A stretch of DNA of 64,000 nucleotides from Candidatus Zhuqueibacterota bacterium (GCA_049322915.1 JBMOPW010000020.1:32001-96000); one strand, 5' to 3'. Numbered from the stretch's first letter, positions 1 to 64,000 are shown. Notes: generated from the letters alone by a model not told the origin. Numbers and translations: made by a program.

Positions 1-49
1 AAATATTATCCTGTATGGATGATAGCAATTTGTAAAATGAATCTGATAA

Positions 50-150
50 AACACGGATGACGCGGATAACGCGGATTCGCACGGATAAATGAACCGATGC
101 CTTTTTTATATCCGCGAAAATCCGTTCAATCCGTGTCATCCGCGTTCTAT
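50..150. repeat. Palindromic element of the 'ACACGGATGACGCGGAT...ATCCGTGTCATCCGCGTTCTAT' family
   Basis: Arms are degenerate 9-mers (acgcggat..) with reverse complements on the other side; same family at 19406-20053, 23368-23513, 37406-37446, 55987-56102, 56609-56697. Confidence 0.75.
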
Positions 151-174
151 GTTTTAAATTTTTAATGGAGACGA

Positions 175-1821
175 TTGATGCCCGATAAACAAAAACTCGA
201 ACTCACCTGGATTGGCAAAAACGAGCAGCCCAAACTGGAGCCGCGCATTTTAATCGAAGCCAGGGAAAAATCCTACGGCGACCCCACGACCGAAAACATG
301 CTGATTCATGGCGATAATTTGCTGGCGCTCAAGGCTTTGGAACAGGATTTTGCCGGCAAGATCAAGTGTATTTATATTGATCCGCCGTACAACACGGGCA
401 ATGCGTTTGAGCATTATGACGATGGTCTGGAGCATTCGATCTGGTTGAATTTGATGAAGCCGCGACTGGAACTGTTGCGCAAGCTGCTTCGGGAAGATGG
501 CTCGATCTGGATTTCCATTGATGACGATGAATCGCATTATTTAAAAGTGTTGTGCGATGAAATATTCGGACGTAAAAATTTTGTTGCTAATGTAATTTGG
601 GAAAAAAAATATTCCCCACAGAACGATGCAAAATGGCTGTCTGATAGTCATGATCACATTTTAGCCTATTCGAAAAATAAAGAAATATGGAGACCTTATC
701 TGCTTCCACGTACTGATGAAATGAATGAAAGATACAAAAATCCAGATAATGATCCTCGAGGTTTATGGAAATCTAGTGGATTAGATGTTAAGACCTATAC
801 GGCATCATGTGATTATCCAATTACTACACCTTCGGGTAGAGTAGTTAATCCCCCTGGTAGCTCATGCTGGCGTGTTACAAAAACTCGCTTTGATGAACTT
901 GTAAAGGATAATAGAATATGGTTTGGGCCATCAGGTAATAACGTTCCATCTATTAAGCGTTTTTTAACTGAAGTTAAGCAAGGAAGTGTTAGTAAAACGA
1001 TTTGGTATAGAACTGAAGTTGGTGACAATCAGGAAGCCAAGAAAGAAACGTTAAATTTTAATGATAATGAAGTTTTTGCAACTCCGAAACCAGAGCGATT
1101 GCTACAAAGAGTGTTGCTTCTTGGCAGTCAGGAAGGAGATATAATTTTAGATTCTTTTCTCGGCTCAGGCACAACCGCCGCCGTCGCCCATAAAATGAAC
1201 CGCAAATGGATCGGCATCGAATTGGGCGAGCACTGCACCACCCATTGCCTGCCGCGCTTACAAAAAGTGGTGGATGGCAGTGACCAGGGCGGCATTTCCA
1301 AAGCCGTGCACTGGTTAGGTGGCGGCGGTTTCAAATTCTACGAAATGGCGCCCAGCCTGCTCAAAAAAGATAAATACGATAACTGGGTCATCGACGAAAA
1401 ATACAACGCCGACATGCTGGCGGCTGCCATGGCAAAACACGAGGGCTTTACCTATTTCCCGGATGCGGACGTGTTCTGGAAACAGGGGCAATCCACGGAA
1501 AAGGATTTCATTTTTACAACAACTCAATTTGTCACGCTGGAGTTCATCGATAAAATTCATGATGACATGAAACCGGGTGAAAGCCTGCTCATCGCCTGCA
1601 AATCGTTTCAGGAGAAATGCCGGGGACGGTACGACAATATCACGATCAAGAAAATTCCCAATATGCTGTTGGGTCGCTGCGAATTCGGCAAAGACGATTA
1701 CAGCCTGAACATCATCAACATGCCGCGCGACCCCAACGAACCGGAATTTGTTCCGCCCGGTCCTGACGAACCGGCGCAACCCAAAGAAGAAACCACGCAC
1801 CAGGGCAATTTATTTGACTGA
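175..1821 (+). CDS. mod: Type III R-M Mod subunit (N6-adenine DNA methyltransferase)
   Basis: IHGDNL, IYIDPPYN catalytic motif, DSFLGSGTT SAM-binding motif in beta-class order; directly upstream of res; start TTG 175 or ATG 178. Confidence 0.93.
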   Translation: MMPDKQKLELTWIGKNEQPKLEPRILIEAREKSYGDPTTENMLIHGDNLLALKALEQDFAGKIKCIYIDPPYNTGNAFEHYDDGLEHSIWLNLMKPRLELLRKLLREDGSIWISIDDDESHYLKVLCDEIFGRKNFVANVIWEKKYSPQNDAKWLSDSHDHILAYSKNKEIWRPYLLPRTDEMNERYKNPDNDPRGLWKSSGLDVKTYTASCDYPITTPSGRVVNPPGSSCWRVTKTRFDELVKDNRIWFGPSGNNVPSIKRFLTEVKQGSVSKTIWYRTEVGDNQEAKKETLNFNDNEVFATPKPERLLQRVLLLGSQEGDIILDSFLGSGTTAAVAHKMNRKWIGIELGEHCTTHCLPRLQKVVDGSDQGGISKAVHWLGGGGFKFYEMAPSLLKKDKYDNWVIDEKYNADMLAAAMAKHEGFTYFPDADVFWKQGQSTEKDFIFTTTQFVTLEFIDKIHDDMKPGESLLIACKSFQEKCRGRYDNITIKKIPNMLLGRCEFGKDDYSLNIINMPRDPNEPEFVPPGPDEPAQPKEETTHQGNLFD

Positions 1822-1823
1822 AT

Positions 1824-1890
1824 TTTGGAGTGATTTGATCCCGCCTTCTGCGGGACAAATCATACGGCGACACGGTCGCCGCACTCCAAA
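1824..1890. repeat. REP-like hairpin (TTTGGAGTG...CACTCCAAA) with internal hairpins
   Basis: Inverted ends tttggagtg / cactccaaa enclosing gatttgatcccgc..gcgggacaaatc and cggcgac..gtcgccg. Confidence 0.6.
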
Positions 1891-1917
1891 CGACTCAAAA
1901 AATAAGGAATTTTTACC

Positions 1918-4590
1918 ATGAATCGCATCGCCACATCCATAAAGAACCGACTGAGCTTACGGCCGCCGCAAACCGAAAGTCTGGCAATTTTAGCGGAACT
2001 ATGTGACCAATTCTCCCTGAAAAAAGATAGCGACCTGGCGACCGCGTTGCAACAGGTGCAGGAACGTTACCCAACGTGCAGCGATTTCGAACGCAGTTTC
2101 CCGTCCATCTGTTTTGCCCTGGCCACCGGCGTTGGCAAAACGCGGCTGATGGGCGCGTTTGTCGCTTATTTGTATTTAGCCAAAGGTATCAAAAACTTTT
2201 TTGTGCTGGCGCCCAACCTGACCATTTACAATAAACTGATCGACGATTTCGGCAATCCCAATCATCCCAAGTATGTGTTCAAGGGCATTGGTGAATTTGT
2301 CCATAACCAGCCGCGCGTGATCACCGGCGACAATTACCAGTACGCGTCCCAGCTCGATGTGTTTGCCGATGAAATTCATCTCAATATTTTCAACATCTCC
2401 AAAATAAACGCGGAGACGCGCAGCGGCAGCACGCCGCGCATCAAACGGTTGTCCGAGTATCTGGGCGAATCGTATTTCAGATACCTTTCGGGGTTGAAAG
2501 ATCTGGTGCTGCTGATGGATGAATCGCATCATTACCGCGCCGACCGCGGCATGCAGGTGATCAACGAACTCAATCCGGTGCTGGGGCTGGAACTGACCGC
2601 CACGCCGCAGGTGGAACGCAGCGGCGGTACTGTGAAATTTAAAAATGTCGTCTATGAATATGCGTTAGCCAAAGCCATTTCGGATGGATTCGTCAAAGAG
2701 CCGGCCGTGGCGACCCGAGAGGATTTTAAACCAGCGCAATTTTCCACCGAAGAGCTGGATCGGATCAAACTGGAAGACGGCGTGCGCATCCACGAGGATA
2801 CCAAAGTGGCGCTGGATATTTTTGCCCGCGACACCAAGACCAATAAAGTAAAGCCCTTTGTGCTGGTGGTTGCCAAAGACACCAATCACGCCGCCGCGCT
2901 GCGGGAGCTAATCGTTTCCAACTCATTTTTTGATGGCTACTATGCCGACAAAGTGATGGAAATTGACTCCAACCAGCGAGGCAGCGAAAAAGAGGAGAAT
3001 ATTCAAAACCTGCTGTCAGTGGAACAGACCGAGAATAAAATTGAAATCGTCATTCACGTGAACATGTTGAAAGAAGGCTGGGACGTCACCAACCTGTACA
3101 CCATCATTCCCCTGCGCACAGCGGCGGCGTTGACATTGCGGGAACAGACGATTGGCCGCGGCTTGCGCCTGCCTTATGGCAAACGCACCGGCAACGCCAA
3201 AGCCGATAAACTGACGATAGTGGCGCATGACCGGTTTCAGGAAATTATCGACGAAGCGAACAAACCCGGCTCCATCATCCGCAAGGAAAATATCATTATC
3301 ATCGACGAACATGAATTGAACCAGACGAAACAGGTGGTGACTTCGAGCTTTAAATATGTGAGCGTGTTTGAACAGGAGCAGAAGAAGATCGAGCAAATCA
3401 AAGATGTCCGTGAAAAGCAGAACGCGCAGGAACAGCTTGAGATAAAAAAAATAATTTTTGAAACCCTGCCCGAACTTAACCGCGATGTTAATTCCGTGGA
3501 TGAGCTAACCAAAACGGAAATCAAAGCCATTGCCGTAAAGCGCATCCAGGCAAAATTCGAAATTCAAGTGCAGCGGGATATGTTTTCCGGTGAAGTTGCC
3601 AAACAGGTAGAGCAGAGCTACGACGAGATAGCGAAAGAATTCGCACGGCATATCATCGAAATCCCGCGCATCACCATTATGCAGTCTGAGCAGGTTGATT
3701 CCGGTTTTTACGATTTTGATCTGGATGTGCAGAATTTGAACTACCAACCCGGATCCGAGGAAATCATCATACAAACGTTGCGTAATGGAGAAATTGAGTA
3801 TGTCGAGTCATCAGACCGGCGAATACGTTACAGCAGTCTTGAAAATATAATCGTTTCCGAGCTGATGAACCACGCTGAAATTGATTATGATGCGCACGCT
3901 GAATTGCTTTTTAAGCTGGCGCACCAGGCGGTAGAAAAATTCCGCAGCTATCTGGAAGAAGATAAAATCGCCAACGTCATTTTGTATCATAAACGGGATA
4001 TTGGCAAATACATTCACGTGCAGCTCATGGAACATTTTTATTACAAGACGCCAGATTTTCAGGAACCCATTGTTCGGCCCTTCACTCGAATCGAAACGCA
4101 AAATCTATCAAAATATACTGTCGATAAAATTTATGATTTTCGGGAGACAATCACGCCGGCAAATACCATTCCGAGCAAAGTGTTCAGTGGTTTTAAAAAG
4201 GCGTGTCATGACTTGTACAAATTCGATTCGAAAACCGAGAAAGATTTTGCCATCATTTTGGAGCAAAATGCCAACGTACTCAAGTGGCTTCGTCCGGCAG
4301 TGAATCAATTCAATATCTATTACAATCATAATTCGCAACGCTATTGCCCGGATTTTGTTGCGGAGACAAATGATTCACTTTATCTCATCGAAACTAAAAA
4401 AGAAAAGGACATAGAAAGCAGAGAAGTCCAGGAAAAGTCATTGGCTGCCGTACTTTATTGTACCCATGCGACGAACTTCACCCAAAAGCATCATGGAAAA
4501 CCCTGGAAATATGTGTTACTGCCCCACGATGCAGTCCAGATCAATATGAGCTTTAATACATTGGTTCAGCAGTTTGAGTATCAGGTTTGA
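1918..4590 (+). CDS. res: Type III R-M Res subunit (SF2 helicase/ATPase plus C-terminal PD-(D/E)XK nuclease)
   Basis: Walker A LATGVGKT, DESHH, LTATP, MLKEGWDV, QTIGRGLR; C-terminal YCPDFV..LIETK. Confidence 0.93.
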   Translation: MNRIATSIKNRLSLRPPQTESLAILAELCDQFSLKKDSDLATALQQVQERYPTCSDFERSFPSICFALATGVGKTRLMGAFVAYLYLAKGIKNFFVLAPNLTIYNKLIDDFGNPNHPKYVFKGIGEFVHNQPRVITGDNYQYASQLDVFADEIHLNIFNISKINAETRSGSTPRIKRLSEYLGESYFRYLSGLKDLVLLMDESHHYRADRGMQVINELNPVLGLELTATPQVERSGGTVKFKNVVYEYALAKAISDGFVKEPAVATREDFKPAQFSTEELDRIKLEDGVRIHEDTKVALDIFARDTKTNKVKPFVLVVAKDTNHAAALRELIVSNSFFDGYYADKVMEIDSNQRGSEKEENIQNLLSVEQTENKIEIVIHVNMLKEGWDVTNLYTIIPLRTAAALTLREQTIGRGLRLPYGKRTGNAKADKLTIVAHDRFQEIIDEANKPGSIIRKENIIIIDEHELNQTKQVVTSSFKYVSVFEQEQKKIEQIKDVREKQNAQEQLEIKKIIFETLPELNRDVNSVDELTKTEIKAIAVKRIQAKFEIQVQRDMFSGEVAKQVEQSYDEIAKEFARHIIEIPRITIMQSEQVDSGFYDFDLDVQNLNYQPGSEEIIIQTLRNGEIEYVESSDRRIRYSSLENIIVSELMNHAEIDYDAHAELLFKLAHQAVEKFRSYLEEDKIANVILYHKRDIGKYIHVQLMEHFYYKTPDFQEPIVRPFTRIETQNLSKYTVDKIYDFRETITPANTIPSKVFSGFKKACHDLYKFDSKTEKDFAIILEQNANVLKWLRPAVNQFNIYYNHNSQRYCPDFVAETNDSLYLIETKKEKDIESREVQEKSLAAVLYCTHATNFTQKHHGKPWKYVLLPHDAVQINMSFNTLVQQFEYQV

Positions 4591-4849
4591 CAAGAAATAA
4601 AATCAATAAAAGAAATTCTTTCTCGATCTATTAAAACGAGGAAATGTGAATAAACTATACTTCACAGGCATGTTCACCCACGGCGAATCGGAGTTTTTCA
4701 TCAGTTAAATCGATCCGGTCAGCCATACCGTGCGTAAATATTAGCCCGATTTCCTGGTTCAGGACAACTCGGGCAATTGGACTTTGTTCGAGATCAAAGC
4801 AGATTGCATGATCGACGATCCAGTGAATGCTGCCAAAGAACGATATGCC
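3335..4849 (+). repeat. Left arm of ~1.5 kb inverted repeat (partner 40536-42050)
   Basis: Reverse complement of 40536-42050; about 20 substitutions in 3335-4122, none seen in 4123-4849. Confidence 0.95.
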
Positions 4850-4882
4850 GCCCAAATGGGATTCGAGAATCAGATGCGGTGC
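4610..4882 (+). pseudogene. Decayed 3' end of a different Res-like PD-(D/E)XK nuclease
   Basis: Reads KKFFLDLLKRGNVNKLYFTGMFTHGESEFFIS*IDPVSHTVRKY*PDFLVQDNSGNWTLFEIKAD..; stops TAA 4706-4708 and TAG 4742-4744. Confidence 0.7.
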
Positions 4883-5262
4883 TGTCCAGTATCGATGTCG
4901 GATTGATTTTGAATTATTCTCCATCGCAAGTCAGTCAACTGCGCCAACAGTGGGAGAAAGATCACCAGGAAACCTTGCCATCCAGGGGCAGCTACCACGA
5001 TTTGGGGCGGACGTTTACTCATAAACAGCAAATCGTTGCCTATCATCTTGAGGGCTTGATGCCATCAGAAATCGCCCGTAAAACAGATCATGATCCTGCC
5101 TGTATGGATCGCTATATCAGAGATTTTGAAAGAACAGTCCCATTCTTCGAAGAAGGTCAACCCATTGCCAAGATTGCCTTCTACACGCGGCTGAGTGAAT
5201 CGTTGAAAAAAGAATACCGAAAAATTTATGAACAAACAATTGGCTGCTATAAAAAGACATAG
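4883..5262 (+). pseudogene. C-terminal fragment of a DUF1670-like HTH protein
   Basis: LPSRGSYHDLGRTFTHK..EIARKTDHDPACMDRYIRDFERT resembles DUF1670; the 5' part of ORF 4777 is the nuclease remnant read in another frame. Confidence 0.55.
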
Positions 5263-5547
5263 TTTCTGATAATTCCTTTTGAGTAGGGGTCAATTGATAC
5301 TATTGAATATTGAAATAAAACTTAAGCTCTTATTTTTGAAATTCGTCCGGCGTGCGATGCCTTTATGCATCGCAGACATCGCACTCCACGGTAACATTTC
5401 ATTATATCCCATCGACCGCTTTTCATTTTAGAATTTTAGGTAACGTTTTTATAAATTAGTCGTTCCCGCCATGCATTGAAAAAAGCGAACGGCCAGACGC
5501 TCCCTGTGTCCGCCAAAATCTACCCCGAATTATCCGACACGCGGCGC

Positions 5548-6528
5548 TCAGGTATTCCGAATCCGTTCCAATATCTCCCGCACAAAATCCGTCTTTGCCA
5601 GAGTATAGCGCTCCCGGTCGTGATGGAATTCTGCGGCCAATGACTGCTTCAGCGCGGCGTAGCGATTCGCATCTGCCGGATGCCGGCGCAGGTGATCGCG
5701 GAAGGCAAGTCCCTGCCACAGACGGTGCCCGGCCGGGGCGATGTGAATATGAACGATGCGCTGGCCCATGGGCCGGTTCCTCTTCAATAAAAAAATATGG
5801 TCGGAGAACCACCAATACTCCCATTCGCCGGAATCCAGCAGCGGACTCACGCGACGTTCGACCGCGTCCACCGACGGGCATTCCACCAGCACGTCGATGA
5901 TGGGCTTGGCCGGCAGGCACGGGATGGCGGTGCTGCCGAAATGTTCGATTCGCCGCGCCATGTCCGGGCCGAGGAATTGCCGCAGCCAGTCGGCGACCTG
6001 CTGAAACTGCCGCGGCCAGTCCGGGTTGTACGCCGCCAGCGCGATGGAATCATCGAACTCGCGCTGCTTCGATCTATCCACGTGAGCTAGGCCGGTCAGC
6101 CTGAAATCGTGGGGACCTTCGCCGGCCACGGCCGCCGCTTCCGGCAGCGAGGTTGCCGCAAATTCGCCAATCACTCGCGCCGGCGGCCCGGCAGTGACAT
6201 GCTGCCAGCGCCAGTCAATCTCATGTTCGGACAGCAGCGATGTCCGGCCATCGTGCGCATGCCTGAGACGCCAGCAGTGCGCCTCCAATTCCCATGCGAC
6301 CAGCCCCGGCGGTATCGGTTCGATGTGTTCGACTTCAATGCCGAAAAATTGAAAAACCTGCTCGTTGCGAAGCGGCAGTTGAAATCCCACGTATCGGGTC
6401 ACTGTCGCCGCGCCGGTCACGTCGCGCAGCAGTCGGTCGAACAGCTCGCCATAAAACGCAAGTCCTTCCGGGGACTGGCTATCGGCCGGGAGAATTCTCT
6501 GGCCCCCAATCATTGTCAAGCATGTCAT
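5548..6528 (-). CDS. GrpB-family nucleotidyltransferase-like protein with N-terminal extension
   Basis: YNPDWP..RIEHFGSTAIPCLPAKPIIDVL..FRDHLR..YAALK..YTLAKTDFV. Confidence 0.8.
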   Translation of the reverse strand: MTCLTMIGGQRILPADSQSPEGLAFYGELFDRLLRDVTGAATVTRYVGFQLPLRNEQVFQFFGIEVEHIEPIPPGLVAWELEAHCWRLRHAHDGRTSLLSEHEIDWRWQHVTAGPPARVIGEFAATSLPEAAAVAGEGPHDFRLTGLAHVDRSKQREFDDSIALAAYNPDWPRQFQQVADWLRQFLGPDMARRIEHFGSTAIPCLPAKPIIDVLVECPSVDAVERRVSPLLDSGEWEYWWFSDHIFLLKRNRPMGQRIVHIHIAPAGHRLWQGLAFRDHLRRHPADANRYAALKQSLAAEFHHDRERYTLAKTDFVREILERIRNT

Positions 6529-6555
6529 TCGAATCGTTGCGCTTTCTTCATCACG

Positions 6556-6927
6556 TTACGAAACCGGTGTCGCGGACTCATTTCCGCGGTTCGACTCCTG
6601 CGACAGCACCACCCACAATGTATAAATCCCCAGAGCGGTGCCGATGGGCAAAAGGGGCAGACTCAAAATTCCAAGAATCATGGCCATGACCCTGGCCCAA
6701 TTTTGACGTTTCAAAAGACCAATCCCGGCAATAATTCCCGGCAGCGCAACGAGCGCGCAAAACCCGGCCAGAATGACGCCGACAATCAGGGTGATTCGCA
6801 TGGCGTCATCGTCGCCGGACAGGATGCCTCCGCCAACAATGGCTGTAAACAGAAATGCGGCCGACAAAATTCCCAGCGCGCCAAAGACGATATACATCAC
6901 TCCCAAAACCTGAATATGTTTTTCCAT
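6556..6927 (-). CDS. Small integral membrane protein
   Basis: 3-4 hydrophobic helices, GLLKRQNWAR..PIGTALGIY; GGAGAGAGG upstream of ATG 6927. Confidence 0.7.
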   Translation of the reverse strand: MEKHIQVLGVMYIVFGALGILSAAFLFTAIVGGGILSGDDDAMRITLIVGVILAGFCALVALPGIIAGIGLLKRQNWARVMAMILGILSLPLLPIGTALGIYTLWVVLSQESNRGNESATPVS

Positions 6928-6972
6928 GGAATTCCTCTCTCCTTCGAATGTGATATCTTTCAATCCGGCTGC

Positions 6973-8415
6973 TCAGCGGCATACCTCAACAATCCAGTCG
7001 CCGATGATGGCCATGGCTGCCGGGGCCATAGTCTCTTCGATTTTCCCATAATCCATTGGCGCTCCGCTGGTGCTTGTCTGGAACAGGTGGTTTAAATCCG
7101 GGATTTCGCGAATCGTGACGCGGTTGTTGCCGGCATCTTTCAACGCTTTTTCAATGGCGGTCAAATTTTCTTTGGGCGGAACCTGTAAATCCTTGCCTCC
7201 GTTGATCGCCAGAACCGGGCACTTCACCTGGCCTAAAACGATGCGCGGATCATAGGTGAGAAAATAGCGGAACCACGGCGTCAGGATTCGTTTCGCCTGA
7301 CCCCGGGCAATCTCTTCCACGTCGCCGGCTTGCTTTCTTTCTTCATCGGTCATTTTTTCGAACGACTTTTTGACGATGTCTTTGATTTTGATGGTTGCGA
7401 GGGAGTCATTCGGTTCTGACTTCATGATTGTAAAAAGCTGCTCCTGTTGAACCCGGTTCTCCTCGATCGCTTCCTCGGATTGGCCGCTGGCGCGGGAGAT
7501 CAACGCGGCCTGGAGATACAATATCTCTTCGCCGGTCAGGCCCGGTCCCGCCATGAGCACAATGAACGCCACATCGCCGGACCTGGCCGCCGCCATGGGC
7601 GCGATCAATCCACCTTCGCTATGGCCGATGAGCCCGATTTTGGATTTATCAATTCGGGGATGATTTTTCAAAAACTGAACGCCAGCCAGGACATCCGAGG
7701 CAAAATCCTCGGAGGTGGACTGATTGACTGAACCGCCGGTCCCGCCAACGCCGCGGTCATCCACGCGAAGGACGGCAATTCCCCGGCGCGTCAGATAGTC
7801 CGACAACACGAGGAACGGCTTGTGATTGAACAGGCTTTCGTCCCGATCCTGCGCGCCGGAGCCTGAAATGAGCAGCACCGCAGGAAACGGGCCATCCCCG
7901 CGCGGGCTGGTCAATGTGCCGGTAATTTGAATTGCCGCCGTCTCATTTCTATAGCTGACTTCTTCTTCATCGTAGGGATAGGGTTTTTGTGGCAGTTGCG
8001 GTCTTTTGATCTCCGGCGCTTTATCGACCTTGGTCAATTTCAAAGGTAATGACATGCCGCCCTGATTCCAGTGGCCATTGAAGATCAGGCTGTCCGCGAC
8101 AAATTTGCCTTCGTAGAAGCCTCGCACCACAGCCACATCAAATCGGAGACTGTCGCCGTTGAATTTCACTTTATCAATCGGGATGCCAAAGGCGCCCTGG
8201 TCCGGGCTGTCCATCGTCGCTGCCCATGCGCCGGTCGAATCGGCTGACAGGTGAACCACCAGCCGCAGTTCCATCGCTTGAATTTTCAGCGCGCCCTGCC
8301 AGACGCCGGTGATATCGACTGTCTCGCCGGCGCCGGTTGCGGCTGATAGCCCGCGCGTTGCGAGCAGGGAAATCAGCAAAAACACCGTCGGGATAATAAC
8401 ACGGAATCGTTTCAT
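6973..8415 (-). CDS. Exported alpha/beta hydrolase (peptidase/esterase-like)
   Basis: Signal peptide; GSGAQDRD, GHSEGG nucleophile, DLQV, LNHLFQ. Confidence 0.85.
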   Translation of the reverse strand: MKRFRVIIPTVFLLISLLATRGLSAATGAGETVDITGVWQGALKIQAMELRLVVHLSADSTGAWAATMDSPDQGAFGIPIDKVKFNGDSLRFDVAVVRGFYEGKFVADSLIFNGHWNQGGMSLPLKLTKVDKAPEIKRPQLPQKPYPYDEEEVSYRNETAAIQITGTLTSPRGDGPFPAVLLISGSGAQDRDESLFNHKPFLVLSDYLTRRGIAVLRVDDRGVGGTGGSVNQSTSEDFASDVLAGVQFLKNHPRIDKSKIGLIGHSEGGLIAPMAAARSGDVAFIVLMAGPGLTGEEILYLQAALISRASGQSEEAIEENRVQQEQLFTIMKSEPNDSLATIKIKDIVKKSFEKMTDEERKQAGDVEEIARGQAKRILTPWFRYFLTYDPRIVLGQVKCPVLAINGGKDLQVPPKENLTAIEKALKDAGNNRVTIREIPDLNHLFQTSTSGAPMDYGKIEETMAPAAMAIIGDWIVEVCR

Positions 8416-8635
8416 CTCTTGCTCCTCTCTGTAAATGTCCGTTCCGGCAGATTGCGCCGGAGATTGTTATTCCTGAAAATGAATGTCAGGTCGAAGATAA
8501 TTCGTTTCTGTCCGAAAATACCAAAATTAGCTAAGGGGTTGATATTCTCAAACTTCATTACTTCAGACCTCATCTCCTAAAACCGTTCTTACCCTGCGGG
8601 CAAGAAGGGGAACATCTGTTCTCCCTCTCCTTTTA

Positions 8636-8909
8636 GGCTTACCCTTACCCATATCTTTTCTAACGCAGAGACCGCAGAGGTACGCAGCGTTTTGGTATTG
8701 AAAAAAAGCTGTTTGCAAATTTATGAGACCAGGTATTTTCCTGGTTATTCTGGTCTTCTGTGACTATGGGTGAACATGATTTTCATTGGTTGATTGAAAA
8801 TTTTAATATCACTCAGACCAATTCAAAGATAGTCTTTGCTCTGCGCCCTTCGCGACCTCTGCGTTTCATTTGATTGTAATATCCCCCAACGTATGGGTGT
8901 GGATTAGCC
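8636..8909. mobile_element. MITE-like element nested in a REP-like hairpin
   Basis: Imperfect terminal inverted repeats ggcttacccttacccata / tatgggtgtggattagcc; flanks ctttta / ttttta; internal acgcagag..ctctgcgt palindrome. Confidence 0.55.
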
Positions 8910-8999
8910 TTTTTAGACAGGGTTGGGGTGAGGTCAATATTAGCAGTTTTCAGACTGACACTAATTCGTGACAAAAGAACCAAGCTAGTCGAGATCGAT

Positions 9000-9036
9000 G
9001 CTGCCCGTCCCGGTGCAGAACGCAGGGACGGGCAGC
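9000..9036 (-). terminator. GC-rich hairpin downstream of pepF
   Basis: gctgcccgtccc..gggacgggcagc, 12-bp stem; U-tract weak. Confidence 0.4.
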
Positions 9037-9107
9037 ACGCGCGAAGATCGTCATGCGGTATTCATTCAGCTTGCGAAGCCCAGCCATTCGGGATTCGGAT
9101 GGTCAGT

Positions 9108-11003
9108 TCACTTCAGTTTTTGGATCTCCTGTTCCAGCATGGTCACCAGTTCATCGAACTGGGCGATGACGGCTTTGACAGGCTCCGGTTTGGAAAGATC
9201 GACTCCGGCTTTTTTCAACTGCTCCATCGGATAATCATTGCCCCCGGATTTGAGCAGAGTGAGGTAACGATCCAGCGCCGCCTGGCGTTCTTTCTTCGGG
9301 CCTTTGGTCACATCATCGTAAATCTGCGCCGATGAAGCAAAGCAGGTCGCGTATTGATAGACGTAAAACGGCGCATTGTAAAAATGCCCGATCCGCGCCC
9401 AGACCACATCCAGCAGTTCGTCATCGACGATGGAATCGCCATAGTAGGCGTCGAACAGTTCGTGCATGATCTGGTTGAGGGTTTGCGCGGTGATCGGCTG
9501 GCCTTGCTCCACCAGTTCGTGGACTTGCAGTTCATAATCGGCCAGCAGCGTCTGGAAATAAAATGTGCCGGTGATGCCGCGGATGGCCTGTTGCAGCAAG
9601 GCAATGCGCTCTTTGGGGTCTTTGGTCTGAGCCAACAGGTAATCCAGCAGCAGCCGCTCATTGAACGTGGAAGCGACTTCCGCCACAAAAATAGTGTACG
9701 AATGGTTGGCGAAGGGCTGATTTTCGCTGGACAGCAGCGAATGCATGGTATGGCCCAACTCGTGTCCCAGCGTGAAAACGTCATCCAGGGTTTCGCTATA
9801 ATTCAACAGCATGTAGGGATGCACGCCATAGACATTCGCGGAATAGGCGCCAGGCCGTTTGCCGGTATTTTCAAACACATCGATCCAGCCACCTTCCAGG
9901 GCGAGCTTGTATTTTTCGTTGTATTCCTTGCCCAGCGGTTTGATCGATTCCATGACCCATTTCTTCGCCTGCTCGTACGAGTAGGTTTTGTTGAAATCCG
10001 TGAGGCCGATGGAACCATCGTAGTTGTGATATTCTTCCAATCCCAGCACCTTCTTTCGCAGGGCGGTGTAGCGCTGAAGCGGCGCGGTATTGGCCTTCAC
10101 CGTATTGACGAGATTGGTGTACACCTCCAACGGGATGTTATCGCTGTCCAGCGCCGATTCCAGGGTTGAGGCATAATTCCGGGACTGCGCCCCGGCCCAA
10201 TCGCGCTGGCAGATTGAATTGTAGACAGCAGCATAGGTATTTTTGGTCGCGTCGTACACTTTGTAATGCGCTTCAAAGGCCAGCTTGCGATCCGCCTGAT
10301 TGGGATAGGTCGCCAGCACGAGACTGTAATTTCCACTGGTCATTTTCAATTCGGCGCCGGTGGAGAACTGCACTGATGGGAATTGAATATCCGACGTGGA
10401 CAATTCGGAATAGATGGACTGCGGCGTCCCGTTGAATTGGCTGTAAAATGAGAGCAGTCTCTCTTTGTCCTCATCCAGCACATGGGTTTGCTGCCGGTAC
10501 AGATTTTCCAGTCCGAACCGATAGGGCGCCTGGCCTTCAGTGCTATCCAGCCACAGCTTCATCGTGTCCCAGGGAATTTGCAGAATTTCAGGATTGATCC
10601 AGGAAGTGGCTGTTCCAAATTTAGCGAACAGAATTTGCACCTGTTGTAACCGCGCGGAAATTTCCTGATTGCGGGTGTCCGTATCCCGGGTGAATTGGGG
10701 ATAGCGGTACACGCGGTACGCCAGAATATTCATGTCATCCTGCAATTTGAGCGCATTCAAAAGCTGGTCCGCGCCGTTGCCGAGCGTCCCTTTCAATGCA
10801 ATGATCTTATCCATTTTCGTCTGCAAATCCGCCAGGCCTTTTTCCCATTCCTGCCAATTCGCGTAAATATCGTTCAAATCCCATTTGTACGCTTCTGAAA
10901 TTTCAGCTCGATTTTGTGATCGTTGTTGTGCCATCATTGCTCCTGCAAAAAGAAAAGTGAACAGAATCAACACCCATAACGCCAGGTTCATTTTTTTGTA
11001 CAT
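9108..11003 (-). CDS. pepF: Oligoendopeptidase F (M3B) with N-terminal signal peptide
   Basis: YKWDL, GKRPGAYS, HPYMLLNY, HELGH zinc motif, FVAEVAS, FYVYQYA. Confidence 0.92.
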   Translation of the reverse strand: MYKKMNLALWVLILFTFLFAGAMMAQQRSQNRAEISEAYKWDLNDIYANWQEWEKGLADLQTKMDKIIALKGTLGNGADQLLNALKLQDDMNILAYRVYRYPQFTRDTDTRNQEISARLQQVQILFAKFGTATSWINPEILQIPWDTMKLWLDSTEGQAPYRFGLENLYRQQTHVLDEDKERLLSFYSQFNGTPQSIYSELSTSDIQFPSVQFSTGAELKMTSGNYSLVLATYPNQADRKLAFEAHYKVYDATKNTYAAVYNSICQRDWAGAQSRNYASTLESALDSDNIPLEVYTNLVNTVKANTAPLQRYTALRKKVLGLEEYHNYDGSIGLTDFNKTYSYEQAKKWVMESIKPLGKEYNEKYKLALEGGWIDVFENTGKRPGAYSANVYGVHPYMLLNYSETLDDVFTLGHELGHTMHSLLSSENQPFANHSYTIFVAEVASTFNERLLLDYLLAQTKDPKERIALLQQAIRGITGTFYFQTLLADYELQVHELVEQGQPITAQTLNQIMHELFDAYYGDSIVDDELLDVVWARIGHFYNAPFYVYQYATCFASSAQIYDDVTKGPKKERQAALDRYLTLLKSGGNDYPMEQLKKAGVDLSKPEPVKAVIAQFDELVTMLEQEIQKLK

Positions 11004-11261
11004 GGTTCTTTGCCTCCAGCTTCGTTTGTTAGTCATTCTACCTCGTTGTGATTTATGAAATGATCGTTCGCCCATTGTGTTACGATATTCGTTTTGCCCC
11101 GATTCGCCCATTCAAAAAAGACATCTGATTTCAATTTCCCGGATGACGTTCCGGGTGAGCGTCGGTTCCTCGAATCGCCTTTGCGACATTTTCCCGAACA
11201 GCCGCAGAAACGCAATTCCCGGCGCAGTGGGGCTGACGTGCCGGGAACCGAACGCCATCGC

Positions 11262-12152
11262 TCACCGCAAGCGCGGATCCAGTGCATCGCGGAGGCCTTC
11301 GCCGATCAGGTTGTACCCCAGCACCGTGACGAAAATCGCCAGCCCGGGGAACAGGGTCATCCACCAGGCGAACTGCATCACCGTGCGGCCCTGCGCCAGG
11401 ATATTCCCCCAACTCGGCGTCGGCGGCTGAACGCCCAGACCCAGAAACGACAGCCCGGATTCGACCAGAATGGCTGCTGCCACACCCAGCGTGATGGCCA
11501 CAAACACCGGGGCGAGGACATTGGGAATGATATGGCGCCAGATGATGCGCCAGCGCCCAATGCCCAGCGCAATCGCCGCCTGCACATAATCGCGCTCGCG
11601 AATCGACAGCACTTCGGCGCGAACCATCCGCGCCAATCCCGGCCAACTGGTAATGGCGATCACAATCATCACGTTGTAAATATTGGGCTCCAGCATGGCG
11701 ATGACCATCAGCAGCAGGAAGAACGAAGGAATGCACAGCACCAGATCAACGAAGCGCATGAGCAGGTTATCGATCTTGCCGCCGAAAAAGCCGGCCAGCG
11801 CGCCGATAATGACGCCCAACACGCCGGCCAGGCCGGACGAAATGAATCCCACACTCATGGAGATGCGCGCGCCGAACATCACGCGGGCAAAGACGTCGCG
11901 GCCGTTCATGTCGGTCCCGAAGGGATGGTTCCACGATGGGGACTGATAAATCTCCGCCAGATTGATCTCGTTCGGATCATGCCGCGAAATGAGCGGACTG
12001 AAAATCGCGCCCAGCGAGAGCGCGAAAATGACCAATGCTCCGACCACTGCCAGTTTATTTCTGCAATATTGCCGGAAGATGATTCGAAACATGGACGTGG
12101 ATTGGCTTTTCTTCCGTTCCACGGTTTGTGTCACGTCGCTTGTTTCACTCAT
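11262..12152 (-). CDS. oppC: Oligo/dipeptide ABC transporter permease (OppC/DppC type)
   Basis: HPFGTD..GRD, EAA-like loop, LSFLGLGVQPPTPSWG, GEGLRDALDPR. Confidence 0.9.
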   Translation of the reverse strand: MSETSDVTQTVERKKSQSTSMFRIIFRQYCRNKLAVVGALVIFALSLGAIFSPLISRHDPNEINLAEIYQSPSWNHPFGTDMNGRDVFARVMFGARISMSVGFISSGLAGVLGVIIGALAGFFGGKIDNLLMRFVDLVLCIPSFFLLLMVIAMLEPNIYNVMIVIAITSWPGLARMVRAEVLSIRERDYVQAAIALGIGRWRIIWRHIIPNVLAPVFVAITLGVAAAILVESGLSFLGLGVQPPTPSWGNILAQGRTVMQFAWWMTLFPGLAIFVTVLGYNLIGEGLRDALDPRLR

Positions 12153-13119
12153 ATTTAATCCTCGGATCGACAATTCCGTATAGAATATCCGCCAACAGAT
12201 TTCCGAACAGCAGCAGGAACACGGAGAAGACGGACGTGCCCATTATCAACGGATAATCGCGCGCTAACACGGCCTGATACGCCAGTCGCCCCATGCCGGG
12301 CCAGGCAAAAATCGTTTCCACAATGACGCTGCCGCCAATCAGCCCCGGCAGGCTCAGCCCAAAAATGGTGACGATGGGCAGCAGGGCATTGCGCAGCGCG
12401 TGTTTGTAAATCACTTTCCCCTCGCTCAATCCTTTGGCGCGCGCTGTGGTGATGTAATCCTGCCGAACGATTTCCAGCATGCTGGAGCGCGTGTATCGGG
12501 ACAGCCAGGCCAGCCCGGCGAACGAAAGCACAAACACCGGCAGAATCGCGTGGCTGGCGATGTCCCAGGTTTTGTCCCAGAACGACAGATTCGAATAATC
12601 CAGCAGCAGCGAATGCATGCCTGAAATGGGCAGCCAGCCGAGCTTGACGGAGAAAATCATAATCAGCAGCAGCGCCAGCCAGAAGCTGGGAATCGCCATG
12701 CCGATGAAAACGAACACTGTGGAAATTTTATCGAAAACAGAGTACTGCTTCACTGCGGAGAGAATGCCGATGGGCACCGCAAAAATGTAGATGAGCAACA
12801 GCGCGGCAATATTGAGGATGATGGTGTTGGGCAGCGTCGCGAAAATCTGATCCAGCACCGGCCGGCTATCTTTGAACGAAACCCCGAAATCCAGCACAAC
12901 CATTTTCCTGAGCCAGTTCCAATACTGCACGTGCAACGGCTTGTCCAGCCCATAAATTTTTTCCAGACGCTCGGCAGCGATGGCCATGCCCGGACGCATT
13001 TGCGCTTCGAGGTCCGAGGGCTTGCCCGGCGCGAGATGGATGATCAGAAAAGTGATGATGGTGATGCCGAAATAGAGCGGGATGAGCGTCAGAATCCTGC
13101 GGATGATGAAATTGCGCAT
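12145..13119 (-). CDS. oppB: Oligo/dipeptide ABC transporter permease (OppB/DppB type)
   Basis: YGLDKPL, DYITTARAKGL, HALRNALLP, ETIFAWPGMG, DPRI. Confidence 0.9.
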   Translation of the reverse strand: MRNFIIRRILTLIPLYFGITIITFLIIHLAPGKPSDLEAQMRPGMAIAAERLEKIYGLDKPLHVQYWNWLRKMVVLDFGVSFKDSRPVLDQIFATLPNTIILNIAALLLIYIFAVPIGILSAVKQYSVFDKISTVFVFIGMAIPSFWLALLLIMIFSVKLGWLPISGMHSLLLDYSNLSFWDKTWDIASHAILPVFVLSFAGLAWLSRYTRSSMLEIVRQDYITTARAKGLSEGKVIYKHALRNALLPIVTIFGLSLPGLIGGSVIVETIFAWPGMGRLAYQAVLARDYPLIMGTSVFSVFLLLFGNLLADILYGIVDPRIKYE

Positions 13120-13243
13120 GAATATTTCTCGAATGTTGTTAGTGAGATGGATTCATTGGATTGATGAGTGAACAATGAAAAATATGGGTGCCCGGCCCGG
13201 TTCAACCGGCCGGGCGCGTTACAATCGAATGCGCGGTTCACCC

Positions 13244-16200
13244 CTATTCGATGATGACCATTTTCCGAACAAAATTTTCACCACCGGTTTTCAACTGGTA
13301 GAAGTACACGCCGGTGGGCGCGTGACGATGCGTCTCGTCGGCGCCGTCCCAGATGATCTGGTAAACGCCGGCTGCCTGACGTTCGGAATTGACCAGCGTT
13401 TTCACTGCATGGCCCAGCACATCGTACACAACCAATTGGACAGCATGGTCACCGGCCGGCACCTCGTACCGAATTGTGGTCATGGCATTGAATGGATTGG
13501 GATAATTCTGATGCAGCGCAACGTGCGTCGGCGCGACCACTGTCACCCCGACTTCCGGCGAGTAACTGACCTGCCCGTCGAAATCCTGCTGCTGCAACCG
13601 ATACGTCCACTGGCCGGCTGCGATATTCTGATCCACAAAAGTATAATCATGCGGGATGGCCGTTGTGCCGTTTCCGGCGACAAATCCGATACGCTGAAAT
13701 TCGCCGGCTGTTTCGTTTTTCTTCTGAATGAAAAAGCCGTAATTGTTGGACTCGGTCGCAGTGCGCCATTCCAGTTGGACTGCGCCATCGGCGAGGAACG
13801 CATTGAACGACGTCAATTCCACCGGCACAACGCCCAGGACGGTGATGGTCCCATTTTCCGTGGTCCGGTCAATGGCTCCGCCGTTGAATTGCATGCCGGC
13901 GAAGGTGATATCGCTGCTCGTCCCGTCCGCGCCAATGACGTTAAACTTGAGATAGATCAGCGGCCCATCTCCGACCAGCGGCGTGCTTCCGCTGGCATTC
14001 ACCGTGAATCCGCCGGAGAAGGTGTACACGGCCGGCATTCCCCAGATTTCCGTGAGGCTGCCGACAATGTCCACGCCTTTGAACTCCAGCACCGAGGCGT
14101 TGTAGCGCAAAGTCATCACATAGTTTTTCACGCCAAAGCCGGTCACAGCGGAAACCGCAGCCGGGGTATGCAGCGAACTCATCGATGGCTTGGTGCTGTC
14201 CGGAATGGAAACATGAATCACCGGCTCAAGCGGCTCTGTCACAGTGATGCGGCCATTCTGATTCGCCGTGACCGGATAGCCATAGTTGAACTGGACAACG
14301 TCGAAGACCAACTCCGTGCTCTGGCCGGGATCGCCAATCACATCGAACGCAAGTCCCACAAGCCCACCGGCGCCGCTGAGCGGCTCTGTCCCGGACATGG
14401 TCAGTTTTAGCCAGCCGTTTTTCGTCTGGAATGAAAAATTGCTCCAGCCGCTGGTCAACATGCCCTCTGTCGAATAAGCGGTGGCCGCGATAATCGTTTC
14501 GTCGAATGACACCTCTACGGTGCACGATGTGATATCCAGTCCGGTCACATCATCCACCTGCACCGGCATTACGAGCGAACTGTTCACCTCGGCCGTCGTC
14601 TGCGGCATTGAGACTGCAACCACGTGCGACGCTGTGGTCAGGAAATGCCCGTCGGCTGCGACGGCGAGCGGATATCCGTCATTGAACATCGCTTCGATGA
14701 AATGCAGCGAACTCTCACTGGCTTCGACGCCGGCAGCGGTGACATTCAGATAAACCAGGACGCCGGCTCCGGCAAGCGGCGTAGCGCCGTTTAGCGCGAT
14801 CGTCATTGTATCGTTGCTCAGCGCGACCAGCGGCGCATCCCAGCCCTGGGCCAGCGTGTTTGCAGTGACAACCTCCAGCAGCGACACAACCTGGGGATTG
14901 TATTGAACTGAAAATTGCACCGCTGTGATGGCTTCTCCCTTCAAATCGCCGATGCGCACCGGAATTTGAATGCGCGATTTGGCCGGGGCAGATGTGTCCG
15001 GCAAGGACATGGCGATTTCAACCGCCGGACTATAGCCATGACTTGAATACCGCGCCGTGAGCGGATGCCGGTAATGATTGGCGATGGTCTCGCCGGTCGC
15101 CCGCGGCTGGTTTTTTGGCAGGAAATAGGCCGTGTACGGCAGACTGAAGCCTCCCTCTATTTTCGTCCCGGTGAATAAAATGCCGGTATCGCCGTACGCT
15201 TTTCTATCCCCGGTATCCGAAGTATTATCTGCGGTTTTTCCGTTGGCGTTTTCATTGTCGTAGTAATAAAGCGTGTACGCTGCGCCGCTCGGCGGAGTGA
15301 ATTCGTTGATCATCACAAACGAACCGGCGTTGCCGGAGCAGAGGTACCAGTTGAGGTCCGGCAGTGGATAAATCACCTTCGAAGCCACACCACCATCGCC
15401 GTCGATCACAATGTCCACATTATTGGGATTATTGAACAACATGCCCACAGCATTGGCATTCAAATCGAACGATTGCCGGACAAGGCTGATTCCGTATTCT
15501 GAAGTGAGCGACTTGGTGGTGCCCAGACCGACCACGTTGTACGGGTAATATCGGGTTTTGAACGTCCCGACTGTGATGGCCACTCCCTGAAATTCAGCTT
15601 CGTACAAAATATCGCGGATGGTGCGAATGGGCCCGGTTTTGAATTTGATGCCTTTATCGATCAAATCCGGCTCCGCCATCTGAAACGGATAAATCGTGTA
15701 ATAATTGCCATTCACCCGCGCCTTTTGCCGATCCAGAAAATCCAGGCCATTGCCGCCGGCACTGCCGGGGACTTTCCAACTGTTGGCAACGCCGCCGCCT
15801 TTGCCGTTGCCGTCCCGCGGCGTGTGTCCTTCGGTGTAGCCCGCGGCGTGAATCGTGTCTGTGGCGGTCCCGGATGACGGGACGTACCGCATGTACACCG
15901 GCAAGTTGGGATCCGGGACTAATGTTGTCGACCGGTACACGTAGACATATTTGTAATTCAGGGAATCGTCCGGATTGGTGACCTGAATTTGATAGCGCCC
16001 ATACCGGCGCGAATCGCTGTCGTCAATCCACTGGAAGGCGCGGGCCGTATCCCCGGCGTCGCCGGCCATGAAAACGATTTCATCCACCCAGTCGATGACG
16101 TCGTTGTAATCGGCGTCAAAATATCCTTCATCGCCGTCCAATTGATCGATTTGAATTGTGATTTGCCGCCACTGATTTTCCGCCTTGTTGAAGGAATAAA

Positions 16201-16369
16201 GGAAAATCTGATTGATCGGAACAGTGATGAATGCCGGCATGTATCCCCCGTTTATGACAACGGCCTCTTTGTTCCTGAATTCATCCCAGCTTTGACCGAG
16301 AACGGTGACAGGGATGGCTGCGAAGAGCAATCCCCAAAGCACTACCGCGTTTATTTTCTTCATAAACAC
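13244..16369 (-). CDS. Secreted protein: unassigned N-terminal domain, three cohesin-like domains, Ig/FN3-like domain, C-terminal sorting domain
   Basis: Signal peptide; three ~130-aa repeats (V.vs.P..PV.v...G....YN/FD...G..PL.G.G.L..l.f); VPVELTSF; HQNYPNPFN..RKMVII. Confidence 0.8.
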   Translation of the reverse strand: MFMKKINAVVLWGLLFAAIPVTVLGQSWDEFRNKEAVVINGGYMPAFITVPINQIFLYSFNKAENQWRQITIQIDQLDGDEGYFDADYNDVIDWVDEIVFMAGDAGDTARAFQWIDDSDSRRYGRYQIQVTNPDDSLNYKYVYVYRSTTLVPDPNLPVYMRYVPSSGTATDTIHAAGYTEGHTPRDGNGKGGGVANSWKVPGSAGGNGLDFLDRQKARVNGNYYTIYPFQMAEPDLIDKGIKFKTGPIRTIRDILYEAEFQGVAITVGTFKTRYYPYNVVGLGTTKSLTSEYGISLVRQSFDLNANAVGMLFNNPNNVDIVIDGDGGVASKVIYPLPDLNWYLCSGNAGSFVMINEFTPPSGAAYTLYYYDNENANGKTADNTSDTGDRKAYGDTGILFTGTKIEGGFSLPYTAYFLPKNQPRATGETIANHYRHPLTARYSSHGYSPAVEIAMSLPDTSAPAKSRIQIPVRIGDLKGEAITAVQFSVQYNPQVVSLLEVVTANTLAQGWDAPLVALSNDTMTIALNGATPLAGAGVLVYLNVTAAGVEASESSLHFIEAMFNDGYPLAVAADGHFLTTASHVVAVSMPQTTAEVNSSLVMPVQVDDVTGLDITSCTVEVSFDETIIAATAYSTEGMLTSGWSNFSFQTKNGWLKLTMSGTEPLSGAGGLVGLAFDVIGDPGQSTELVFDVVQFNYGYPVTANQNGRITVTEPLEPVIHVSIPDSTKPSMSSLHTPAAVSAVTGFGVKNYVMTLRYNASVLEFKGVDIVGSLTEIWGMPAVYTFSGGFTVNASGSTPLVGDGPLIYLKFNVIGADGTSSDITFAGMQFNGGAIDRTTENGTITVLGVVPVELTSFNAFLADGAVQLEWRTATESNNYGFFIQKKNETAGEFQRIGFVAGNGTTAIPHDYTFVDQNIAAGQWTYRLQQQDFDGQVSYSPEVGVTVVAPTHVALHQNYPNPFNAMTTIRYEVPAGDHAVQLVVYDVLGHAVKTLVNSERQAAGVYQIIWDGADETHRHAPTGVYFYQLKTGGENFVRKMVIIE

Positions 16370-16554
16370 TTTTCCTCTTTGGCTTCATTTGAAATGGACG
16401 ATGCGGCATGCACTCACGAGAAAAATGGAGAGTCGCCGCGCCCGGATTGTTACTATAAATTCACGAATTTTTCATCAATATAAACAAATCTTTTTTGAAA
16501 ATCAATTTGTATTTCATTCGGAAATCATCTGATTGTCCGGCGAAACAGGCCGGC

Positions 16555-16593
16555 AAAAAATAATAAAACCACAGCGATGCACTGTGGTTTTAT
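16555..16593 (-). terminator. Intrinsic terminator
   Basis: ataaaaccacag / ctgtggttttat stem followed by a T-rich tract on the minus strand. Confidence 0.65.
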
Positions 16594-16620
16594 CAGGGTC
16601 AAATTAATCTGGACAACCAG

Positions 16621-18597
16621 CTATCTGAGGATGAGCATCTTTCGTGTCTCCTCAAAGTTCCCGGCCGTGAGCCGGTACAGGTAGGTTCCAGCCGCTACAT
16701 TCAGACCGCGCCGATCTTTGCCATTCCAGAGAACCTGATACGAACCGGCGCTCTGGCTCGCGTGGACGAGGCGGGCAATTTCATCGCCGAGGAGATTGTA
16801 AATCCTCAAATCCACCAGCACTGCGGAACCCGTCTCCGGAATCTGGTATCGGATGACCGTCTCCGGGTTGAACGGATTGGGATAGTTTTGCTCCAATCGG
16901 AACGACGCCGGCACGGTGATTTGCTCCTCGGCCACGCCAACCGGCAGAACGGTCACTGCCACAATCTGTGAGTAGGCGAAATTGCCGCTCAGGCCAATCT
17001 GTTTCAGACGGTAGGAATAATCTCCCACGACAACGGTAGTGTCCATGAACGCATAGACATGCGGTGAAGTGGTCGTACCAAAGCCATCGACAAATCCGAT
17101 TTTCTCCCAGTCGCCTGCTGCGCCTGTTTTGCGCTCAATGTCGAAACCGGCGTTCGCAATTTCAGAGGCGGTTGTCCAGTTCAGTTCGACGATACTTGTA
17201 CTCACGACTTCGGCTGTGAAAGTGGTCAAATCCACGACCTGGAATTCGACCGGCGCGATTTCGATCGACATTGGCGATTGGAAATTTCTGGCCAATGACT
17301 CGCCGACTGCAGGATCGGAATTGCCCGGCAGGAAGAACGATTTGTAGGCGAACCGCAGATTACCCACGATCTTCGTGCCGGCGCTTTGAATCAGAATGCC
17401 GGACTCGCCGAAAGCGCGCATGTCCCCGGTGTCTTCGCCCTCGTCGCTGAGCGTCGAATCATCTTTGAAATAGATCGAGTGCGTCTCGCCCAGCGAATCG
17501 ATTTTGAACAAATAGACGAACGTTCCCTGAAGGCCGGTGGAGAGGAACCAGTTCACGCCGTGCAGGTCCAGACTGTCGTCGAAAGACGATGTGTCCGGCG
17601 CGGGATTGCCGTCGATGACAATGCCCTGGGTATTGTAGGGATTGTAGAACTTCATCCCGGCGGCCTGTTCATTCAAATCGAACGATTGTTTGATGTAGTC
17701 GACCGAGTCCTTTTCCTGAACCCTGAACGACAGCCCGCCCGATTCCATTGAGTAGGGATAGTATTCCAGCGGCAAGGAAAATTCTTTTGCCTCGATGCCC
17801 TGAATGGCAACAGTCCACGTGACCTCCCGCAGCACGCGAACAGGGCCATCCTTGAAATTCACTGCCGGCGGAAATTCCTGCAAAAAATTCTCCCGGATGG
17901 TCGCCGGCATCACCACTTCAGAGCCGCCGAAACTGATATGCAGCATCAAATCCACGTGCAGTTTCTGCCTGTCCAGTATATCTTCCCCGTTGCCGCCGGC
18001 CGCCACCGGAATGGACAGATAGTCCGGAATTCCTTTGGTGTGCCCTTCAGAATAACTCGCTCCGTGTATGAAATCCGCGCCCTGGTCGTCGGGATCCGAA
18101 CTTGGCGCATAGCTGATATAGTCTTGCATGGCCGGATCGTGCGTCAGGGTTTTTGAACGATAGATGTACACCAGGGCCTGCTCATCCATGTGAGCCGTGT
18201 CGGTGATGGCAATGATGAACCGGCCATATTGCCGCGAGTCCTGATCCTCAATCCAGATGAGACCAGACGCCTCATCCCCCATGTCCCGCGCCATAAAAAT
18301 GATCTCATCGGTTGAATCCAGATCGCCATCGTTGCCGGAATAGGCGTAGCGTCCATCGTCGAGTCTCTCGTCGATCTGAGACGGAATCTGCGACCAGCCA
18401 TTCTGCGCGGCATCGTAGCGGTACAGGAATAGCTCCGAAATGGGGGCGTTCAACAGATCCGGGAACTGCTCGCCCCGGATGATGATGGGTTCATAGTCGC
18501 GCGTTGTATTCCAGCGGAGACTCTGCGACGCTGCGCTGGTGACGGTGACAGCGATGATAATGATCAATACCGTCCAATAGAAATTCTTGAATCTCAT
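16621..18597 (-). CDS. Secreted paralog of 13244-16369 without cohesin-like domains
   Basis: Same N-terminal domain (FLY.y..W.QI..QID..DEI.FMA.D.GD, LDRQK, QSFDLN, DTGD..A.G..GI); C-terminal EQNYPNPFNP; AAGGAGG RBS. Confidence 0.8.
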   Translation of the reverse strand: MRFKNFYWTVLIIIIAVTVTSAASQSLRWNTTRDYEPIIIRGEQFPDLLNAPISELFLYRYDAAQNGWSQIPSQIDERLDDGRYAYSGNDGDLDSTDEIIFMARDMGDEASGLIWIEDQDSRQYGRFIIAITDTAHMDEQALVYIYRSKTLTHDPAMQDYISYAPSSDPDDQGADFIHGASYSEGHTKGIPDYLSIPVAAGGNGEDILDRQKLHVDLMLHISFGGSEVVMPATIRENFLQEFPPAVNFKDGPVRVLREVTWTVAIQGIEAKEFSLPLEYYPYSMESGGLSFRVQEKDSVDYIKQSFDLNEQAAGMKFYNPYNTQGIVIDGNPAPDTSSFDDSLDLHGVNWFLSTGLQGTFVYLFKIDSLGETHSIYFKDDSTLSDEGEDTGDMRAFGESGILIQSAGTKIVGNLRFAYKSFFLPGNSDPAVGESLARNFQSPMSIEIAPVEFQVVDLTTFTAEVVSTSIVELNWTTASEIANAGFDIERKTGAAGDWEKIGFVDGFGTTTSPHVYAFMDTTVVVGDYSYRLKQIGLSGNFAYSQIVAVTVLPVGVAEEQITVPASFRLEQNYPNPFNPETVIRYQIPETGSAVLVDLRIYNLLGDEIARLVHASQSAGSYQVLWNGKDRRGLNVAAGTYLYRLTAGNFEETRKMLILR

Positions 18598-18972
18598 GGT
18601 GATCCTCCTTGCTGAATTCAAAAGATAATGAACTGTTTGCTTGTGCATCTCCGTTTCGAGTCGGTGATCCGAATGAATGAAGAACGATGAACCGAGTCAT
18701 CGTGTCGGCGAAATGTAGTCACGCCGCTGCATTCCAACAGTGTTGTTAGTCACAATTATAAAAAACTTAACCAATAATTTTTTTGCAACAATACCTCTGG
18801 CTCCCGGGCAGCGCCCCCTCCCCGCTGTGATCGGATTGCAAATCACTAGGCCGAATCAGGGGCTGTATGCTGCCGGTACGGACAAACATTCATGGACAAT
18901 TTAAATATTTTTTTCAAAATAGCAATAACTTTTTATTAACACTTGATCATAAATATCGGTTTAAAAAATGAC

Positions 18973-19018
18973 TTGACTTTGAACCATAATATTTTTATAT
19001 TTTGCCAATTAACGAAAT
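18973..19018 (+). promoter_or_regulatory. Sigma70-type promoter and candidate ArsR operator
   Basis: TTGACT-17-TATATT; imperfect palindrome ATTTTGCCAATTAACGAAAT at 18999-19018. Confidence 0.6.
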
Positions 19019-19032
19019 GATGAGGAGCAATC

Positions 19033-19377
19033 ATGGATCAATTAGTCAGAATTTTCAAGGCGCTGGGCGATAAGAATCGGCTGCGCATCGTGAAGATGTT
19101 GCAATGCCGATCGCTGTGCGTCTGCGAAATAACGGCAGTTCTGGAACTGGCCACGTCGACAGTTTCTAAACATTTGAGTATTTTGAAAGAAGCGGAAATT
19201 ATCACCGATAAAAAAAGCGGTAAGTGGGTGGATTATCATCTGGTAGCCGATCCCAAAAATATTTTCGTCACCGCCTTCCTGCCGCTCATCACCTTCTGGC
19301 TGAATGATGACGAGCAGATGAAAGCCGATCTGGAAAAATTAAAATCGACCAATCGGATAGAATTATGCAAAATATAA
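19033..19377 (+). CDS. arsR: ArsR/SmtB family repressor
   Basis: FKALGD..RLRI, LCVCEI metal-binding motif, STVSKHLSILK; heads the ars cluster. Confidence 0.92.
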   Translation: MDQLVRIFKALGDKNRLRIVKMLQCRSLCVCEITAVLELATSTVSKHLSILKEAEIITDKKSGKWVDYHLVADPKNIFVTAFLPLITFWLNDDEQMKADLEKLKSTNRIELCKI

Positions 19378-19405
19378 TCCGGGTGGTAGCGTCAGAAAAG
19401 ACATA

Positions 19406-20108
19406 GAACGCGGATGACACGGATTACACTGATCTTCGCGGATTTTTATTTGGTCCTTATCCGCGTAAACCCGCGTCATCAGCGTAATCCGCGTTCTATA
19501 AAATCTTTACCTATTTTCCCAGGTACCCAACTACCTAAAACATTTCGACATTTTGCTGAAGAAATATTTGAAGTAACCAGCGCTGGATTGGAGCGCGGAT
19601 GACACGGATTACACTGATCTTCGCGGATTTTTATTTGGTCTTTATCCGCGTAAACCCGCGTCATCAGCGTAATCCGCGTTCTATAAAATCTTTGCCTATT
19701 TACCCAGTTACCCAATTATCTAAAACATTTCGACATTTTGCTGGAGAAATATTTGAAGTGACCAGCGCTGGATTGGAGCGCGGATGACACAGATTACACT
19801 GATCTTCGCGGATTTTTATTTGGTCTTTATCCGCGTAAACCCGTGTTATCAGCGTAATCCGCGTTCTATAAATTCTTTGCCTATTTACCCAGGTACCCAA
19901 CTACCTAAAACATTTCGACATTTTGCTGGAGAAAAATTTGAAGTGACCAGTGCCGGATTGGAGCGCGGATGACACGGATTACACTGATCTTCGCGGATTT
20001 TTATCTGGTCTTTATCCGCGTAAACCCGCGTCATCAGCGTAATCCGCGTTCTATAAAATCTTTGCCTATTTACCCGGTTACCCAATTACCTAAAACATTT
20101 CGACATTT
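19406..20108 (+). repeat. Tandem array of ~3.8 x 185 bp (palindromic element plus captured arsC segment)
   Basis: Units start at 19406, 19591, 19776, 19961; near-identical; tails of units 1-3 match arsC 20202-20253. Confidence 0.95.
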
Positions 20109-20135
20109 AACGAAGCAAATGAAAGAGCAAATTTG

Positions 20136-20561
20136 ATGAAGGAAAAAATACTCGTCTTATGCACCGGCAACTCCTGCCGCTCCCAGATGGCTGAGGGATA
20201 TTTTCGACATTTTGCTGGAGAAAAATTTGAAGTGACCAGCGCTGGCTTGGAGCCGAGTGTGGTCAATCCGAAAGCCATTCAGGTGATGCTGGAAGATGGC
20301 GTGGATATTTCCAGCCATACGTCCAAAGATGTGGAGCAATTCATTGGGCAAAATTTTAATTATATCATTACGGTTTGTGACAATGCGAAGGAACGCTGTC
20401 CGTTTTTCCCAGGACAGGCGGAGCGGATTCTCTGGAGTTTTGTGGATCCGGCCGGTGCGCAAGGGAGCGAAGCAGAAATTTTTGCGATGTTCCGAAAAGT
20501 GAGGGATCAAATTCGGGAAAGGATAAAAGAGTTTTTGAATGAATTTGAATTGTCAATTTAA
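20136..20561 (+). CDS. arsC: Arsenate reductase, LMW-PTP/thioredoxin type
   Basis: LCTGNSCRSQMAEG, ITVCD..ERCP, W.FVDP. Confidence 0.92.
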   Translation: MKEKILVLCTGNSCRSQMAEGYFRHFAGEKFEVTSAGLEPSVVNPKAIQVMLEDGVDISSHTSKDVEQFIGQNFNYIITVCDNAKERCPFFPGQAERILWSFVDPAGAQGSEAEIFAMFRKVRDQIRERIKEFLNEFELSI

Positions 20562-20625
20562 CATCACCCTTTCTAAGGTTTGCTACCTTTGAAAGGGTAA
20601 AAGATAAAAAAATTTTGGAGGAACA

Positions 20626-21672
20626 ATGAGTAGTCATGTAGCCCAACGACTGTCATTTCTGGATCGATTTCTGACGCTGTGGATTTTTCTGGCGATGGCG
20701 GTTGGCGTTGGTTCAGGTTACTTCTTTCCCAGCATTGTGGATTTCTGGCATAAGTTTCAGGTGGGAACGACCAATATTCCCATTGCTATCGGATTGATTT
20801 TAATGATGTACCCGCCGCTGGCAAAAGTGAAGTATGAAGAATTGGGACAGGTTTTTCGCAATTGGAAAGTGCTGGGATTATCACTGGTGCAGAACTGGAT
20901 CGTGGGTCCAGTGTTGATGTTCCTACTTGCAATCGTTTTTCTGCGCGGCTATCCCGAATACATGTACGGCCTGATCCTGATCGGGCTGGCGCGATGTATC
21001 GCCATGGTGATCGTCTGGAACGAACTGGCAAAGGGCGATTCTGAATACGCCGCCGGCCTGGTAGCGTTCAATTCCATTTTCCAGGTGCTGTTCTTTTCAG
21101 TGTACGCCTACGTGTTCATCACTATTCTGCCGACGTGGTTTGGCCTGAAAGGAACCACCGTGGAAATAACCATCGGGCAGATCGCCGAAAGCGTTTTCAT
21201 CTATCTGGGTATCCCGTTCATCGCCGGTATCATCACTCGATTTTCACTCATCAATCTGAAAAATAAAGAATGGTATCACACCAAATTCATCCCGAAAATT
21301 AGCCCCATCACGCTGATCGCCCTGTTGTTCACCATCATTGTGATGTTCTCACTGAAGGGCGAGTTCATCGTGCAACTGCCGCTGGATGTGGTGCGCATCG
21401 CCATTCCACTATTGATCTATTTTGTGGTGATGTTTCTGCTCTCCTTTTTTATGAGCAAAAGGGTCGGCGCCAATTATGCCCAATCGGCAACGCTGTCGTT
21501 CACTGCTGCCAGCAATAATTTCGAGCTGGCAATTGCCGTAGCAGTGGCTGTTTTCGGCATCCAATCGGGCGAGGCGTTTGCAGCGGTAATCGGTCCGCTG
21601 GTGGAAGTCCCTGCGTTGATTAGTCTGGTGAATGTGGCATTATGGTTCCAAAAGAAGTATTTTCGGAAATGA
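20626..21672 (+). CDS. acr3: ACR3 family arsenite efflux transporter
   Basis: [46 protein letters not shown]. Confidence 0.95.
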
Positions 21673-21737
21673 AATTCAAAGAAGCCAAGCTTCTGAAATG
21701 AGTTATTTCTTAACGACTGAGCAGGGGAAAAACAATC

Positions 21738-21976
21738 ATGATTATAAAAGTTTTAGGCACAGGTTGTCCCAACTGTTTAAAGCTGGAAGAACTGGAAAAA
21801 AAGCGGTTCAAGAGCTGAATATAAACGCCGAATTTGTTAAGGTTAAAGAAATTGATAAAATTTTAGAGTATGGAATCGCGCGAACTCCTGGCCTGGTGAT
21901 CAATGAAATAGTGAAATCATCAGGAAGAATTCCTACCATTGATCAGATCAAAACCCTTATTCATGAATCGCTGTGA
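21738..21976 (+). pseudogene. Small redox-active disulfide protein (TM0996/MTH895 type), frameshifted in an A7 run
   Basis: MIIKVLGTGCPNC in one frame and AVQELN..TPGLVINE in another; break at A-run 21796-21802; intact paralog at 37070. Confidence 0.8.
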
Positions 21977-21997
21977 AAACGAAAAGGAAATTTGAAT

Positions 21998-22663
21998 ATG
22001 AAAAAAGTTTATCTCTTATTATCCCAGATTATGCAATTGCCACAAAGACCCCAAGGCTCAAAGAAAAAATTTACAAAATATTATAATCATTTTTTGAGAA
22101 AAACTTTTTCACTTTTTTATCCTTTAATTTTAAAAAATAAACCAAGTTTTTTCTTTGTGATTCTTGGCGCCTTCGAGACGTTGAGGCAATTTTTTAAATT
22201 GCATAATTTGGGATTATTAGTGGGACTATGGATTTTGTTTGCTTTCGCATGTGGCAAGAACGATGCCCAGACGACAACTGAGTCCTCAACGAAAGTAGCT
22301 CAAACTGATTCGGTGAAAATAGATTCGACAAAAACCGATTCAACACAAGCATCAACTCCTAAAGTCACTTTTGTCGAACTGGGATCGGTCAATTGTGTCC
22401 CCTGCAAAATGATGCAGCCTGTGATGAAGGCCATCGAAGAAGAATTCGGCGATCAAATCGAAATCGTGTTTCATGATGTCTGGAAAGATCGGGCGCCAGC
22501 GGAAAAGTATCGCATTCGAATCATTCCCACCCAGGTCTTTCTTGATGAGTCGGGCAAAGAATTCCTTCGCCATGAAGGCTATTTTCCTAAGGAAGAAATT
22601 GAAAAATTGCTGACCGATAAAGGTTTGAAGAAAAAAAATCCGATCAAACCAAACAAAAGTTAG
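21998..22663 (+). CDS. Thioredoxin-family lipoprotein carrying an in-frame 66-codon insertion
   Basis: CVPC active site, IPTQVF; FAFA-C lipobox; insertion 22022-22213. Confidence 0.85.
   Translation: MKKVYLLLSQIMQLPQRPQGSKKKFTKYYNHFLRKTFSLFYPLILKNKPSFFFVILGAFETLRQFFKLHNLGLLVGLWILFAFACGKNDAQTTTESSTKVAQTDSVKIDSTKTDSTQASTPKVTFVELGSVNCVPCKMMQPVMKAIEEEFGDQIEIVFHDVWKDRAPAEKYRIRIIPTQVFLDESGKEFLRHEGYFPKEEIEKLLTDKGLKKKNPIKPNKS
22022..22213. mobile_element. 192-bp MITE with 17-bp terminal inverted repeats and 6-bp target duplication
   Basis: tcccagattatgcaatt / aattgcataatttggga (one mismatch); TTATTA at 22016-22021 and 22214-22219. Confidence 0.9.
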
Positions 22664-22671
22664 GGGGCTGG

Positions 22672-23367
22672 ATGCTGACAAGTCTTTTTACCTGGCTAAC
22701 CAATGTCATTCAAGGTCAACCATACTTTGCCATTTTCGCTGCTTTTCTCTGGGGAATTTTGAGCATCCTGCTCAGCCCCTGTCACCTGTCCAGTATTCCG
22801 CTGATCATCGGCTTCATCGATAAGCAGGGACATGGCTCGGTCAAACGGGCGTTCTGGCTCTCGCTGTTGTTTGCCGTTGGAATTTTGGTAACGATTGCCG
22901 CCATCGGCATCATCACTGCCTCGCTGGGCAGACTTATGGGCGATGTTGGCAATGTCGGAAATTACCTGGTGGCGATTGTCTTTTTCCTGGTGGGGCTATA
23001 CCTGCTTGATATAATACCCGCACTGTGGAGTGGCGCCACAGGGACGAACGTAAAGCAAAAAGGGCTGGCTGCGGCCTTTTTATTAGGCTTGATCTTTGGA
23101 ATTGGACTGGGTCCCTGCACATTTGCCTACATGGCGCCAATGTTGGGAGTGGCGTTTCAGGTTGCCGCCACCCAACTGCTGTTTGCCATTACGCTGTTAG
23201 CCGCCTTTGGCGTGGGGCATTGCTCGGTGATTGTGTTGGCAGGCACACTGATCGAAAAAGTCCAGCACTATTTGAATTGGACTGAAAAAACAAGAGGGGC
23301 GATCATCGTTCGCCGAATCTGTGGCGTTCTGGTTATATTAGGTGGAATTTATTTGATAATAAATTAG
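22672..23367 (+). CDS. ccdA: CcdA/DsbD-beta type transmembrane disulfide reductase
   Basis: LSPCHL and GPCTF cysteine pair, about 6 TM helices; follows thioredoxin. Confidence 0.85.
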   Translation: MLTSLFTWLTNVIQGQPYFAIFAAFLWGILSILLSPCHLSSIPLIIGFIDKQGHGSVKRAFWLSLLFAVGILVTIAAIGIITASLGRLMGDVGNVGNYLVAIVFFLVGLYLLDIIPALWSGATGTNVKQKGLAAAFLLGLIFGIGLGPCTFAYMAPMLGVAFQVAATQLLFAITLLAAFGVGHCSVIVLAGTLIEKVQHYLNWTEKTRGAIIVRRICGVLVILGGIYLIIN

Positions 23368-23535
23368 GACACGGATTCAACTGATCCAACAGATTTGTAT
23401 GGAATTTTTCTGACTGTTGTAAAAATTGAAATGTAACAGGCAAATTATTTCTTTCGTCTCACATCTGCCGTCTCACGTTTCACTTTTAAAGCGATCTGTT
23501 CAATCGGTGTTCCATAAAAAATTATAGGAGCAACA

Positions 23536-24708
23536 ATGAAAGACCGTACCAAATTAACCATCATCATTACGACATTTTTAGCTGCGTATTTTATTCCATT
23601 CAGTAAAACGAATGTTCAAAAAGCGCTGCTGGAAGCCCTTTTCATGCTGCAGGACTATGCCCGTGAGCATGTGCTGTTCTGCCTGGTGCCAGCGTTCTTC
23701 ATCGCTGGTGCGATCTCTGTTTTTGTGAATCAGGCAGCCGTCCTGAAATATTTTGGCGCCCAGGCAAATAAAATCCTATCGTACAGCGTGGCATCAATTT
23801 CAGGGACGATTCTGGCGGTCTGCTCCTGTACGGTGTTGCCGCTGTTTGCCGGAATTTACAAACGCGGTGCAGGCATTGGTCCTGCCACGGCATTTCTATA
23901 TTCAGGTCCGGCCATCAATGTGCTGGCGATTATCCTGACTGCACGCGTTTTGGGACCAGAATTGGGCATTGCCCGAGCCGTGGGCGCTATCGCTTTTTCA
24001 GTGATCATCGGGTTGGCAATGGCATTCATCTATCGCAAAGAAGAAAAAGAGCGGAATGCAAAATCGATCAATTTCGCCCAGGGCATGGAAGAAGCCATGC
24101 GGCCGCTATGGAAAAATGGGTTATTCTTTTTTACTCTGGTGCTGATCCTCATCTTTGCCGCCTGGGGCAAGCCGGCCCAGCCAGTGGGTTTCTGGAATTT
24201 CGTTTTTCAGATCAAATGGTATCTCACCATCGTCTTGCTCGGCTTGCTGGGCTGGCAACTGTGGCGCTGGTTTAAAAAGGATGAATTGAGCCAATGGGTG
24301 AGCCAGACCTGGTTCTTCGCCTGGCAGATTCTACCGCTATTGTTCGGTGGCGTGCTCGTTGCTGGATTCTTGATGGGCCGACCCAATACCGATTTGGGCA
24401 TCATCCCTTCCAGTTGGATTCAAACCGCCGTCGGGGGCAATTCCCTGTGGGCGAACTTATTGGCCTCTGTTGCTGGTGCTCTGATGTATTTCGCCACCCT
24501 GACCGAAGTTCCCATTCTGCAGGGGCTGCTCGGCAGCGGCATGGGTAAAGGCCCTGCGCTGGCGTTGCTACTGGCAGGACCTGCGTTGAGCCTGCCCAGC
24601 ATGCTGGTTATTCGCAGCGTGATCGGTACAAAAAAGATGCTAACTTATATTGCGCTGGTGGTTATCATGGCCACTGTGACGGGGATGGTGTTTGGAGGAA
24701 TTTTTTGA
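23536..24708 (+). CDS. arsP: ArsP-like (DUF318) permease
   Basis: LAVCSCTVLP, FLYSGPAIN, YFATLTEVP, GPALSLPS; in ars cluster. Confidence 0.85.
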   Translation: MKDRTKLTIIITTFLAAYFIPFSKTNVQKALLEALFMLQDYAREHVLFCLVPAFFIAGAISVFVNQAAVLKYFGAQANKILSYSVASISGTILAVCSCTVLPLFAGIYKRGAGIGPATAFLYSGPAINVLAIILTARVLGPELGIARAVGAIAFSVIIGLAMAFIYRKEEKERNAKSINFAQGMEEAMRPLWKNGLFFFTLVLILIFAAWGKPAQPVGFWNFVFQIKWYLTIVLLGLLGWQLWRWFKKDELSQWVSQTWFFAWQILPLLFGGVLVAGFLMGRPNTDLGIIPSSWIQTAVGGNSLWANLLASVAGALMYFATLTEVPILQGLLGSGMGKGPALALLLAGPALSLPSMLVIRSVIGTKKMLTYIALVVIMATVTGMVFGGIF

Positions 24709-24819
24709 TGATTTTACTGTGTCTGAAGATTTTGGCACAGGGATTTAGAAGGGTGAAACGACGATGCATTGTGTGGTTTTATTGACAAGCTGATGGATTA
24801 CTTAGCGCTGAAGGTCTAA

Positions 24820-25173
24820 ATGATGCAAAACAGCATAATGATTATTCTTGCCTGTTCGGGAGCTTCCAATACAGGGGCGTACTCTGACAAAGTTGCCAGA
24901 AAATTGATGAAAGATGGCCATGCCAAAATGCTCTGCCTTGCCCGATTTGCCGTCGATTCAGTCTTCGCTGAAGATAGTAAATCCGAATTGAGTTTCGGCG
25001 CTCGCATTGTGGTGCTGGACGGCTGCCCCATCAATTGCGCTGAAAAAATTTTAAAAAAAAACAGAATAGAAACGTTTGAACATATCAATATCACCGATTT
25101 TGGCATCGTCAAAGGAAAGACGCCGGTGACCGAAGCGAAGATAAATTATATCTGTGCATTTGTAAAACGGTAG
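24820..25173 (+). CDS. Putative zinc-binding DGC-domain protein
   Basis: ACSGASNTG, MLCLA, LDGCPINCA. Confidence 0.85.
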   Translation: MMQNSIMIILACSGASNTGAYSDKVARKLMKDGHAKMLCLARFAVDSVFAEDSKSELSFGARIVVLDGCPINCAEKILKKNRIETFEHINITDFGIVKGKTPVTEAKINYICAFVKR

Positions 25174-25264
25174 CGAATCGGCTGGAGTCCATTCACTGAA
25201 ATCGCATGGATGCTGGCCGAAGTCGATAATTTGAATATACATTTTTTATGAAAGGAAATGAAAT

Positions 25265-25885
25265 ATGAAATCAAACAAACATTATCCGCCGGACTGGGCC
25301 TTCGAATTCCACGGTCATCGTTGTCCATTCATGCCCATTGGTTATCGCATGGGGAAATTAGTGTTGAATTATCTGGGAGTTGAGCGAGAAAAAGATCATG
25401 GTTTCTTTGTCTTCCCGGAGCTGGGCGAAGGTCATCCCCAGACCTGCATGATGGACGGCATACAAGCTGCAACAGGCGCTACGTATGGCAAGGTGATGAT
25501 GGAAAAAACGTATTGGGGTAAATTGGCAGCCACTTTTTATCATCCGCAAAAGGGAGCGGTGCGCTATTCATTAAAAACCGATTTTATCGACGCCATGGGA
25601 AAATTCGAATTTTTTAGCTATCGCAAGCGCGGTGTGGAGCCGTCACTTATTCCGTCAGCAATTACCGAAGAAGTCATCACCTGGATGTTTGAACAATCGG
25701 ATGAAGATATCTTCAAAGTCGAGCCCAAACCGGATTTCAAATTTGCCCCGGTAAAAGGCTCGTTCAACAAAGCTAAATGCAGCCTGTGCGATGAGTATGT
25801 TTTTGAGCGCTATTTACGGATTAAAGATGGTAAACCAGTCTGCATCCCGTGCTCCGGCTATTTGAAATCAAACCAGGTCGCATAG
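25265..25885 (+). CDS. FmdE family protein with C-terminal zinc finger
   Basis: FHGHRCP, CMMDGIQ, GKLAATF, CSLC..CIPC. Confidence 0.85.
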   Translation: MKSNKHYPPDWAFEFHGHRCPFMPIGYRMGKLVLNYLGVEREKDHGFFVFPELGEGHPQTCMMDGIQAATGATYGKVMMEKTYWGKLAATFYHPQKGAVRYSLKTDFIDAMGKFEFFSYRKRGVEPSLIPSAITEEVITWMFEQSDEDIFKVEPKPDFKFAPVKGSFNKAKCSLCDEYVFERYLRIKDGKPVCIPCSGYLKSNQVA

Positions 25886-25907
25886 AAACCAGAGAAGGAT
25901 TGGCTCC

Positions 25908-26681
25908 ATGGATTTAAACATGACACTGCTGATCGGTGTTGCCTTTGTCTTTATAATCGCATTCATTTTTTCGATGTTCGGTCAGGGCGGTGGCTCGGTC
26001 TATTCTCCGCTGTTGATTCTGCTGGGTTACAATGTGCTGCTTGCCACGTCCACATCGCTGGTGTTGAATCTCATCACATCGCTATCGGCGGGCTATATTT
26101 TCTACCGCCAAAAGATGATCGATTATAAAGCGTCCTTCACCTTTGTGCCTGGCATTTCCATCGGCGCGTTTGTTGGCGGCGCTGTATCGAAATATTTTAA
26201 TACGATTATTTTTTTCTGGCTGTTCGTGGTTTTCCTGATTGTCCTGGGCGCGAGGATGATTAATGCCTACCGGGAAAAGGGGAAAACTGAAGAAAAACCG
26301 CCCGAAAAACTTTCGCCGGGCATGTATGCGCTCATTGCCGTTTTCGGCCTGACAGTGGGATTCGTCTCCGGCTTGCTGGGAGTCGGCGGCGGGATTTTGA
26401 TTGTTCCGTTTATGGTCTATGTTTGCAAGTACCCCACCAAAATTGCCGCTGGTTCGTCGCATTTGATCATCTCGTTTTCGGCGTTGGCGGGAATCATCGG
26501 CCATGCGTCATCACACCAGCTCGATATTCCATTGATTGTAATAACCGGCATTGCAGTGCTTATCGGTGGAAATCTCGGGGCGAGATTCAGCATGCGGTTC
26601 AAATCGAAAATAATCAAAGTCGGACTGGGTCTGCTGATGTGGGCGCTTGCGGCGCAGCTTTTGGTGAAGCTGCTCCAATAA
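25908..26681 (+). CDS. TauE/SafE family exporter
   Basis: GQGGG and GLLGVGGG repeats, about 8 TM helices. Confidence 0.85.
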   Translation: MDLNMTLLIGVAFVFIIAFIFSMFGQGGGSVYSPLLILLGYNVLLATSTSLVLNLITSLSAGYIFYRQKMIDYKASFTFVPGISIGAFVGGAVSKYFNTIIFFWLFVVFLIVLGARMINAYREKGKTEEKPPEKLSPGMYALIAVFGLTVGFVSGLLGVGGGILIVPFMVYVCKYPTKIAAGSSHLIISFSALAGIIGHASSHQLDIPLIVITGIAVLIGGNLGARFSMRFKSKIIKVGLGLLMWALAAQLLVKLLQ

Positions 26682-26879
26682 AAGCTATAAAGTGAAATAC
26701 TTCCCGCTGATGTTTTGAGTTTCTCAGAACGAAAGATGATCGTGTTTTTAACAGCAAAAATATTCGCGTGGATCGTCTAATTTCTTTCTTGCCCGGGTTG
26801 TCCAATATCCATTCGATACCGAAGCCAACCCAATAGTCCACGCACAGTTTAAGTTGCTCGGTTTTGATGGTACGCCTAA

Positions 26880-27383
26880 AATATGCAGCAACGCCGCCGG
26901 AGTCACCGCTGTTTTTTTCCGCTGGCTCATGATTATTGTTTTGGCTGGCTTATTCATTCATATTATTCTGGATTTCTTTGCTCGCTTAGGCGTGCGCCGA
27001 TCAGAAAATTTAACAGAAACAGTGACGGAAAAATCGGGCTGCGCCAGAAACGTCCCCAGTTCAGACGATTCTCTTTTTTTGAAAAATTCGACTACTGAGC
27101 AGTGTTCTGGGGCTGCGTCATTATGATCGTTTCGGGCATGGCATTGTGGACACCGGAGATTTTTCGAATGGTGATTCCATCGTTCTCACCTGCCATTTTT
27201 GAGGCCATGAAAGAAGCACACGCCCATGAAGCCGTGCTGGCAGTACTGGCGATTTTTATCTGGCACATTTACAATGTTCACTTTCGTCCCGACCGATTTC
27301 CGGGCACGCTTTTCTGGATGCACGGACGAGTGAGTCAGCAAAAAATAGTGAACGAGCATCCGCTGGAAGCGGTTGAAAATTAA
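26880..27383 (+). pseudogene. Remnant of a cytochrome b-type membrane subunit
   Basis: RPQFRRFSFFEKFDY*AVFWG..HAHEAVLAVLAIFIWHIYNVH..EHPLE; TGA at 27096-27098 where Trp is expected, plus frame changes. Confidence 0.65.
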
Positions 27384-27500
27384 CAGATCATTAATTTATA
27401 GATAGAGCATCGATGCCTGTCGTCACGGTTTCATGCTGCAAATACTAAATATCGCTACGAGAATCAGTTTAACTTAAGATGTTGAAAGCATTCTCTAAAA

Positions 27501-28064
27501 ATGAATGATAGTAAGAAGATCTCCAAAGTACCAGTCAGTAATACCACTGACTTTCGGGCGATATTCGATCAGTATCAGCATCTGGTTTACAATATCAGTT
27601 ACCGCATGACCGGGAATCGTGAAGATGCTGAGGACGCTACCCAGGATGTCTTTTTAAGAATTCACCGCTCTATCAACCGGTTTAGAGGCGACGCCAAATT
27701 GTCGTCGTGGGTCTACCGCATTGCAGTGAACACCTGTCTGAACCGGGAGCGGCGAAAAAAGCTGGCTTCCTGGGTATCGCTGGATTTTCTAATGCAGGAG
27801 GAGCCTGAATCCCAGCCGCTCTCGGAGGAGACGCCGGATCGTCACATGGAAATCAGCGAAACCGAGCGTCTTATCCAGCAGGCAATTCAATCCCTGCCCG
27901 CACGCCAGAAGACTGCAATCGTTCTGCATCGCTATGAAAATTTGTCCTACGAAGATATCGCCGGCGTCATGGAGATCAGCCTTTCCGCCGTGGAGTCTCT
28001 ACTGCACCGCGCCAAAGAAAATTTATCTCAAAAACTACTCTCCTTAAAAAAAGATCTTTTTTAA
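27501..28064 (+). CDS. ECF sigma-70 factor
   Basis: DAEDATQDVF, WVYRIAVN, LSYEDIA..VESLLHRAK. Confidence 0.92.
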   Translation: MNDSKKISKVPVSNTTDFRAIFDQYQHLVYNISYRMTGNREDAEDATQDVFLRIHRSINRFRGDAKLSSWVYRIAVNTCLNRERRKKLASWVSLDFLMQEEPESQPLSEETPDRHMEISETERLIQQAIQSLPARQKTAIVLHRYENLSYEDIAGVMEISLSAVESLLHRAKENLSQKLLSLKKDLF

Positions 28065-28065
28065 A

Positions 28066-28094
28066 CGCAAGGTTTTTGGAAACCGCGGGTCTTA
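28066..28094 (+). promoter_or_regulatory. Candidate ECF promoter CGCAAG-17-GTCTTA
   Basis: Same motif and spacing at 48077-48105 and 47414-47442. Confidence 0.6.
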
Positions 28095-28218
28095 TATTCA
28101 GGAGGTTGGATAAAATAACTCACCCTTTTGCTTTATCCGATAGGCTGCAAACCACGAAAATGAACATCATCTCTGAGGAGGTGAATTTATCCTACCTCCT
28201 TTAGAACAGGAAAAAAAG

Positions 28219-28695
28219 ATGAAACACAAGCTGATCCGGAAAAAACTGCTGCGTTATCTGGATAATGATTTGCCAGAAAATGAGCAGCAGGAGATACAAG
28301 CGCACATGATGGAATGTCCGTCGTGTCGCGCGCATCTGCAATGGCTAAAGTCTTCATGGCAGACGGAGCAATCGATTTCGCGGATTACGGCGCCGCCATT
28401 TTTATGGACACGGTTTATAGCTCGCTTGAATAGAGAGGAACGATCGCCCATGATTGTGCGAATCGCCGGGCAATTTCTTCAGTATGCTCGTCCCGCCATC
28501 GTCATGGCGGTCATCGTTCTGATGGTTTATATTGGTGTGCAATTCGGTCAAAAAATCATTCTACCGAAAACGGAATCCACGCTATCGGGCGTTCAAACGT
28601 CACAGATCCGGACAGAATTTGGCATGGATTATTTTTCCGCATTACCGCCGGGGTCGGTGGGCGAGCCGATTATACCATTGACTGAAAATAAATGA
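28219..28695 (+). CDS. zf-HC2 anti-sigma factor
   Basis: HMMECPSC (HxxxCxxC) and one TM helix. Confidence 0.85.
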   Translation: MKHKLIRKKLLRYLDNDLPENEQQEIQAHMMECPSCRAHLQWLKSSWQTEQSISRITAPPFLWTRFIARLNREERSPMIVRIAGQFLQYARPAIVMAVIVLMVYIGVQFGQKIILPKTESTLSGVQTSQIRTEFGMDYFSALPPGSVGEPIIPLTENK

Positions 28696-28703
28696 GGGTG
28701 TCG

Positions 28704-29186
28704 ATGAAAAAAAGAATTTTACTCTACCTGGCTATCCTTATTACTCTGGTAAATTTATCAGCGCTGGGCGCGATCCTGTATCAGCGTTATAAAATTGCTC
28801 AGCCCTGCGAATCGGGAAACGGTTTTGACAGGGTGAAAAAACAGGTGAAACTGACAGCCGTTCAGATCGAACAGTTCCAGGTCTATCGACAGGTTTTTCA
28901 CGCCGAGCTGGATTCGCTGGATCGATTACTGGCAACGGAACGCCGTTTACTGGCAGAAGAAATCCGTGCTGTCAAACCGGACAGCGCCCGAATCGCCGCA
29001 GTCGTGGAGGGGATTGGTCAATTGCAGCAGCAATCCCAATATCGGGTCATTGAACATTTTTTTCAGATCAAACAAATCCTGACGCCCGAGCAGCAGGAAC
29101 AGTTTTTCAATATTGTGCTGGAACGCTTCGTTGGCCGGCAGCAATTTCCCGGCTTATCACGAATGCGACAGGATGAGATGAATTAG
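28704..29186 (+). CDS. Periplasmic heavy-metal sensor (Spy/CpxP/ZraP-like)
   Basis: N-terminal TM, LTAVQ and LTPEQ motifs, helical. Confidence 0.75.
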   Translation: MKKRILLYLAILITLVNLSALGAILYQRYKIAQPCESGNGFDRVKKQVKLTAVQIEQFQVYRQVFHAELDSLDRLLATERRLLAEEIRAVKPDSARIAAVVEGIGQLQQQSQYRVIEHFFQIKQILTPEQQEQFFNIVLERFVGRQQFPGLSRMRQDEMN

Positions 29187-29340
29187 GGAGTGAGATAAAA
29201 TAATTCTATCATTCACCATCTTAAGGGACGTGAATTAAATAACTCTCCCTTTTATGAATGATCCTTGCTCATAGAAAGTCAAGATTGCTTTATCAAATGA
29301 GTAACTTAATTAATTCACAGTCCTAAACTTTTTATTTATT

Positions 29341-30729
29341 ATGATTGATAAACGTGGGAAAGTTCGCTTTTCTCACTCCCTAAATGAAATTCAGGAGAAC
29401 AAAGCCTTGATCAACAGGAAAGAATTAGCGCTGATCTGGATGACGATTATTCTTACTGCGATCCCCATATTCGCGCAGCAGTCGGAACCGCCGTTATTAA
29501 CGTTAGAACAGTGCCTGAGCATCGCACTCGAAAATAATCCCCGGCTACTGGCATCGCACTCATCGGTTCAGGAGAGCGAAGCCCGGGTCGACGAGATGCG
29601 GGCTGGTTTTTATCCCATGCTTGATTTTAATGCATCTGCCAGCCGCTCTTTTTACGAGATAAAAACTGGCAGCAGCGGTTCAACCACTCTCGATAATATG
29701 AGAGCTGGTATTTACGCCCATTATCCAATTTTCCAGGGATTTCAAACAGTGGCTTCAACGAAAGCCGCGCAAGCTGGCTATCAAGCCAGTCAGGCGCAGT
29801 ATCGCAGCGATGAGGCGGAGCTGGCGCTGAACGTCACCGAAGCCTATTACCGCTTGCTGCAGGCCGAACGTCTGGCTACCGTTGCTGAAAAGTCGCTGGA
29901 GCGCGCGCACATGCATTTGAGCTATGCCAATGCCCGATTTGAAACCGGGTTGGCTTCCCGATCCGATATTCTGAAAGCAAAGGTGGAACACTCCAATGCA
30001 GAATTGGCGTTGATTCGCGCCCGGAATGTTCATCTGGCAGCGGCAGGTCAGTTGAATGGATTGCTGGGTCGCAAAGCTTATCACCTCATTCGCATCGTGG
30101 ATAATCTGGATAGCGACGTTTCCGGAATCCATCGTGATTCGCTCCTGGTTCGCCCGGTTGTCCAGCGATTGGTTGAGATGGCGTATCAATCGCGTCCGGA
30201 ATTACGGAAAATGGAACAACAGGTGAAAGCCCAGCGGTCGGCGATCCGGGTGGCAAAAAGCGACTATTTTCCATCCCTTGCTCTAGATGGCAATTATACC
30301 TATTCCGGCGACGCGACATCGAATTTACAGGGTTCAACTTATATTGGACTCAGCCTGAGTTTTCCGTTGTTCAGCGGTTTTGCCCGTCCAGCGCGGGTAG
30401 CACAGGAAAATTGGGCGCTGCACGGTATTGAACAGCAACACCTGGCATTGCAGCTTCAGATTAGCATAGAAGTGTGGAACGCCTATCTTGCGGTCAAGGA
30501 AGCAGCAGAGCGGATTGGCAACAGCAAAATTTTTTATGAAAACGCACTGGAAAATTCCAGCATTGCCGAAGGGGAATACCGCGAAGGCGTGGGCTCGATG
30601 CTGGATGTGATCGATGCCCAGACCGCGCTGGTAACTGCAGAACAGAGCGCTATTGAAGCGTTAGCAGATTATAAAATTGCTTTGGCTAATCTGAACCGGA
30701 CAACCGGCTTTAATTGGAAGAATGATTGA
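29341..30729 (+). CDS. TolC family outer-membrane efflux protein
   Basis: LTLEQCLSIALENNP, YPMLDF/YFPSLAL, YREGVGSMLDVIDAQ; true start probably downstream. Confidence 0.9.
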   Translation: MIDKRGKVRFSHSLNEIQENKALINRKELALIWMTIILTAIPIFAQQSEPPLLTLEQCLSIALENNPRLLASHSSVQESEARVDEMRAGFYPMLDFNASASRSFYEIKTGSSGSTTLDNMRAGIYAHYPIFQGFQTVASTKAAQAGYQASQAQYRSDEAELALNVTEAYYRLLQAERLATVAEKSLERAHMHLSYANARFETGLASRSDILKAKVEHSNAELALIRARNVHLAAAGQLNGLLGRKAYHLIRIVDNLDSDVSGIHRDSLLVRPVVQRLVEMAYQSRPELRKMEQQVKAQRSAIRVAKSDYFPSLALDGNYTYSGDATSNLQGSTYIGLSLSFPLFSGFARPARVAQENWALHGIEQQHLALQLQISIEVWNAYLAVKEAAERIGNSKIFYENALENSSIAEGEYREGVGSMLDVIDAQTALVTAEQSAIEALADYKIALANLNRTTGFNWKND

Positions 30730-30772
30730 TCGGCGCATGATTTTTTAAGGGGTTCATTGATGGCTAAAAATT

Positions 30773-31288
30773 GGCAGAATAATCGGTCGGCAGAATGATT
30801 TTGTGAAAATGGATTGTTGGCAATTAACAATGAACTTCGTCATCAGATAAATTTTAAACATGATCAAGCTTGCTTTGCTGGGGTGACAGCAACAAAGAAA
30901 TAATTATTCTGCCGTGAAATCATTCTGCCATAATAACTGAATCATTAATTGGCAGAATAAGTGGTCGGCAGGATGATTTTGTGAAAATGGCTTATTGGCA
31001 CTTAACAATGAACATCGTCATCAGATAAATTTTAAACCTGATCGCCCTTGTTTCGCTGAAGTGATGGCAACAAAAAAATAATTATTCTGCCGTTAAATCA
31101 TTCTGCCAAAATAACTGAATCATTAAATGGCAGAATAATCGGTCGGCAGGATGATTTTGTGAAAATGGCTTATTGGCACTTAACAATGAACATCGTCATC
31201 AGATAAATTTTAAACCTGATCGCCCTTGCTTCGCTGAAGTGATGGCAACAAAAAAATAATTATACTGCCGTGAAATCATTCTGCCATA
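30773..31288 (+). repeat. Tandem array of ~2.9 x 178 bp palindromic units
   Basis: Units start at 30773, 30951, 31129; each opens GGCAGAATAA..GGCAG(A/G)ATGATTT and closes ATTAT(T/A)CTGCC..AAATCATTCTGCC. Confidence 0.92.
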
Positions 31289-31305
31289 CTAAAGGAAAAT
31301 GCAAA

Positions 31306-32358
31306 ATGAAAAAAATCTACATTGTCGCAGGCATATTTATTAGTTTAGCGGTGTTGGTGATCTGGGGCAGCTCCTTCCTGCGCGAGAAACAGGATACCGA
31401 TAGCATCCGAAAAACTATCGTAGTCACGCGACGGGACATTGGTTCCAGCGTACTGGCGACCGGGATTATCAAACCCATGGTGGGCGCCGAAGTGCGCGTC
31501 GGCTCGCGTGCATCCGGAATCGTCAGGAGCCTGCATGCCAATATTGGCGACCTGGTGCAGAGGGGACAGGTTCTTGCCGAATTAGACCCCACGGAATTGC
31601 AGGCTAAATACGACCAGGCGCTGGCGGCGCGGGAAAATGCCCGCGCCAATTTTGAATACGCCAAACTGGATCTGGATCGGCAGCGTTCGCTTTTGAAGCA
31701 GAATTTTATATCCCGGAACCAGCTCGATCTGGCGGAGAAAACCTTTGAGATCAACCAGTCGCAACTGAAGCAGGCAGATGCCAATCTGGCTTACGCCAGA
31801 GTGCAATTGGATTACACCAAAATTACCGCTCCCATTTCCGGTGTTGTGGCATCGGTGTCCACCCAGGAAGGCGAGACCGTCGCCGCCAGTTTTGCCGCAC
31901 CCACTTTTGTTACCATTATTGATCTGGAGCGCCTGGAGGTCTGGGCGTATGTGGACGAGACGGATATCGGCCGGATTCAGGAAAGACAAACCGCAATCTT
32001 TACTGTGGATACCTATCCGGATACTGATTTTGAAGGCATGATTACGGCAATCTATCCCAAAGCAGTGATTCAGGATAATGTGGTGAATTATGTGGTCACA
32101 TTAAAAATTACCAACTTCAAAGAAAAAATACTTCGTCCGGAAATGACCGCCAATGTGAGCATTTACCTTGAAGCACGAAAAGGCGTTTTAACCATTCCCT
32201 TAAGCGCCATTAAAAGAGAGCGCGGCGAACGATTCGTAACGGTGCTGGAAGGCGATAAGCAGGCGCCGCGCAAAGTCAAAACCGGCTGGACCAGCAATGG
32301 TTTGATTGAAATCATCAGCGGTTTAAATGAAGGCGAAAAAATAATAATTACTGACTGA
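31306..32358 (+). CDS. Periplasmic adaptor (MacA-like membrane fusion protein)
   Basis: VGSRASG, GDLVQRGQVLAELD, ITAPISGVV, VDETDIG, LRPEMTA. Confidence 0.92.
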   Translation: MKKIYIVAGIFISLAVLVIWGSSFLREKQDTDSIRKTIVVTRRDIGSSVLATGIIKPMVGAEVRVGSRASGIVRSLHANIGDLVQRGQVLAELDPTELQAKYDQALAARENARANFEYAKLDLDRQRSLLKQNFISRNQLDLAEKTFEINQSQLKQADANLAYARVQLDYTKITAPISGVVASVSTQEGETVAASFAAPTFVTIIDLERLEVWAYVDETDIGRIQERQTAIFTVDTYPDTDFEGMITAIYPKAVIQDNVVNYVVTLKITNFKEKILRPEMTANVSIYLEARKGVLTIPLSAIKRERGERFVTVLEGDKQAPRKVKTGWTSNGLIEIISGLNEGEKIIITD

Positions 32359-32373
32359 ACAAAGGAAACAAAG

Positions 32374-33126
32374 ATGAACAACATAATAATTCAAGCAAAA
32401 AGTCTTTCCAAGATTTACGGCAAGCAAGGCAACGCGGAAGTAGTGGCGCTCGATAATGTCTCTCTCGAAATTCGACAGGGAGAATTTGTCTCGATCATGG
32501 GGGCTTCGGGTTCCGGCAAATCAACGTTAATGAACATTCTCGGCTGCCTGGATAAACCGAGCAGTGGTTCCCTGGTTCTGGACAGCACTGAAATAAATAA
32601 GCTGGATGATGAACAATTAGCAAAAATCCGCAACCAAAAAATCGGATTTGTCTTTCAGTCGTTCAACTTGCTGGCGCGAACAAGCGCGCTGGAAAATGTC
32701 GAGCTGCCACTCATTTATTCCAACAAAGAAAATATCACCAGGCTTGCAAAAGACGCGCTGGTCTCGGTTGGATTGGAGGACCGAATGCATCATCATCCAA
32801 GCGAGCTTTCCGGCGGACAGCAGCAGCGGGTTGCCATTGCCCGCGCCCTGGTTAACAATCCGGAGATTATCTTTGCTGATGAACCAACCGGCAATCTGGA
32901 TACCCGCTCCAGTCTGGAGATAATTTCGCTCTTTGCGGAATTGAACAGATCCGGTAGAACTATCGTCCTGGTTACGCATGAGCCGGATATCGCCGCCCAC
33001 ACCAGACGCATCATCAAGATTGCCGATGGCAAAATCGTATCCGATGAAGCGAATCAAAATCCATTAAATGCTAAAAATGAACTTGAAAAAATACCTGCAG
33101 CGGAGGTTGCCAATGAAGACAACTAG
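32374..33126 (+). CDS. ABC ATPase (MacB/LolD type)
   Basis: GASGSGKS, LSGGQQQRVAIARAL, ADEPTGNLD. Confidence 0.93.
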   Translation: MNNIIIQAKSLSKIYGKQGNAEVVALDNVSLEIRQGEFVSIMGASGSGKSTLMNILGCLDKPSSGSLVLDSTEINKLDDEQLAKIRNQKIGFVFQSFNLLARTSALENVELPLIYSNKENITRLAKDALVSVGLEDRMHHHPSELSGGQQQRVAIARALVNNPEIIFADEPTGNLDTRSSLEIISLFAELNRSGRTIVLVTHEPDIAAHTRRIIKIADGKIVSDEANQNPLNAKNELEKIPAAEVANEDN

Positions 33127-34327
33127 ATTATTAAAAATCGCTTATACTGGTCTTGGAAGAAATAAGCTCCGGACATTCCTGATGATGATAGGGATCGTAA
33201 TTGGCATTACGGCGCTCACATTAATTATCTCGGTGGGAATCGGCGCGCAGGATCGGGTGATGGACCGGGTGAAAAAATTCGGGCTGGAGAGCATTATGGT
33301 ATTTGCCGGCGGCGGCAGAGAAATGGGTCAGCCGAGCGGCGGACAGATTACCACATTAACCCTGCAGGATGCTGAAGCGATCAAGCGCGAGGTGAGCGCA
33401 ATCGACGAGGTGGCGCCGTTTAACCGTAAAGGCAATGCGGAAATTAAATATCTGGATAATTCAACCACCGCGACGGTTTTCGGTATTACCCCGACCTGGG
33501 CATCCGTCTGGGACTGGGACGCTGAAACAGGTGATTTTATTTCGGAAGAAGATATGGCTAATTTTAATCGGGTTTGTCTGTTGGGCCCCACAGTGAAGAA
33601 GGTACTGTTTGGAGATGAAAATCCAATTGGGCAGCAAATCCGCATCGGTACTATTCAGTTCGAGGTGAAAGGCGTAATGCAGCCCAAGGGAACCAGTCCC
33701 GGCGGCGGTGACATGGATAACCGGGTGAATATTCCACTGACTACGTTTATGCGCCGTGTGGCCAATGTGGATTATATTGCCGGGATTAAAATTCTGTTGA
33801 CTTCCGCCAGCGAGATGGAACAAGCAGCCGAAAATATCCGGGCGATTCTTCGGGAACGGCACAGCATTGCAGCAGGTATGCCGGATGATTTTTCAATTAC
33901 AACGCCCACTGAAGTGACTCAATTTGCAGAGAAGGTTGCCGGGACATTCAACATTTTTCTGGCGCTCGTAGCTGGCATTTCTTTAATCGCCGGCGGAGTT
34001 GTTGTTGCTAATATCATGCTCATATCAGTGAACGAAAGAAAAAAAGAAATTGGTTTGCGTAAAGCAGTTGGAGCAAAGAGTAAAGACATCATGATGCAAT
34101 TCCTGTTTGAAGCATCTGCCGTTACGTTGATCGGGGGAGTCATCGGAATAATTCTCGGCGGAGGAGGCGCAAAAATTTTGGAGATGATAACAGGCATGCC
34201 GGTATCCATCTCCTGGGAAAGCGTTACCCTCGGTGTCGTTTCTTCAAGTTTGATTGGAATTATCGCGGGACTGCAACCGGCAAAACGCGCCTCCAAACTG
34301 CAACCAGTTGAAGCCCTGCGATCATAG
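33113..34327 (+). CDS. MacB/FtsX-type ABC permease
   Basis: RTFLMMIGIVIG, SVNERKKEIGLRKAVGA, PAKRASKLQPVEALR. Confidence 0.92.
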   Translation: MKTTRLLKIAYTGLGRNKLRTFLMMIGIVIGITALTLIISVGIGAQDRVMDRVKKFGLESIMVFAGGGREMGQPSGGQITTLTLQDAEAIKREVSAIDEVAPFNRKGNAEIKYLDNSTTATVFGITPTWASVWDWDAETGDFISEEDMANFNRVCLLGPTVKKVLFGDENPIGQQIRIGTIQFEVKGVMQPKGTSPGGGDMDNRVNIPLTTFMRRVANVDYIAGIKILLTSASEMEQAAENIRAILRERHSIAAGMPDDFSITTPTEVTQFAEKVAGTFNIFLALVAGISLIAGGVVVANIMLISVNERKKEIGLRKAVGAKSKDIMMQFLFEASAVTLIGGVIGIILGGGGAKILEMITGMPVSISWESVTLGVVSSSLIGIIAGLQPAKRASKLQPVEALRS

Positions 34328-34405
34328 GGTGTATCCTTTGCTTTTACAGATTGAGGAAAAGAATAATTTATCGGCATTTGAAAAAACGAAGATTAAGCTT
34401 ACACC

Positions 34406-35629
34406 ATGAAAATTGCACGAAGTATTAAAATATCGAGGAAGCAGCTCTTAGCGCATAAATTGCGAACGATCCTTGCGCTTGTTGGAATTATAATAGGCGT
34501 ATCCGCGGTAATCATTATGGTGGCTATTGGCAATGGCGCGCAGAATGAAGTGCTGAGTAAAATTGAAGCGATGGGCGCCGACCTTTTAATCATAAATGCG
34601 GGTCAGGTTCAAAAAACTGCCGGCAGAATGCAGGTGCAGGGAGTGGTTACAACGCTTACACTTCAGGATGTCACGGCGCTTCAGAAGGAATGTTCGCTCG
34701 TTGAACGAGCCGCACCGGTACAGAGTAAAAAAATGCAGGTTAAATATGGCAACTTGAGTACAAATACAACGATTGTTGGAACCACGAGCGACTTCCAAGC
34801 GATTAGAAATTTTCGCGCTGCTACAGGGTGGTTCTTTAGCGACGAAGAAAATTCCGCATCAAGACGAGTGGCTGTATTAGGACGATCCGTCGTCAATAAT
34901 GTATTTGGAAGCGAAGACCCGATCGGAGAAACGATACGCATTGGAAAAATTCCATTCGAAGTGATTGGTGTAATGGAAGCTAAGGGAGTTGACCTGAACG
35001 GATTTGACCAGGATGATCAAATTTTTATTCCGATACGTACAGCCCTGAGAAGAGTATTCAATCTGAGCTACATCAATTCCATAAACATCCAGGCTGTCAG
35101 TCTGGAAAAAATGAAGGAGACCGAAAAACAGGTCATCGAAGTTTTAAGAGACCGGCATCGCTTGAATAAACAAAATAAAGCCGACGATTTTACAGTACAA
35201 AATCAAACTGACCTTTTAGAAACACAGCGCGAAACAACCGACACGTTTACAATGCTGATTACAAGCATTGCCGCCATCTCTTTACTGGTAGGCGGCATCG
35301 GCATTCTGGCGATCATGCTTATCGCGATTCGTGAAAGAACAAATGAGATCGGCTTGCGGATGGCTGTGGGTGCAAGCCGCAAAGATATCCTGATTCAGTT
35401 TGTCATTGAATCGGCTATTCTTAGCATTGGCGGAGGAGTAATCGGGATATTCATTGGTGTGGTTGTCTCGTTTATAATCTCCTTTGGAACTGAATGGGCA
35501 GCAAGCGTTTCTTTGGCATCGATAGTTTATTCATTCGGTTTCTCGATGCTCGTCGGATTATTCTTCGGAGTATATCCGGCGCGGAAAGCTTCCTTGCTCG
35601 ACCCTATCCATGCGTTGCGGAGTGAATAG
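34406..35629 (+). CDS. MacB/FtsX-type ABC permease (second)
   Basis: RTILALVGIIIG, ERTNEIGLRMAVGA, YPARKASLLDPIHALR. Confidence 0.92.
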   Translation: MKIARSIKISRKQLLAHKLRTILALVGIIIGVSAVIIMVAIGNGAQNEVLSKIEAMGADLLIINAGQVQKTAGRMQVQGVVTTLTLQDVTALQKECSLVERAAPVQSKKMQVKYGNLSTNTTIVGTTSDFQAIRNFRAATGWFFSDEENSASRRVAVLGRSVVNNVFGSEDPIGETIRIGKIPFEVIGVMEAKGVDLNGFDQDDQIFIPIRTALRRVFNLSYINSINIQAVSLEKMKETEKQVIEVLRDRHRLNKQNKADDFTVQNQTDLLETQRETTDTFTMLITSIAAISLLVGGIGILAIMLIAIRERTNEIGLRMAVGASRKDILIQFVIESAILSIGGGVIGIFIGVVVSFIISFGTEWAASVSLASIVYSFGFSMLVGLFFGVYPARKASLLDPIHALRSE

Positions 35630-35727
35630 TAGAAATGGGAAGCAATCCTATGTGGATTGTTTTGTGTATTGAAAATGAGTGAATAGAATGGGGCTTGAAA
35701 TTGCCAGGCGCTGAAGGGAAAAAAACA

Positions 35728-36552
35728 ATGAAACCAGAAGAGATCAGGAGGAGCGTTCGGGAAAAATACGGCGAGATTGTTACCCACAAGGGAACATCCT
35801 GTCAGCCAACAGGGTCATGCTGTTGCGGCAGTGACGTTGCCGACGAGATCAGCAAAAGCTTTGGCTACTCAGAGGACGATTTGGCGGCGGTTCCCACTGG
35901 TTCCAATTTAGGACTCGGCTGCGGCAATCCCATTGCCCTTGCTTCACTGAGACCAGGCGAGATTGTGCTCGATCTCGGTTCCGGCGCCGGCCTGGACAGT
36001 TTTTTAGCGGCCGAAAAAGTCGGTGCGACCGGCAAAGTCATCGGTGTGGACATGACGCCGGAGATGCTGGAAAACGCGCGGCGAAATGCTGAAACAGGGA
36101 ACTACACCAATGTGGAGTTTCGATTGGGGGAAATCGAACACTTGCCGGTAGCGGATAATTCAGTGGATGTCATCATTTCCAATTGTGTCATCAATCTTTC
36201 GCCGGACAAGGACAGCGTTTTCAATGAGGCGTTTCGCGTGCTGAAACAGGGCGGGCGTCTGTTGATATCGGATATCGTTCTTTTGGGTGAGTTGCCGGAA
36301 TTCATCAAAAATTCCATCGAAGCCTATGTGGGGTGTCTCTCCGGCGCGCTTTTGAAGGAAACATATTTGAAGAAAATTGAAACTGCCGGCTTCGGAGAGG
36401 TAACCGTACTTGAGGATGCTTCATTTCCAGTTGATTTGATGTTGAATGATCCGATCGCACAGATTGTGAATCAAATTCCTGAATTGACCGCTGAAATTGG
36501 ACGTGAAGTCGAAGGGCTGGTACTCAGCATAAGGATTTCAGCGACAAAATAG
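35728..36552 (+). CDS. arsM: Arsenite S-adenosylmethionine methyltransferase
   Basis: SCCCG, LGLGCGNP, LDLGSGAG, ISNCVINL, YVGCLSGA. Confidence 0.93.
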   Translation: MKPEEIRRSVREKYGEIVTHKGTSCQPTGSCCCGSDVADEISKSFGYSEDDLAAVPTGSNLGLGCGNPIALASLRPGEIVLDLGSGAGLDSFLAAEKVGATGKVIGVDMTPEMLENARRNAETGNYTNVEFRLGEIEHLPVADNSVDVIISNCVINLSPDKDSVFNEAFRVLKQGGRLLISDIVLLGELPEFIKNSIEAYVGCLSGALLKETYLKKIETAGFGEVTVLEDASFPVDLMLNDPIAQIVNQIPELTAEIGREVEGLVLSIRISATK

Positions 36553-36566
36553 AATCGGAGTGAACA

Positions 36567-37073
36567 ATGCCCGAAGATATTGCTAAACTTATTGTTGGCA
36601 ATGTGCACATTGGCATTGCCGGCCTGAATAAAATCATCGAAGAAGTGAAAGCCATGCGCCTTTCCGACGAAGCCAAACTACAGTCCCTTTTGTTGGAAAA
36701 AGTGAAAGTCCACAATTACGTGCCGCCATCCAAAGAAAACGAATACGCCGCCGCTCTGCTCAAATTCTACCAAAAGTCGATTGGAATTCAGGTCGAAACA
36801 GCAGGCGCTGATGGATGCGTATTTTACATCCTCGGCCCGGGCTGCCCTGCCTGCGACCAATTAGAACGCGATACAAAATCCATTCTCGCCGAACTGAACG
36901 TGGCCGCACAGGTGGAACACATCCGGGACGTCAATGAAATCGCCAGTTTCGGTTTCATCCGAACGCCGGCGCTGGTTTTGAATGAAAAAGTCATCCTGTC
37001 GGGACGGACCATTCCTATAAACCAACTGAAAAAAATATTTTCTGAAGAACTCAACAAGGAGCATAAATCATGA
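36567..37073 (+). CDS. Thioredoxin-like (MTH895-type) protein with N-terminal domain
   Basis: ILGPGCPAC..TPALVLNE..GR; N-terminal NYVP motif. Confidence 0.8.
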   Translation: MPEDIAKLIVGNVHIGIAGLNKIIEEVKAMRLSDEAKLQSLLLEKVKVHNYVPPSKENEYAAALLKFYQKSIGIQVETAGADGCVFYILGPGCPACDQLERDTKSILAELNVAAQVEHIRDVNEIASFGFIRTPALVLNEKVILSGRTIPINQLKKIFSEELNKEHKS

Positions 37074-37309
37074 ACATCAAAATTTTAGGATCGGGCTGCG
37101 CCAATTGTGAAAAACTGGAAGCACTGGCAAAACAGGCTGCTGAAGATTTGAACGTGGACGCCACATTTCTGAAAGTAAAAAAAATCGACGACATTCTGGA
37201 CTACGGAATCGCCCGCACGCCTGGCCTGGTGATCGATGAAGTAGTGAAATCATCGGGCAGAATTCCTTCGCTGGATGAAATAAAAAAGTGGATTCAGGAA
37301 GCTAAGTAA
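37070..37309 (+). CDS. Small redox-active disulfide protein (TM0996/MTH895 type)
   Basis: IKILGSGCANC..TPGLVIDE..GRIPS. Confidence 0.88.
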   Translation: MNIKILGSGCANCEKLEALAKQAAEDLNVDATFLKVKKIDDILDYGIARTPGLVIDEVVKSSGRIPSLDEIKKWIQEAK

Positions 37310-37500
37310 ACAACCACAAAAAAATAATTACCAATACTTAATTCTTTTAGCTATTGAATTAAAATGACCGTTGAATACGCCAAAGGACGCATCTGCCTTT
37401 GGCATGATCCGTGTGAATCAGTGTCATCCGCGTCATCCGCGTGCCATGAATTAACTCAAGTTTGCCACTAACTCAATTATCGAAAAAAAGTAAGTTACGC

Positions 37501-38355
37501 ATAAAAGACCGAACCAAACTAATGGTCAATATAACAACTTTTTTGGCCGCCTATTTCATTCCATTCGAAAAAGTGTACGTGCAAAAAGCGCTGCTGGAAT
37601 CGTTTCTGATGCTGCAGGAATATCCCCGCGAGCATGTGCTCTTCTGTCTCGTGCCGGCGTTCTTCATCGCCGGCGCCATTTCCGTTTTGTGAATCAGGCG
37701 GCTGTGATGAAGTATTTCGGCGCAAAGGTGAACAGAGTTTTATCCTGCACAGATGCATCGGTATCAGGGACAATTCTCGCGGTCTGTTCCTGCATCGTCC
37801 TCCCTCTATTTGCCGGCATTTACAAACGCGGCGCCGGCATTGGTCAGGCAACCGCCTTTCTCTATTCAGGCCCGACCAACGATATGCTGGCAATTATTCT
37901 CATTGCCAGTGTTTTGGGGCCGAAAATGGGAATCGCACGAGCTGTCGGCGCTATTTTATTTTCGGTGATCATTGGCCTGGCAATGACCTTCATCTTCCGC
38001 AGGCAAGAAAAAGAGCGCAACGAAAAAGCCATCAATTTCACGCTGGGCGCTGAAGAAATGACGCGCCCTGTGGAAAAACAGTCTCTATTTTCTCTCGCTG
38101 GTTTTCATCCTGATTTTTGCTGACTGGGGCAAGCCGGCGAGCCATTGGGATTCTGGAACGCCGTATTCCAAATCAAATGGCCGATAACGTTGACGCTACT
38201 GGTTTTGCTGGGACTGCAACTGTGGCGCTGGTTCAAAAAAGACGAGCATTCCCAGTGGCTGAACCAGACATGGTTTTATGACTGGCAAATTCTGCTGCTA
38301 TTGTTTGGCGGCGTGCTGTTCGCTGGCTTTTTAAAGGGTCGCCCCAGTACCGATT
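37501..38355 (+). pseudogene. arsP: Degraded ArsP-like permease, paralog of 23536-24708
   Basis: Start ATG changed to ATA, 1-bp deletions near 37688 and 38068, truncated after GRPSTD. Confidence 0.88.
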
Positions 38356-38391
38356 CAGACCAGACGAAGCGATGAATAAAGTACTTCTGCC

Positions 38392-38468
38392 CTCTCGCAT
38401 CTATCTTTTAGCGTCTCGCATCTTGCTTCTAGCGTCTAGCTTATAGCGTCTGGCATCTCGCTTTTATC
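38392..38468. repeat. Degenerate heptamer tract (11 x 7 bp)
   Basis: ctctcgc atctatc ttttagc gtctcgc atcttgc ttctagc gtctagc ttatagc gtctggc atctcgc ttttatc. Confidence 0.7.
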
Positions 38469-38568
38469 CATCCAAAGAAGACCTGACAATACGGTCATGA
38501 AGAGACAGAAAAGCAACTAATGGGGAAAGGATAAGATTGGCCTCACTGAGGGATTTTGATGCATCGAT

Positions 38569-38955
38569 TTAAACGATTTTATTTTCCAGATTTAATATTC
38601 GTGTTTCGTGGTTATCGATTGTCTTTTCATGGCGTGTGCGTGCATGATCCACTGCTGTTTTTTCAGTCTTTCCATTTTGAAGCCCTTTGGCAATACCATC
38701 GATGGCCGTCATCATAATATCAAACTTGTTGTCGAGAGAATCCAGACGGTCATCTACCCGCTGAAATCCATTATTCATTTCAACTTTGAGTTCAGCAATG
38801 TCGTTGCTATTTTTAAGCACCTGGCGGGCGACAACTTCCAGGGCTTCTTTTGTCGCATATTTGCTCAATTCATTTCTAAAATCTTGTTTAAGCTCCTGTT
38901 TAAGATTTTCAAGATCCTTTTTTGTTGCGACATCGTTCTCGGAATGGACAGCCAT
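38569..38955 (-). CDS. Small coiled-coil hypothetical protein (copy B)
   Basis: ATKKDL/ATKEAL motifs and heptads; near-identical to 39018-39425; GGGAG RBS. Confidence 0.75.
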   Translation of the reverse strand: MAVHSENDVATKKDLENLKQELKQDFRNELSKYATKEALEVVARQVLKNSNDIAELKVEMNNGFQRVDDRLDSLDNKFDIMMTAIDGIAKGLQNGKTEKTAVDHARTRHEKTIDNHETRILNLENKIV

Positions 38956-39017
38956 TTTTTTCTCCCGGATTCTAACTTTAAGGTTAATAAAAAATTATCC
39001 TGCCAAACCAAAGTTCG

Positions 39018-39425
39018 TCAGGCTGTTTTCGTCTCCAGGTTTAATATTCGTGTTTCGTGGTTATCGATTGTCTTTTCATGGCGTGTGAGTGCATGATCCA
39101 CTGCTGATTTTTCAGTCTTTCCATTTTGAAGCCCTTTGGCAATACCATCGATGGCCGTCATCATAATATCAAACTTGTTATCGAGAGAATCCAGCCGAAT
39201 TTCCACGTTATCAAGACGCTGATCTACCCGCTGAAACCCATTTTTCATTTCCACTTTGAGTTCAGCAATATCATTGCTGTTTTTAAGCACCTGACGGGCG
39301 ACAACTTCCAGGGCTTCTTTTGTCGCATATTTGCTCAATTCATTTCTAAAATCTTGTTTAAGCTCCTGTTTAAGATTTTCAAGATCCTTTTTTGTTGCGA
39401 CATCGTTCTCGGAATGTACAGCCAT
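39018..39425 (-). CDS. Small coiled-coil hypothetical protein (copy A)
   Basis: As copy B with one extra heptad; TTGACT-17-TATGTT promoter at 39463-39491 on the minus strand. Confidence 0.75.
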   Translation of the reverse strand: MAVHSENDVATKKDLENLKQELKQDFRNELSKYATKEALEVVARQVLKNSNDIAELKVEMKNGFQRVDQRLDNVEIRLDSLDNKFDIMMTAIDGIAKGLQNGKTEKSAVDHALTRHEKTIDNHETRILNLETKTA

Positions 39426-39509
39426 TTTTTTCTCCCGGATTTTTTATGTTGGACTTGTAATAAACATAAAGCAATCTTGTTAAAAAGTCAACACATATTT
39501 TTATAAAAT

Positions 39510-39789
39510 TCAAAGCATCAACCTGCCGCTCCCCGCCTCGCTCGCCTGCGCCAGCTCGCACCGCATCTGATTCTCGAATCCCATTTGGGCGGCATATCGT
39601 TCTTTTGCGGCATTCACCGGATCGTCGATCATGTAAACGGCTTTTATTTCGAACAAAGTCCAGTTGACCGAGTTGTCCGGTACCAGGAAGTCGGGGAACT
39701 ATTTGTGAAAATTATGACTGGTTGGATCAATATAGTTGACGAAGAAATCTGACTGTCTGCAGGTGAATAATGGTAAGATAGAGCTTCGG
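39510..39789 (-). pseudogene. Decayed 3' end of Res-like PD-(D/E)XK nuclease (remnant 2)
   Basis: QSDFFVNYIDPTSHNFHK*FPDFLVPDNSVNWTLFEIKAVYMIDDPVNAAKERYAAQMGFENQMRC..*. Confidence 0.7.
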
Positions 39790-40020
39790 TTACAATAATT
39801 CTTTAAATTCTTCCAGTGTCACTCCTATATCACTTATAATCCCCTTCAATGTTTTTGGTTTAATATCCTTTCCTGAATGAATGGGTATAACCACTCTAAA
39901 TTTTTTTTCTGGATGAATATAAACGGCATGGCTGCCAGATTGCCGATCAAATTTAAAACCAAGCTGCTTTACAACTTTAATAACATCCCTCGAATTCAAA
40001 ATAGGCAAGCCTGGGCTCAT
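39790..40020 (-). CDS. hicA: HicA family mRNA interferase toxin
   Basis: GF.FDRQSGSH, VVIPIH, KTLKGII. Confidence 0.9.
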   Translation of the reverse strand: MSPGLPILNSRDVIKVVKQLGFKFDRQSGSHAVYIHPEKKFRVVIPIHSGKDIKPKTLKGIISDIGVTLEEFKELL

Positions 40021-40241
40021 ATAGCAATCCTTAGCGACTTGATCAGAATGTCTTCTTCAGGTACGTTTTCATTGTGGGCGATCATACTTTCCAGGTATAA
40101 TTTGATCGCATCCTGAATGTTATTGAGAGCTTCATCATAGGTATCCCCTTGTGAGTGACATCCCTTCAGCGCAGGGCAAAATACGTGATACCCTCCGTCA
40201 TCCTCTCGTTCAAAGATGATTGTATAATTGAACATTTTCAT
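40017..40241 (-). CDS. hicB: Short HicB family antitoxin
   Basis: GGYHVFCPALKGCHSQGDTYDEAL.NI.DAI; overlaps hicA by 4 nt. Confidence 0.9.
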   Translation of the reverse strand: MKMFNYTIIFEREDDGGYHVFCPALKGCHSQGDTYDEALNNIQDAIKLYLESMIAHNENVPEEDILIKSLRIAI

Positions 40242-40454
40242 TTTCAGGCTCCCAGGTTAAACAGCAATAAATTGATTACCTGTCATCGCAGTGCTTTGAG
40301 TTGCCAGATTTTTGCCTTCTAAATTAACGAATGAAAAGTAGAAAATCAAGTGCTTTTTGCAATCTTCATTCCGGGATCGGTGTCCTCTGGACGCTCTAAA
40401 TCATCATGTCACAGAAGAATTGAATATGAATTAACTCCACATCTCCAATTAATT

Positions 40455-40775
40455 TCACCTCAAAATCCGCCCCATCCCCTCCTCGCTCGCCTTCACCATC
40501 ACGCATCGCATCTGGTTCTCAAAGCCCATTTGCGTGGCATATCGTTCTTTGGCAGCATTCACTGGATCGTCGATCATGCAATCTGCTTTGATCTCGAACA
40601 AAGTCCAATTGCCCGAGTTGTCCTGAACCAGGAAATCGGGCTAATATTTACGCACGGTATGGCTGACCGGATCGATTTAACTGATGAAAAACTCCGATTC
40701 GCCGTGGGTGAACATGCCTGTGAAGTATAGTTTATTCACATTTCCTCGTTTTAATAGATCGAGAAAGAATTTCTT
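40455..40775 (-). pseudogene. Decayed 3' end of Res-like PD-(D/E)XK nuclease (remnant 1)
   Basis: Identical to 4610-4849, then ATQMGFENQMRCVMVKASEEGMGRILR*. Confidence 0.7.
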
Positions 40776-42050
40776 TTATTGATTTTATTTCTTGTCAAAC
40801 CTGATACTCAAACTGCTGAACCAATGTATTAAAGCTCATATTGATCTGGACTGCATCGTGGGGCAGTAACACATATTTCCAGGGTTTTCCATGATGCTTT
40901 TGGGTGAAGTTCGTCGCATGGGTACAATAAAGTACGGCAGCCAATGACTTTTCCTGGACTTCTCTGCTTTCTATGTCCTTTTCTTTTTTAGTTTCGATGA
41001 GATAAAGTGAATCATTTGTCTCCGCAACAAAATCCGGGCAATAGCGTTGCGAATTATGATTGTAATAGATATTGAATTGATTCACTGCCGGACGAAGCCA
41101 CTTGAGTACGTTGGCATTTTGCTCCAAAATGATGGCAAAATCTTTCTCGGTTTTCGAATCGAATTTGTACAAGTCATGACACGCCTTTTTAAAACCACTG
41201 AACACTTTGCTCGGAATGGTATTTGCCGGCGTGATTGTCTCCCGAAAATCATAAATTTTATCAACAGTATATTTTGATAAATTATGCGTTTCGATTCGAG
41301 TGAAGGGCCGAACAATCGGCTCCTGAAAATCTGGCGTCTTGTAATAAAAATGTTCCATGAGCTGCACGTGAATGTATTTGCCAATATCCCGTTTATGATA
41401 CAAAATGACGTTGGCGATTTTATCTTCTTCCAGATAGCCGCGGAATTTTTCTACTGCCTGGTGCGCCAGCTTAAAAAGCAATTCAGCGTGCGCATCATAA
41501 TCAATTTCAGCATGGTTCATCAGTTCGGAAACGATTATATTTTCAAGACTGCTGTAACGGATTCGCCGGTCTGAGGACTCGACATACTCAATTTCTCCAT
41601 TACGCAACGTTTGTATGATAATTTCCTCTGATCCGGGTTGGTAGTTCAAATTCTGCACATCCAGATCAAAATCGTAAAAACCGGAATCAACCTGCTCGGA
41701 CTGCATAATGGTGATGCGCGGGATTTCGATGATGTGCCGCGCGAATTCTTTCGCTATCTCGTCGTAGCTCTGCTCTACCTGTTTGGCAACTTCACCGGAA
41801 AACATATCCCGTTGCACTTGAATTTCGAATTTTGCCTGGATGCGCTTTACGGCAATAGCTTTGATTTCCGTTTTGGTTAGCTCAGCCACGGAATTAACAT
41901 CGCGGTTAAGTTCGGGCAGGGTTTCAAAAATTATTTTTTTTATCGCAAGCTGTTCCTGCGCGTTCTGCTTTTCACGGACATCTTTGATTTGCTCGATCTT
42001 CTTCTGCTCCTGTTCAAACACGCTCACATATTTAAAGCTCGAAGTCACCA
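40536..42050 (-). repeat. Right arm of ~1.5 kb inverted repeat (partner 3335-4849)
   Basis: Position on this arm = 45385 minus position on the left arm. Confidence 0.95.
40795..42050 (-). pseudogene. res: 5'-truncated second copy of res (C-terminal ~417 aa, frame open)
   Basis: Matches the Res C-terminal half with 4 aa changes (E>A, D>A, S>G, Q>H); lacks the helicase motifs and a convincing start. Confidence 0.9.
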
Positions 42051-42177
42051 AGCTACAAAGTTACACGAAGATGTCATTTTATTCGTTCTTATTTTGTGCA
42101 ATTCATTTTTCTAAACCACGTTCAGCTTTTCTGAATCGATAATTCAGATGCATTTTTTTCTTCGCGACTTTGCGTGA
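42051..42177. repeat. Partial palindromic element, also present at 56196-56506
   Basis: cacgaagatgtcattttattc..tcagcttttctgaatcgataattcag..tttttttcttcgcg shared between the two loci. Confidence 0.8.
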
Positions 42178-42370
42178 TAGATGGACTTTGGAGCCGTTCC
42201 TGAAGAAGAAGGAACAATTCGAAAAACCGGGCGTGAATTGAACATCTGAAAAAAACGCGTCCGTCGGAAGTCAGGGCGCCCAGGCCGGACAACCAGTTTC
42301 GGCAGCAGCCGAGGCGTTTCATCCGACGAATGTCCGGGATCATCCAACGAAAAAAATCTGGAGAACCACA

Positions 42371-43360
42371 ATGCACCCATTCATCCGAAACACCATACTG
42401 AACCTGATCCTTGTGAGCGTCATCTTTGGCGTCATGCCGGCGCTGGCGGTCGGGACGCTGCAGCAGGGAATTGACCTGTTCAACGACCGCAAATTCCCGG
42501 AGGCGAAACAGATTTTCGAATCGGTTTTCAAACAGGATCCGCGCAACGCTGCGGCGGCGTTCTACCTCGGCCGCATTTCGCTGGTGCAGGATAATTACGA
42601 GGATTCCATCGACTGGCTGGAAAAGGCCATTGACATTGACGCTGCCAATTCCGATTACCACGTCTGGCTGGGGCATGCCTACGGCGTCAAGGCGCAGCGC
42701 GCCAGTATGTTGAAAAAGGCCGGGGCGGCCAAAAATGTGAAAAAGGAATACGAAAAAGCGGTGGAGCTGAATCCGGACAATGTGCAGGCGCGGTTCGGAT
42801 TGCTGCAATACCACATGATGGCCCCGGGAATCATGGGCGGCGACAAGGACGCGGGTCGCGCCCAGGCAGCGGAAATCCGCAAACGAGACGCGGCGCTGGG
42901 GCATCAGGCGCAGGGGCTGGTCCATGAAATGGATAAGAAACCGGACCTGGCCGAGCAGGAGTATCTGGCCATGGCGGCGGAGCATCCGGACAGCCTGCAA
43001 TTTCAGTACCAGTTGGGAGCTTTCTACAAGCGAACTAAAAGCTACGCCAAAGCCATCGGCGTGTATGAGAAGATCATCGCCCGGAAGTCGGACGAATACG
43101 TGGCCTATTTTCAGATCGGCCAGGTCTGCGCCGAGAGCGGGGAAAATTTGCAGTCCGGCGAGCTGATGATGAAGAAATATTTTGAAGCGGCGCCAGCCGA
43201 CGCCGGCGTGCGAATGGGCTATGGCCATTATGTGCTCGGTCTGATTTATCAAAAAGGAGGCAGGCAAGACCAGGCGCGGGCTGAGTTCACCCAGGCGCTG
43301 CAATTGAATCCGAATTTGAAAAGAGCCAAAGAGGCGCTGGATGAATTGAATAAGCAATGA
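42371..43360 (+). CDS. Exported TPR-repeat protein
   Basis: Signal peptide; repeated A.F.LG..Y..A....KA...P units. Confidence 0.85.
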   Translation: MHPFIRNTILNLILVSVIFGVMPALAVGTLQQGIDLFNDRKFPEAKQIFESVFKQDPRNAAAAFYLGRISLVQDNYEDSIDWLEKAIDIDAANSDYHVWLGHAYGVKAQRASMLKKAGAAKNVKKEYEKAVELNPDNVQARFGLLQYHMMAPGIMGGDKDAGRAQAAEIRKRDAALGHQAQGLVHEMDKKPDLAEQEYLAMAAEHPDSLQFQYQLGAFYKRTKSYAKAIGVYEKIIARKSDEYVAYFQIGQVCAESGENLQSGELMMKKYFEAAPADAGVRMGYGHYVLGLIYQKGGRQDQARAEFTQALQLNPNLKRAKEALDELNKQ

Positions 43361-43512
43361 AGCAGGCGAGGCGCGCCAACCGATCGTTCGGAATGTTCAT
43401 CCTGAACGACGCCCTCTTCGGGAACATACGTTCCAATCCATTTTCCGCGCTGGATAAATATCCAGCGCGATCGTGTGGCTATCTGACAATGAAAGGTGAT
43501 ACAAGTTCAACC

Positions 43513-45849
43513 ATGGTGTTAAAAAAAAATCTCCGGTTCGCTCTGTTCGTTCTCTTTCTCATCTTCCCATTCATTGCCCGCGGGCAAAATGCTTCCTCGC
43601 TGTACGGGTTTCAGACGCACTTCGGCCAGTTCTATCGTGCGGATATGGATTCCGCGCATCGGGAGCAGATGCTGGATCTGGTGCAGCACGCCGGCTTTGC
43701 CATGATTCGCGACGAATGCTACTGGGCCGAGGTCGAGACGCAGCCGGGCGTTTACGCGTTTCCGGCGGCCATTGATGACTATGTCGACGCAGCCAAACGC
43801 CGCGGGATCGATGTGTTGCTCATTCTCAATTACAACAATCCGCTCTATGCCGCCCACGCCGGTTCGGCCGTGACGTCCGATTCCAATCGCGCCGCTTTTG
43901 CCCGTTATTGCCGGCAGGCAGTGCAGCGGTATCGCCTGCGGGGCGTGACCCATTACGAAATCTGGAACGAGCCCAATAATCCGCAGTTCTGGGATCCGCA
44001 GCCGGACGCTGCCGACTATGCCGCGCTGTTGCATGTCGTGTATCCGGCCATCAAAGCCGTGGATTCGACGGTGACGGTCATTGCCGGGGCCATGTCTCCG
44101 GCCGAGGGGAATCCGCCGCCGTACATCGATTGGCTCACGTTCATTTCGCGGGTGTATCAGCATGGCGGCGCTGAATTTCTGGACGCGGTCTCCTTCCACT
44201 ACTACAGCGTGGACGTCGCGCCGGAGTCCAAATTTCTCAATGACGTTCAGAAATTGCAGGCCATTGTCGGCGAGGACACGCCATTCTGGCTCACGGAATT
44301 CGGCTATCCCACGCACAGCGGCTGGCCCAATATTACGGTGCAAAAACAGGCGAACTACGCCGCCCGTCTGTTTTTACTGGGCAAATCGGTGAAGTCCCTG
44401 CAGCGCATCTTTTTCTACGATTTGAAAAATGACGGGGAGAATCCCGCGGATGCGGAACACAATTTTGGCGCGCTGAATTTTGACATGACGCCCAAGCCGG
44501 CCTATCACGCGCTGAAGGGACTGGCGACCACTGTCGCGGACCTGCCGGCGGAGTCATTGGAGTTCGGGAATAATGTCTATCGCGCCTATTTCGCCAGTGA
44601 TTCGGCCTGGGTGACAGCGGCCTGGCGGGCCGCCGGGGAATCGGAAGAGACTGTTCCAATTCCTGGTTCGGAGTACGGGCTGATCGACCGCGATGGCGCG
44701 CGGGTGGGCTACGGAATCACGAATCAAAATCAGGTGACGCTGCGGCTATCGGAACAACCGCAGTACCTGACGTCTCTGCCAGCCGCACCGGCGCTGGTCG
44801 CGCTTCAGGTGCTGCCGGAGAAAGCCATTTTGTTCCCGGGGCAAACTGCGCCGCTGGTCATCACAGCAACTGCTGCGGACGGGCTGCCTGTTTCATTTTC
44901 AGAGTCCGTGGTCAATGTCAGACTGGAAGGCGATGGCGGCCGGCTCGATGGCGAGGCGTTTCTCGCTGAAGCGCCGGGTCGTGCCAAAATCATCGCCGAC
45001 TATCGCGGATTGGCCGATACCGCCATCGTCGATGTGGTGCCGCCGGGGAATATTCGGATGGACGATTTTTCGGACCTCACCGGCTGGCAGGTGGATGTGA
45101 TGAATCTGGACAGCAGCGGGACGTTCATCCGGCGCTGCGACTCGCTCGCTTCTGAGGGCGGTTCCAGCGCCAGGCTGGCGTATCGATTCGTGTACAAATC
45201 CGGCATTCACAAGAGCAAATACCAGGTCCACTTGTTGCATCGCATTCCTGTGCCCGGCGCGCCGGACACGCTGCTCATTGATGTCCGCGGCAATGGTCAG
45301 CCCATTCGGTTCGAGTTTTATTTTGAAAATATCCGCGGCGACGAGATCAAAGAATCTGCATTTGACCAGCCGGCAACCTGGCAGGATGAATGGCGGCCGG
45401 TGAAAATTCTGGCGCAGAAATTTATCGGCAAGATTGAATTTCCCATCTTCCTCAGTAAAATCGTCGTCTACATTGTGCAGGATGGCGCGGTCAATGACAG
45501 CACCTATCACGGCGAGATCTTTCTGGATAATCTCCGCGTCTCCCTGGAGGGCGCTGCTGCTGCGCCGGCGTCGCTGCCGGAATCGCTGAAATTTCAACTC
45601 CACCAGAATTATCCCAATCCGTTCAATCCCAATACCACGGTCCGCTATTCGGTCGCCAGCGACTCCCACGTGACCCTGTCGATTTTGAATCTGTTGGGAC
45701 AGCGCGTGTGCACGCTGGTCGATGACTGGCGCGCGGCAGGGGAATATCAGGTTCAGTTCGATGCTGCGGCATTCGCTGCCGGCATGTATGTGTACAGGCT
45801 GGACGCCGGCGAGCTGCGGCAGATCAGAAAAATGATCATTTTAAAATAA
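43513..45849 (+). CDS. Secreted clan GH-A glycoside hydrolase with Ig/CBM-like and C-terminal sorting domains
   Basis: YEIWNEPN acid/base, WLTEFG nucleophile, HQNYPNPFNP..RKMIILK; signal peptide from ATG 43513. Confidence 0.82.
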   Translation: MVLKKNLRFALFVLFLIFPFIARGQNASSLYGFQTHFGQFYRADMDSAHREQMLDLVQHAGFAMIRDECYWAEVETQPGVYAFPAAIDDYVDAAKRRGIDVLLILNYNNPLYAAHAGSAVTSDSNRAAFARYCRQAVQRYRLRGVTHYEIWNEPNNPQFWDPQPDAADYAALLHVVYPAIKAVDSTVTVIAGAMSPAEGNPPPYIDWLTFISRVYQHGGAEFLDAVSFHYYSVDVAPESKFLNDVQKLQAIVGEDTPFWLTEFGYPTHSGWPNITVQKQANYAARLFLLGKSVKSLQRIFFYDLKNDGENPADAEHNFGALNFDMTPKPAYHALKGLATTVADLPAESLEFGNNVYRAYFASDSAWVTAAWRAAGESEETVPIPGSEYGLIDRDGARVGYGITNQNQVTLRLSEQPQYLTSLPAAPALVALQVLPEKAILFPGQTAPLVITATAADGLPVSFSESVVNVRLEGDGGRLDGEAFLAEAPGRAKIIADYRGLADTAIVDVVPPGNIRMDDFSDLTGWQVDVMNLDSSGTFIRRCDSLASEGGSSARLAYRFVYKSGIHKSKYQVHLLHRIPVPGAPDTLLIDVRGNGQPIRFEFYFENIRGDEIKESAFDQPATWQDEWRPVKILAQKFIGKIEFPIFLSKIVVYIVQDGAVNDSTYHGEIFLDNLRVSLEGAAAAPASLPESLKFQLHQNYPNPFNPNTTVRYSVASDSHVTLSILNLLGQRVCTLVDDWRAAGEYQVQFDAAAFAAGMYVYRLDAGELRQIRKMIILK

Positions 45850-45853
45850 TGGA

Positions 45854-46855
45854 ATGAATGAACAGAGCGAGTCGACAATGGCTGAAGAATTATTGAGCGT
45901 GCGAAATTTAAAGACCTATTTCTACACATCCGACGGCATAGCGCGCGCGGTGGATGACGTGAGCTGGAGCGTGAATGCCGGGGAGACCATCGGGCTGGTG
46001 GGCGAATCCGGGTGCGGCAAAAGCGTGACCGCGCTCTCGGTGCTGCGGCTGATCCCGGAGCCGCCGGGTCGAATCGAGTCCGGGGAAATCGTATTCCGCG
46101 GGAAGAATTTACTCGACCTTCCCCTGGAGGAAATGCGGAAAATCCGCGGCAACGAAATCTCCATGATCTTTCAGGAGCCGATGACCTCGCTGAATCCGGT
46201 GTTCACCATCGGCGCGCAAATCATGGAAGTGATTCAATTGCATCAGGGATTGAAGAAGAAAGACGCGCGGGACAAGGCAATCGACATGCTGCGGCGGGTG
46301 GGCATTCCCTCGCCGGAGCGCCGCGTGTCCGAGTATCCCCACGAATTGAGCGGCGGCATGAAACAGCGCGCCATGATCGCCATGGCCCTCTCGTGCAATC
46401 CCAGCGTCCTCATTGCCGATGAACCGACCACGGCGCTGGACGTCACCATTCAGGCCCAGATTCTCGATTTGATGCTCAAAATGAAGGAGGAATTCGGCAC
46501 GGCCATTGTCCTGATTACGCACGATCTGGGCGTTGTGGCAGAGACCGTCCAGAAAGTGGTGGTGATGTACGCCGGGAAAGTGGTGGAGGAAGGCTCGGTG
46601 GAGGTCATTTTTGAACGACCCAAACACCCGTACACTCAGGGGCTGCTGAACTCCCTGCCCAAACTTGATGTTGTGGCGAACCGCAAACAGCGATTGAATA
46701 CCATCCCCGGCATGGTGCCCAGCCTGTACGATTTGCCGCGGGGCTGCAATTTCTCGCCGCGGTGCAGCCAAGCCGTGGATGTCTGCCGCGAATCCCGGCC
46801 TGAATTGCGCGAGATCGAAGCCGGCCATACGGTTCGCTGCTGGCTAGCGGAATAA
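45854..46855 (+). CDS. oppD: Oligo/dipeptide ABC ATPase (OppD/DppD type)
   Basis: [31 protein letters not shown], Cys-containing C-terminal domain. Confidence 0.92.
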
Positions 46856-46957
46856 TTCCGGCCAGGTATGGGCGTTCCGGCGAAACAGAGTATGAATGTG
46901 GCAATTGTCCCGGATCGTCGCCGGGAGTTGGCCGGATTCGAATCAAATGGAGGCGTC

Positions 46958-47377
46958 ATGAAAATTTACTTTTCCGGGTCCATCAGCGGTGGACGGAATT
47001 TTTTGCACAGCTACAAGGAGATTGTCCGGCATCTGAAACAGACCGGTCACGAGGTCCTGTCGGAGCACATTGTGCTGGATAGCGTGTTGGATTCCGAGAA
47101 CCGGCTCTCGCCGCAGCAGATTTACGAGCGCGACATCGATTTCCTCAACAACTGCGACGCCGTCATTGCCGAAGTATCCAATCCCTCGCTGGGCGTTGGC
47201 TACGAGCTCTGCTACGCAGTGGATCATGATATTCCGGCGTTGTGTCTTTACCAGCCCGGCATTTTTGTCAGCCGCATGATCATCGGCAATACTTCGCCCC
47301 GATTCGCCACGATTGAATACAGCAATGAGGACGAGCTGTACGCTGCTATCGATACATTTCTGCGCGAGCAACAGTAG
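46958..47377 (+). CDS. Nucleoside 2-deoxyribosyltransferase / DNPH1(Rcl)-like N-glycosidase
   Basis: MKIYFSGSISGGR, IYERDI, AEVSNPSLGVGYE. Confidence 0.85.
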   Translation: MKIYFSGSISGGRNFLHSYKEIVRHLKQTGHEVLSEHIVLDSVLDSENRLSPQQIYERDIDFLNNCDAVIAEVSNPSLGVGYELCYAVDHDIPALCLYQPGIFVSRMIIGNTSPRFATIEYSNEDELYAAIDTFLREQQ

Positions 47378-47493
47378 CGCCCTTCCTGACGCATGAAAAT
47401 TTACCTCTCCGAGCACACGATTTTTTCAAAGTCTGTGTCTAATGAATAAGTGGAAAGACCTGATATTGAACCGCGATTAGCATCGAGGGATAT

Positions 47494-48069
47494 TTGCAGG
47501 AACACGAACTGGTCAAAAACATACAGGCAGGAGATATTCGCGCCTTCAAAATGCTGTTCGAAAATTACCATTCGAATGTGTTCAACCTTTGCCTGAAACT
47601 GGTGGGCAATCGCGTCGAAGCCGAAGACTTGTGCCAGGATATTTTCATCAAAATTTACCAGTCCATCGATAATTTCGAGTTCAAGGCGAAGTTATCCACG
47701 TGGATTTACCGCATTGCGGTGAACGTGTGCCTGAACCATCAGCGAAGCAAGAAGCGCGTGCAATTCCTGCGGCTCGACCATAGGGGATCGGAGCGCTGCA
47801 CCGACGTGTTCGACCTGCTCGTGAATCCGCCGGGCGAGCAACCGGACGTCTCCCTGGAGCAGAAGGAAAAGGAGAAAATCGTCTGGGACGCGATTCACTC
47901 GCTCCCGGAGAGTCAGCGGCTGGTGCTGATTTTACAGCGGTATGAGGGGCTGTCGTGCGAACAGATGGCGCAGGTGCTCCGGTCGTCGGTCTCGTCGGTG
48001 CAGTCGCGGCTGTTCCGGGCCAAGGAGAATTTGGCAAAAAAATTATTACCCTATCTGGATAAAATTTGA
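47494..48069 (+). CDS. ECF sigma-70 factor, paralog of 27501
   Basis: EAEDLCQDIF, WIYRIAVN, VQSRLFRAKENL. Confidence 0.9.
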   Translation: MQEHELVKNIQAGDIRAFKMLFENYHSNVFNLCLKLVGNRVEAEDLCQDIFIKIYQSIDNFEFKAKLSTWIYRIAVNVCLNHQRSKKRVQFLRLDHRGSERCTDVFDLLVNPPGEQPDVSLEQKEKEKIVWDAIHSLPESQRLVLILQRYEGLSCEQMAQVLRSSVSSVQSRLFRAKENLAKKLLPYLDKI

Positions 48070-48076
48070 AAATGTC

Positions 48077-48105
48077 CGCATGTTTTAGAACGCAGGTGTG
48101 TCTAA
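48077..48105 (+). promoter_or_regulatory. Candidate ECF promoter CGCATG-17-GTCTAA
   Basis: Same position relative to the sigma gene stop as 28066-28094. Confidence 0.6.
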
Positions 48106-48128
48106 TTCATGAGAGGAGTTGAAAGACA

Positions 48129-48623
48129 ATGAAATGCAACGTTGTTCAAACCAGGCTGCTGCGGTTTCTGGATGGTGAATTGTCTGAATCGGAGCAGCGC
48201 GCCATCACACAGCATGTCCGGAACTGCGAGCAGTGTTCCGCTAGATTGGACAAGTTGACCGGGGTGTGGCGCAGTCAATGCCCGCTTCGCGCCGTCGAAG
48301 CGGATCAATTTGCCTGGCAAAAGCTGTACATCAGAATTTCCGCGCTCGAAGAGCCCCAACCGCGCGGCCGCCTTCATCAGCGATTGGTGAATCTGGCCCT
48401 GGCCGGCGGGCTGGCCATGCTCTTTCTGCTGGGCGTCGTGACCGGCATTTATCTCGGAACAGACCCGCAGTTGGTCTCGGAGCTTTCCATCGCTGAAGCG
48501 ACGGCCGAAGAGCAGTTCGTCAGCATGGTTCACATCGACAGTTTTCAGGATGCGCCGCCGGGATCATTGGGGAGTTTTTACATGGCGGTTTCGACGGATG
48601 ACCAATGGCGAGGTGCGCGATGA
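48129..48623 (+). CDS. zf-HC2 anti-sigma factor
   Basis: HVRNCEQC, one TM helix, PPGS tail shared with 28219. Confidence 0.85.
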   Translation: MKCNVVQTRLLRFLDGELSESEQRAITQHVRNCEQCSARLDKLTGVWRSQCPLRAVEADQFAWQKLYIRISALEEPQPRGRLHQRLVNLALAGGLAMLFLLGVVTGIYLGTDPQLVSELSIAEATAEEQFVSMVHIDSFQDAPPGSLGSFYMAVSTDDQWRGAR

Positions 48624-49156
48624 AAAAAGTATGGCTCATCGCATTGATCCTGCTGCTCGTCATTAATCTGTCTGCGTTTGTAACCATGACTTACAACCGG
48701 TTAAATTATCGAAAATGCCAGATGGCCGGCGCCGGAGAAACCGGCGGGATTTACCTGTGTCAGGAATTGTGCCTGAATTCGAATCAGGTGGAAAAGGTCA
48801 AAACGATTCGTCGGGCGTTTTCGACGCAGTCCGATGAAATCACGTTGCCGCTGCAACAGAGACGCGCGGAATTGGTGCAGTTACTGGCTCAGACGCCGAC
48901 CGACAGCGTCCGCATTTTCGCAGTCGCCGCGACCATCGATTCGCTGCAAGGCGAATTGCACCGGCAGGTGATTCAGTATTTGCTCAAAGAAAAAGAGGTG
49001 TTCTCTCCGGATCAGCAGCAGAAGTTCTTTTCGCTGATCGAGGCGCGGTTGAATTGTCCGGCCGGACACCATTCCAGCCAGCAATTGAATTTGATGGATA
49101 GCTGCGCTGAACAATGTGATACAACGACTAAATGCCCCATAAATAAAACTGAATGA
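48620..49156 (+). CDS. Periplasmic heavy-metal sensor (Spy/CpxP-like) with Cys/His-rich tail
   Basis: Paralog of 28704; LNSNQ and FSPDQ motifs; CPAGHH..C..C..CP tail. Confidence 0.75.
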   Translation: MKKVWLIALILLLVINLSAFVTMTYNRLNYRKCQMAGAGETGGIYLCQELCLNSNQVEKVKTIRRAFSTQSDEITLPLQQRRAELVQLLAQTPTDSVRIFAVAATIDSLQGELHRQVIQYLLKEKEVFSPDQQQKFFSLIEARLNCPAGHHSSQQLNLMDSCAEQCDTTTKCPINKTE

Positions 49157-49173
49157 GAGGAGGTGAAATTCCC

Positions 49174-49530
49174 ATGAAAAAGTACTTCGCGATTGGTATA
49201 CTCGTTCTGACTTTGATCGTCCTGGTTGGATTTGTAGTGCTGAGCAACGGGCCGGATACGGCGGTTTCTCAGACCGAAGAGGTTGCTGTCAAACAAGCTG
49301 ACCAGAAGGCGCCGGATAAATGCGGCGACAATTGTGAAAACTGCCCTGAAAAAGTGGCGGGCGAATGCAAAGGTCACGATGTCGAAGCTGCCGATTGTCC
49401 GGCAAATTGTCCCGGCGACGAAAAATGCACCGAGCACGGCAAAGCCCACGAGAAAGGCTCCAAAGAATGTCAGGACCTGAAAGCGGCCGGTAAATGTCCC
49501 CATAAATGCCCGGGTCATAAAACCGAATAA
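49174..49530 (+). CDS. Small exported or membrane-anchored Cys/His-rich protein
   Basis: GGAGG RBS, N-terminal hydrophobic helix, 10 Cys and 5 His in the last ~70 aa. Confidence 0.75.
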   Translation: MKKYFAIGILVLTLIVLVGFVVLSNGPDTAVSQTEEVAVKQADQKAPDKCGDNCENCPEKVAGECKGHDVEAADCPANCPGDEKCTEHGKAHEKGSKECQDLKAAGKCPHKCPGHKTE

Positions 49531-49555
49531 CCATTTTTGGACAGCGTAACCAAGC

Positions 49556-49594
49556 AGGGAGAAGGTAGATGTTATCTTCTCCCTTTTTATTTTT
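49556..49594 (+). terminator. Intrinsic terminator
   Basis: agggagaaggta / tatcttctccct stem followed by a T-tract. Confidence 0.7.
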
Positions 49595-49691
49595 GGGCAG
49601 AAAAAAAGGCCTCGCGATGAAACTAATTCCCTCCGGCGTAGTTTTGAAATAAAATCATTTTCACAGTGAACATGACCGAAGGGAACATTGC

Positions 49692-50081
49692 ATGGAATTT
49701 TACGAAGACCGCGACGCGATGATGAATGCAGTCCAAACTGCCTATAAAAAGATGCTGGCGCAGGATGACTTTCAGAAAACCGTGGGCAATCTGGGCGCGA
49801 CATTTGGGATGAGCATCACCGATCTCACCATCGATTGGCTGGTGACGTGCCGCGATGGAAAGGTGCTTTGGGAAGAGCGACGCGGAGAAGAGGCCGATCT
49901 GTCGTTTGCTTTTAAAAGCGGGAAGGATTTTTACGAGGCGTTCATGGAGAAACAGTCGCCGATGTATTTCATCATGACCGGAAAGCTGAAAATTTCCGGG
50001 GATATGCAGTTCACGAATAAATTGCTGGAGTTGGCCCGACCGCTGCAGCAGGCGTTTCAGGAAGCCGCTCAGGTGAACTGA
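49692..50081 (+). CDS. SCP2 sterol-binding domain protein
   Basis: EADLSF..SPMYFIMTGKLKISGDM. Confidence 0.75.
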   Translation: MEFYEDRDAMMNAVQTAYKKMLAQDDFQKTVGNLGATFGMSITDLTIDWLVTCRDGKVLWEERRGEEADLSFAFKSGKDFYEAFMEKQSPMYFIMTGKLKISGDMQFTNKLLELARPLQQAFQEAAQVN

Positions 50082-50328
50082 CATCGCGCGTCCTCCCGTC
50101 GAAAGACCGCCCGGGATGATGGGAGTCCCTGACGCCGGAACACAGGTGCGTGACAGGCAGCGCTGTTGGGAACCCTGCAACGGTGAGGGATTGGAGAGCG
50201 GATGGCGCGAGTTCGTGCCGAAATTCCCGAACCGGCAGCGGGAAATTTAGGCTTGATTTTGAACAAATTGTTTCGTATGTTTAACATCATTTTGTGAATT
50301 AGCAACGGTTACCTACGAGGAATTTAGT

Positions 50329-50874
50329 ATGATTATTTCTGATGTGACATTGAACGAGTATTTGAAATCCGGGAAATTGGTGGTTGACCCGCTGGACGAA
50401 ATGCAGGTGCAGCCGGCGTCAATCGATTTGAGACTGGGCAATCACTACCTGAAAATTGCGGAGCATCGAACCGCAATTCTGGATCTGGTGAATAAGCCGG
50501 AGTATGATGAGATCATTCAAAATGAGGTGGTCATTCCGCCCCATTCGTTTTTGCTGGCCACGACGAAAGAGTACGTGAAGCTGCCGGATGACCTGACAGC
50601 ATTCGTCGAGGGCCGAAGCTCCATCGGCCGGCTGGGACTGTTCATCCAGAACTCCGGCTGGGTCGATCCGGGTTTTGAAGGCGAGATCACCATTGAGTTA
50701 TTCAATGCCAATATTCTACCCATTAAATTGATATCCGGCGTGCGAATCTGCCAACTGGTCTTTGCCCAGTTGGATAAGCGGGCTGCCAAACCATACCGCG
50801 GAAAATATCAGGGACAGCGCAAGGCGACCGGCAGCCGCGTGGTCGAGGATAGCGACATCAAATTGCTCTTCTGA
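50329..50874 (+). CDS. dcd: dCTP deaminase
   Basis: QPASIDLRLG, EGRSSIGRLGL, VDPGFEGEITIE, YRGKYQGQ. Confidence 0.95.
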   Translation: MIISDVTLNEYLKSGKLVVDPLDEMQVQPASIDLRLGNHYLKIAEHRTAILDLVNKPEYDEIIQNEVVIPPHSFLLATTKEYVKLPDDLTAFVEGRSSIGRLGLFIQNSGWVDPGFEGEITIELFNANILPIKLISGVRICQLVFAQLDKRAAKPYRGKYQGQRKATGSRVVEDSDIKLLF

Positions 50875-50965
50875 CAAACCAGGCGTTGGCGCCGGCTATT
50901 TCGATTCCCGCCGGAATGCGCGCGCCGGATGAATGCAGTGAGGACAAAATCAAAGGAGAAAGACG

Positions 50966-51394
50966 ATGGATTACATTTTTCCGAAAATGACCATGCTGAT
51001 CGTTGTCGGTATAATGATGATTCTGGGGGGCCTGTTCATCATGTCGCTGGCCAGAGCCGGGGCGATGAGCATCAAGGCGCAGCAAGTTGTCCTCAAAGTA
51101 CCGATGTACAAAGAAAAGAGAATCCCGGCCAGCCAGGTGAAAGAAGCGCGGATTGTGGAATTGAAAAAAGGCAGCGACTATTACCCGGTCGCCAAGAAAT
51201 CCGGCTCGGCGGTCAGAAATTTCCGCAGCGGCTGGTTCAAACTCAGGAACAAAGAAAAAGCCTTCCTGCTCGTTGAAGGCAAGCAGGCTATTTACCTGAA
51301 AACCCAGGCCGGCGATGTGTTTATGATTGGCATCAACGACTTCGATCGGCTGGTGGAGGTGTATCGTCATGAAATTGGCCAGTTAGCCAGGTAA
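50966..51394 (+). CDS. Membrane-anchored bacterial PH-domain protein
   Basis: One TM helix; SGWFKLRNKEKAFL motif. Confidence 0.65.
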   Translation: MDYIFPKMTMLIVVGIMMILGGLFIMSLARAGAMSIKAQQVVLKVPMYKEKRIPASQVKEARIVELKKGSDYYPVAKKSGSAVRNFRSGWFKLRNKEKAFLLVEGKQAIYLKTQAGDVFMIGINDFDRLVEVYRHEIGQLAR

Positions 51395-51421
51395 TCACTC
51401 ACTCATCTTTTCAATCGCGAT

Positions 51422-52084
51422 ATGGAAAATAAATCGACTCTACAGTATCTCCTGCCGATCGTCAGCCTCCTGTTCATCCTGGCTGCGTTTGTGGCGCTCG
51501 TCTATTATGCACCGACGGAACAGACCATGGGACTGGTTCAGAAAATATTCTACTTTCATGTGGCCACCGCGTGGATTGGCTTTTTCGCGTTCGGCGTGGT
51601 CTTTGTCCTGAGCATCCTTTTTCTGTGGAAGAAAGACAGCGCCTATGATGACTGGGCCTACAGCGCCGGAGAAATCGGGGTGATCTTCACGTCGCTGGTG
51701 CTGGTCACCGGCCCGCTCTGGGCCAAGCCCATCTGGAATACGTACTGGACGTGGGATCCGCGCCTCACCACAACATTGATTCTGTGGCTGATTTACATCG
51801 GCTATTTGATGTTGCGGAGCATGATCAATTCGCCGGAAAAGGCAGCCCGCATTTCCGCTGTGTACGGCATCATCGGTTTCGTGGACGTACCGATTGTGTT
51901 TCTGTCCATCAGCCTGTGGCGCACCCAGCATCCGTCGCGGCTGACAGAGGTTGATCCGCGCATGACCCACGTGCTGATGCTGAGCCTGTTGGCGTTTTCA
52001 CTGCTGTTCTTCAGCTTGCTGCTCGTCCGGGCGAACATCGAGAAACTGAGAAAAGAAATTGATGTGTTGAAACGAACCATGTAA
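51422..52084 (+). CDS. ccmC: Heme exporter CcmC
   Basis: IFYFHV, WAKPIWNTYWTWDPRLT (WWD domain), WRTQHP. Confidence 0.9.
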   Translation: MENKSTLQYLLPIVSLLFILAAFVALVYYAPTEQTMGLVQKIFYFHVATAWIGFFAFGVVFVLSILFLWKKDSAYDDWAYSAGEIGVIFTSLVLVTGPLWAKPIWNTYWTWDPRLTTTLILWLIYIGYLMLRSMINSPEKAARISAVYGIIGFVDVPIVFLSISLWRTQHPSRLTEVDPRMTHVLMLSLLAFSLLFFSLLLVRANIEKLRKEIDVLKRTM

Positions 52085-52105
52085 CCGCTGATTTGGGAAT
52101 TCATT

Positions 52106-52255
52106 ATGAGCAAATTATTTTATTTCGTCGTCGCCTATTCCATCCTCTGGATTGTTCTGTTCGGCTATGTGCTGAATCTGATGAAAAAACAGAGCGAGGT
52201 CAAAAAAGAGCTGGATCGGCTGAAGCAGGAATTGATCAGGGAGAATCGCGATTGA
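52106..52255 (+). CDS. ccmD: CcmD-like small membrane protein (49 aa; not in the ORF track)
   Basis: MSKLFYFVVAYSILWIVLFGYVLNLMKKQSEVKKELDRLKQELIRENRD directly after ccmC. Confidence 0.75.
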   Translation: MSKLFYFVVAYSILWIVLFGYVLNLMKKQSEVKKELDRLKQELIRENRD

Positions 52256-52458
52256 TGCGAGGCTATCGCCTGACCGGATTTTTTAGCATCTTAATGAAAA
52301 ATATAGATATGGATTGGCAAGAATATCAGAAGACAACTGCATCTTTTTTTGCAGCGTTCAATCCATCCTAATTTCCCACACAGGTCTGATTGCGATGTGG
52401 GAATTTTTTTTAGATCAAGGCACTTTTACTTTGGGAAATTGAGGAGCTATTTTATACA

Positions 52459-53817
52459 ATGCAGGAAAAACGCCTGGAGCGAATGAGCTCCGAAAAAATG
52501 ATGCCGCTCATTCTGTCATTTTCACTGCCCTCCATCGTATCCATGTCCGCCATGGCCATGTACAACATTGTGGATACGATTTTCGTCGGGCTTCTGGGGA
52601 CCGAGGCCATCGCCGGTTTGACCCTGATGATCCCGTTGAATATGCTGCTGCTGGCGTTCAGCCTGTTAATCGGGGTTGGCGCCACATCGTACATTTCAAG
52701 AGCCCTTGGCGCGAAGCAGTACGAGCAGGCGCATCATATTTTTTCCAGCGTCACCTTTGCCGCGTCGCTCGTGGGCCTGATTTTGATGGGACTGGCACTG
52801 GTGTTTTTGAGGGACATCCTGGAGTTCATCGGCAGGAACAGCCCGGCTATCAAACAGGCATACGACTTTGGATTTGTGCTCAGTTTCTCAATCCCGGTCG
52901 TGATGCTCACCATCACGCTCAATCAATGCGCCCGCGCAGAGGGCAATCCCAATATTTCGATGACGTCGCTGCTGGTCGGCACGGCGGTCAATATCATTCT
53001 GGACCCGATTTTCATCTTCGGTTTGAATTGGGGCATAAAAGGCGCGGCGCTGGCCACGGACATCGCCAATGTCATTTCGCTGGTGATTGTGCTTTCGTAC
53101 TTCATCGGCCCGAAAAGCCACTTGCAGTTTCGACTCAGGCTCATCAAGCCCACCGGCTTGATTCTGAAAGAATTGGGCAAAGCCGGGCTTCCGTCATTCA
53201 CCAGTCATATCGCCGCCAGCTTCGTCATTGCGCTGACCAACAGCATGTTAGCCGGCTACGGCGCGTTCGCTCTGGCGATCATGGGCATCAATAATCGGCT
53301 GATCATGTTGTTCTTCATGCCGATGATCGGCACCGGTCAGGGATTTATGCCCATCGCAGGGTATAATTACGGCGCGAAAAATTTCGAGCGGGTGAAAGAG
53401 GCGTTCTGGAAAGCGGTCATTCTGGTGACCGGCATCTGCACCTTTGGCTGGATTTTAATTCAACTCTTCCCGGAGCTGTTCATTCGGGTATTTTCCACAG
53501 ACCCGATTGTCATTGAGCAGGGCCGGTCTTCGCTGCATATCATCAATCTGATGTTGCCGTTGGTGGGTTTTCAGATCATCGGCGCGACGCTCTATCAGGC
53601 AATGGGCGAGGGACTGGCGGGCTTCATTCTCTCGATCACGCGGCAGGTGCTTGTCTTTCTGCCTCTGGTGATTGTCTTCCGCGCGCTGTTCGGACTGAAG
53701 GGCATTTTCTTCGCGATTCCCACGGCGGATCTGCTGGCAGGATTGATCATATTTTTCTGGCTGCGCTCGACGTTCAAAGGTCAGAAGTTGCAGCCGGCAA
53801 CCGTGAATGTGAACTAA
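52459..53817 (+). CDS. MATE family efflux transporter
   Basis: YNIVDTIFVG, NIILDPIFIF..GIKGAALAT, GYNYGAKN. Confidence 0.92.
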   Translation: MQEKRLERMSSEKMMPLILSFSLPSIVSMSAMAMYNIVDTIFVGLLGTEAIAGLTLMIPLNMLLLAFSLLIGVGATSYISRALGAKQYEQAHHIFSSVTFAASLVGLILMGLALVFLRDILEFIGRNSPAIKQAYDFGFVLSFSIPVVMLTITLNQCARAEGNPNISMTSLLVGTAVNIILDPIFIFGLNWGIKGAALATDIANVISLVIVLSYFIGPKSHLQFRLRLIKPTGLILKELGKAGLPSFTSHIAASFVIALTNSMLAGYGAFALAIMGINNRLIMLFFMPMIGTGQGFMPIAGYNYGAKNFERVKEAFWKAVILVTGICTFGWILIQLFPELFIRVFSTDPIVIEQGRSSLHIINLMLPLVGFQIIGATLYQAMGEGLAGFILSITRQVLVFLPLVIVFRALFGLKGIFFAIPTADLLAGLIIFFWLRSTFKGQKLQPATVNVN

Positions 53818-53866
53818 CGCGCTGATATCAGACCAGTGGAGCTGATGGCGCAGTCGGTCACATCGG

Positions 53867-54844
53867 CTATTTTCGGGCGACGACGACTGTTTCGCAGGCC
53901 AATTCGGTGAGCGCGGCATTCCAGCCGTTTCGATGGAACCATTGCTGCACATCGGCCATTGGCCAGCCGAGGCGGAGATGGTTTCTTCCCTCCTCGTGAT
54001 GAACGCCCTGCAAAATTTCCTGGCCGGCATCGTTGATATCAGCGAGGATGATCACCCCGTTTTCGCTGCACACTCGAGCCATTTCGGACAGCACCAGTTC
54101 CGGCTGTGGCAGGTGATGAATCATGTTCACGCTCATCACGGCAGCGAACGACTGGTCCGGGAATTCCAACTTTTTCGCGTCCCCCCTAATGAACTCGATT
54201 TTATCATCCAATTGAAAATAGATGGCATTGAGTCGGGCGTAATAGATTTCATCGGGTGACTCGTCCACTGAGGTGCACGATCTGCCGGAGCGGGCAATGG
54301 CCATTGCCATGTGCCCTTTGCCAGTCCCCACATCCAGAATTTTCCCGTCGTCCGGCACTCCGTTGAGCATCTGAACAATCTGTTCCCGATGAAGGGGCAT
54401 GTCATAGCCTAAATCGCGGTAGCGGTTGATTCGTGCTGAATATTTTTTGAAATTATCCTTCACCAGAAAGTCCGCGACAGCCCCGCGCAGACCGTTCACG
54501 CCGAGCATGGAACAATGCTGCTTGTTTTCCGGGATGCCGCCCAATTGTTTTATCACATCGTCGTCAGTGATTTTGATGGCGTCTTTCAGATGCTTGCCAA
54601 TAGCCAACTCCGAGACAACGCTGGTGGTGGCGATGGCGCCGCCGCAGCCAAAGACCTTGTATTTGAAATCGACGACCACTTCGTCCTTCACGCGAATCCA
54701 CACTTTGATGAAATCCCCGCAGGAGGGATCTCCGACTTTGGCGTAGCCGTCCGCATCGGAGATCTCGCCGATGTTGCGCGGATGGATGAAATGGTCGATG
54801 AAATTCTGAGTTAAAGGGTCTGTGAGGTTTGAATCATACGTCAT
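53867..54844 (-). CDS. IscU/NifU-N scaffold fused to a class I SAM methyltransferase
   Basis: PRNIG, PSCGD, FGCGGAIA, QHCS; then LDVGTGKG, GDAKKLEFPD, EMARV. Confidence 0.85.
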   Translation of the reverse strand: MTYDSNLTDPLTQNFIDHFIHPRNIGEISDADGYAKVGDPSCGDFIKVWIRVKDEVVVDFKYKVFGCGGAIATTSVVSELAIGKHLKDAIKITDDDVIKQLGGIPENKQHCSMLGVNGLRGAVADFLVKDNFKKYSARINRYRDLGYDMPLHREQIVQMLNGVPDDGKILDVGTGKGHMAMAIARSGRSCTSVDESPDEIYYARLNAIYFQLDDKIEFIRGDAKKLEFPDQSFAAVMSVNMIHHLPQPELVLSEMARVCSENGVIILADINDAGQEILQGVHHEEGRNHLRLGWPMADVQQWFHRNGWNAALTELACETVVVARK

Positions 54845-55784
54845 ACGTCATGTCCTTCACTATAAAAAAGGTGCCTCGTTCCATTTTTTTCGAAGCGATG
54901 CGCTGGTTGCGCAGCAGCGTTTCAAGATATTTATTGATCTCATTGATATGAAGCCCCAGCGTTTCCGAAAGGTCTTCCAGCGTACAGGGACGGCGTCGGA
55001 TCATTTCCAGAATTCCGCTTTCGATGTCCTCGTGATACGACTGAATGGCGCGCCGGTCCTTAACCTTGGCGATGATTTCTGTCTGCCAGTCCAGAAATGC
55101 GGCGATCTCTTCCAGTTGCAATCGCGTCGCCGGCTGCACCCAATCTTCCGTGCCCGGGCGATCCAGTGAATTCAACTGCACGAGATCGGGTTTTATGAAA
55201 TGGATTTTCTCTTTTAAATGGTGCAAATGCTCCGGCTGATCATTCACCCCGGGGCAGATGAACACTTCCAGATGAAACGCGCCTTTGTAGATTTCTCTGA
55301 AATCGGCCAGTCCCTGGATGATGGACGCCAGATCAATCCGGAAATGGGGCCGGTTGATCGCTTTGAAAGCCGATCCCTCCACAGCGTCTAGCGAGGGGAG
55401 AACGATATCGACCGGCAGTATCTCCTGGTGCACGCGCGGATCGCCCATCAATGAGCCATTGGTGAGCAGCGCCAGCTTGTACTGCGGGTAATTGACTTTG
55501 ATGAACTGGACAATCTCTCCCAGACCGATGTGCAGGGTGGGTTCGCCGGAGCCGGAAAAGGTGATAAAATCCAGCTTCGGGTGTGACCCGAGGAACTCGC
55601 GCAATTCGTCGACCACTTCGCGCGTCGGAACGTATTCCGCCCGCCTGTCCGTGAGATGGGTGGTGCGGCCACATTCGCAGTAGACGCAATCGTAGGAGCA
55701 CGTTTTATAGGGTATCAAATCGATGCCCAGCGAAATGCCCAGTCGCCGCGACGGCACCGGACCGAACAGATATTTATAATTCAT
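54834..55784 (-). CDS. Radical SAM protein with C-terminal HTH-like segment
   Basis: GPVPSRRLGISLG, CSYDCVYC, FSGSGEPTL, LLTNGS. Confidence 0.9.
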   Translation of the reverse strand: MNYKYLFGPVPSRRLGISLGIDLIPYKTCSYDCVYCECGRTTHLTDRRAEYVPTREVVDELREFLGSHPKLDFITFSGSGEPTLHIGLGEIVQFIKVNYPQYKLALLTNGSLMGDPRVHQEILPVDIVLPSLDAVEGSAFKAINRPHFRIDLASIIQGLADFREIYKGAFHLEVFICPGVNDQPEHLHHLKEKIHFIKPDLVQLNSLDRPGTEDWVQPATRLQLEEIAAFLDWQTEIIAKVKDRRAIQSYHEDIESGILEMIRRRPCTLEDLSETLGLHINEINKYLETLLRNQRIASKKMERGTFFIVKDMTYDV

Positions 55785-55955
55785 ACTCGCTCTTTTCGTT
55801 ACAGGTTTAATCGTGATTTGCCCCTCAAAGGACAGGCCGATCCTCGGAAATTAGGTCTATTCCAACCGTCCTGGTTTCTGGTTGTCCGGAGAAAATAGGG
55901 TTGGAATATACTAAAAAAAAAGTACGGGCGCAAGGGATTCATTGGTTAAATTTTA

Positions 55956-56860
55956 CCCAACCAGGACGAGCCGGAACCAAAAAAGAAATAGAACGCTGAT
56001 GACGCGGATGACGCGGATCTTCGCGGATTCTTTATAGGGGGAAATCGGTGTCATCAGTGCGGTACGTCCGCCGTTTGTTTGGTGGATTATCCGTGTTCTA
56101 TTAAAAAAAGGGAACTACTCAGGTTCCAGGTTTAAAGGTTCCATGTTCAGGGTTAAAAAGTATTTTCGTCGCTATTCAGGCATGTCGTCTCGCCGCGAAA
56201 TCACGAAGCCACAACGTTGCACGAAGATGTCATTTTATTCATTCTGATTTTGTGATATTCATTTTTTTTAAAACCACGCTCAGCTTTTCTGAATCGATAA
56301 TTCAGCCTGCATTATTCATCGTATTTTTAGAGGAGGCTGGCTAACCTGAATGGTGCTCTTTTTAGAATAAACGTATAAAAACTGAGTTTCAAAATAGCTT
56401 AGCCTTTAGCTAATTGAAAATTTGAATGTTGACTCAAATTCTGAGCAAGTTCATGAATAATTCAGGATAGATGTATTTTTTTCTTCGCGCCTTTGAGACT
56501 TTGTGGCTGTGCAGTTACAAAAAAGTATTAAAATTTTCTGCCCAAAAAGGTCAGAAAATTATTTGTCAGATACTAAAATTATAGCAAAGTCAACTTCCAA
56601 ACAAGACATAGAACACGGATAACCCGCCAAAAAGATGGCGGACGTTCCGCACGGATTATGTCGAAGATGCATCCTTCGATGCATGTACACGGATTTGAAT
56701 TTTAAACATTGCTGTTGTCTAATAATCCATTCAGAGTGACAATGATAATTCTAAAAAAAAATTTAAACGCAAAGACGCAGATATCGCTGAGAGCCGCAGA
56801 CATAAATTTTGTTTTTTGCTTTTCTCTGCGGCCTCCTCGTTAAGAAAGTGTGTAACTATT
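55956..56860. mobile_element. Cluster of nested short palindromic/MITE-like elements
   Basis: Palindrome 55987-56102; element 56111-56518 flanked by AAAAAAG direct repeats; inner element 56306-56466; partial elements 56609-56697 and 56765-56840. Confidence 0.65.
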
Positions 56861-57108
56861 CAAGCAAGTATTCCTGCCGCAATGCGTCTCTCGGACGGGT
56901 CGAAAGCGATCTCGAATCAGGCTGATCCCCGAAAAAAACTGGCGCACTTATCGCAGCGCCCCGGCCTGTGGAACTTTTACCGGGGTTTTCGATTCAATTG
57001 TTAGTTTGTACCGGTGGCTGAAGCGCCGGGCATGTACCCGGACAGGCGCTTTTCATTGAAGCAAATTATCCCGGCAATACCTGCGGATCACGCGTTCATA
57101 AAATTTAA

Positions 57109-57663
<555 letters not shown>

Positions 57664-57727
57664 TGCCCAATGCCCGGCCGTTGCTGTTTGTCCCGCTGTA
57701 TCGACGGGAGGGGTCAGGAAAAAAATC

Positions 57728-57756
57728 TTGACTTTTAACAGAATATTTGATATTTT
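57728..57756 (+). promoter_or_regulatory. Sigma70-type promoter for radA
   Basis: TTGACT-17-TATTTT with TG extension. Confidence 0.5.
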
Positions 57757-57777
57757 AAGTTTTTAAAATTAAAGCAA

Positions 57778-60302
<2,525 letters not shown>

Positions 60303-60448
60303 TTGGGCTGAGGTTTACTATCATAATTCTCATTCAGATTTTATTTGAAAAAGCGCGTGAGCCAAAAACGAATTGGAGGGAGGTTCACGCGAATAGTGTT
60401 CAATTCGAACACGTGAACAATAATCAATTCTAACAGGAGGTTTGTACC

Positions 60449-60778
60449 GTGCAATTATTTTCTATTATGTTACACATGGGGAACCAAGCGGCCGGCGGCA
60501 GCGCCAGTAGTCAACTGGGATTGTTTCTTCCCATGATTCTCATTTTCGTTATCATGTATTTTCTCATTTTCAGGCCCCAGGCCAAGAAGCAGAAGGAACA
60601 GCGAAAGATGATTGAAGCCCTGAAAAAAGGGGATAAGATCATCACGATTGGCGGGATGTATGGACAGGTAGTTGGGTTGAAAGAGAAAGAAGGGACGATT
60701 CTTGTGAAGATAGCTGAAAACACCAAAATCGAATTGGTGCGTTCATCTGTCGCGAGAATCATAGGTTCAGAGGAGTAA
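60449..60778 (+). CDS. yajC: Preprotein translocase subunit YajC
   Basis: YFLIFRPQ, LKKGDKIITIGGMYG; follows tgt. Confidence 0.93.
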   Translation: MQLFSIMLHMGNQAAGGSASSQLGLFLPMILIFVIMYFLIFRPQAKKQKEQRKMIEALKKGDKIITIGGMYGQVVGLKEKEGTILVKIAENTKIELVRSSVARIIGSEE

Positions 60779-61308
60779 TGGACAGTTTACGAGTTATCAA
60801 ATATGGCAATCCCATTTTGCGGCTGAAAGCCACGAAAGTCGAAACGATCGATGATTCCGTCAAACAACTCATCACGGAGATGATAGAAATGATGCGGTTG
60901 GAGGAAGGCATCGGTCTGGCTGCGCCTCAGGTGGCGCAGTCGATTTCGCTTCTTGTGGTCGACGAAAGTCTCATTTCAGAGGAGGGCAAGCCATCGGCGT
61001 ACATCAATCCGGAAATACTGGCTTCTGAAGGCGAGTCGGTTTTCGAGGAAGGCTGTCTCAGTATTCCCGGAATACGGGAAGAAGTGAAACGACCGGAAAA
61101 AATTACAGTGCGCTACACGAATGCCGATGGCGAAGTCATTGAACGGCAGATTGATGGTCTGCTGGCGCGGGTGCTGCAACATGAAATCGATCATCTCAAT
61201 GGCGTGCTGTTCATCGACCGCATCAGTTCGTTGAAGAAACAACTGCTGCGACGGCAGCTCAAAGAAATTCTGGATGAAGAAGAGGCCGTGATGAAGGAAG
61301 TCGCCTGA
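60778..61308 (+). CDS. def: Peptide deformylase
   Basis: GIGLAAPQ, EGCLS, QHEIDHL. Confidence 0.96.
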   Translation: MDSLRVIKYGNPILRLKATKVETIDDSVKQLITEMIEMMRLEEGIGLAAPQVAQSISLLVVDESLISEEGKPSAYINPEILASEGESVFEEGCLSIPGIREEVKRPEKITVRYTNADGEVIERQIDGLLARVLQHEIDHLNGVLFIDRISSLKKQLLRRQLKEILDEEEAVMKEVA

Positions 61309-61370
61309 TGCGGTTGTAAAAGGTGCATCACAACTGACAGGACGTGTCGTGTTCAGAATAGAGTAGACGC

Positions 61371-62300
61371 ATGAAAATTGTGTTTTTAGGGACGCCGGAA
61401 TTTGCCATTCCCAGCCTGGAAATGCTGTGGAAGAGCAGCCATCAGGTTGTTGCGGTCGTCACCGGCCCGGACAAGCCGGTCGGTCGCGGCCGAAAGTTGG
61501 CGCCGACGCCGGTGAAAATGACCGCCGAGGCCCTGGGGATACCGGCGCTCACCCCGGCGAAATTCAGCGATTCGGATTTTGTAGCGCAACTGAAGCAATA
61601 CAACGCCGATCTATTTGTGGTGGTGGCTTTTCGCATTTTGCCTGAAGCTATATTCGGCATGCCACCCAAAGGCACAATCAATTTACATTCGTCTCTGCTG
61701 CCCAAATATCGCGGCGCAGCCCCCATTAACTGGGCAGTCATCAACGGGGAGAGGGAGACCGGCGTCACCACGTTTTTCATCGAAGAACAGGTTGACACCG
61801 GCGAATGGATTTTGCAGGAAAAAACAGGCATCGGAGCGAGCGAGACAGCCGGGGATTTGCATGATCGGTTGAGTATCCTTGGCGCGCGCGTTCTGCTGGA
61901 GACAGTCGATCGCATCGCTGCCGGAAACGCGCCGCGAATCAGGCAGGTGGGTGATGTGACCCGGGCGCCTAAAATTACAAAAGAGATTTGCGCCATCAAC
62001 TGGTCCGAAGACTGCCTTTCGATTTACAATAAAATCCGGGGGCTATCGCCCTACCCGCGCGCCTACACCCATTTTATGGGGCAGGAATTTAAGCTCTGCA
62101 CCTCATCGATTGAATCGCAGGAGGCTGTACCAGGCGTTGTTCCGGGCGAAATTCTCAATGTCGACAAGCAGAAGTTCACCGTGGCGACCGGCAGAGGCGT
62201 GCTGGCAATTACTGAAGTGCAGCCGGAAAATAAGCGGCGGATGACGTCGGCGGAATATCTGCGCGGCAATCCGGTGCAGGTTGGTCAGCGATTCGGGTAG
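61371..62300 (+). CDS. fmt: Methionyl-tRNA formyltransferase
   Basis: FLGTPEF, NLHSSLLPKYRGAAPI. Confidence 0.96.
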   Translation: MKIVFLGTPEFAIPSLEMLWKSSHQVVAVVTGPDKPVGRGRKLAPTPVKMTAEALGIPALTPAKFSDSDFVAQLKQYNADLFVVVAFRILPEAIFGMPPKGTINLHSSLLPKYRGAAPINWAVINGERETGVTTFFIEEQVDTGEWILQEKTGIGASETAGDLHDRLSILGARVLLETVDRIAAGNAPRIRQVGDVTRAPKITKEICAINWSEDCLSIYNKIRGLSPYPRAYTHFMGQEFKLCTSSIESQEAVPGVVPGEILNVDKQKFTVATGRGVLAITEVQPENKRRMTSAEYLRGNPVQVGQRFG

Positions 62301-62354
62301 AGGCGAATCAGAGCATTGGCAAAAAACGACGACAAATTATTCTGAGAGGGAAAA

Positions 62355-63368
62355 ATGAGAATAGTTAAATTATTCATCCTGGCGCTGTTGATACTCATTG
62401 CGGTGATTTTAATCTCAGGGCTGATTCTTCCCCGGGACTATCTGATGGAGAAGACCATTGTCATCAGTGCGCCGAAAGAGCTGGTATTCGAGCATGTCCG
62501 ATACTGGAGAAATTGGGATGCATGGTCTCCGTGGATTGAAATGGATTCGCTGATGGTTTCCAAGATCGAAGGGACGGATGGAGAGGTCGGCTCTGCATAC
62601 AGTTGGGTCGGCGATCCGAAAGTCACCGGCAAAGGTGAAATGAAAACCACCGCGATAAAAGACAACGAAGAGATGGCGTACCACACCCATTTTTATCATC
62701 CATGGGAACGCGAATCCGATGGCTACCTGCGACTGGTGGACGAAGCCGGCGCTGTCAAAGTGGTTTGGGCGTTCTACGGCACGACGCCGTTTCCGTGGAA
62801 CGTTGGCATGCTATTTGTCAATCTGGATGACGTGGTCGGTAAGGATTTTGAACGCGGCCTGGTTCGGCTCAAACAGCTCTGCGAAACCGAAGCGACTGAA
62901 ATCTCCAAATATCAAATCAGTGAGATCGAATTCAGCGGAAGGAATTACGCTGCCATTCGCAGCACGGTCGCTTTCAGCGACATCCAAAATTTTATGACCG
63001 CTTCGTTCGGAGAGATTCAGCAGACGATGAAACAAAAAGGGATGCGGATGGTTGGCGCGCCGGTGGGCTTGTATTTCTTCTGGGATATGCCAAACAATTC
63101 CACAGAGATGGCGGCCGGGATTCCCATTACCGGCAGCATCGACGCCGGCAACGTGCAGACAATCACCGTGGAAGCCGGCCGCGCATTGACGGTTGATTAT
63201 TATGGCCCGTATGATAAGTCCCAGTTCGCCCACATGGCCATGGATTTTTACATGAAGAGAAACGCGTTGACGCAAAAGGCCATCGTTCTGGAGGAATATA
63301 TCACCGATCCAATGACCGAGAGCGACAGCAGCAAATGGCTGACAAAGATTATTTATTTTGTCCAGTAG
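62355..63368 (+). CDS. Membrane-anchored SRPBCC plus GyrI-like effector-binding protein
   Basis: WSPW, YSW.G..G.G, DFERGL..LK; YYGPY, EEYITDP. Confidence 0.8.
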   Translation: MRIVKLFILALLILIAVILISGLILPRDYLMEKTIVISAPKELVFEHVRYWRNWDAWSPWIEMDSLMVSKIEGTDGEVGSAYSWVGDPKVTGKGEMKTTAIKDNEEMAYHTHFYHPWERESDGYLRLVDEAGAVKVVWAFYGTTPFPWNVGMLFVNLDDVVGKDFERGLVRLKQLCETEATEISKYQISEIEFSGRNYAAIRSTVAFSDIQNFMTASFGEIQQTMKQKGMRMVGAPVGLYFFWDMPNNSTEMAAGIPITGSIDAGNVQTITVEAGRALTVDYYGPYDKSQFAHMAMDFYMKRNALTQKAIVLEEYITDPMTESDSSKWLTKIIYFVQ

Positions 63369-63400
63369 TAAACCGATTAGAAAAGCAGTCATGACCGCCT

Positions 63401-64000
63401 ATGTCGCCACGAAATCTGGTTATCACATTATTGGAACGGCTCGACCAGACAGATGCTTACGCCGACATTCTGCTGACGCGGGAGCTTCGTAATCAGGCGC
63501 TCTCCAGCCGGGATAAGGCGTTTGTTCAGGAAATATTTTATGGGGTGATTCGGTGGCGCCTGCGTCTGGACTGGATGATTGAGCAGCTATTTCAGGGCTC
63601 ATTTTCGAAGTGCCCTCCGTTTGTGAAAAATATTCTGCAAGTGAGTTTCTATCAACTCGCATTCATGGAACGAATTCCGACGTATGCAGTCATCAACGAG
63701 GCTGTGAATTCAGGCAAGAAAAGAGGGGGACCTTACTGGGGGAGCAAGATCAATGCGATCCTGAGGCATTTCAGCCGGGATCGTGCCGGCGTCACCTGGC
63801 CGGATAAGCGGACGTCGCCGGTCAGGCATCTTGCGGTGCGGTATTCGCACCCGCAGTGGCTCGTCGCGCGATGGATTTCGCAGTGGGGCATTGAAGAGAC
63901 AGAAGCGCTTTGTCAGGCCGATAATCAAATCCCGGACGTGACAGTCCGCGTCAATCGATTGAAATCATCGCCGGACCAACTGGCGGAGACATTATCCCGC
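63401..64000 (+). CDS. rsmB: 16S rRNA m5C967 methyltransferase RsmB, truncated by window end
   Basis: MSPRNL..DKAFVQEIFYGVIRW..RIPTYAVINEAV..INAILR..YSHPQWL..TVRVN; follows def-fmt. Confidence 0.85.
   Translation, partial: MSPRNLVITLLERLDQTDAYADILLTRELRNQALSSRDKAFVQEIFYGVIRWRLRLDWMIEQLFQGSFSKCPPFVKNILQVSFYQLAFMERIPTYAVINEAVNSGKKRGGPYWGSKINAILRHFSRDRAGVTWPDKRTSPVRHLAVRYSHPQWLVARWISQWGIEETEALCQADNQIPDVTVRVNRLKSSPDQLAETLSR

Follow-up and report, generated by a model that had tools for sequence, protein, structure and literature searches.

An inverted partial copy of a Type III res gene across a 35.6-kb interval in a Candidatus Zhuqueibacterota genome: a possible duplication associated with inversion

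RecA-dependent chromosomal inversion between long inverted repeats takes place at rRNA operons, IS copies and prophages, and many inverting hsdS systems also have an adjacent recombinase. Inversion between long inverted repeats is well documented, for example as an unstable inversion in Staphylococcus aureus (PMC6778178), and inverting Type I hsdS systems have been described (Atack et al., 2020, PMC7394358); these shuffle the target-recognition domains of the specificity subunit among several close expressed and silent hsdS genes. Duplication of DNA in association with inversion (DDAI) was described in 2011 in Helicobacter pylori and is explained by the staggered-break model of Ranz et al. (2007), and both its occurrence in bacteria and the later recombination between its arms have been discussed (PMC8963470; PMC4671568; bioRxiv 10.1101/2025.09.20.677491).

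Here we describe a 64,000-nt window of a Candidatus Zhuqueibacterota genome (GCA_049322915.1, JBMOPW010000020.1:32001-96000) in which the 3' half of a Type III res gene recurs in inverted orientation. Like the Type I hsdS systems, this is a restriction-modification locus with an inverted partial gene copy, but here it is res that was copied; the copy is found 36 kb off, with four residue differences, and no recombinase adjoins it. As in RecA-dependent repeat inversions, kilobase-scale inverted repeats flank the flipped segment, a dedicated recombinase is not needed and the change is potentially reversible; unlike the multicopy elements involved there, the repeat is a partial restriction-gene copy, and, compared with the inversions of the Staphylococcus aureus type, it is known in one assembled orientation and has no known phenotype. 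The resemblance to DDAI is that a segment from one inversion breakpoint recurs inverted at the other, that the duplication spans part of a gene, with gene decay at the breakpoints, and that new homology able to drive later recombination has arisen. In contrast to DDAI, the arms have ceased to be identical (their outer half has 20 differences that look selected), sequence is also missing at the far breakpoint, the joints carry 7- and 11-nt microhomology, and the polarity depends on one congener and on the assembled orientation. Our tentative reading is that the arms could quite possibly be the scar of an ordinary, one-off rearrangement of the DDAI type.

The Type III locus and its inverted arms

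The restriction-modification genes, the two arms and the interval between them are as follows.

175..1821, plus strand: mod, Type III N6/N4 DNA methylase (Pfam N6_N4_Mtase, 1.5e-49; PADLOC MTase_III, 9.2e-199)
1918..4590, plus strand: res, intact, 890 aa (Pfam ResIII, 1e-20; PADLOC REase_III, 6.9e-183)
3335..4882, plus strand: left arm, res codons 473-890 and 292 nt downstream
40503..42050, minus strand: right arm, inverted partial res copy without the helicase half
4883..40502, no strand: 35.6-kb interval between the arms, inverted relative to the congener G001

With mod and res adjacent and co-oriented, the locus is by its gene content a Type III restriction-modification system. Res consists of a ResIII helicase and a C-terminal PD..ExK nuclease, whose residues P811, D812, E825 and K827 do not vary across an alignment of 23 sequences, and its full-length homologues are of ~890 aa with 55-71% identity over the C-terminal region. 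Pfam backs the gene names of the initial annotation (mod, res, oppB/oppC, pepF, TPR, GH5, oppD and hicA/hicB).

A repeat search returned one inverted pair, 3335-4882 and 40503-42050, of 1548 nt and 98% complementarity, with 35,620 nt between the arms. In an ungapped comparison the arms differ at 26 positions, of which 20 lie in 3335-4122 (16 synonymous, 4 missense) and the other six all in 4850-4879, while 4123-4849 is identical over 727 nt with 0 mismatches; beyond the arms, the left and right flanking sequences show no relation. The initial annotation had drawn arms of 1515 nt (3335-4849 and 40536-42050), which are real and correspond to the part before the six-mismatch tail; its by-eye counts of ~20 substitutions, 16 synonymous and 4 missense, were exact, and its identical stretch of ~730 bp measures 727 nt. 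Elsewhere the genome repeats the arm just once and in part, at 39558-39767, where its last ~195-210 nt occur a third time.

The 20 differences in 3335-4122 give a dN/dS of 0.065 between the arms, with P = 2e-8 against neutrality and P = 0.002 against a model with one copy decaying and one constrained, and at 2.5% divergence the probability of 727 identical nucleotides is 8e-9. The missense differences, left to right, are E508A, D528A, S677G and Q728H, none of them at an invariant column of the 23-sequence Res alignment. The nearest outside Res is just 69-71% identical over the C-terminal region, which argues for a very recent shared origin of the arms. The right copy still has an open frame of 418 codons (40795-42051, minus strand), as the initial annotation had seen, with Pfam matches that are weak only (RE_endonuc, 0.0016; TnsA-like, 0.0017); this fragment has neither a helicase half nor a demonstrated role.

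The open frame of 418 codons and the mostly synonymous divergence could speak for arms maintained for frequent inversion, which would exchange C-terminal variants of Res or the cargo lying downstream of mod-res in the manner of hsdS shufflons, as could the 727-nt identity, which shows recent exchange or recent common origin. We consider such a programmed switch highly improbable. The duplicated gene is res and not the specificity-bearing mod, of which the genome has no second copy at the megablast level, and an open frame is expected by chance given just 20 changes. All four missense sites lie on the outer side of the 727-nt tract, the likeliest place of a crossover, so that a crossover there would leave Res unchanged, which removes the proposed swapping of Res variants. 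The copy ends on both sides in illegitimate joints, one to a gene fragment and one to a truncated repeat, and a search of 41 genomes, with G000 among them, showed no such layout around res homologues. No invertase was found either: a dedicated recombinase is present neither among the 54 window ORFs scanned with Pfam, where the initial annotation had likewise seen no site-specific one, nor among the ORFs read in the 8 kb upstream. The closest recombinase is XerD, next to birA and ~25 kb from the right arm, and the genome has two tyrosine recombinases (XerD and one on contig C45) and one serine recombinase (on C2). The analogy with an hsdS-type shufflon was thus dropped on two grounds: what is duplicated is the gene of a motor and nuclease subunit, with four residues differing, in place of a recombining specificity determinant, and the locus has no dedicated site-specific recombinase near it. 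Titles and abstract beginnings of the top-ranked full-text literature matches describe no shuffling of Res subunits. On the sequence evidence, the observation is real and well explained, and it is not a Res shufflon.

Junctions and the hybrid tail

Around the inner and outer ends of the arms lie the following features.

4606..4882, plus strand: res-like pseudogene fragment, R1/R2 hybrid, with two in-frame stops
4883..5304, plus strand: 3' part of a DUF1670 gene (Pfam DUF1670, 6.3e-29, profile positions 99-220 of 220 only)
39503..39790, minus strand: R2, repeat of the old res-like 3' fragment, lying downstream of hicA
39790-40020, minus strand: hicA (Pfam HicA_toxin, 2.1e-21)
40017-40241, minus strand: hicB (Pfam HicB_lk_antitox, 7.1e-14)
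40448..40794, minus strand: R1, old res-like 3' fragment, running beyond the inner end of the arm (40502/40503)
42040..42172, plus strand: truncated dispersed-repeat copy, left part missing, of a family with ~40 matches genome-wide

The fragment downstream of res comes from another, older res-like gene, of which it is the nuclease C-terminus, and its res-strand translation matches ORFs in three other genomes (G009, G013 and G015). R1 and R2 are direct repeats on either side of hicBA, with homology that reaches 55 nt past the arm, and they differ at 87 sites. The left arm agrees with R1 at the first 81 of the 87 (to 4834) and with R2 at the last 6 (4850-4879), that is, with a single switch from R1 to R2 within a shared 15-nt block, 4835-4849. 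From this pattern, the inner end of the identical tract at 4849/4850 marks a structural change to R2-type sequence rather than the boundary of a conversion. In the same-family genome G013, contig C80 has the same order of res-like 3' end, hicB and hicA, with a weak further match downstream (E 0.008).

As DDAI predicts, one junction of each arm is native and the other novel. At the left arm the outer end, 3334/3335, is native, since the res frame runs through it; at the right arm it is the inner end, 40502/40503, where R1 continues into hicBA in an order kept in G013. The new joints, 4882/4883 and 42050/42051, lead to unrelated sequence. A four-way alignment of the left arm, R1, R2 and contig C29 places a 7-nt microhomology, GCGGTGC, at 4876..4882 between the R2-type fragment and the DUF1670 gene; window positions 4876-5304 (429 nt) are 99% identical to C29:49479-49907, the homology to C29 begins at 4876, and the full DUF1670 gene pair is on C29. 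At 42040..42050 an 11-nt microhomology, CGAAGTCACCA, is common to the reverse-complemented res and the dispersed repeat, and the exact 11 nt are also found in two of the seven other repeat copies aligned (on C2 and C34). The right breakpoint is unclean: a DUF1670 gene has lost a part, and the dispersed repeat its left portion.

The R1/R2-hybrid tail indicates that the duplicate was built of local sequence, and the tail and the 727-nt identity bear on a common descent of the copies, yet the 20 differences at low dN/dS have to be reconciled with it. The initial annotation had taken the mostly synonymous divergence, which is real, to mean that the second copy comes from a functional allele; an independent reserve allele does not fit a microhomology-bounded local duplicate with a hybrid tail. 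The right copy is likewise a local partial duplicate and not a silent cassette.

Orientation of the interval

The orientation was compared with G001, the only congener, on which the polarity of the inversion is based. Contig C90 of G001 follows the window from 16289 to 5570 and then directly from 42479 to 53801, with GrpB adjoining TPR-GH5-oppD. Contig C115 (window 16470 to 24711) abuts the start of C90 (window 16289), and C64 carries arsM (+), an arsP fragment (+) and the coiled-coil gene (-), followed by a catalase remnant (-). The breakpoints inferred from G001 lie between the catalase and window position 5570 and between 39508 and 42479, and the duplicated segment sits at both of them in inverted orientation. 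The interval thus appears inverted relative to G001 at both adjacencies, provided that the assembled orientation is correct. That an inversion has occurred, as the initial annotation proposed, agrees with end points at the arms separating this assembly from its sole congener, and the flip it had envisaged, placing oppBC-pepF co-oriented beside TPR-GH5-oppD, is exactly the arrangement of G001.

In G001 the 586-nt GrpB-TPR spacer has no res, DUF1670 or repeat homology, and an orthologue of this res is lacking. The G001 catalase breaks off after ~residue 248, on the side that faces the coiled-coil gene, which would fit island loss from an ancestor in the flipped order. G001 is itself much rearranged: C115 has an insertion of 12 kb, the arsP fragment and arsM are ~30 kb apart, and the catalase is decayed. 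The block was not found in relatives more distant than G001. GC skew, a check suggested in the initial annotation, favoured neither orientation.

The flipped order would require no inversion relative to G001 if the real genome were colinear with it and the assembler had threaded the interval the wrong way through a collapsed 727-nt repeat; in the true layout, the mod-res-R1-hicBA locus would then be intact, and a lone inverted res fragment would lie between GrpB and TPR. The MAG resembles a short-read de Bruijn assembly at k=127, in that contig ends overlap by 125-127 nt; several of its 45 contigs terminate in repeats of 170-250 nt. At this k the SNP-bearing part of the arms is unique (longest exact runs 118 and 105 nt) and the 727-nt tract is not, and the flipped path has identical junction sequences, with phasing needed across this tract alone. 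A G/A variant at 4407, inside the tract, is present in contigs of the single run holding this DNA (k=31 contigs, too short to span 727 nt) and in neither MAG arm; the assembler may have collapsed a sparse difference here, and the variant may reflect one collapsed edge used twice. However, contig C20 crosses both arms with no N, where graph assemblers normally break at an unresolved inverted repeat instead of guessing. The assembly also passes other exact repeats, of 850 nt (a two-locus repeat, C19/C32, with the same kind of ambiguity), 936, 1207 and 1271 nt, which makes the crossing of 727 nt unexceptional and suggests that linking information beyond this length was at hand. We regard mis-orientation as unlikely.

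Origin of the arms and possible consequences

From the anatomy, junctions and synteny observed, we infer the following order and mechanism of events under the DDAI reading. The ancestral order would have been catalase, a defence island (DrmD-like helicase, PDC-M59A/B, mod, res), R1, hicB, hicA, R2, the coiled-coil gene and, farther on, oppB-oppC-pepF, hydrolase and GrpB, followed by the DUF1670 genes and dispersed repeat, TPR, GH5 and oppD. A single event would have inverted the DNA that runs from the res 3' half as far as GrpB/DUF1670 and left the left-breakpoint segment (res codons 473-890 and the res-like fragment, probably extending past hicBA as far as R2) at either end, oppositely oriented, with the two new joints made at microhomologies, 7 nt to the DUF1670 gene and 11 nt to the dispersed repeat. 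Given these joints, simple staggered nicks may be a poorer fit than a replicative template switch. Later, the left copy would have lost hicBA by recombination between R1 and R2, leaving the hybrid tail, and the outer 788 nt of one arm would have been replaced by a conspecific allele ~2.5% diverged. Such a replacement would explain the 16 synonymous and 4 missense differences, which a simple in-situ duplication does not predict, and it is an added assumption of the DDAI model. The model must also add a deletion or resection for the sequence missing at the right breakpoint.

The main rival, which we judge rather unlikely, reverses the order: the res fragment would have arisen at the GrpB-TPR site without inversion, either copied ectopically from a template in two or three template switches, or left over from a longer second copy that two microhomology deletions had trimmed. 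RecA recombination between the inverted copies would then have flipped 35.6 kb, with crossover-associated conversion homogenising the middle of the arms. A single recombination with its conversion tract would account for the inversion as well as the 727-nt identity, and the 20 mostly synonymous differences would be allelic from the start; in the frame of the fragment the 7- and 11-nt junctions are direct-repeat microhomologies such as simple slipped deletions leave. The prerequisites of RecA inversion are present: a 727-nt exact run within 1548 nt at 98%, in inverted orientation, and recA, on C32 (477.7 bits). RecA recombination usually needs far less homology than these arms have. On the other hand, more events are needed than in the one-step model, and the identical tract ends at the R2 switch instead of at a conversion boundary. 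Because the hybrid tail is of local sequence, a second island of independent origin would presuppose a conspecific donor carrying the same locus and ectopic integration in inverse orientation.

Under the preferred DDAI reading, the leftover repeat would be a passive RecA substrate, which could re-flip the interval at low frequency and would leave Res the same. Of the earlier interpretation, the inversion relative to G001, the lack of a dedicated recombinase nearby and the mostly synonymous divergence hold, and the hsdS analogy, Res swapping and the reserve allele are not supported. It is very doubtful, in our view, that the arms form a reversible RecA flip-flop, with a biofilm population holding both orientations. 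If this were true, inversion would toggle the position of hicBA directly downstream of the active mod-res operon, as well as the co-orientation of oppB-oppC-pepF with TPR-GH5-oppD and their closeness, and would give heritable, reversible heterogeneity in defence-island expression and peptide uptake without a dedicated recombinase.

Inverted res duplicate and its gene neighborhood

A repeat search returned a single long inverted pair, 3335-4882 against 40503-42050 (1548 nt, 98% complementary, spacing 35,620 nt), whose left arm spans the 3' half of the intact Type III res gene and sequence past its stop and whose right arm holds a partial res copy. Apart from 39558-39767, which carries part of the arms (the last ~195-210 nt) a third time, no further copy was found in the genome, and outside both arm ends the two sides are unrelated. 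Ungapped comparison gave 26 mismatches within the arms: 20 at 3335-4122 (16 synonymous and four missense, E508A, D528A, S677G and Q728H), none over the 727 nt of 4123-4849, and six at 4850-4879. Both analyses showed the arm description and substitution counts of the initial annotation to be correct.

Gene content of the interval between the arms (4883-40502) and of its flanks
Upstream of the window: sigma factor, Fur-family gene and catalase (catalase at C20:25980-27428)
C20:27625-32035 (window -4375 to 35), following the catalase and upstream of mod-res: defence island with a DrmD-like SNF2 helicase (964 aa, PADLOC 7.7e-214), PDC-M59A (359 aa, PADLOC 1.6e-107) and PDC-M59B (147 aa, PADLOC 2.2e-33; Fic/Doc-like by eye)
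175-1821, after the defence island: Type III mod
1918-4590: Type III res, 890 aa
In the interval, minus strand: GrpB, alpha/beta hydrolase, pepF, oppC, oppB and two secreted proteins
19393-20253, in the interval: tandem array of 185-nt units
In the interval, plus strand: arsenic/metal block with SBF-family transporter, thioredoxins, ArsP, sigma/anti-sigma, efflux and methyltransferase genes
37462-38375: ArsP pseudogene with a frameshift; identity to the intact arsP (23536-24708) 73-79%
38569-38955 and 39018-39425: tandem duplicate of a coiled-coil gene, 128 and 135 aa, ~92-95% nucleotide identity
In the interval, after the coiled-coil pair: hicA/hicB
Right of the right arm: TPR, GH5 and oppD genes

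By the Nei-Gojobori method the arms gave pS 0.099 and pN 0.0064 (ratio 0.065), which departs from neutrality (P = 2e-8) and from free decay of one copy (P = 0.002); the probability of 727 identical positions at 2.5% divergence was 8e-9. In an alignment of 23 sequences the Res nuclease motif (P811, D812 ... E825, K827), which falls in the identical tract, was invariant, and all four differing residues sat at non-invariant columns. Polarity at these sites was mixed: 508 and 677 are unusual in the right copy, 728 in the left copy (the intact gene), and position 528 is variable, so that at the level of residues the comparison gives no direction of change between the arms. The Res family is large, with 1822 proteins at E <= 1e-20 out of 7984 scored candidates, and the closest of them shares 69-71% identity across residues 440-890. 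Five homologues of 506-527 aa (P0002, P0020, P0029, P0081 and P0102; 57-71% identity) comprise the C-terminal part only, covering 99-100% of residues 440-890, and may be contig-edge truncations or truly split or truncated res genes elsewhere.

Several other repeats were observed. Three tandem 178-nt units (30769-31302, 86-89% identical) lie between outer-membrane efflux and HlyD-type genes, and closely spaced ATCCGCG/ATCCGTG-like words are scattered at 36-155, just upstream of mod, at 37407-37447 and at 55978-56101; copies of this motif and the 185-nt array border several gene blocks. The genome is also rich in dispersed repeats, among them 8498-8965, 55955-56577 and 42040-42172, with a composite family of ~400-620 nt and a ~170-nt unit (56300-56470), present in roughly 80-100 copies that are 92-98% identical, within which several contigs end. 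A search of the window against Rfam gave no matches, and the dispersed repeats are therefore not a described RNA family; they may be MITEs, REP-like elements or RNAs. No tRNA that could mark an island insertion site was found in the 20 kb upstream.

Probable ancestral gene order and the arm junctions

The congeneric comparison rests on one genome, G001, whose pepF is 82% identical. The defence island including mod-res is entirely missing from it, and it contains no orthologue of this res (best match 7.4e-7). Its contig C90 follows the window from 16289 to 5570 in reverse and, after a 586-nt spacer, continues from 42479 to 53801; C115 is colinear with the window from 16470 to 24711 and its end abuts the start of C90, from which we infer that the two contigs are adjacent. 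On C64, arsM(+) and an ArsP fragment(+) are followed by a single coiled-coil gene(-) of 149 aa and, 365-450 nt on, by a catalase remnant(-). The shared ArsP fragment dates the decay of this pseudogene to before the split of the two species. The coiled-coil protein itself had weak matches alone (PADLOC LmuA, 1.5e-4; Pfam ABC-3C CTD6, 0.008). The inversion put forward in the initial annotation was thus supported by synteny, as the GrpB|TPR and coiled-coil|catalase neighborhoods of the relative both correspond to the opposite orientation of 4883-40502.

The sole catalase match in G001 is a decayed fragment (C64:33396-33887, residues 90-248, four stops), broken on the side toward the coiled-coil gene; the present genome has kept an intact Fur-family gene and catalase pair. 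R1 (40448-40794) and R2 (39503-39790), two 3' fragments of an old res-like gene that flank hicBA here, are absent from G001, as is hicBA. Because the catalase is cut toward the coiled-coil gene and these three elements are missing, G001 appears to descend, by deletion, from an ancestor with the order catalase, island, R1-hicBA-R2, coiled-coil gene, which would make the flipped order ancestral. The opp-pepF block is missing from more distant relatives, which are therefore unusable as an outgroup.

The ~290 nt past the res stop, read on the res strand, are a pseudogene fragment with two in-frame stops that encodes a res-like nuclease C-terminus; its source is a different res-like gene with clear homologues in G009, G013 and G015. 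An attC-like element was rejected for this stretch, and an apparent ORF at 40350-40730(+) / 4655-4924(-) was discarded as the antisense of the old fragment. In the same-family genome G013 (C80) the order is res-like 3' end, hicB, hicA, as here, with a weak additional match (E 0.008) ~1.2 kb past hicA. The R1-hicBA-R2 arrangement is thus probably old, and this supports J3 (below) as a native junction. We take the arrangement to resemble an insertion with a long target duplication. R1 and R2 are direct copies, 76-81% identical and 945 nt apart, flanking hicB-hicA (39503-40794). At the 87 sites where they differ, the left arm is R1-type through the first 81, up to 4834, then R2-type for the remaining six (4850-4879), with one switch within the common 15-nt block AAAGAACGATATGCC. 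The left-arm tail is therefore the exact hybrid expected from an R1xR2 deletion of hicBA; the six terminal mismatches are structural, and the duplicate was built from local sequence. In the last 33 nt of R1 and R2, four of six differences were synonymous in the old frame by alignment.

Junctions of the two arms
J1, 3334/3335, native: res coding sequence uninterrupted
J2, 4882/4883, novel: sequence from downstream of res meets the end part of a DUF1670 gene, with 7 nt of microhomology (GCGGTGC) at the joint
J3, 40502/40503, native: R1 homologous to R2 (39503-39767) for 55 nt past the arm, then hicB-hicA
J4, 42050/42051, novel: exact sharing of CGAAGTCACCA between a dispersed repeat and res in reverse complement

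In each arm, therefore, one junction is native and the other novel. The 429-nt DUF1670 3' fragment at J2 (4876-5304) matches C29:49479-49907 at 99% identity, and C29:48268-49865 carries a full pair of adjacent DUF1670-type HTH genes (271 and 261 aa); so recent an identity suggests mobility of the pair. The dispersed repeat at J4 has ~40 matches genome-wide, and the copy here (42040-42172) lacks its left part.

Proposed origin of the inversion and orientation of the assembly

Inversion-associated DNA duplication (DDAI), described in PMC8963470, PMC4671568 and bioRxiv 10.1101/2025.09.20.677491, is in our view the most likely origin of the inverted res duplicate and the inversion, held tentatively at a little under an even chance. 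Two further steps would be needed. The left copy would have lost hicBA through R1xR2 recombination, of which the hybrid is observed and the event presumed, and in one arm the outer 788 nt would have been swapped for a conspecific allele, as the dN/dS of 0.065 suggests. The main rival, which we consider rather unlikely, places the fragment's origin first, with RecA inverting the interval afterwards; recA is present in the genome. Whichever the origin, the readings that involve a real inversion are jointly probable.

The remaining caveat is that the assembler may have mis-oriented the interval, to which we assign a low probability. The MAG comprises 45 contigs (6.25 Mb), and its contig ends overlap by 125-127 nt, several of them stopping in 170-250-nt dispersed repeats, a pattern that suggests short reads assembled by a de Bruijn method at k=127. 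Where the arms carry SNPs, the longest exact runs measure 118 and 105 nt; that part is unique at this k, and the ambiguity is limited to the 727-nt tract, across which a flipped path has identical junction sequences. However, the 302-kb C20, of which the window is 32001-96000, has 0 N and crosses both arms, and the same assembly passes through other exact repeats, one of 850 nt at two loci (C19/C32) and others of 936, 1207 and 1271 nt. At position 4407 the contigs of X1, a sequencing run that contains this stretch and is possibly the source sample, read A (depth 96.3), and the MAG has G in both arms. As the variant is in neither assembled arm, one collapsed edge was probably used twice; the difference is either a copy-specific one collapsed by the assembler or a strain polymorphism.

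Two other runs of the same study contain almost none of the words of this stretch. The k=31 contigs of X1 confirm both arms and the joint at 3335, and at 4876/4882 the continuations into R2 and C29 show up as loose ends; flank depths were 62.5 and 72.2 (single-copy) and arm depth was higher (83.7-125.8). X1 is evidence neither for nor against either orientation, because such contigs cannot link across the identical tract. A loose end at 5333 was rejected as an alternative junction: it led to C38, a contig pieced together from short dispersed repeats. For two further features, a loose end at 2266 and a low-depth joint 2297->3049, the genome offers no match; they probably derive from another organism's res. 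Scanning a metagenome collection, which may omit records close to this genome, with a wobble-tolerant probe for the identical tract returned no matches. GC skew, suggested earlier as a check of the inversion, proved uninformative: it tracks gene strand (left half of the interval -0.026, right half +0.050, contig +0.03 to +0.06), and as half of the interval is discordant either way, it is silent on orientation.

Implications for Type III restriction and for genome rearrangement

Specificity in Type III systems is carried by mod. The switching of Res variants in the manner of an hsdS shufflon, proposed in the initial annotation, was not borne out: the right-arm copy lacks the helicase half, and no second mod copy was found in the genome. 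Type I shuffling varies the specificity subunit, whereas the gene copied here is res and the specificity-bearing mod is single. Since the four residue differences all lie outside the identical tract, the most likely crossover would leave Res unchanged. Site-specific recombinases number only two tyrosine and one serine enzymes in the whole genome, the nearest being XerD, beside birA and ~25 kb from the right arm (TIGR02225, 358.8 bits; cut-off 329.6). In the parts of the literature that our search reached, Type I hsdS shuffling and repeat-mediated inversions were met, and shuffling of a Res subunit was not.

The arrangement is a known kind of rearrangement and the observation is real, with the assembly caveat remaining; it raises no new question about Type III enzymes. 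Where a segment of a short-read MAG is flanked by a repeat longer than the assembler k, its orientation should be distrusted without phasing reads. An inverted partial copy of a restriction-modification gene with mostly synonymous differences resembles a phase-variation cassette and can instead be a rearrangement scar combined with allelic exchange. The locus, from an uncultured bacterium of a biofilm, represents a clean, base-resolved case of a chromosomal inversion in which a defence island has become entangled; the scar left behind comprises a partial gene duplicate, two joints at microhomologies and a hybrid repeat.
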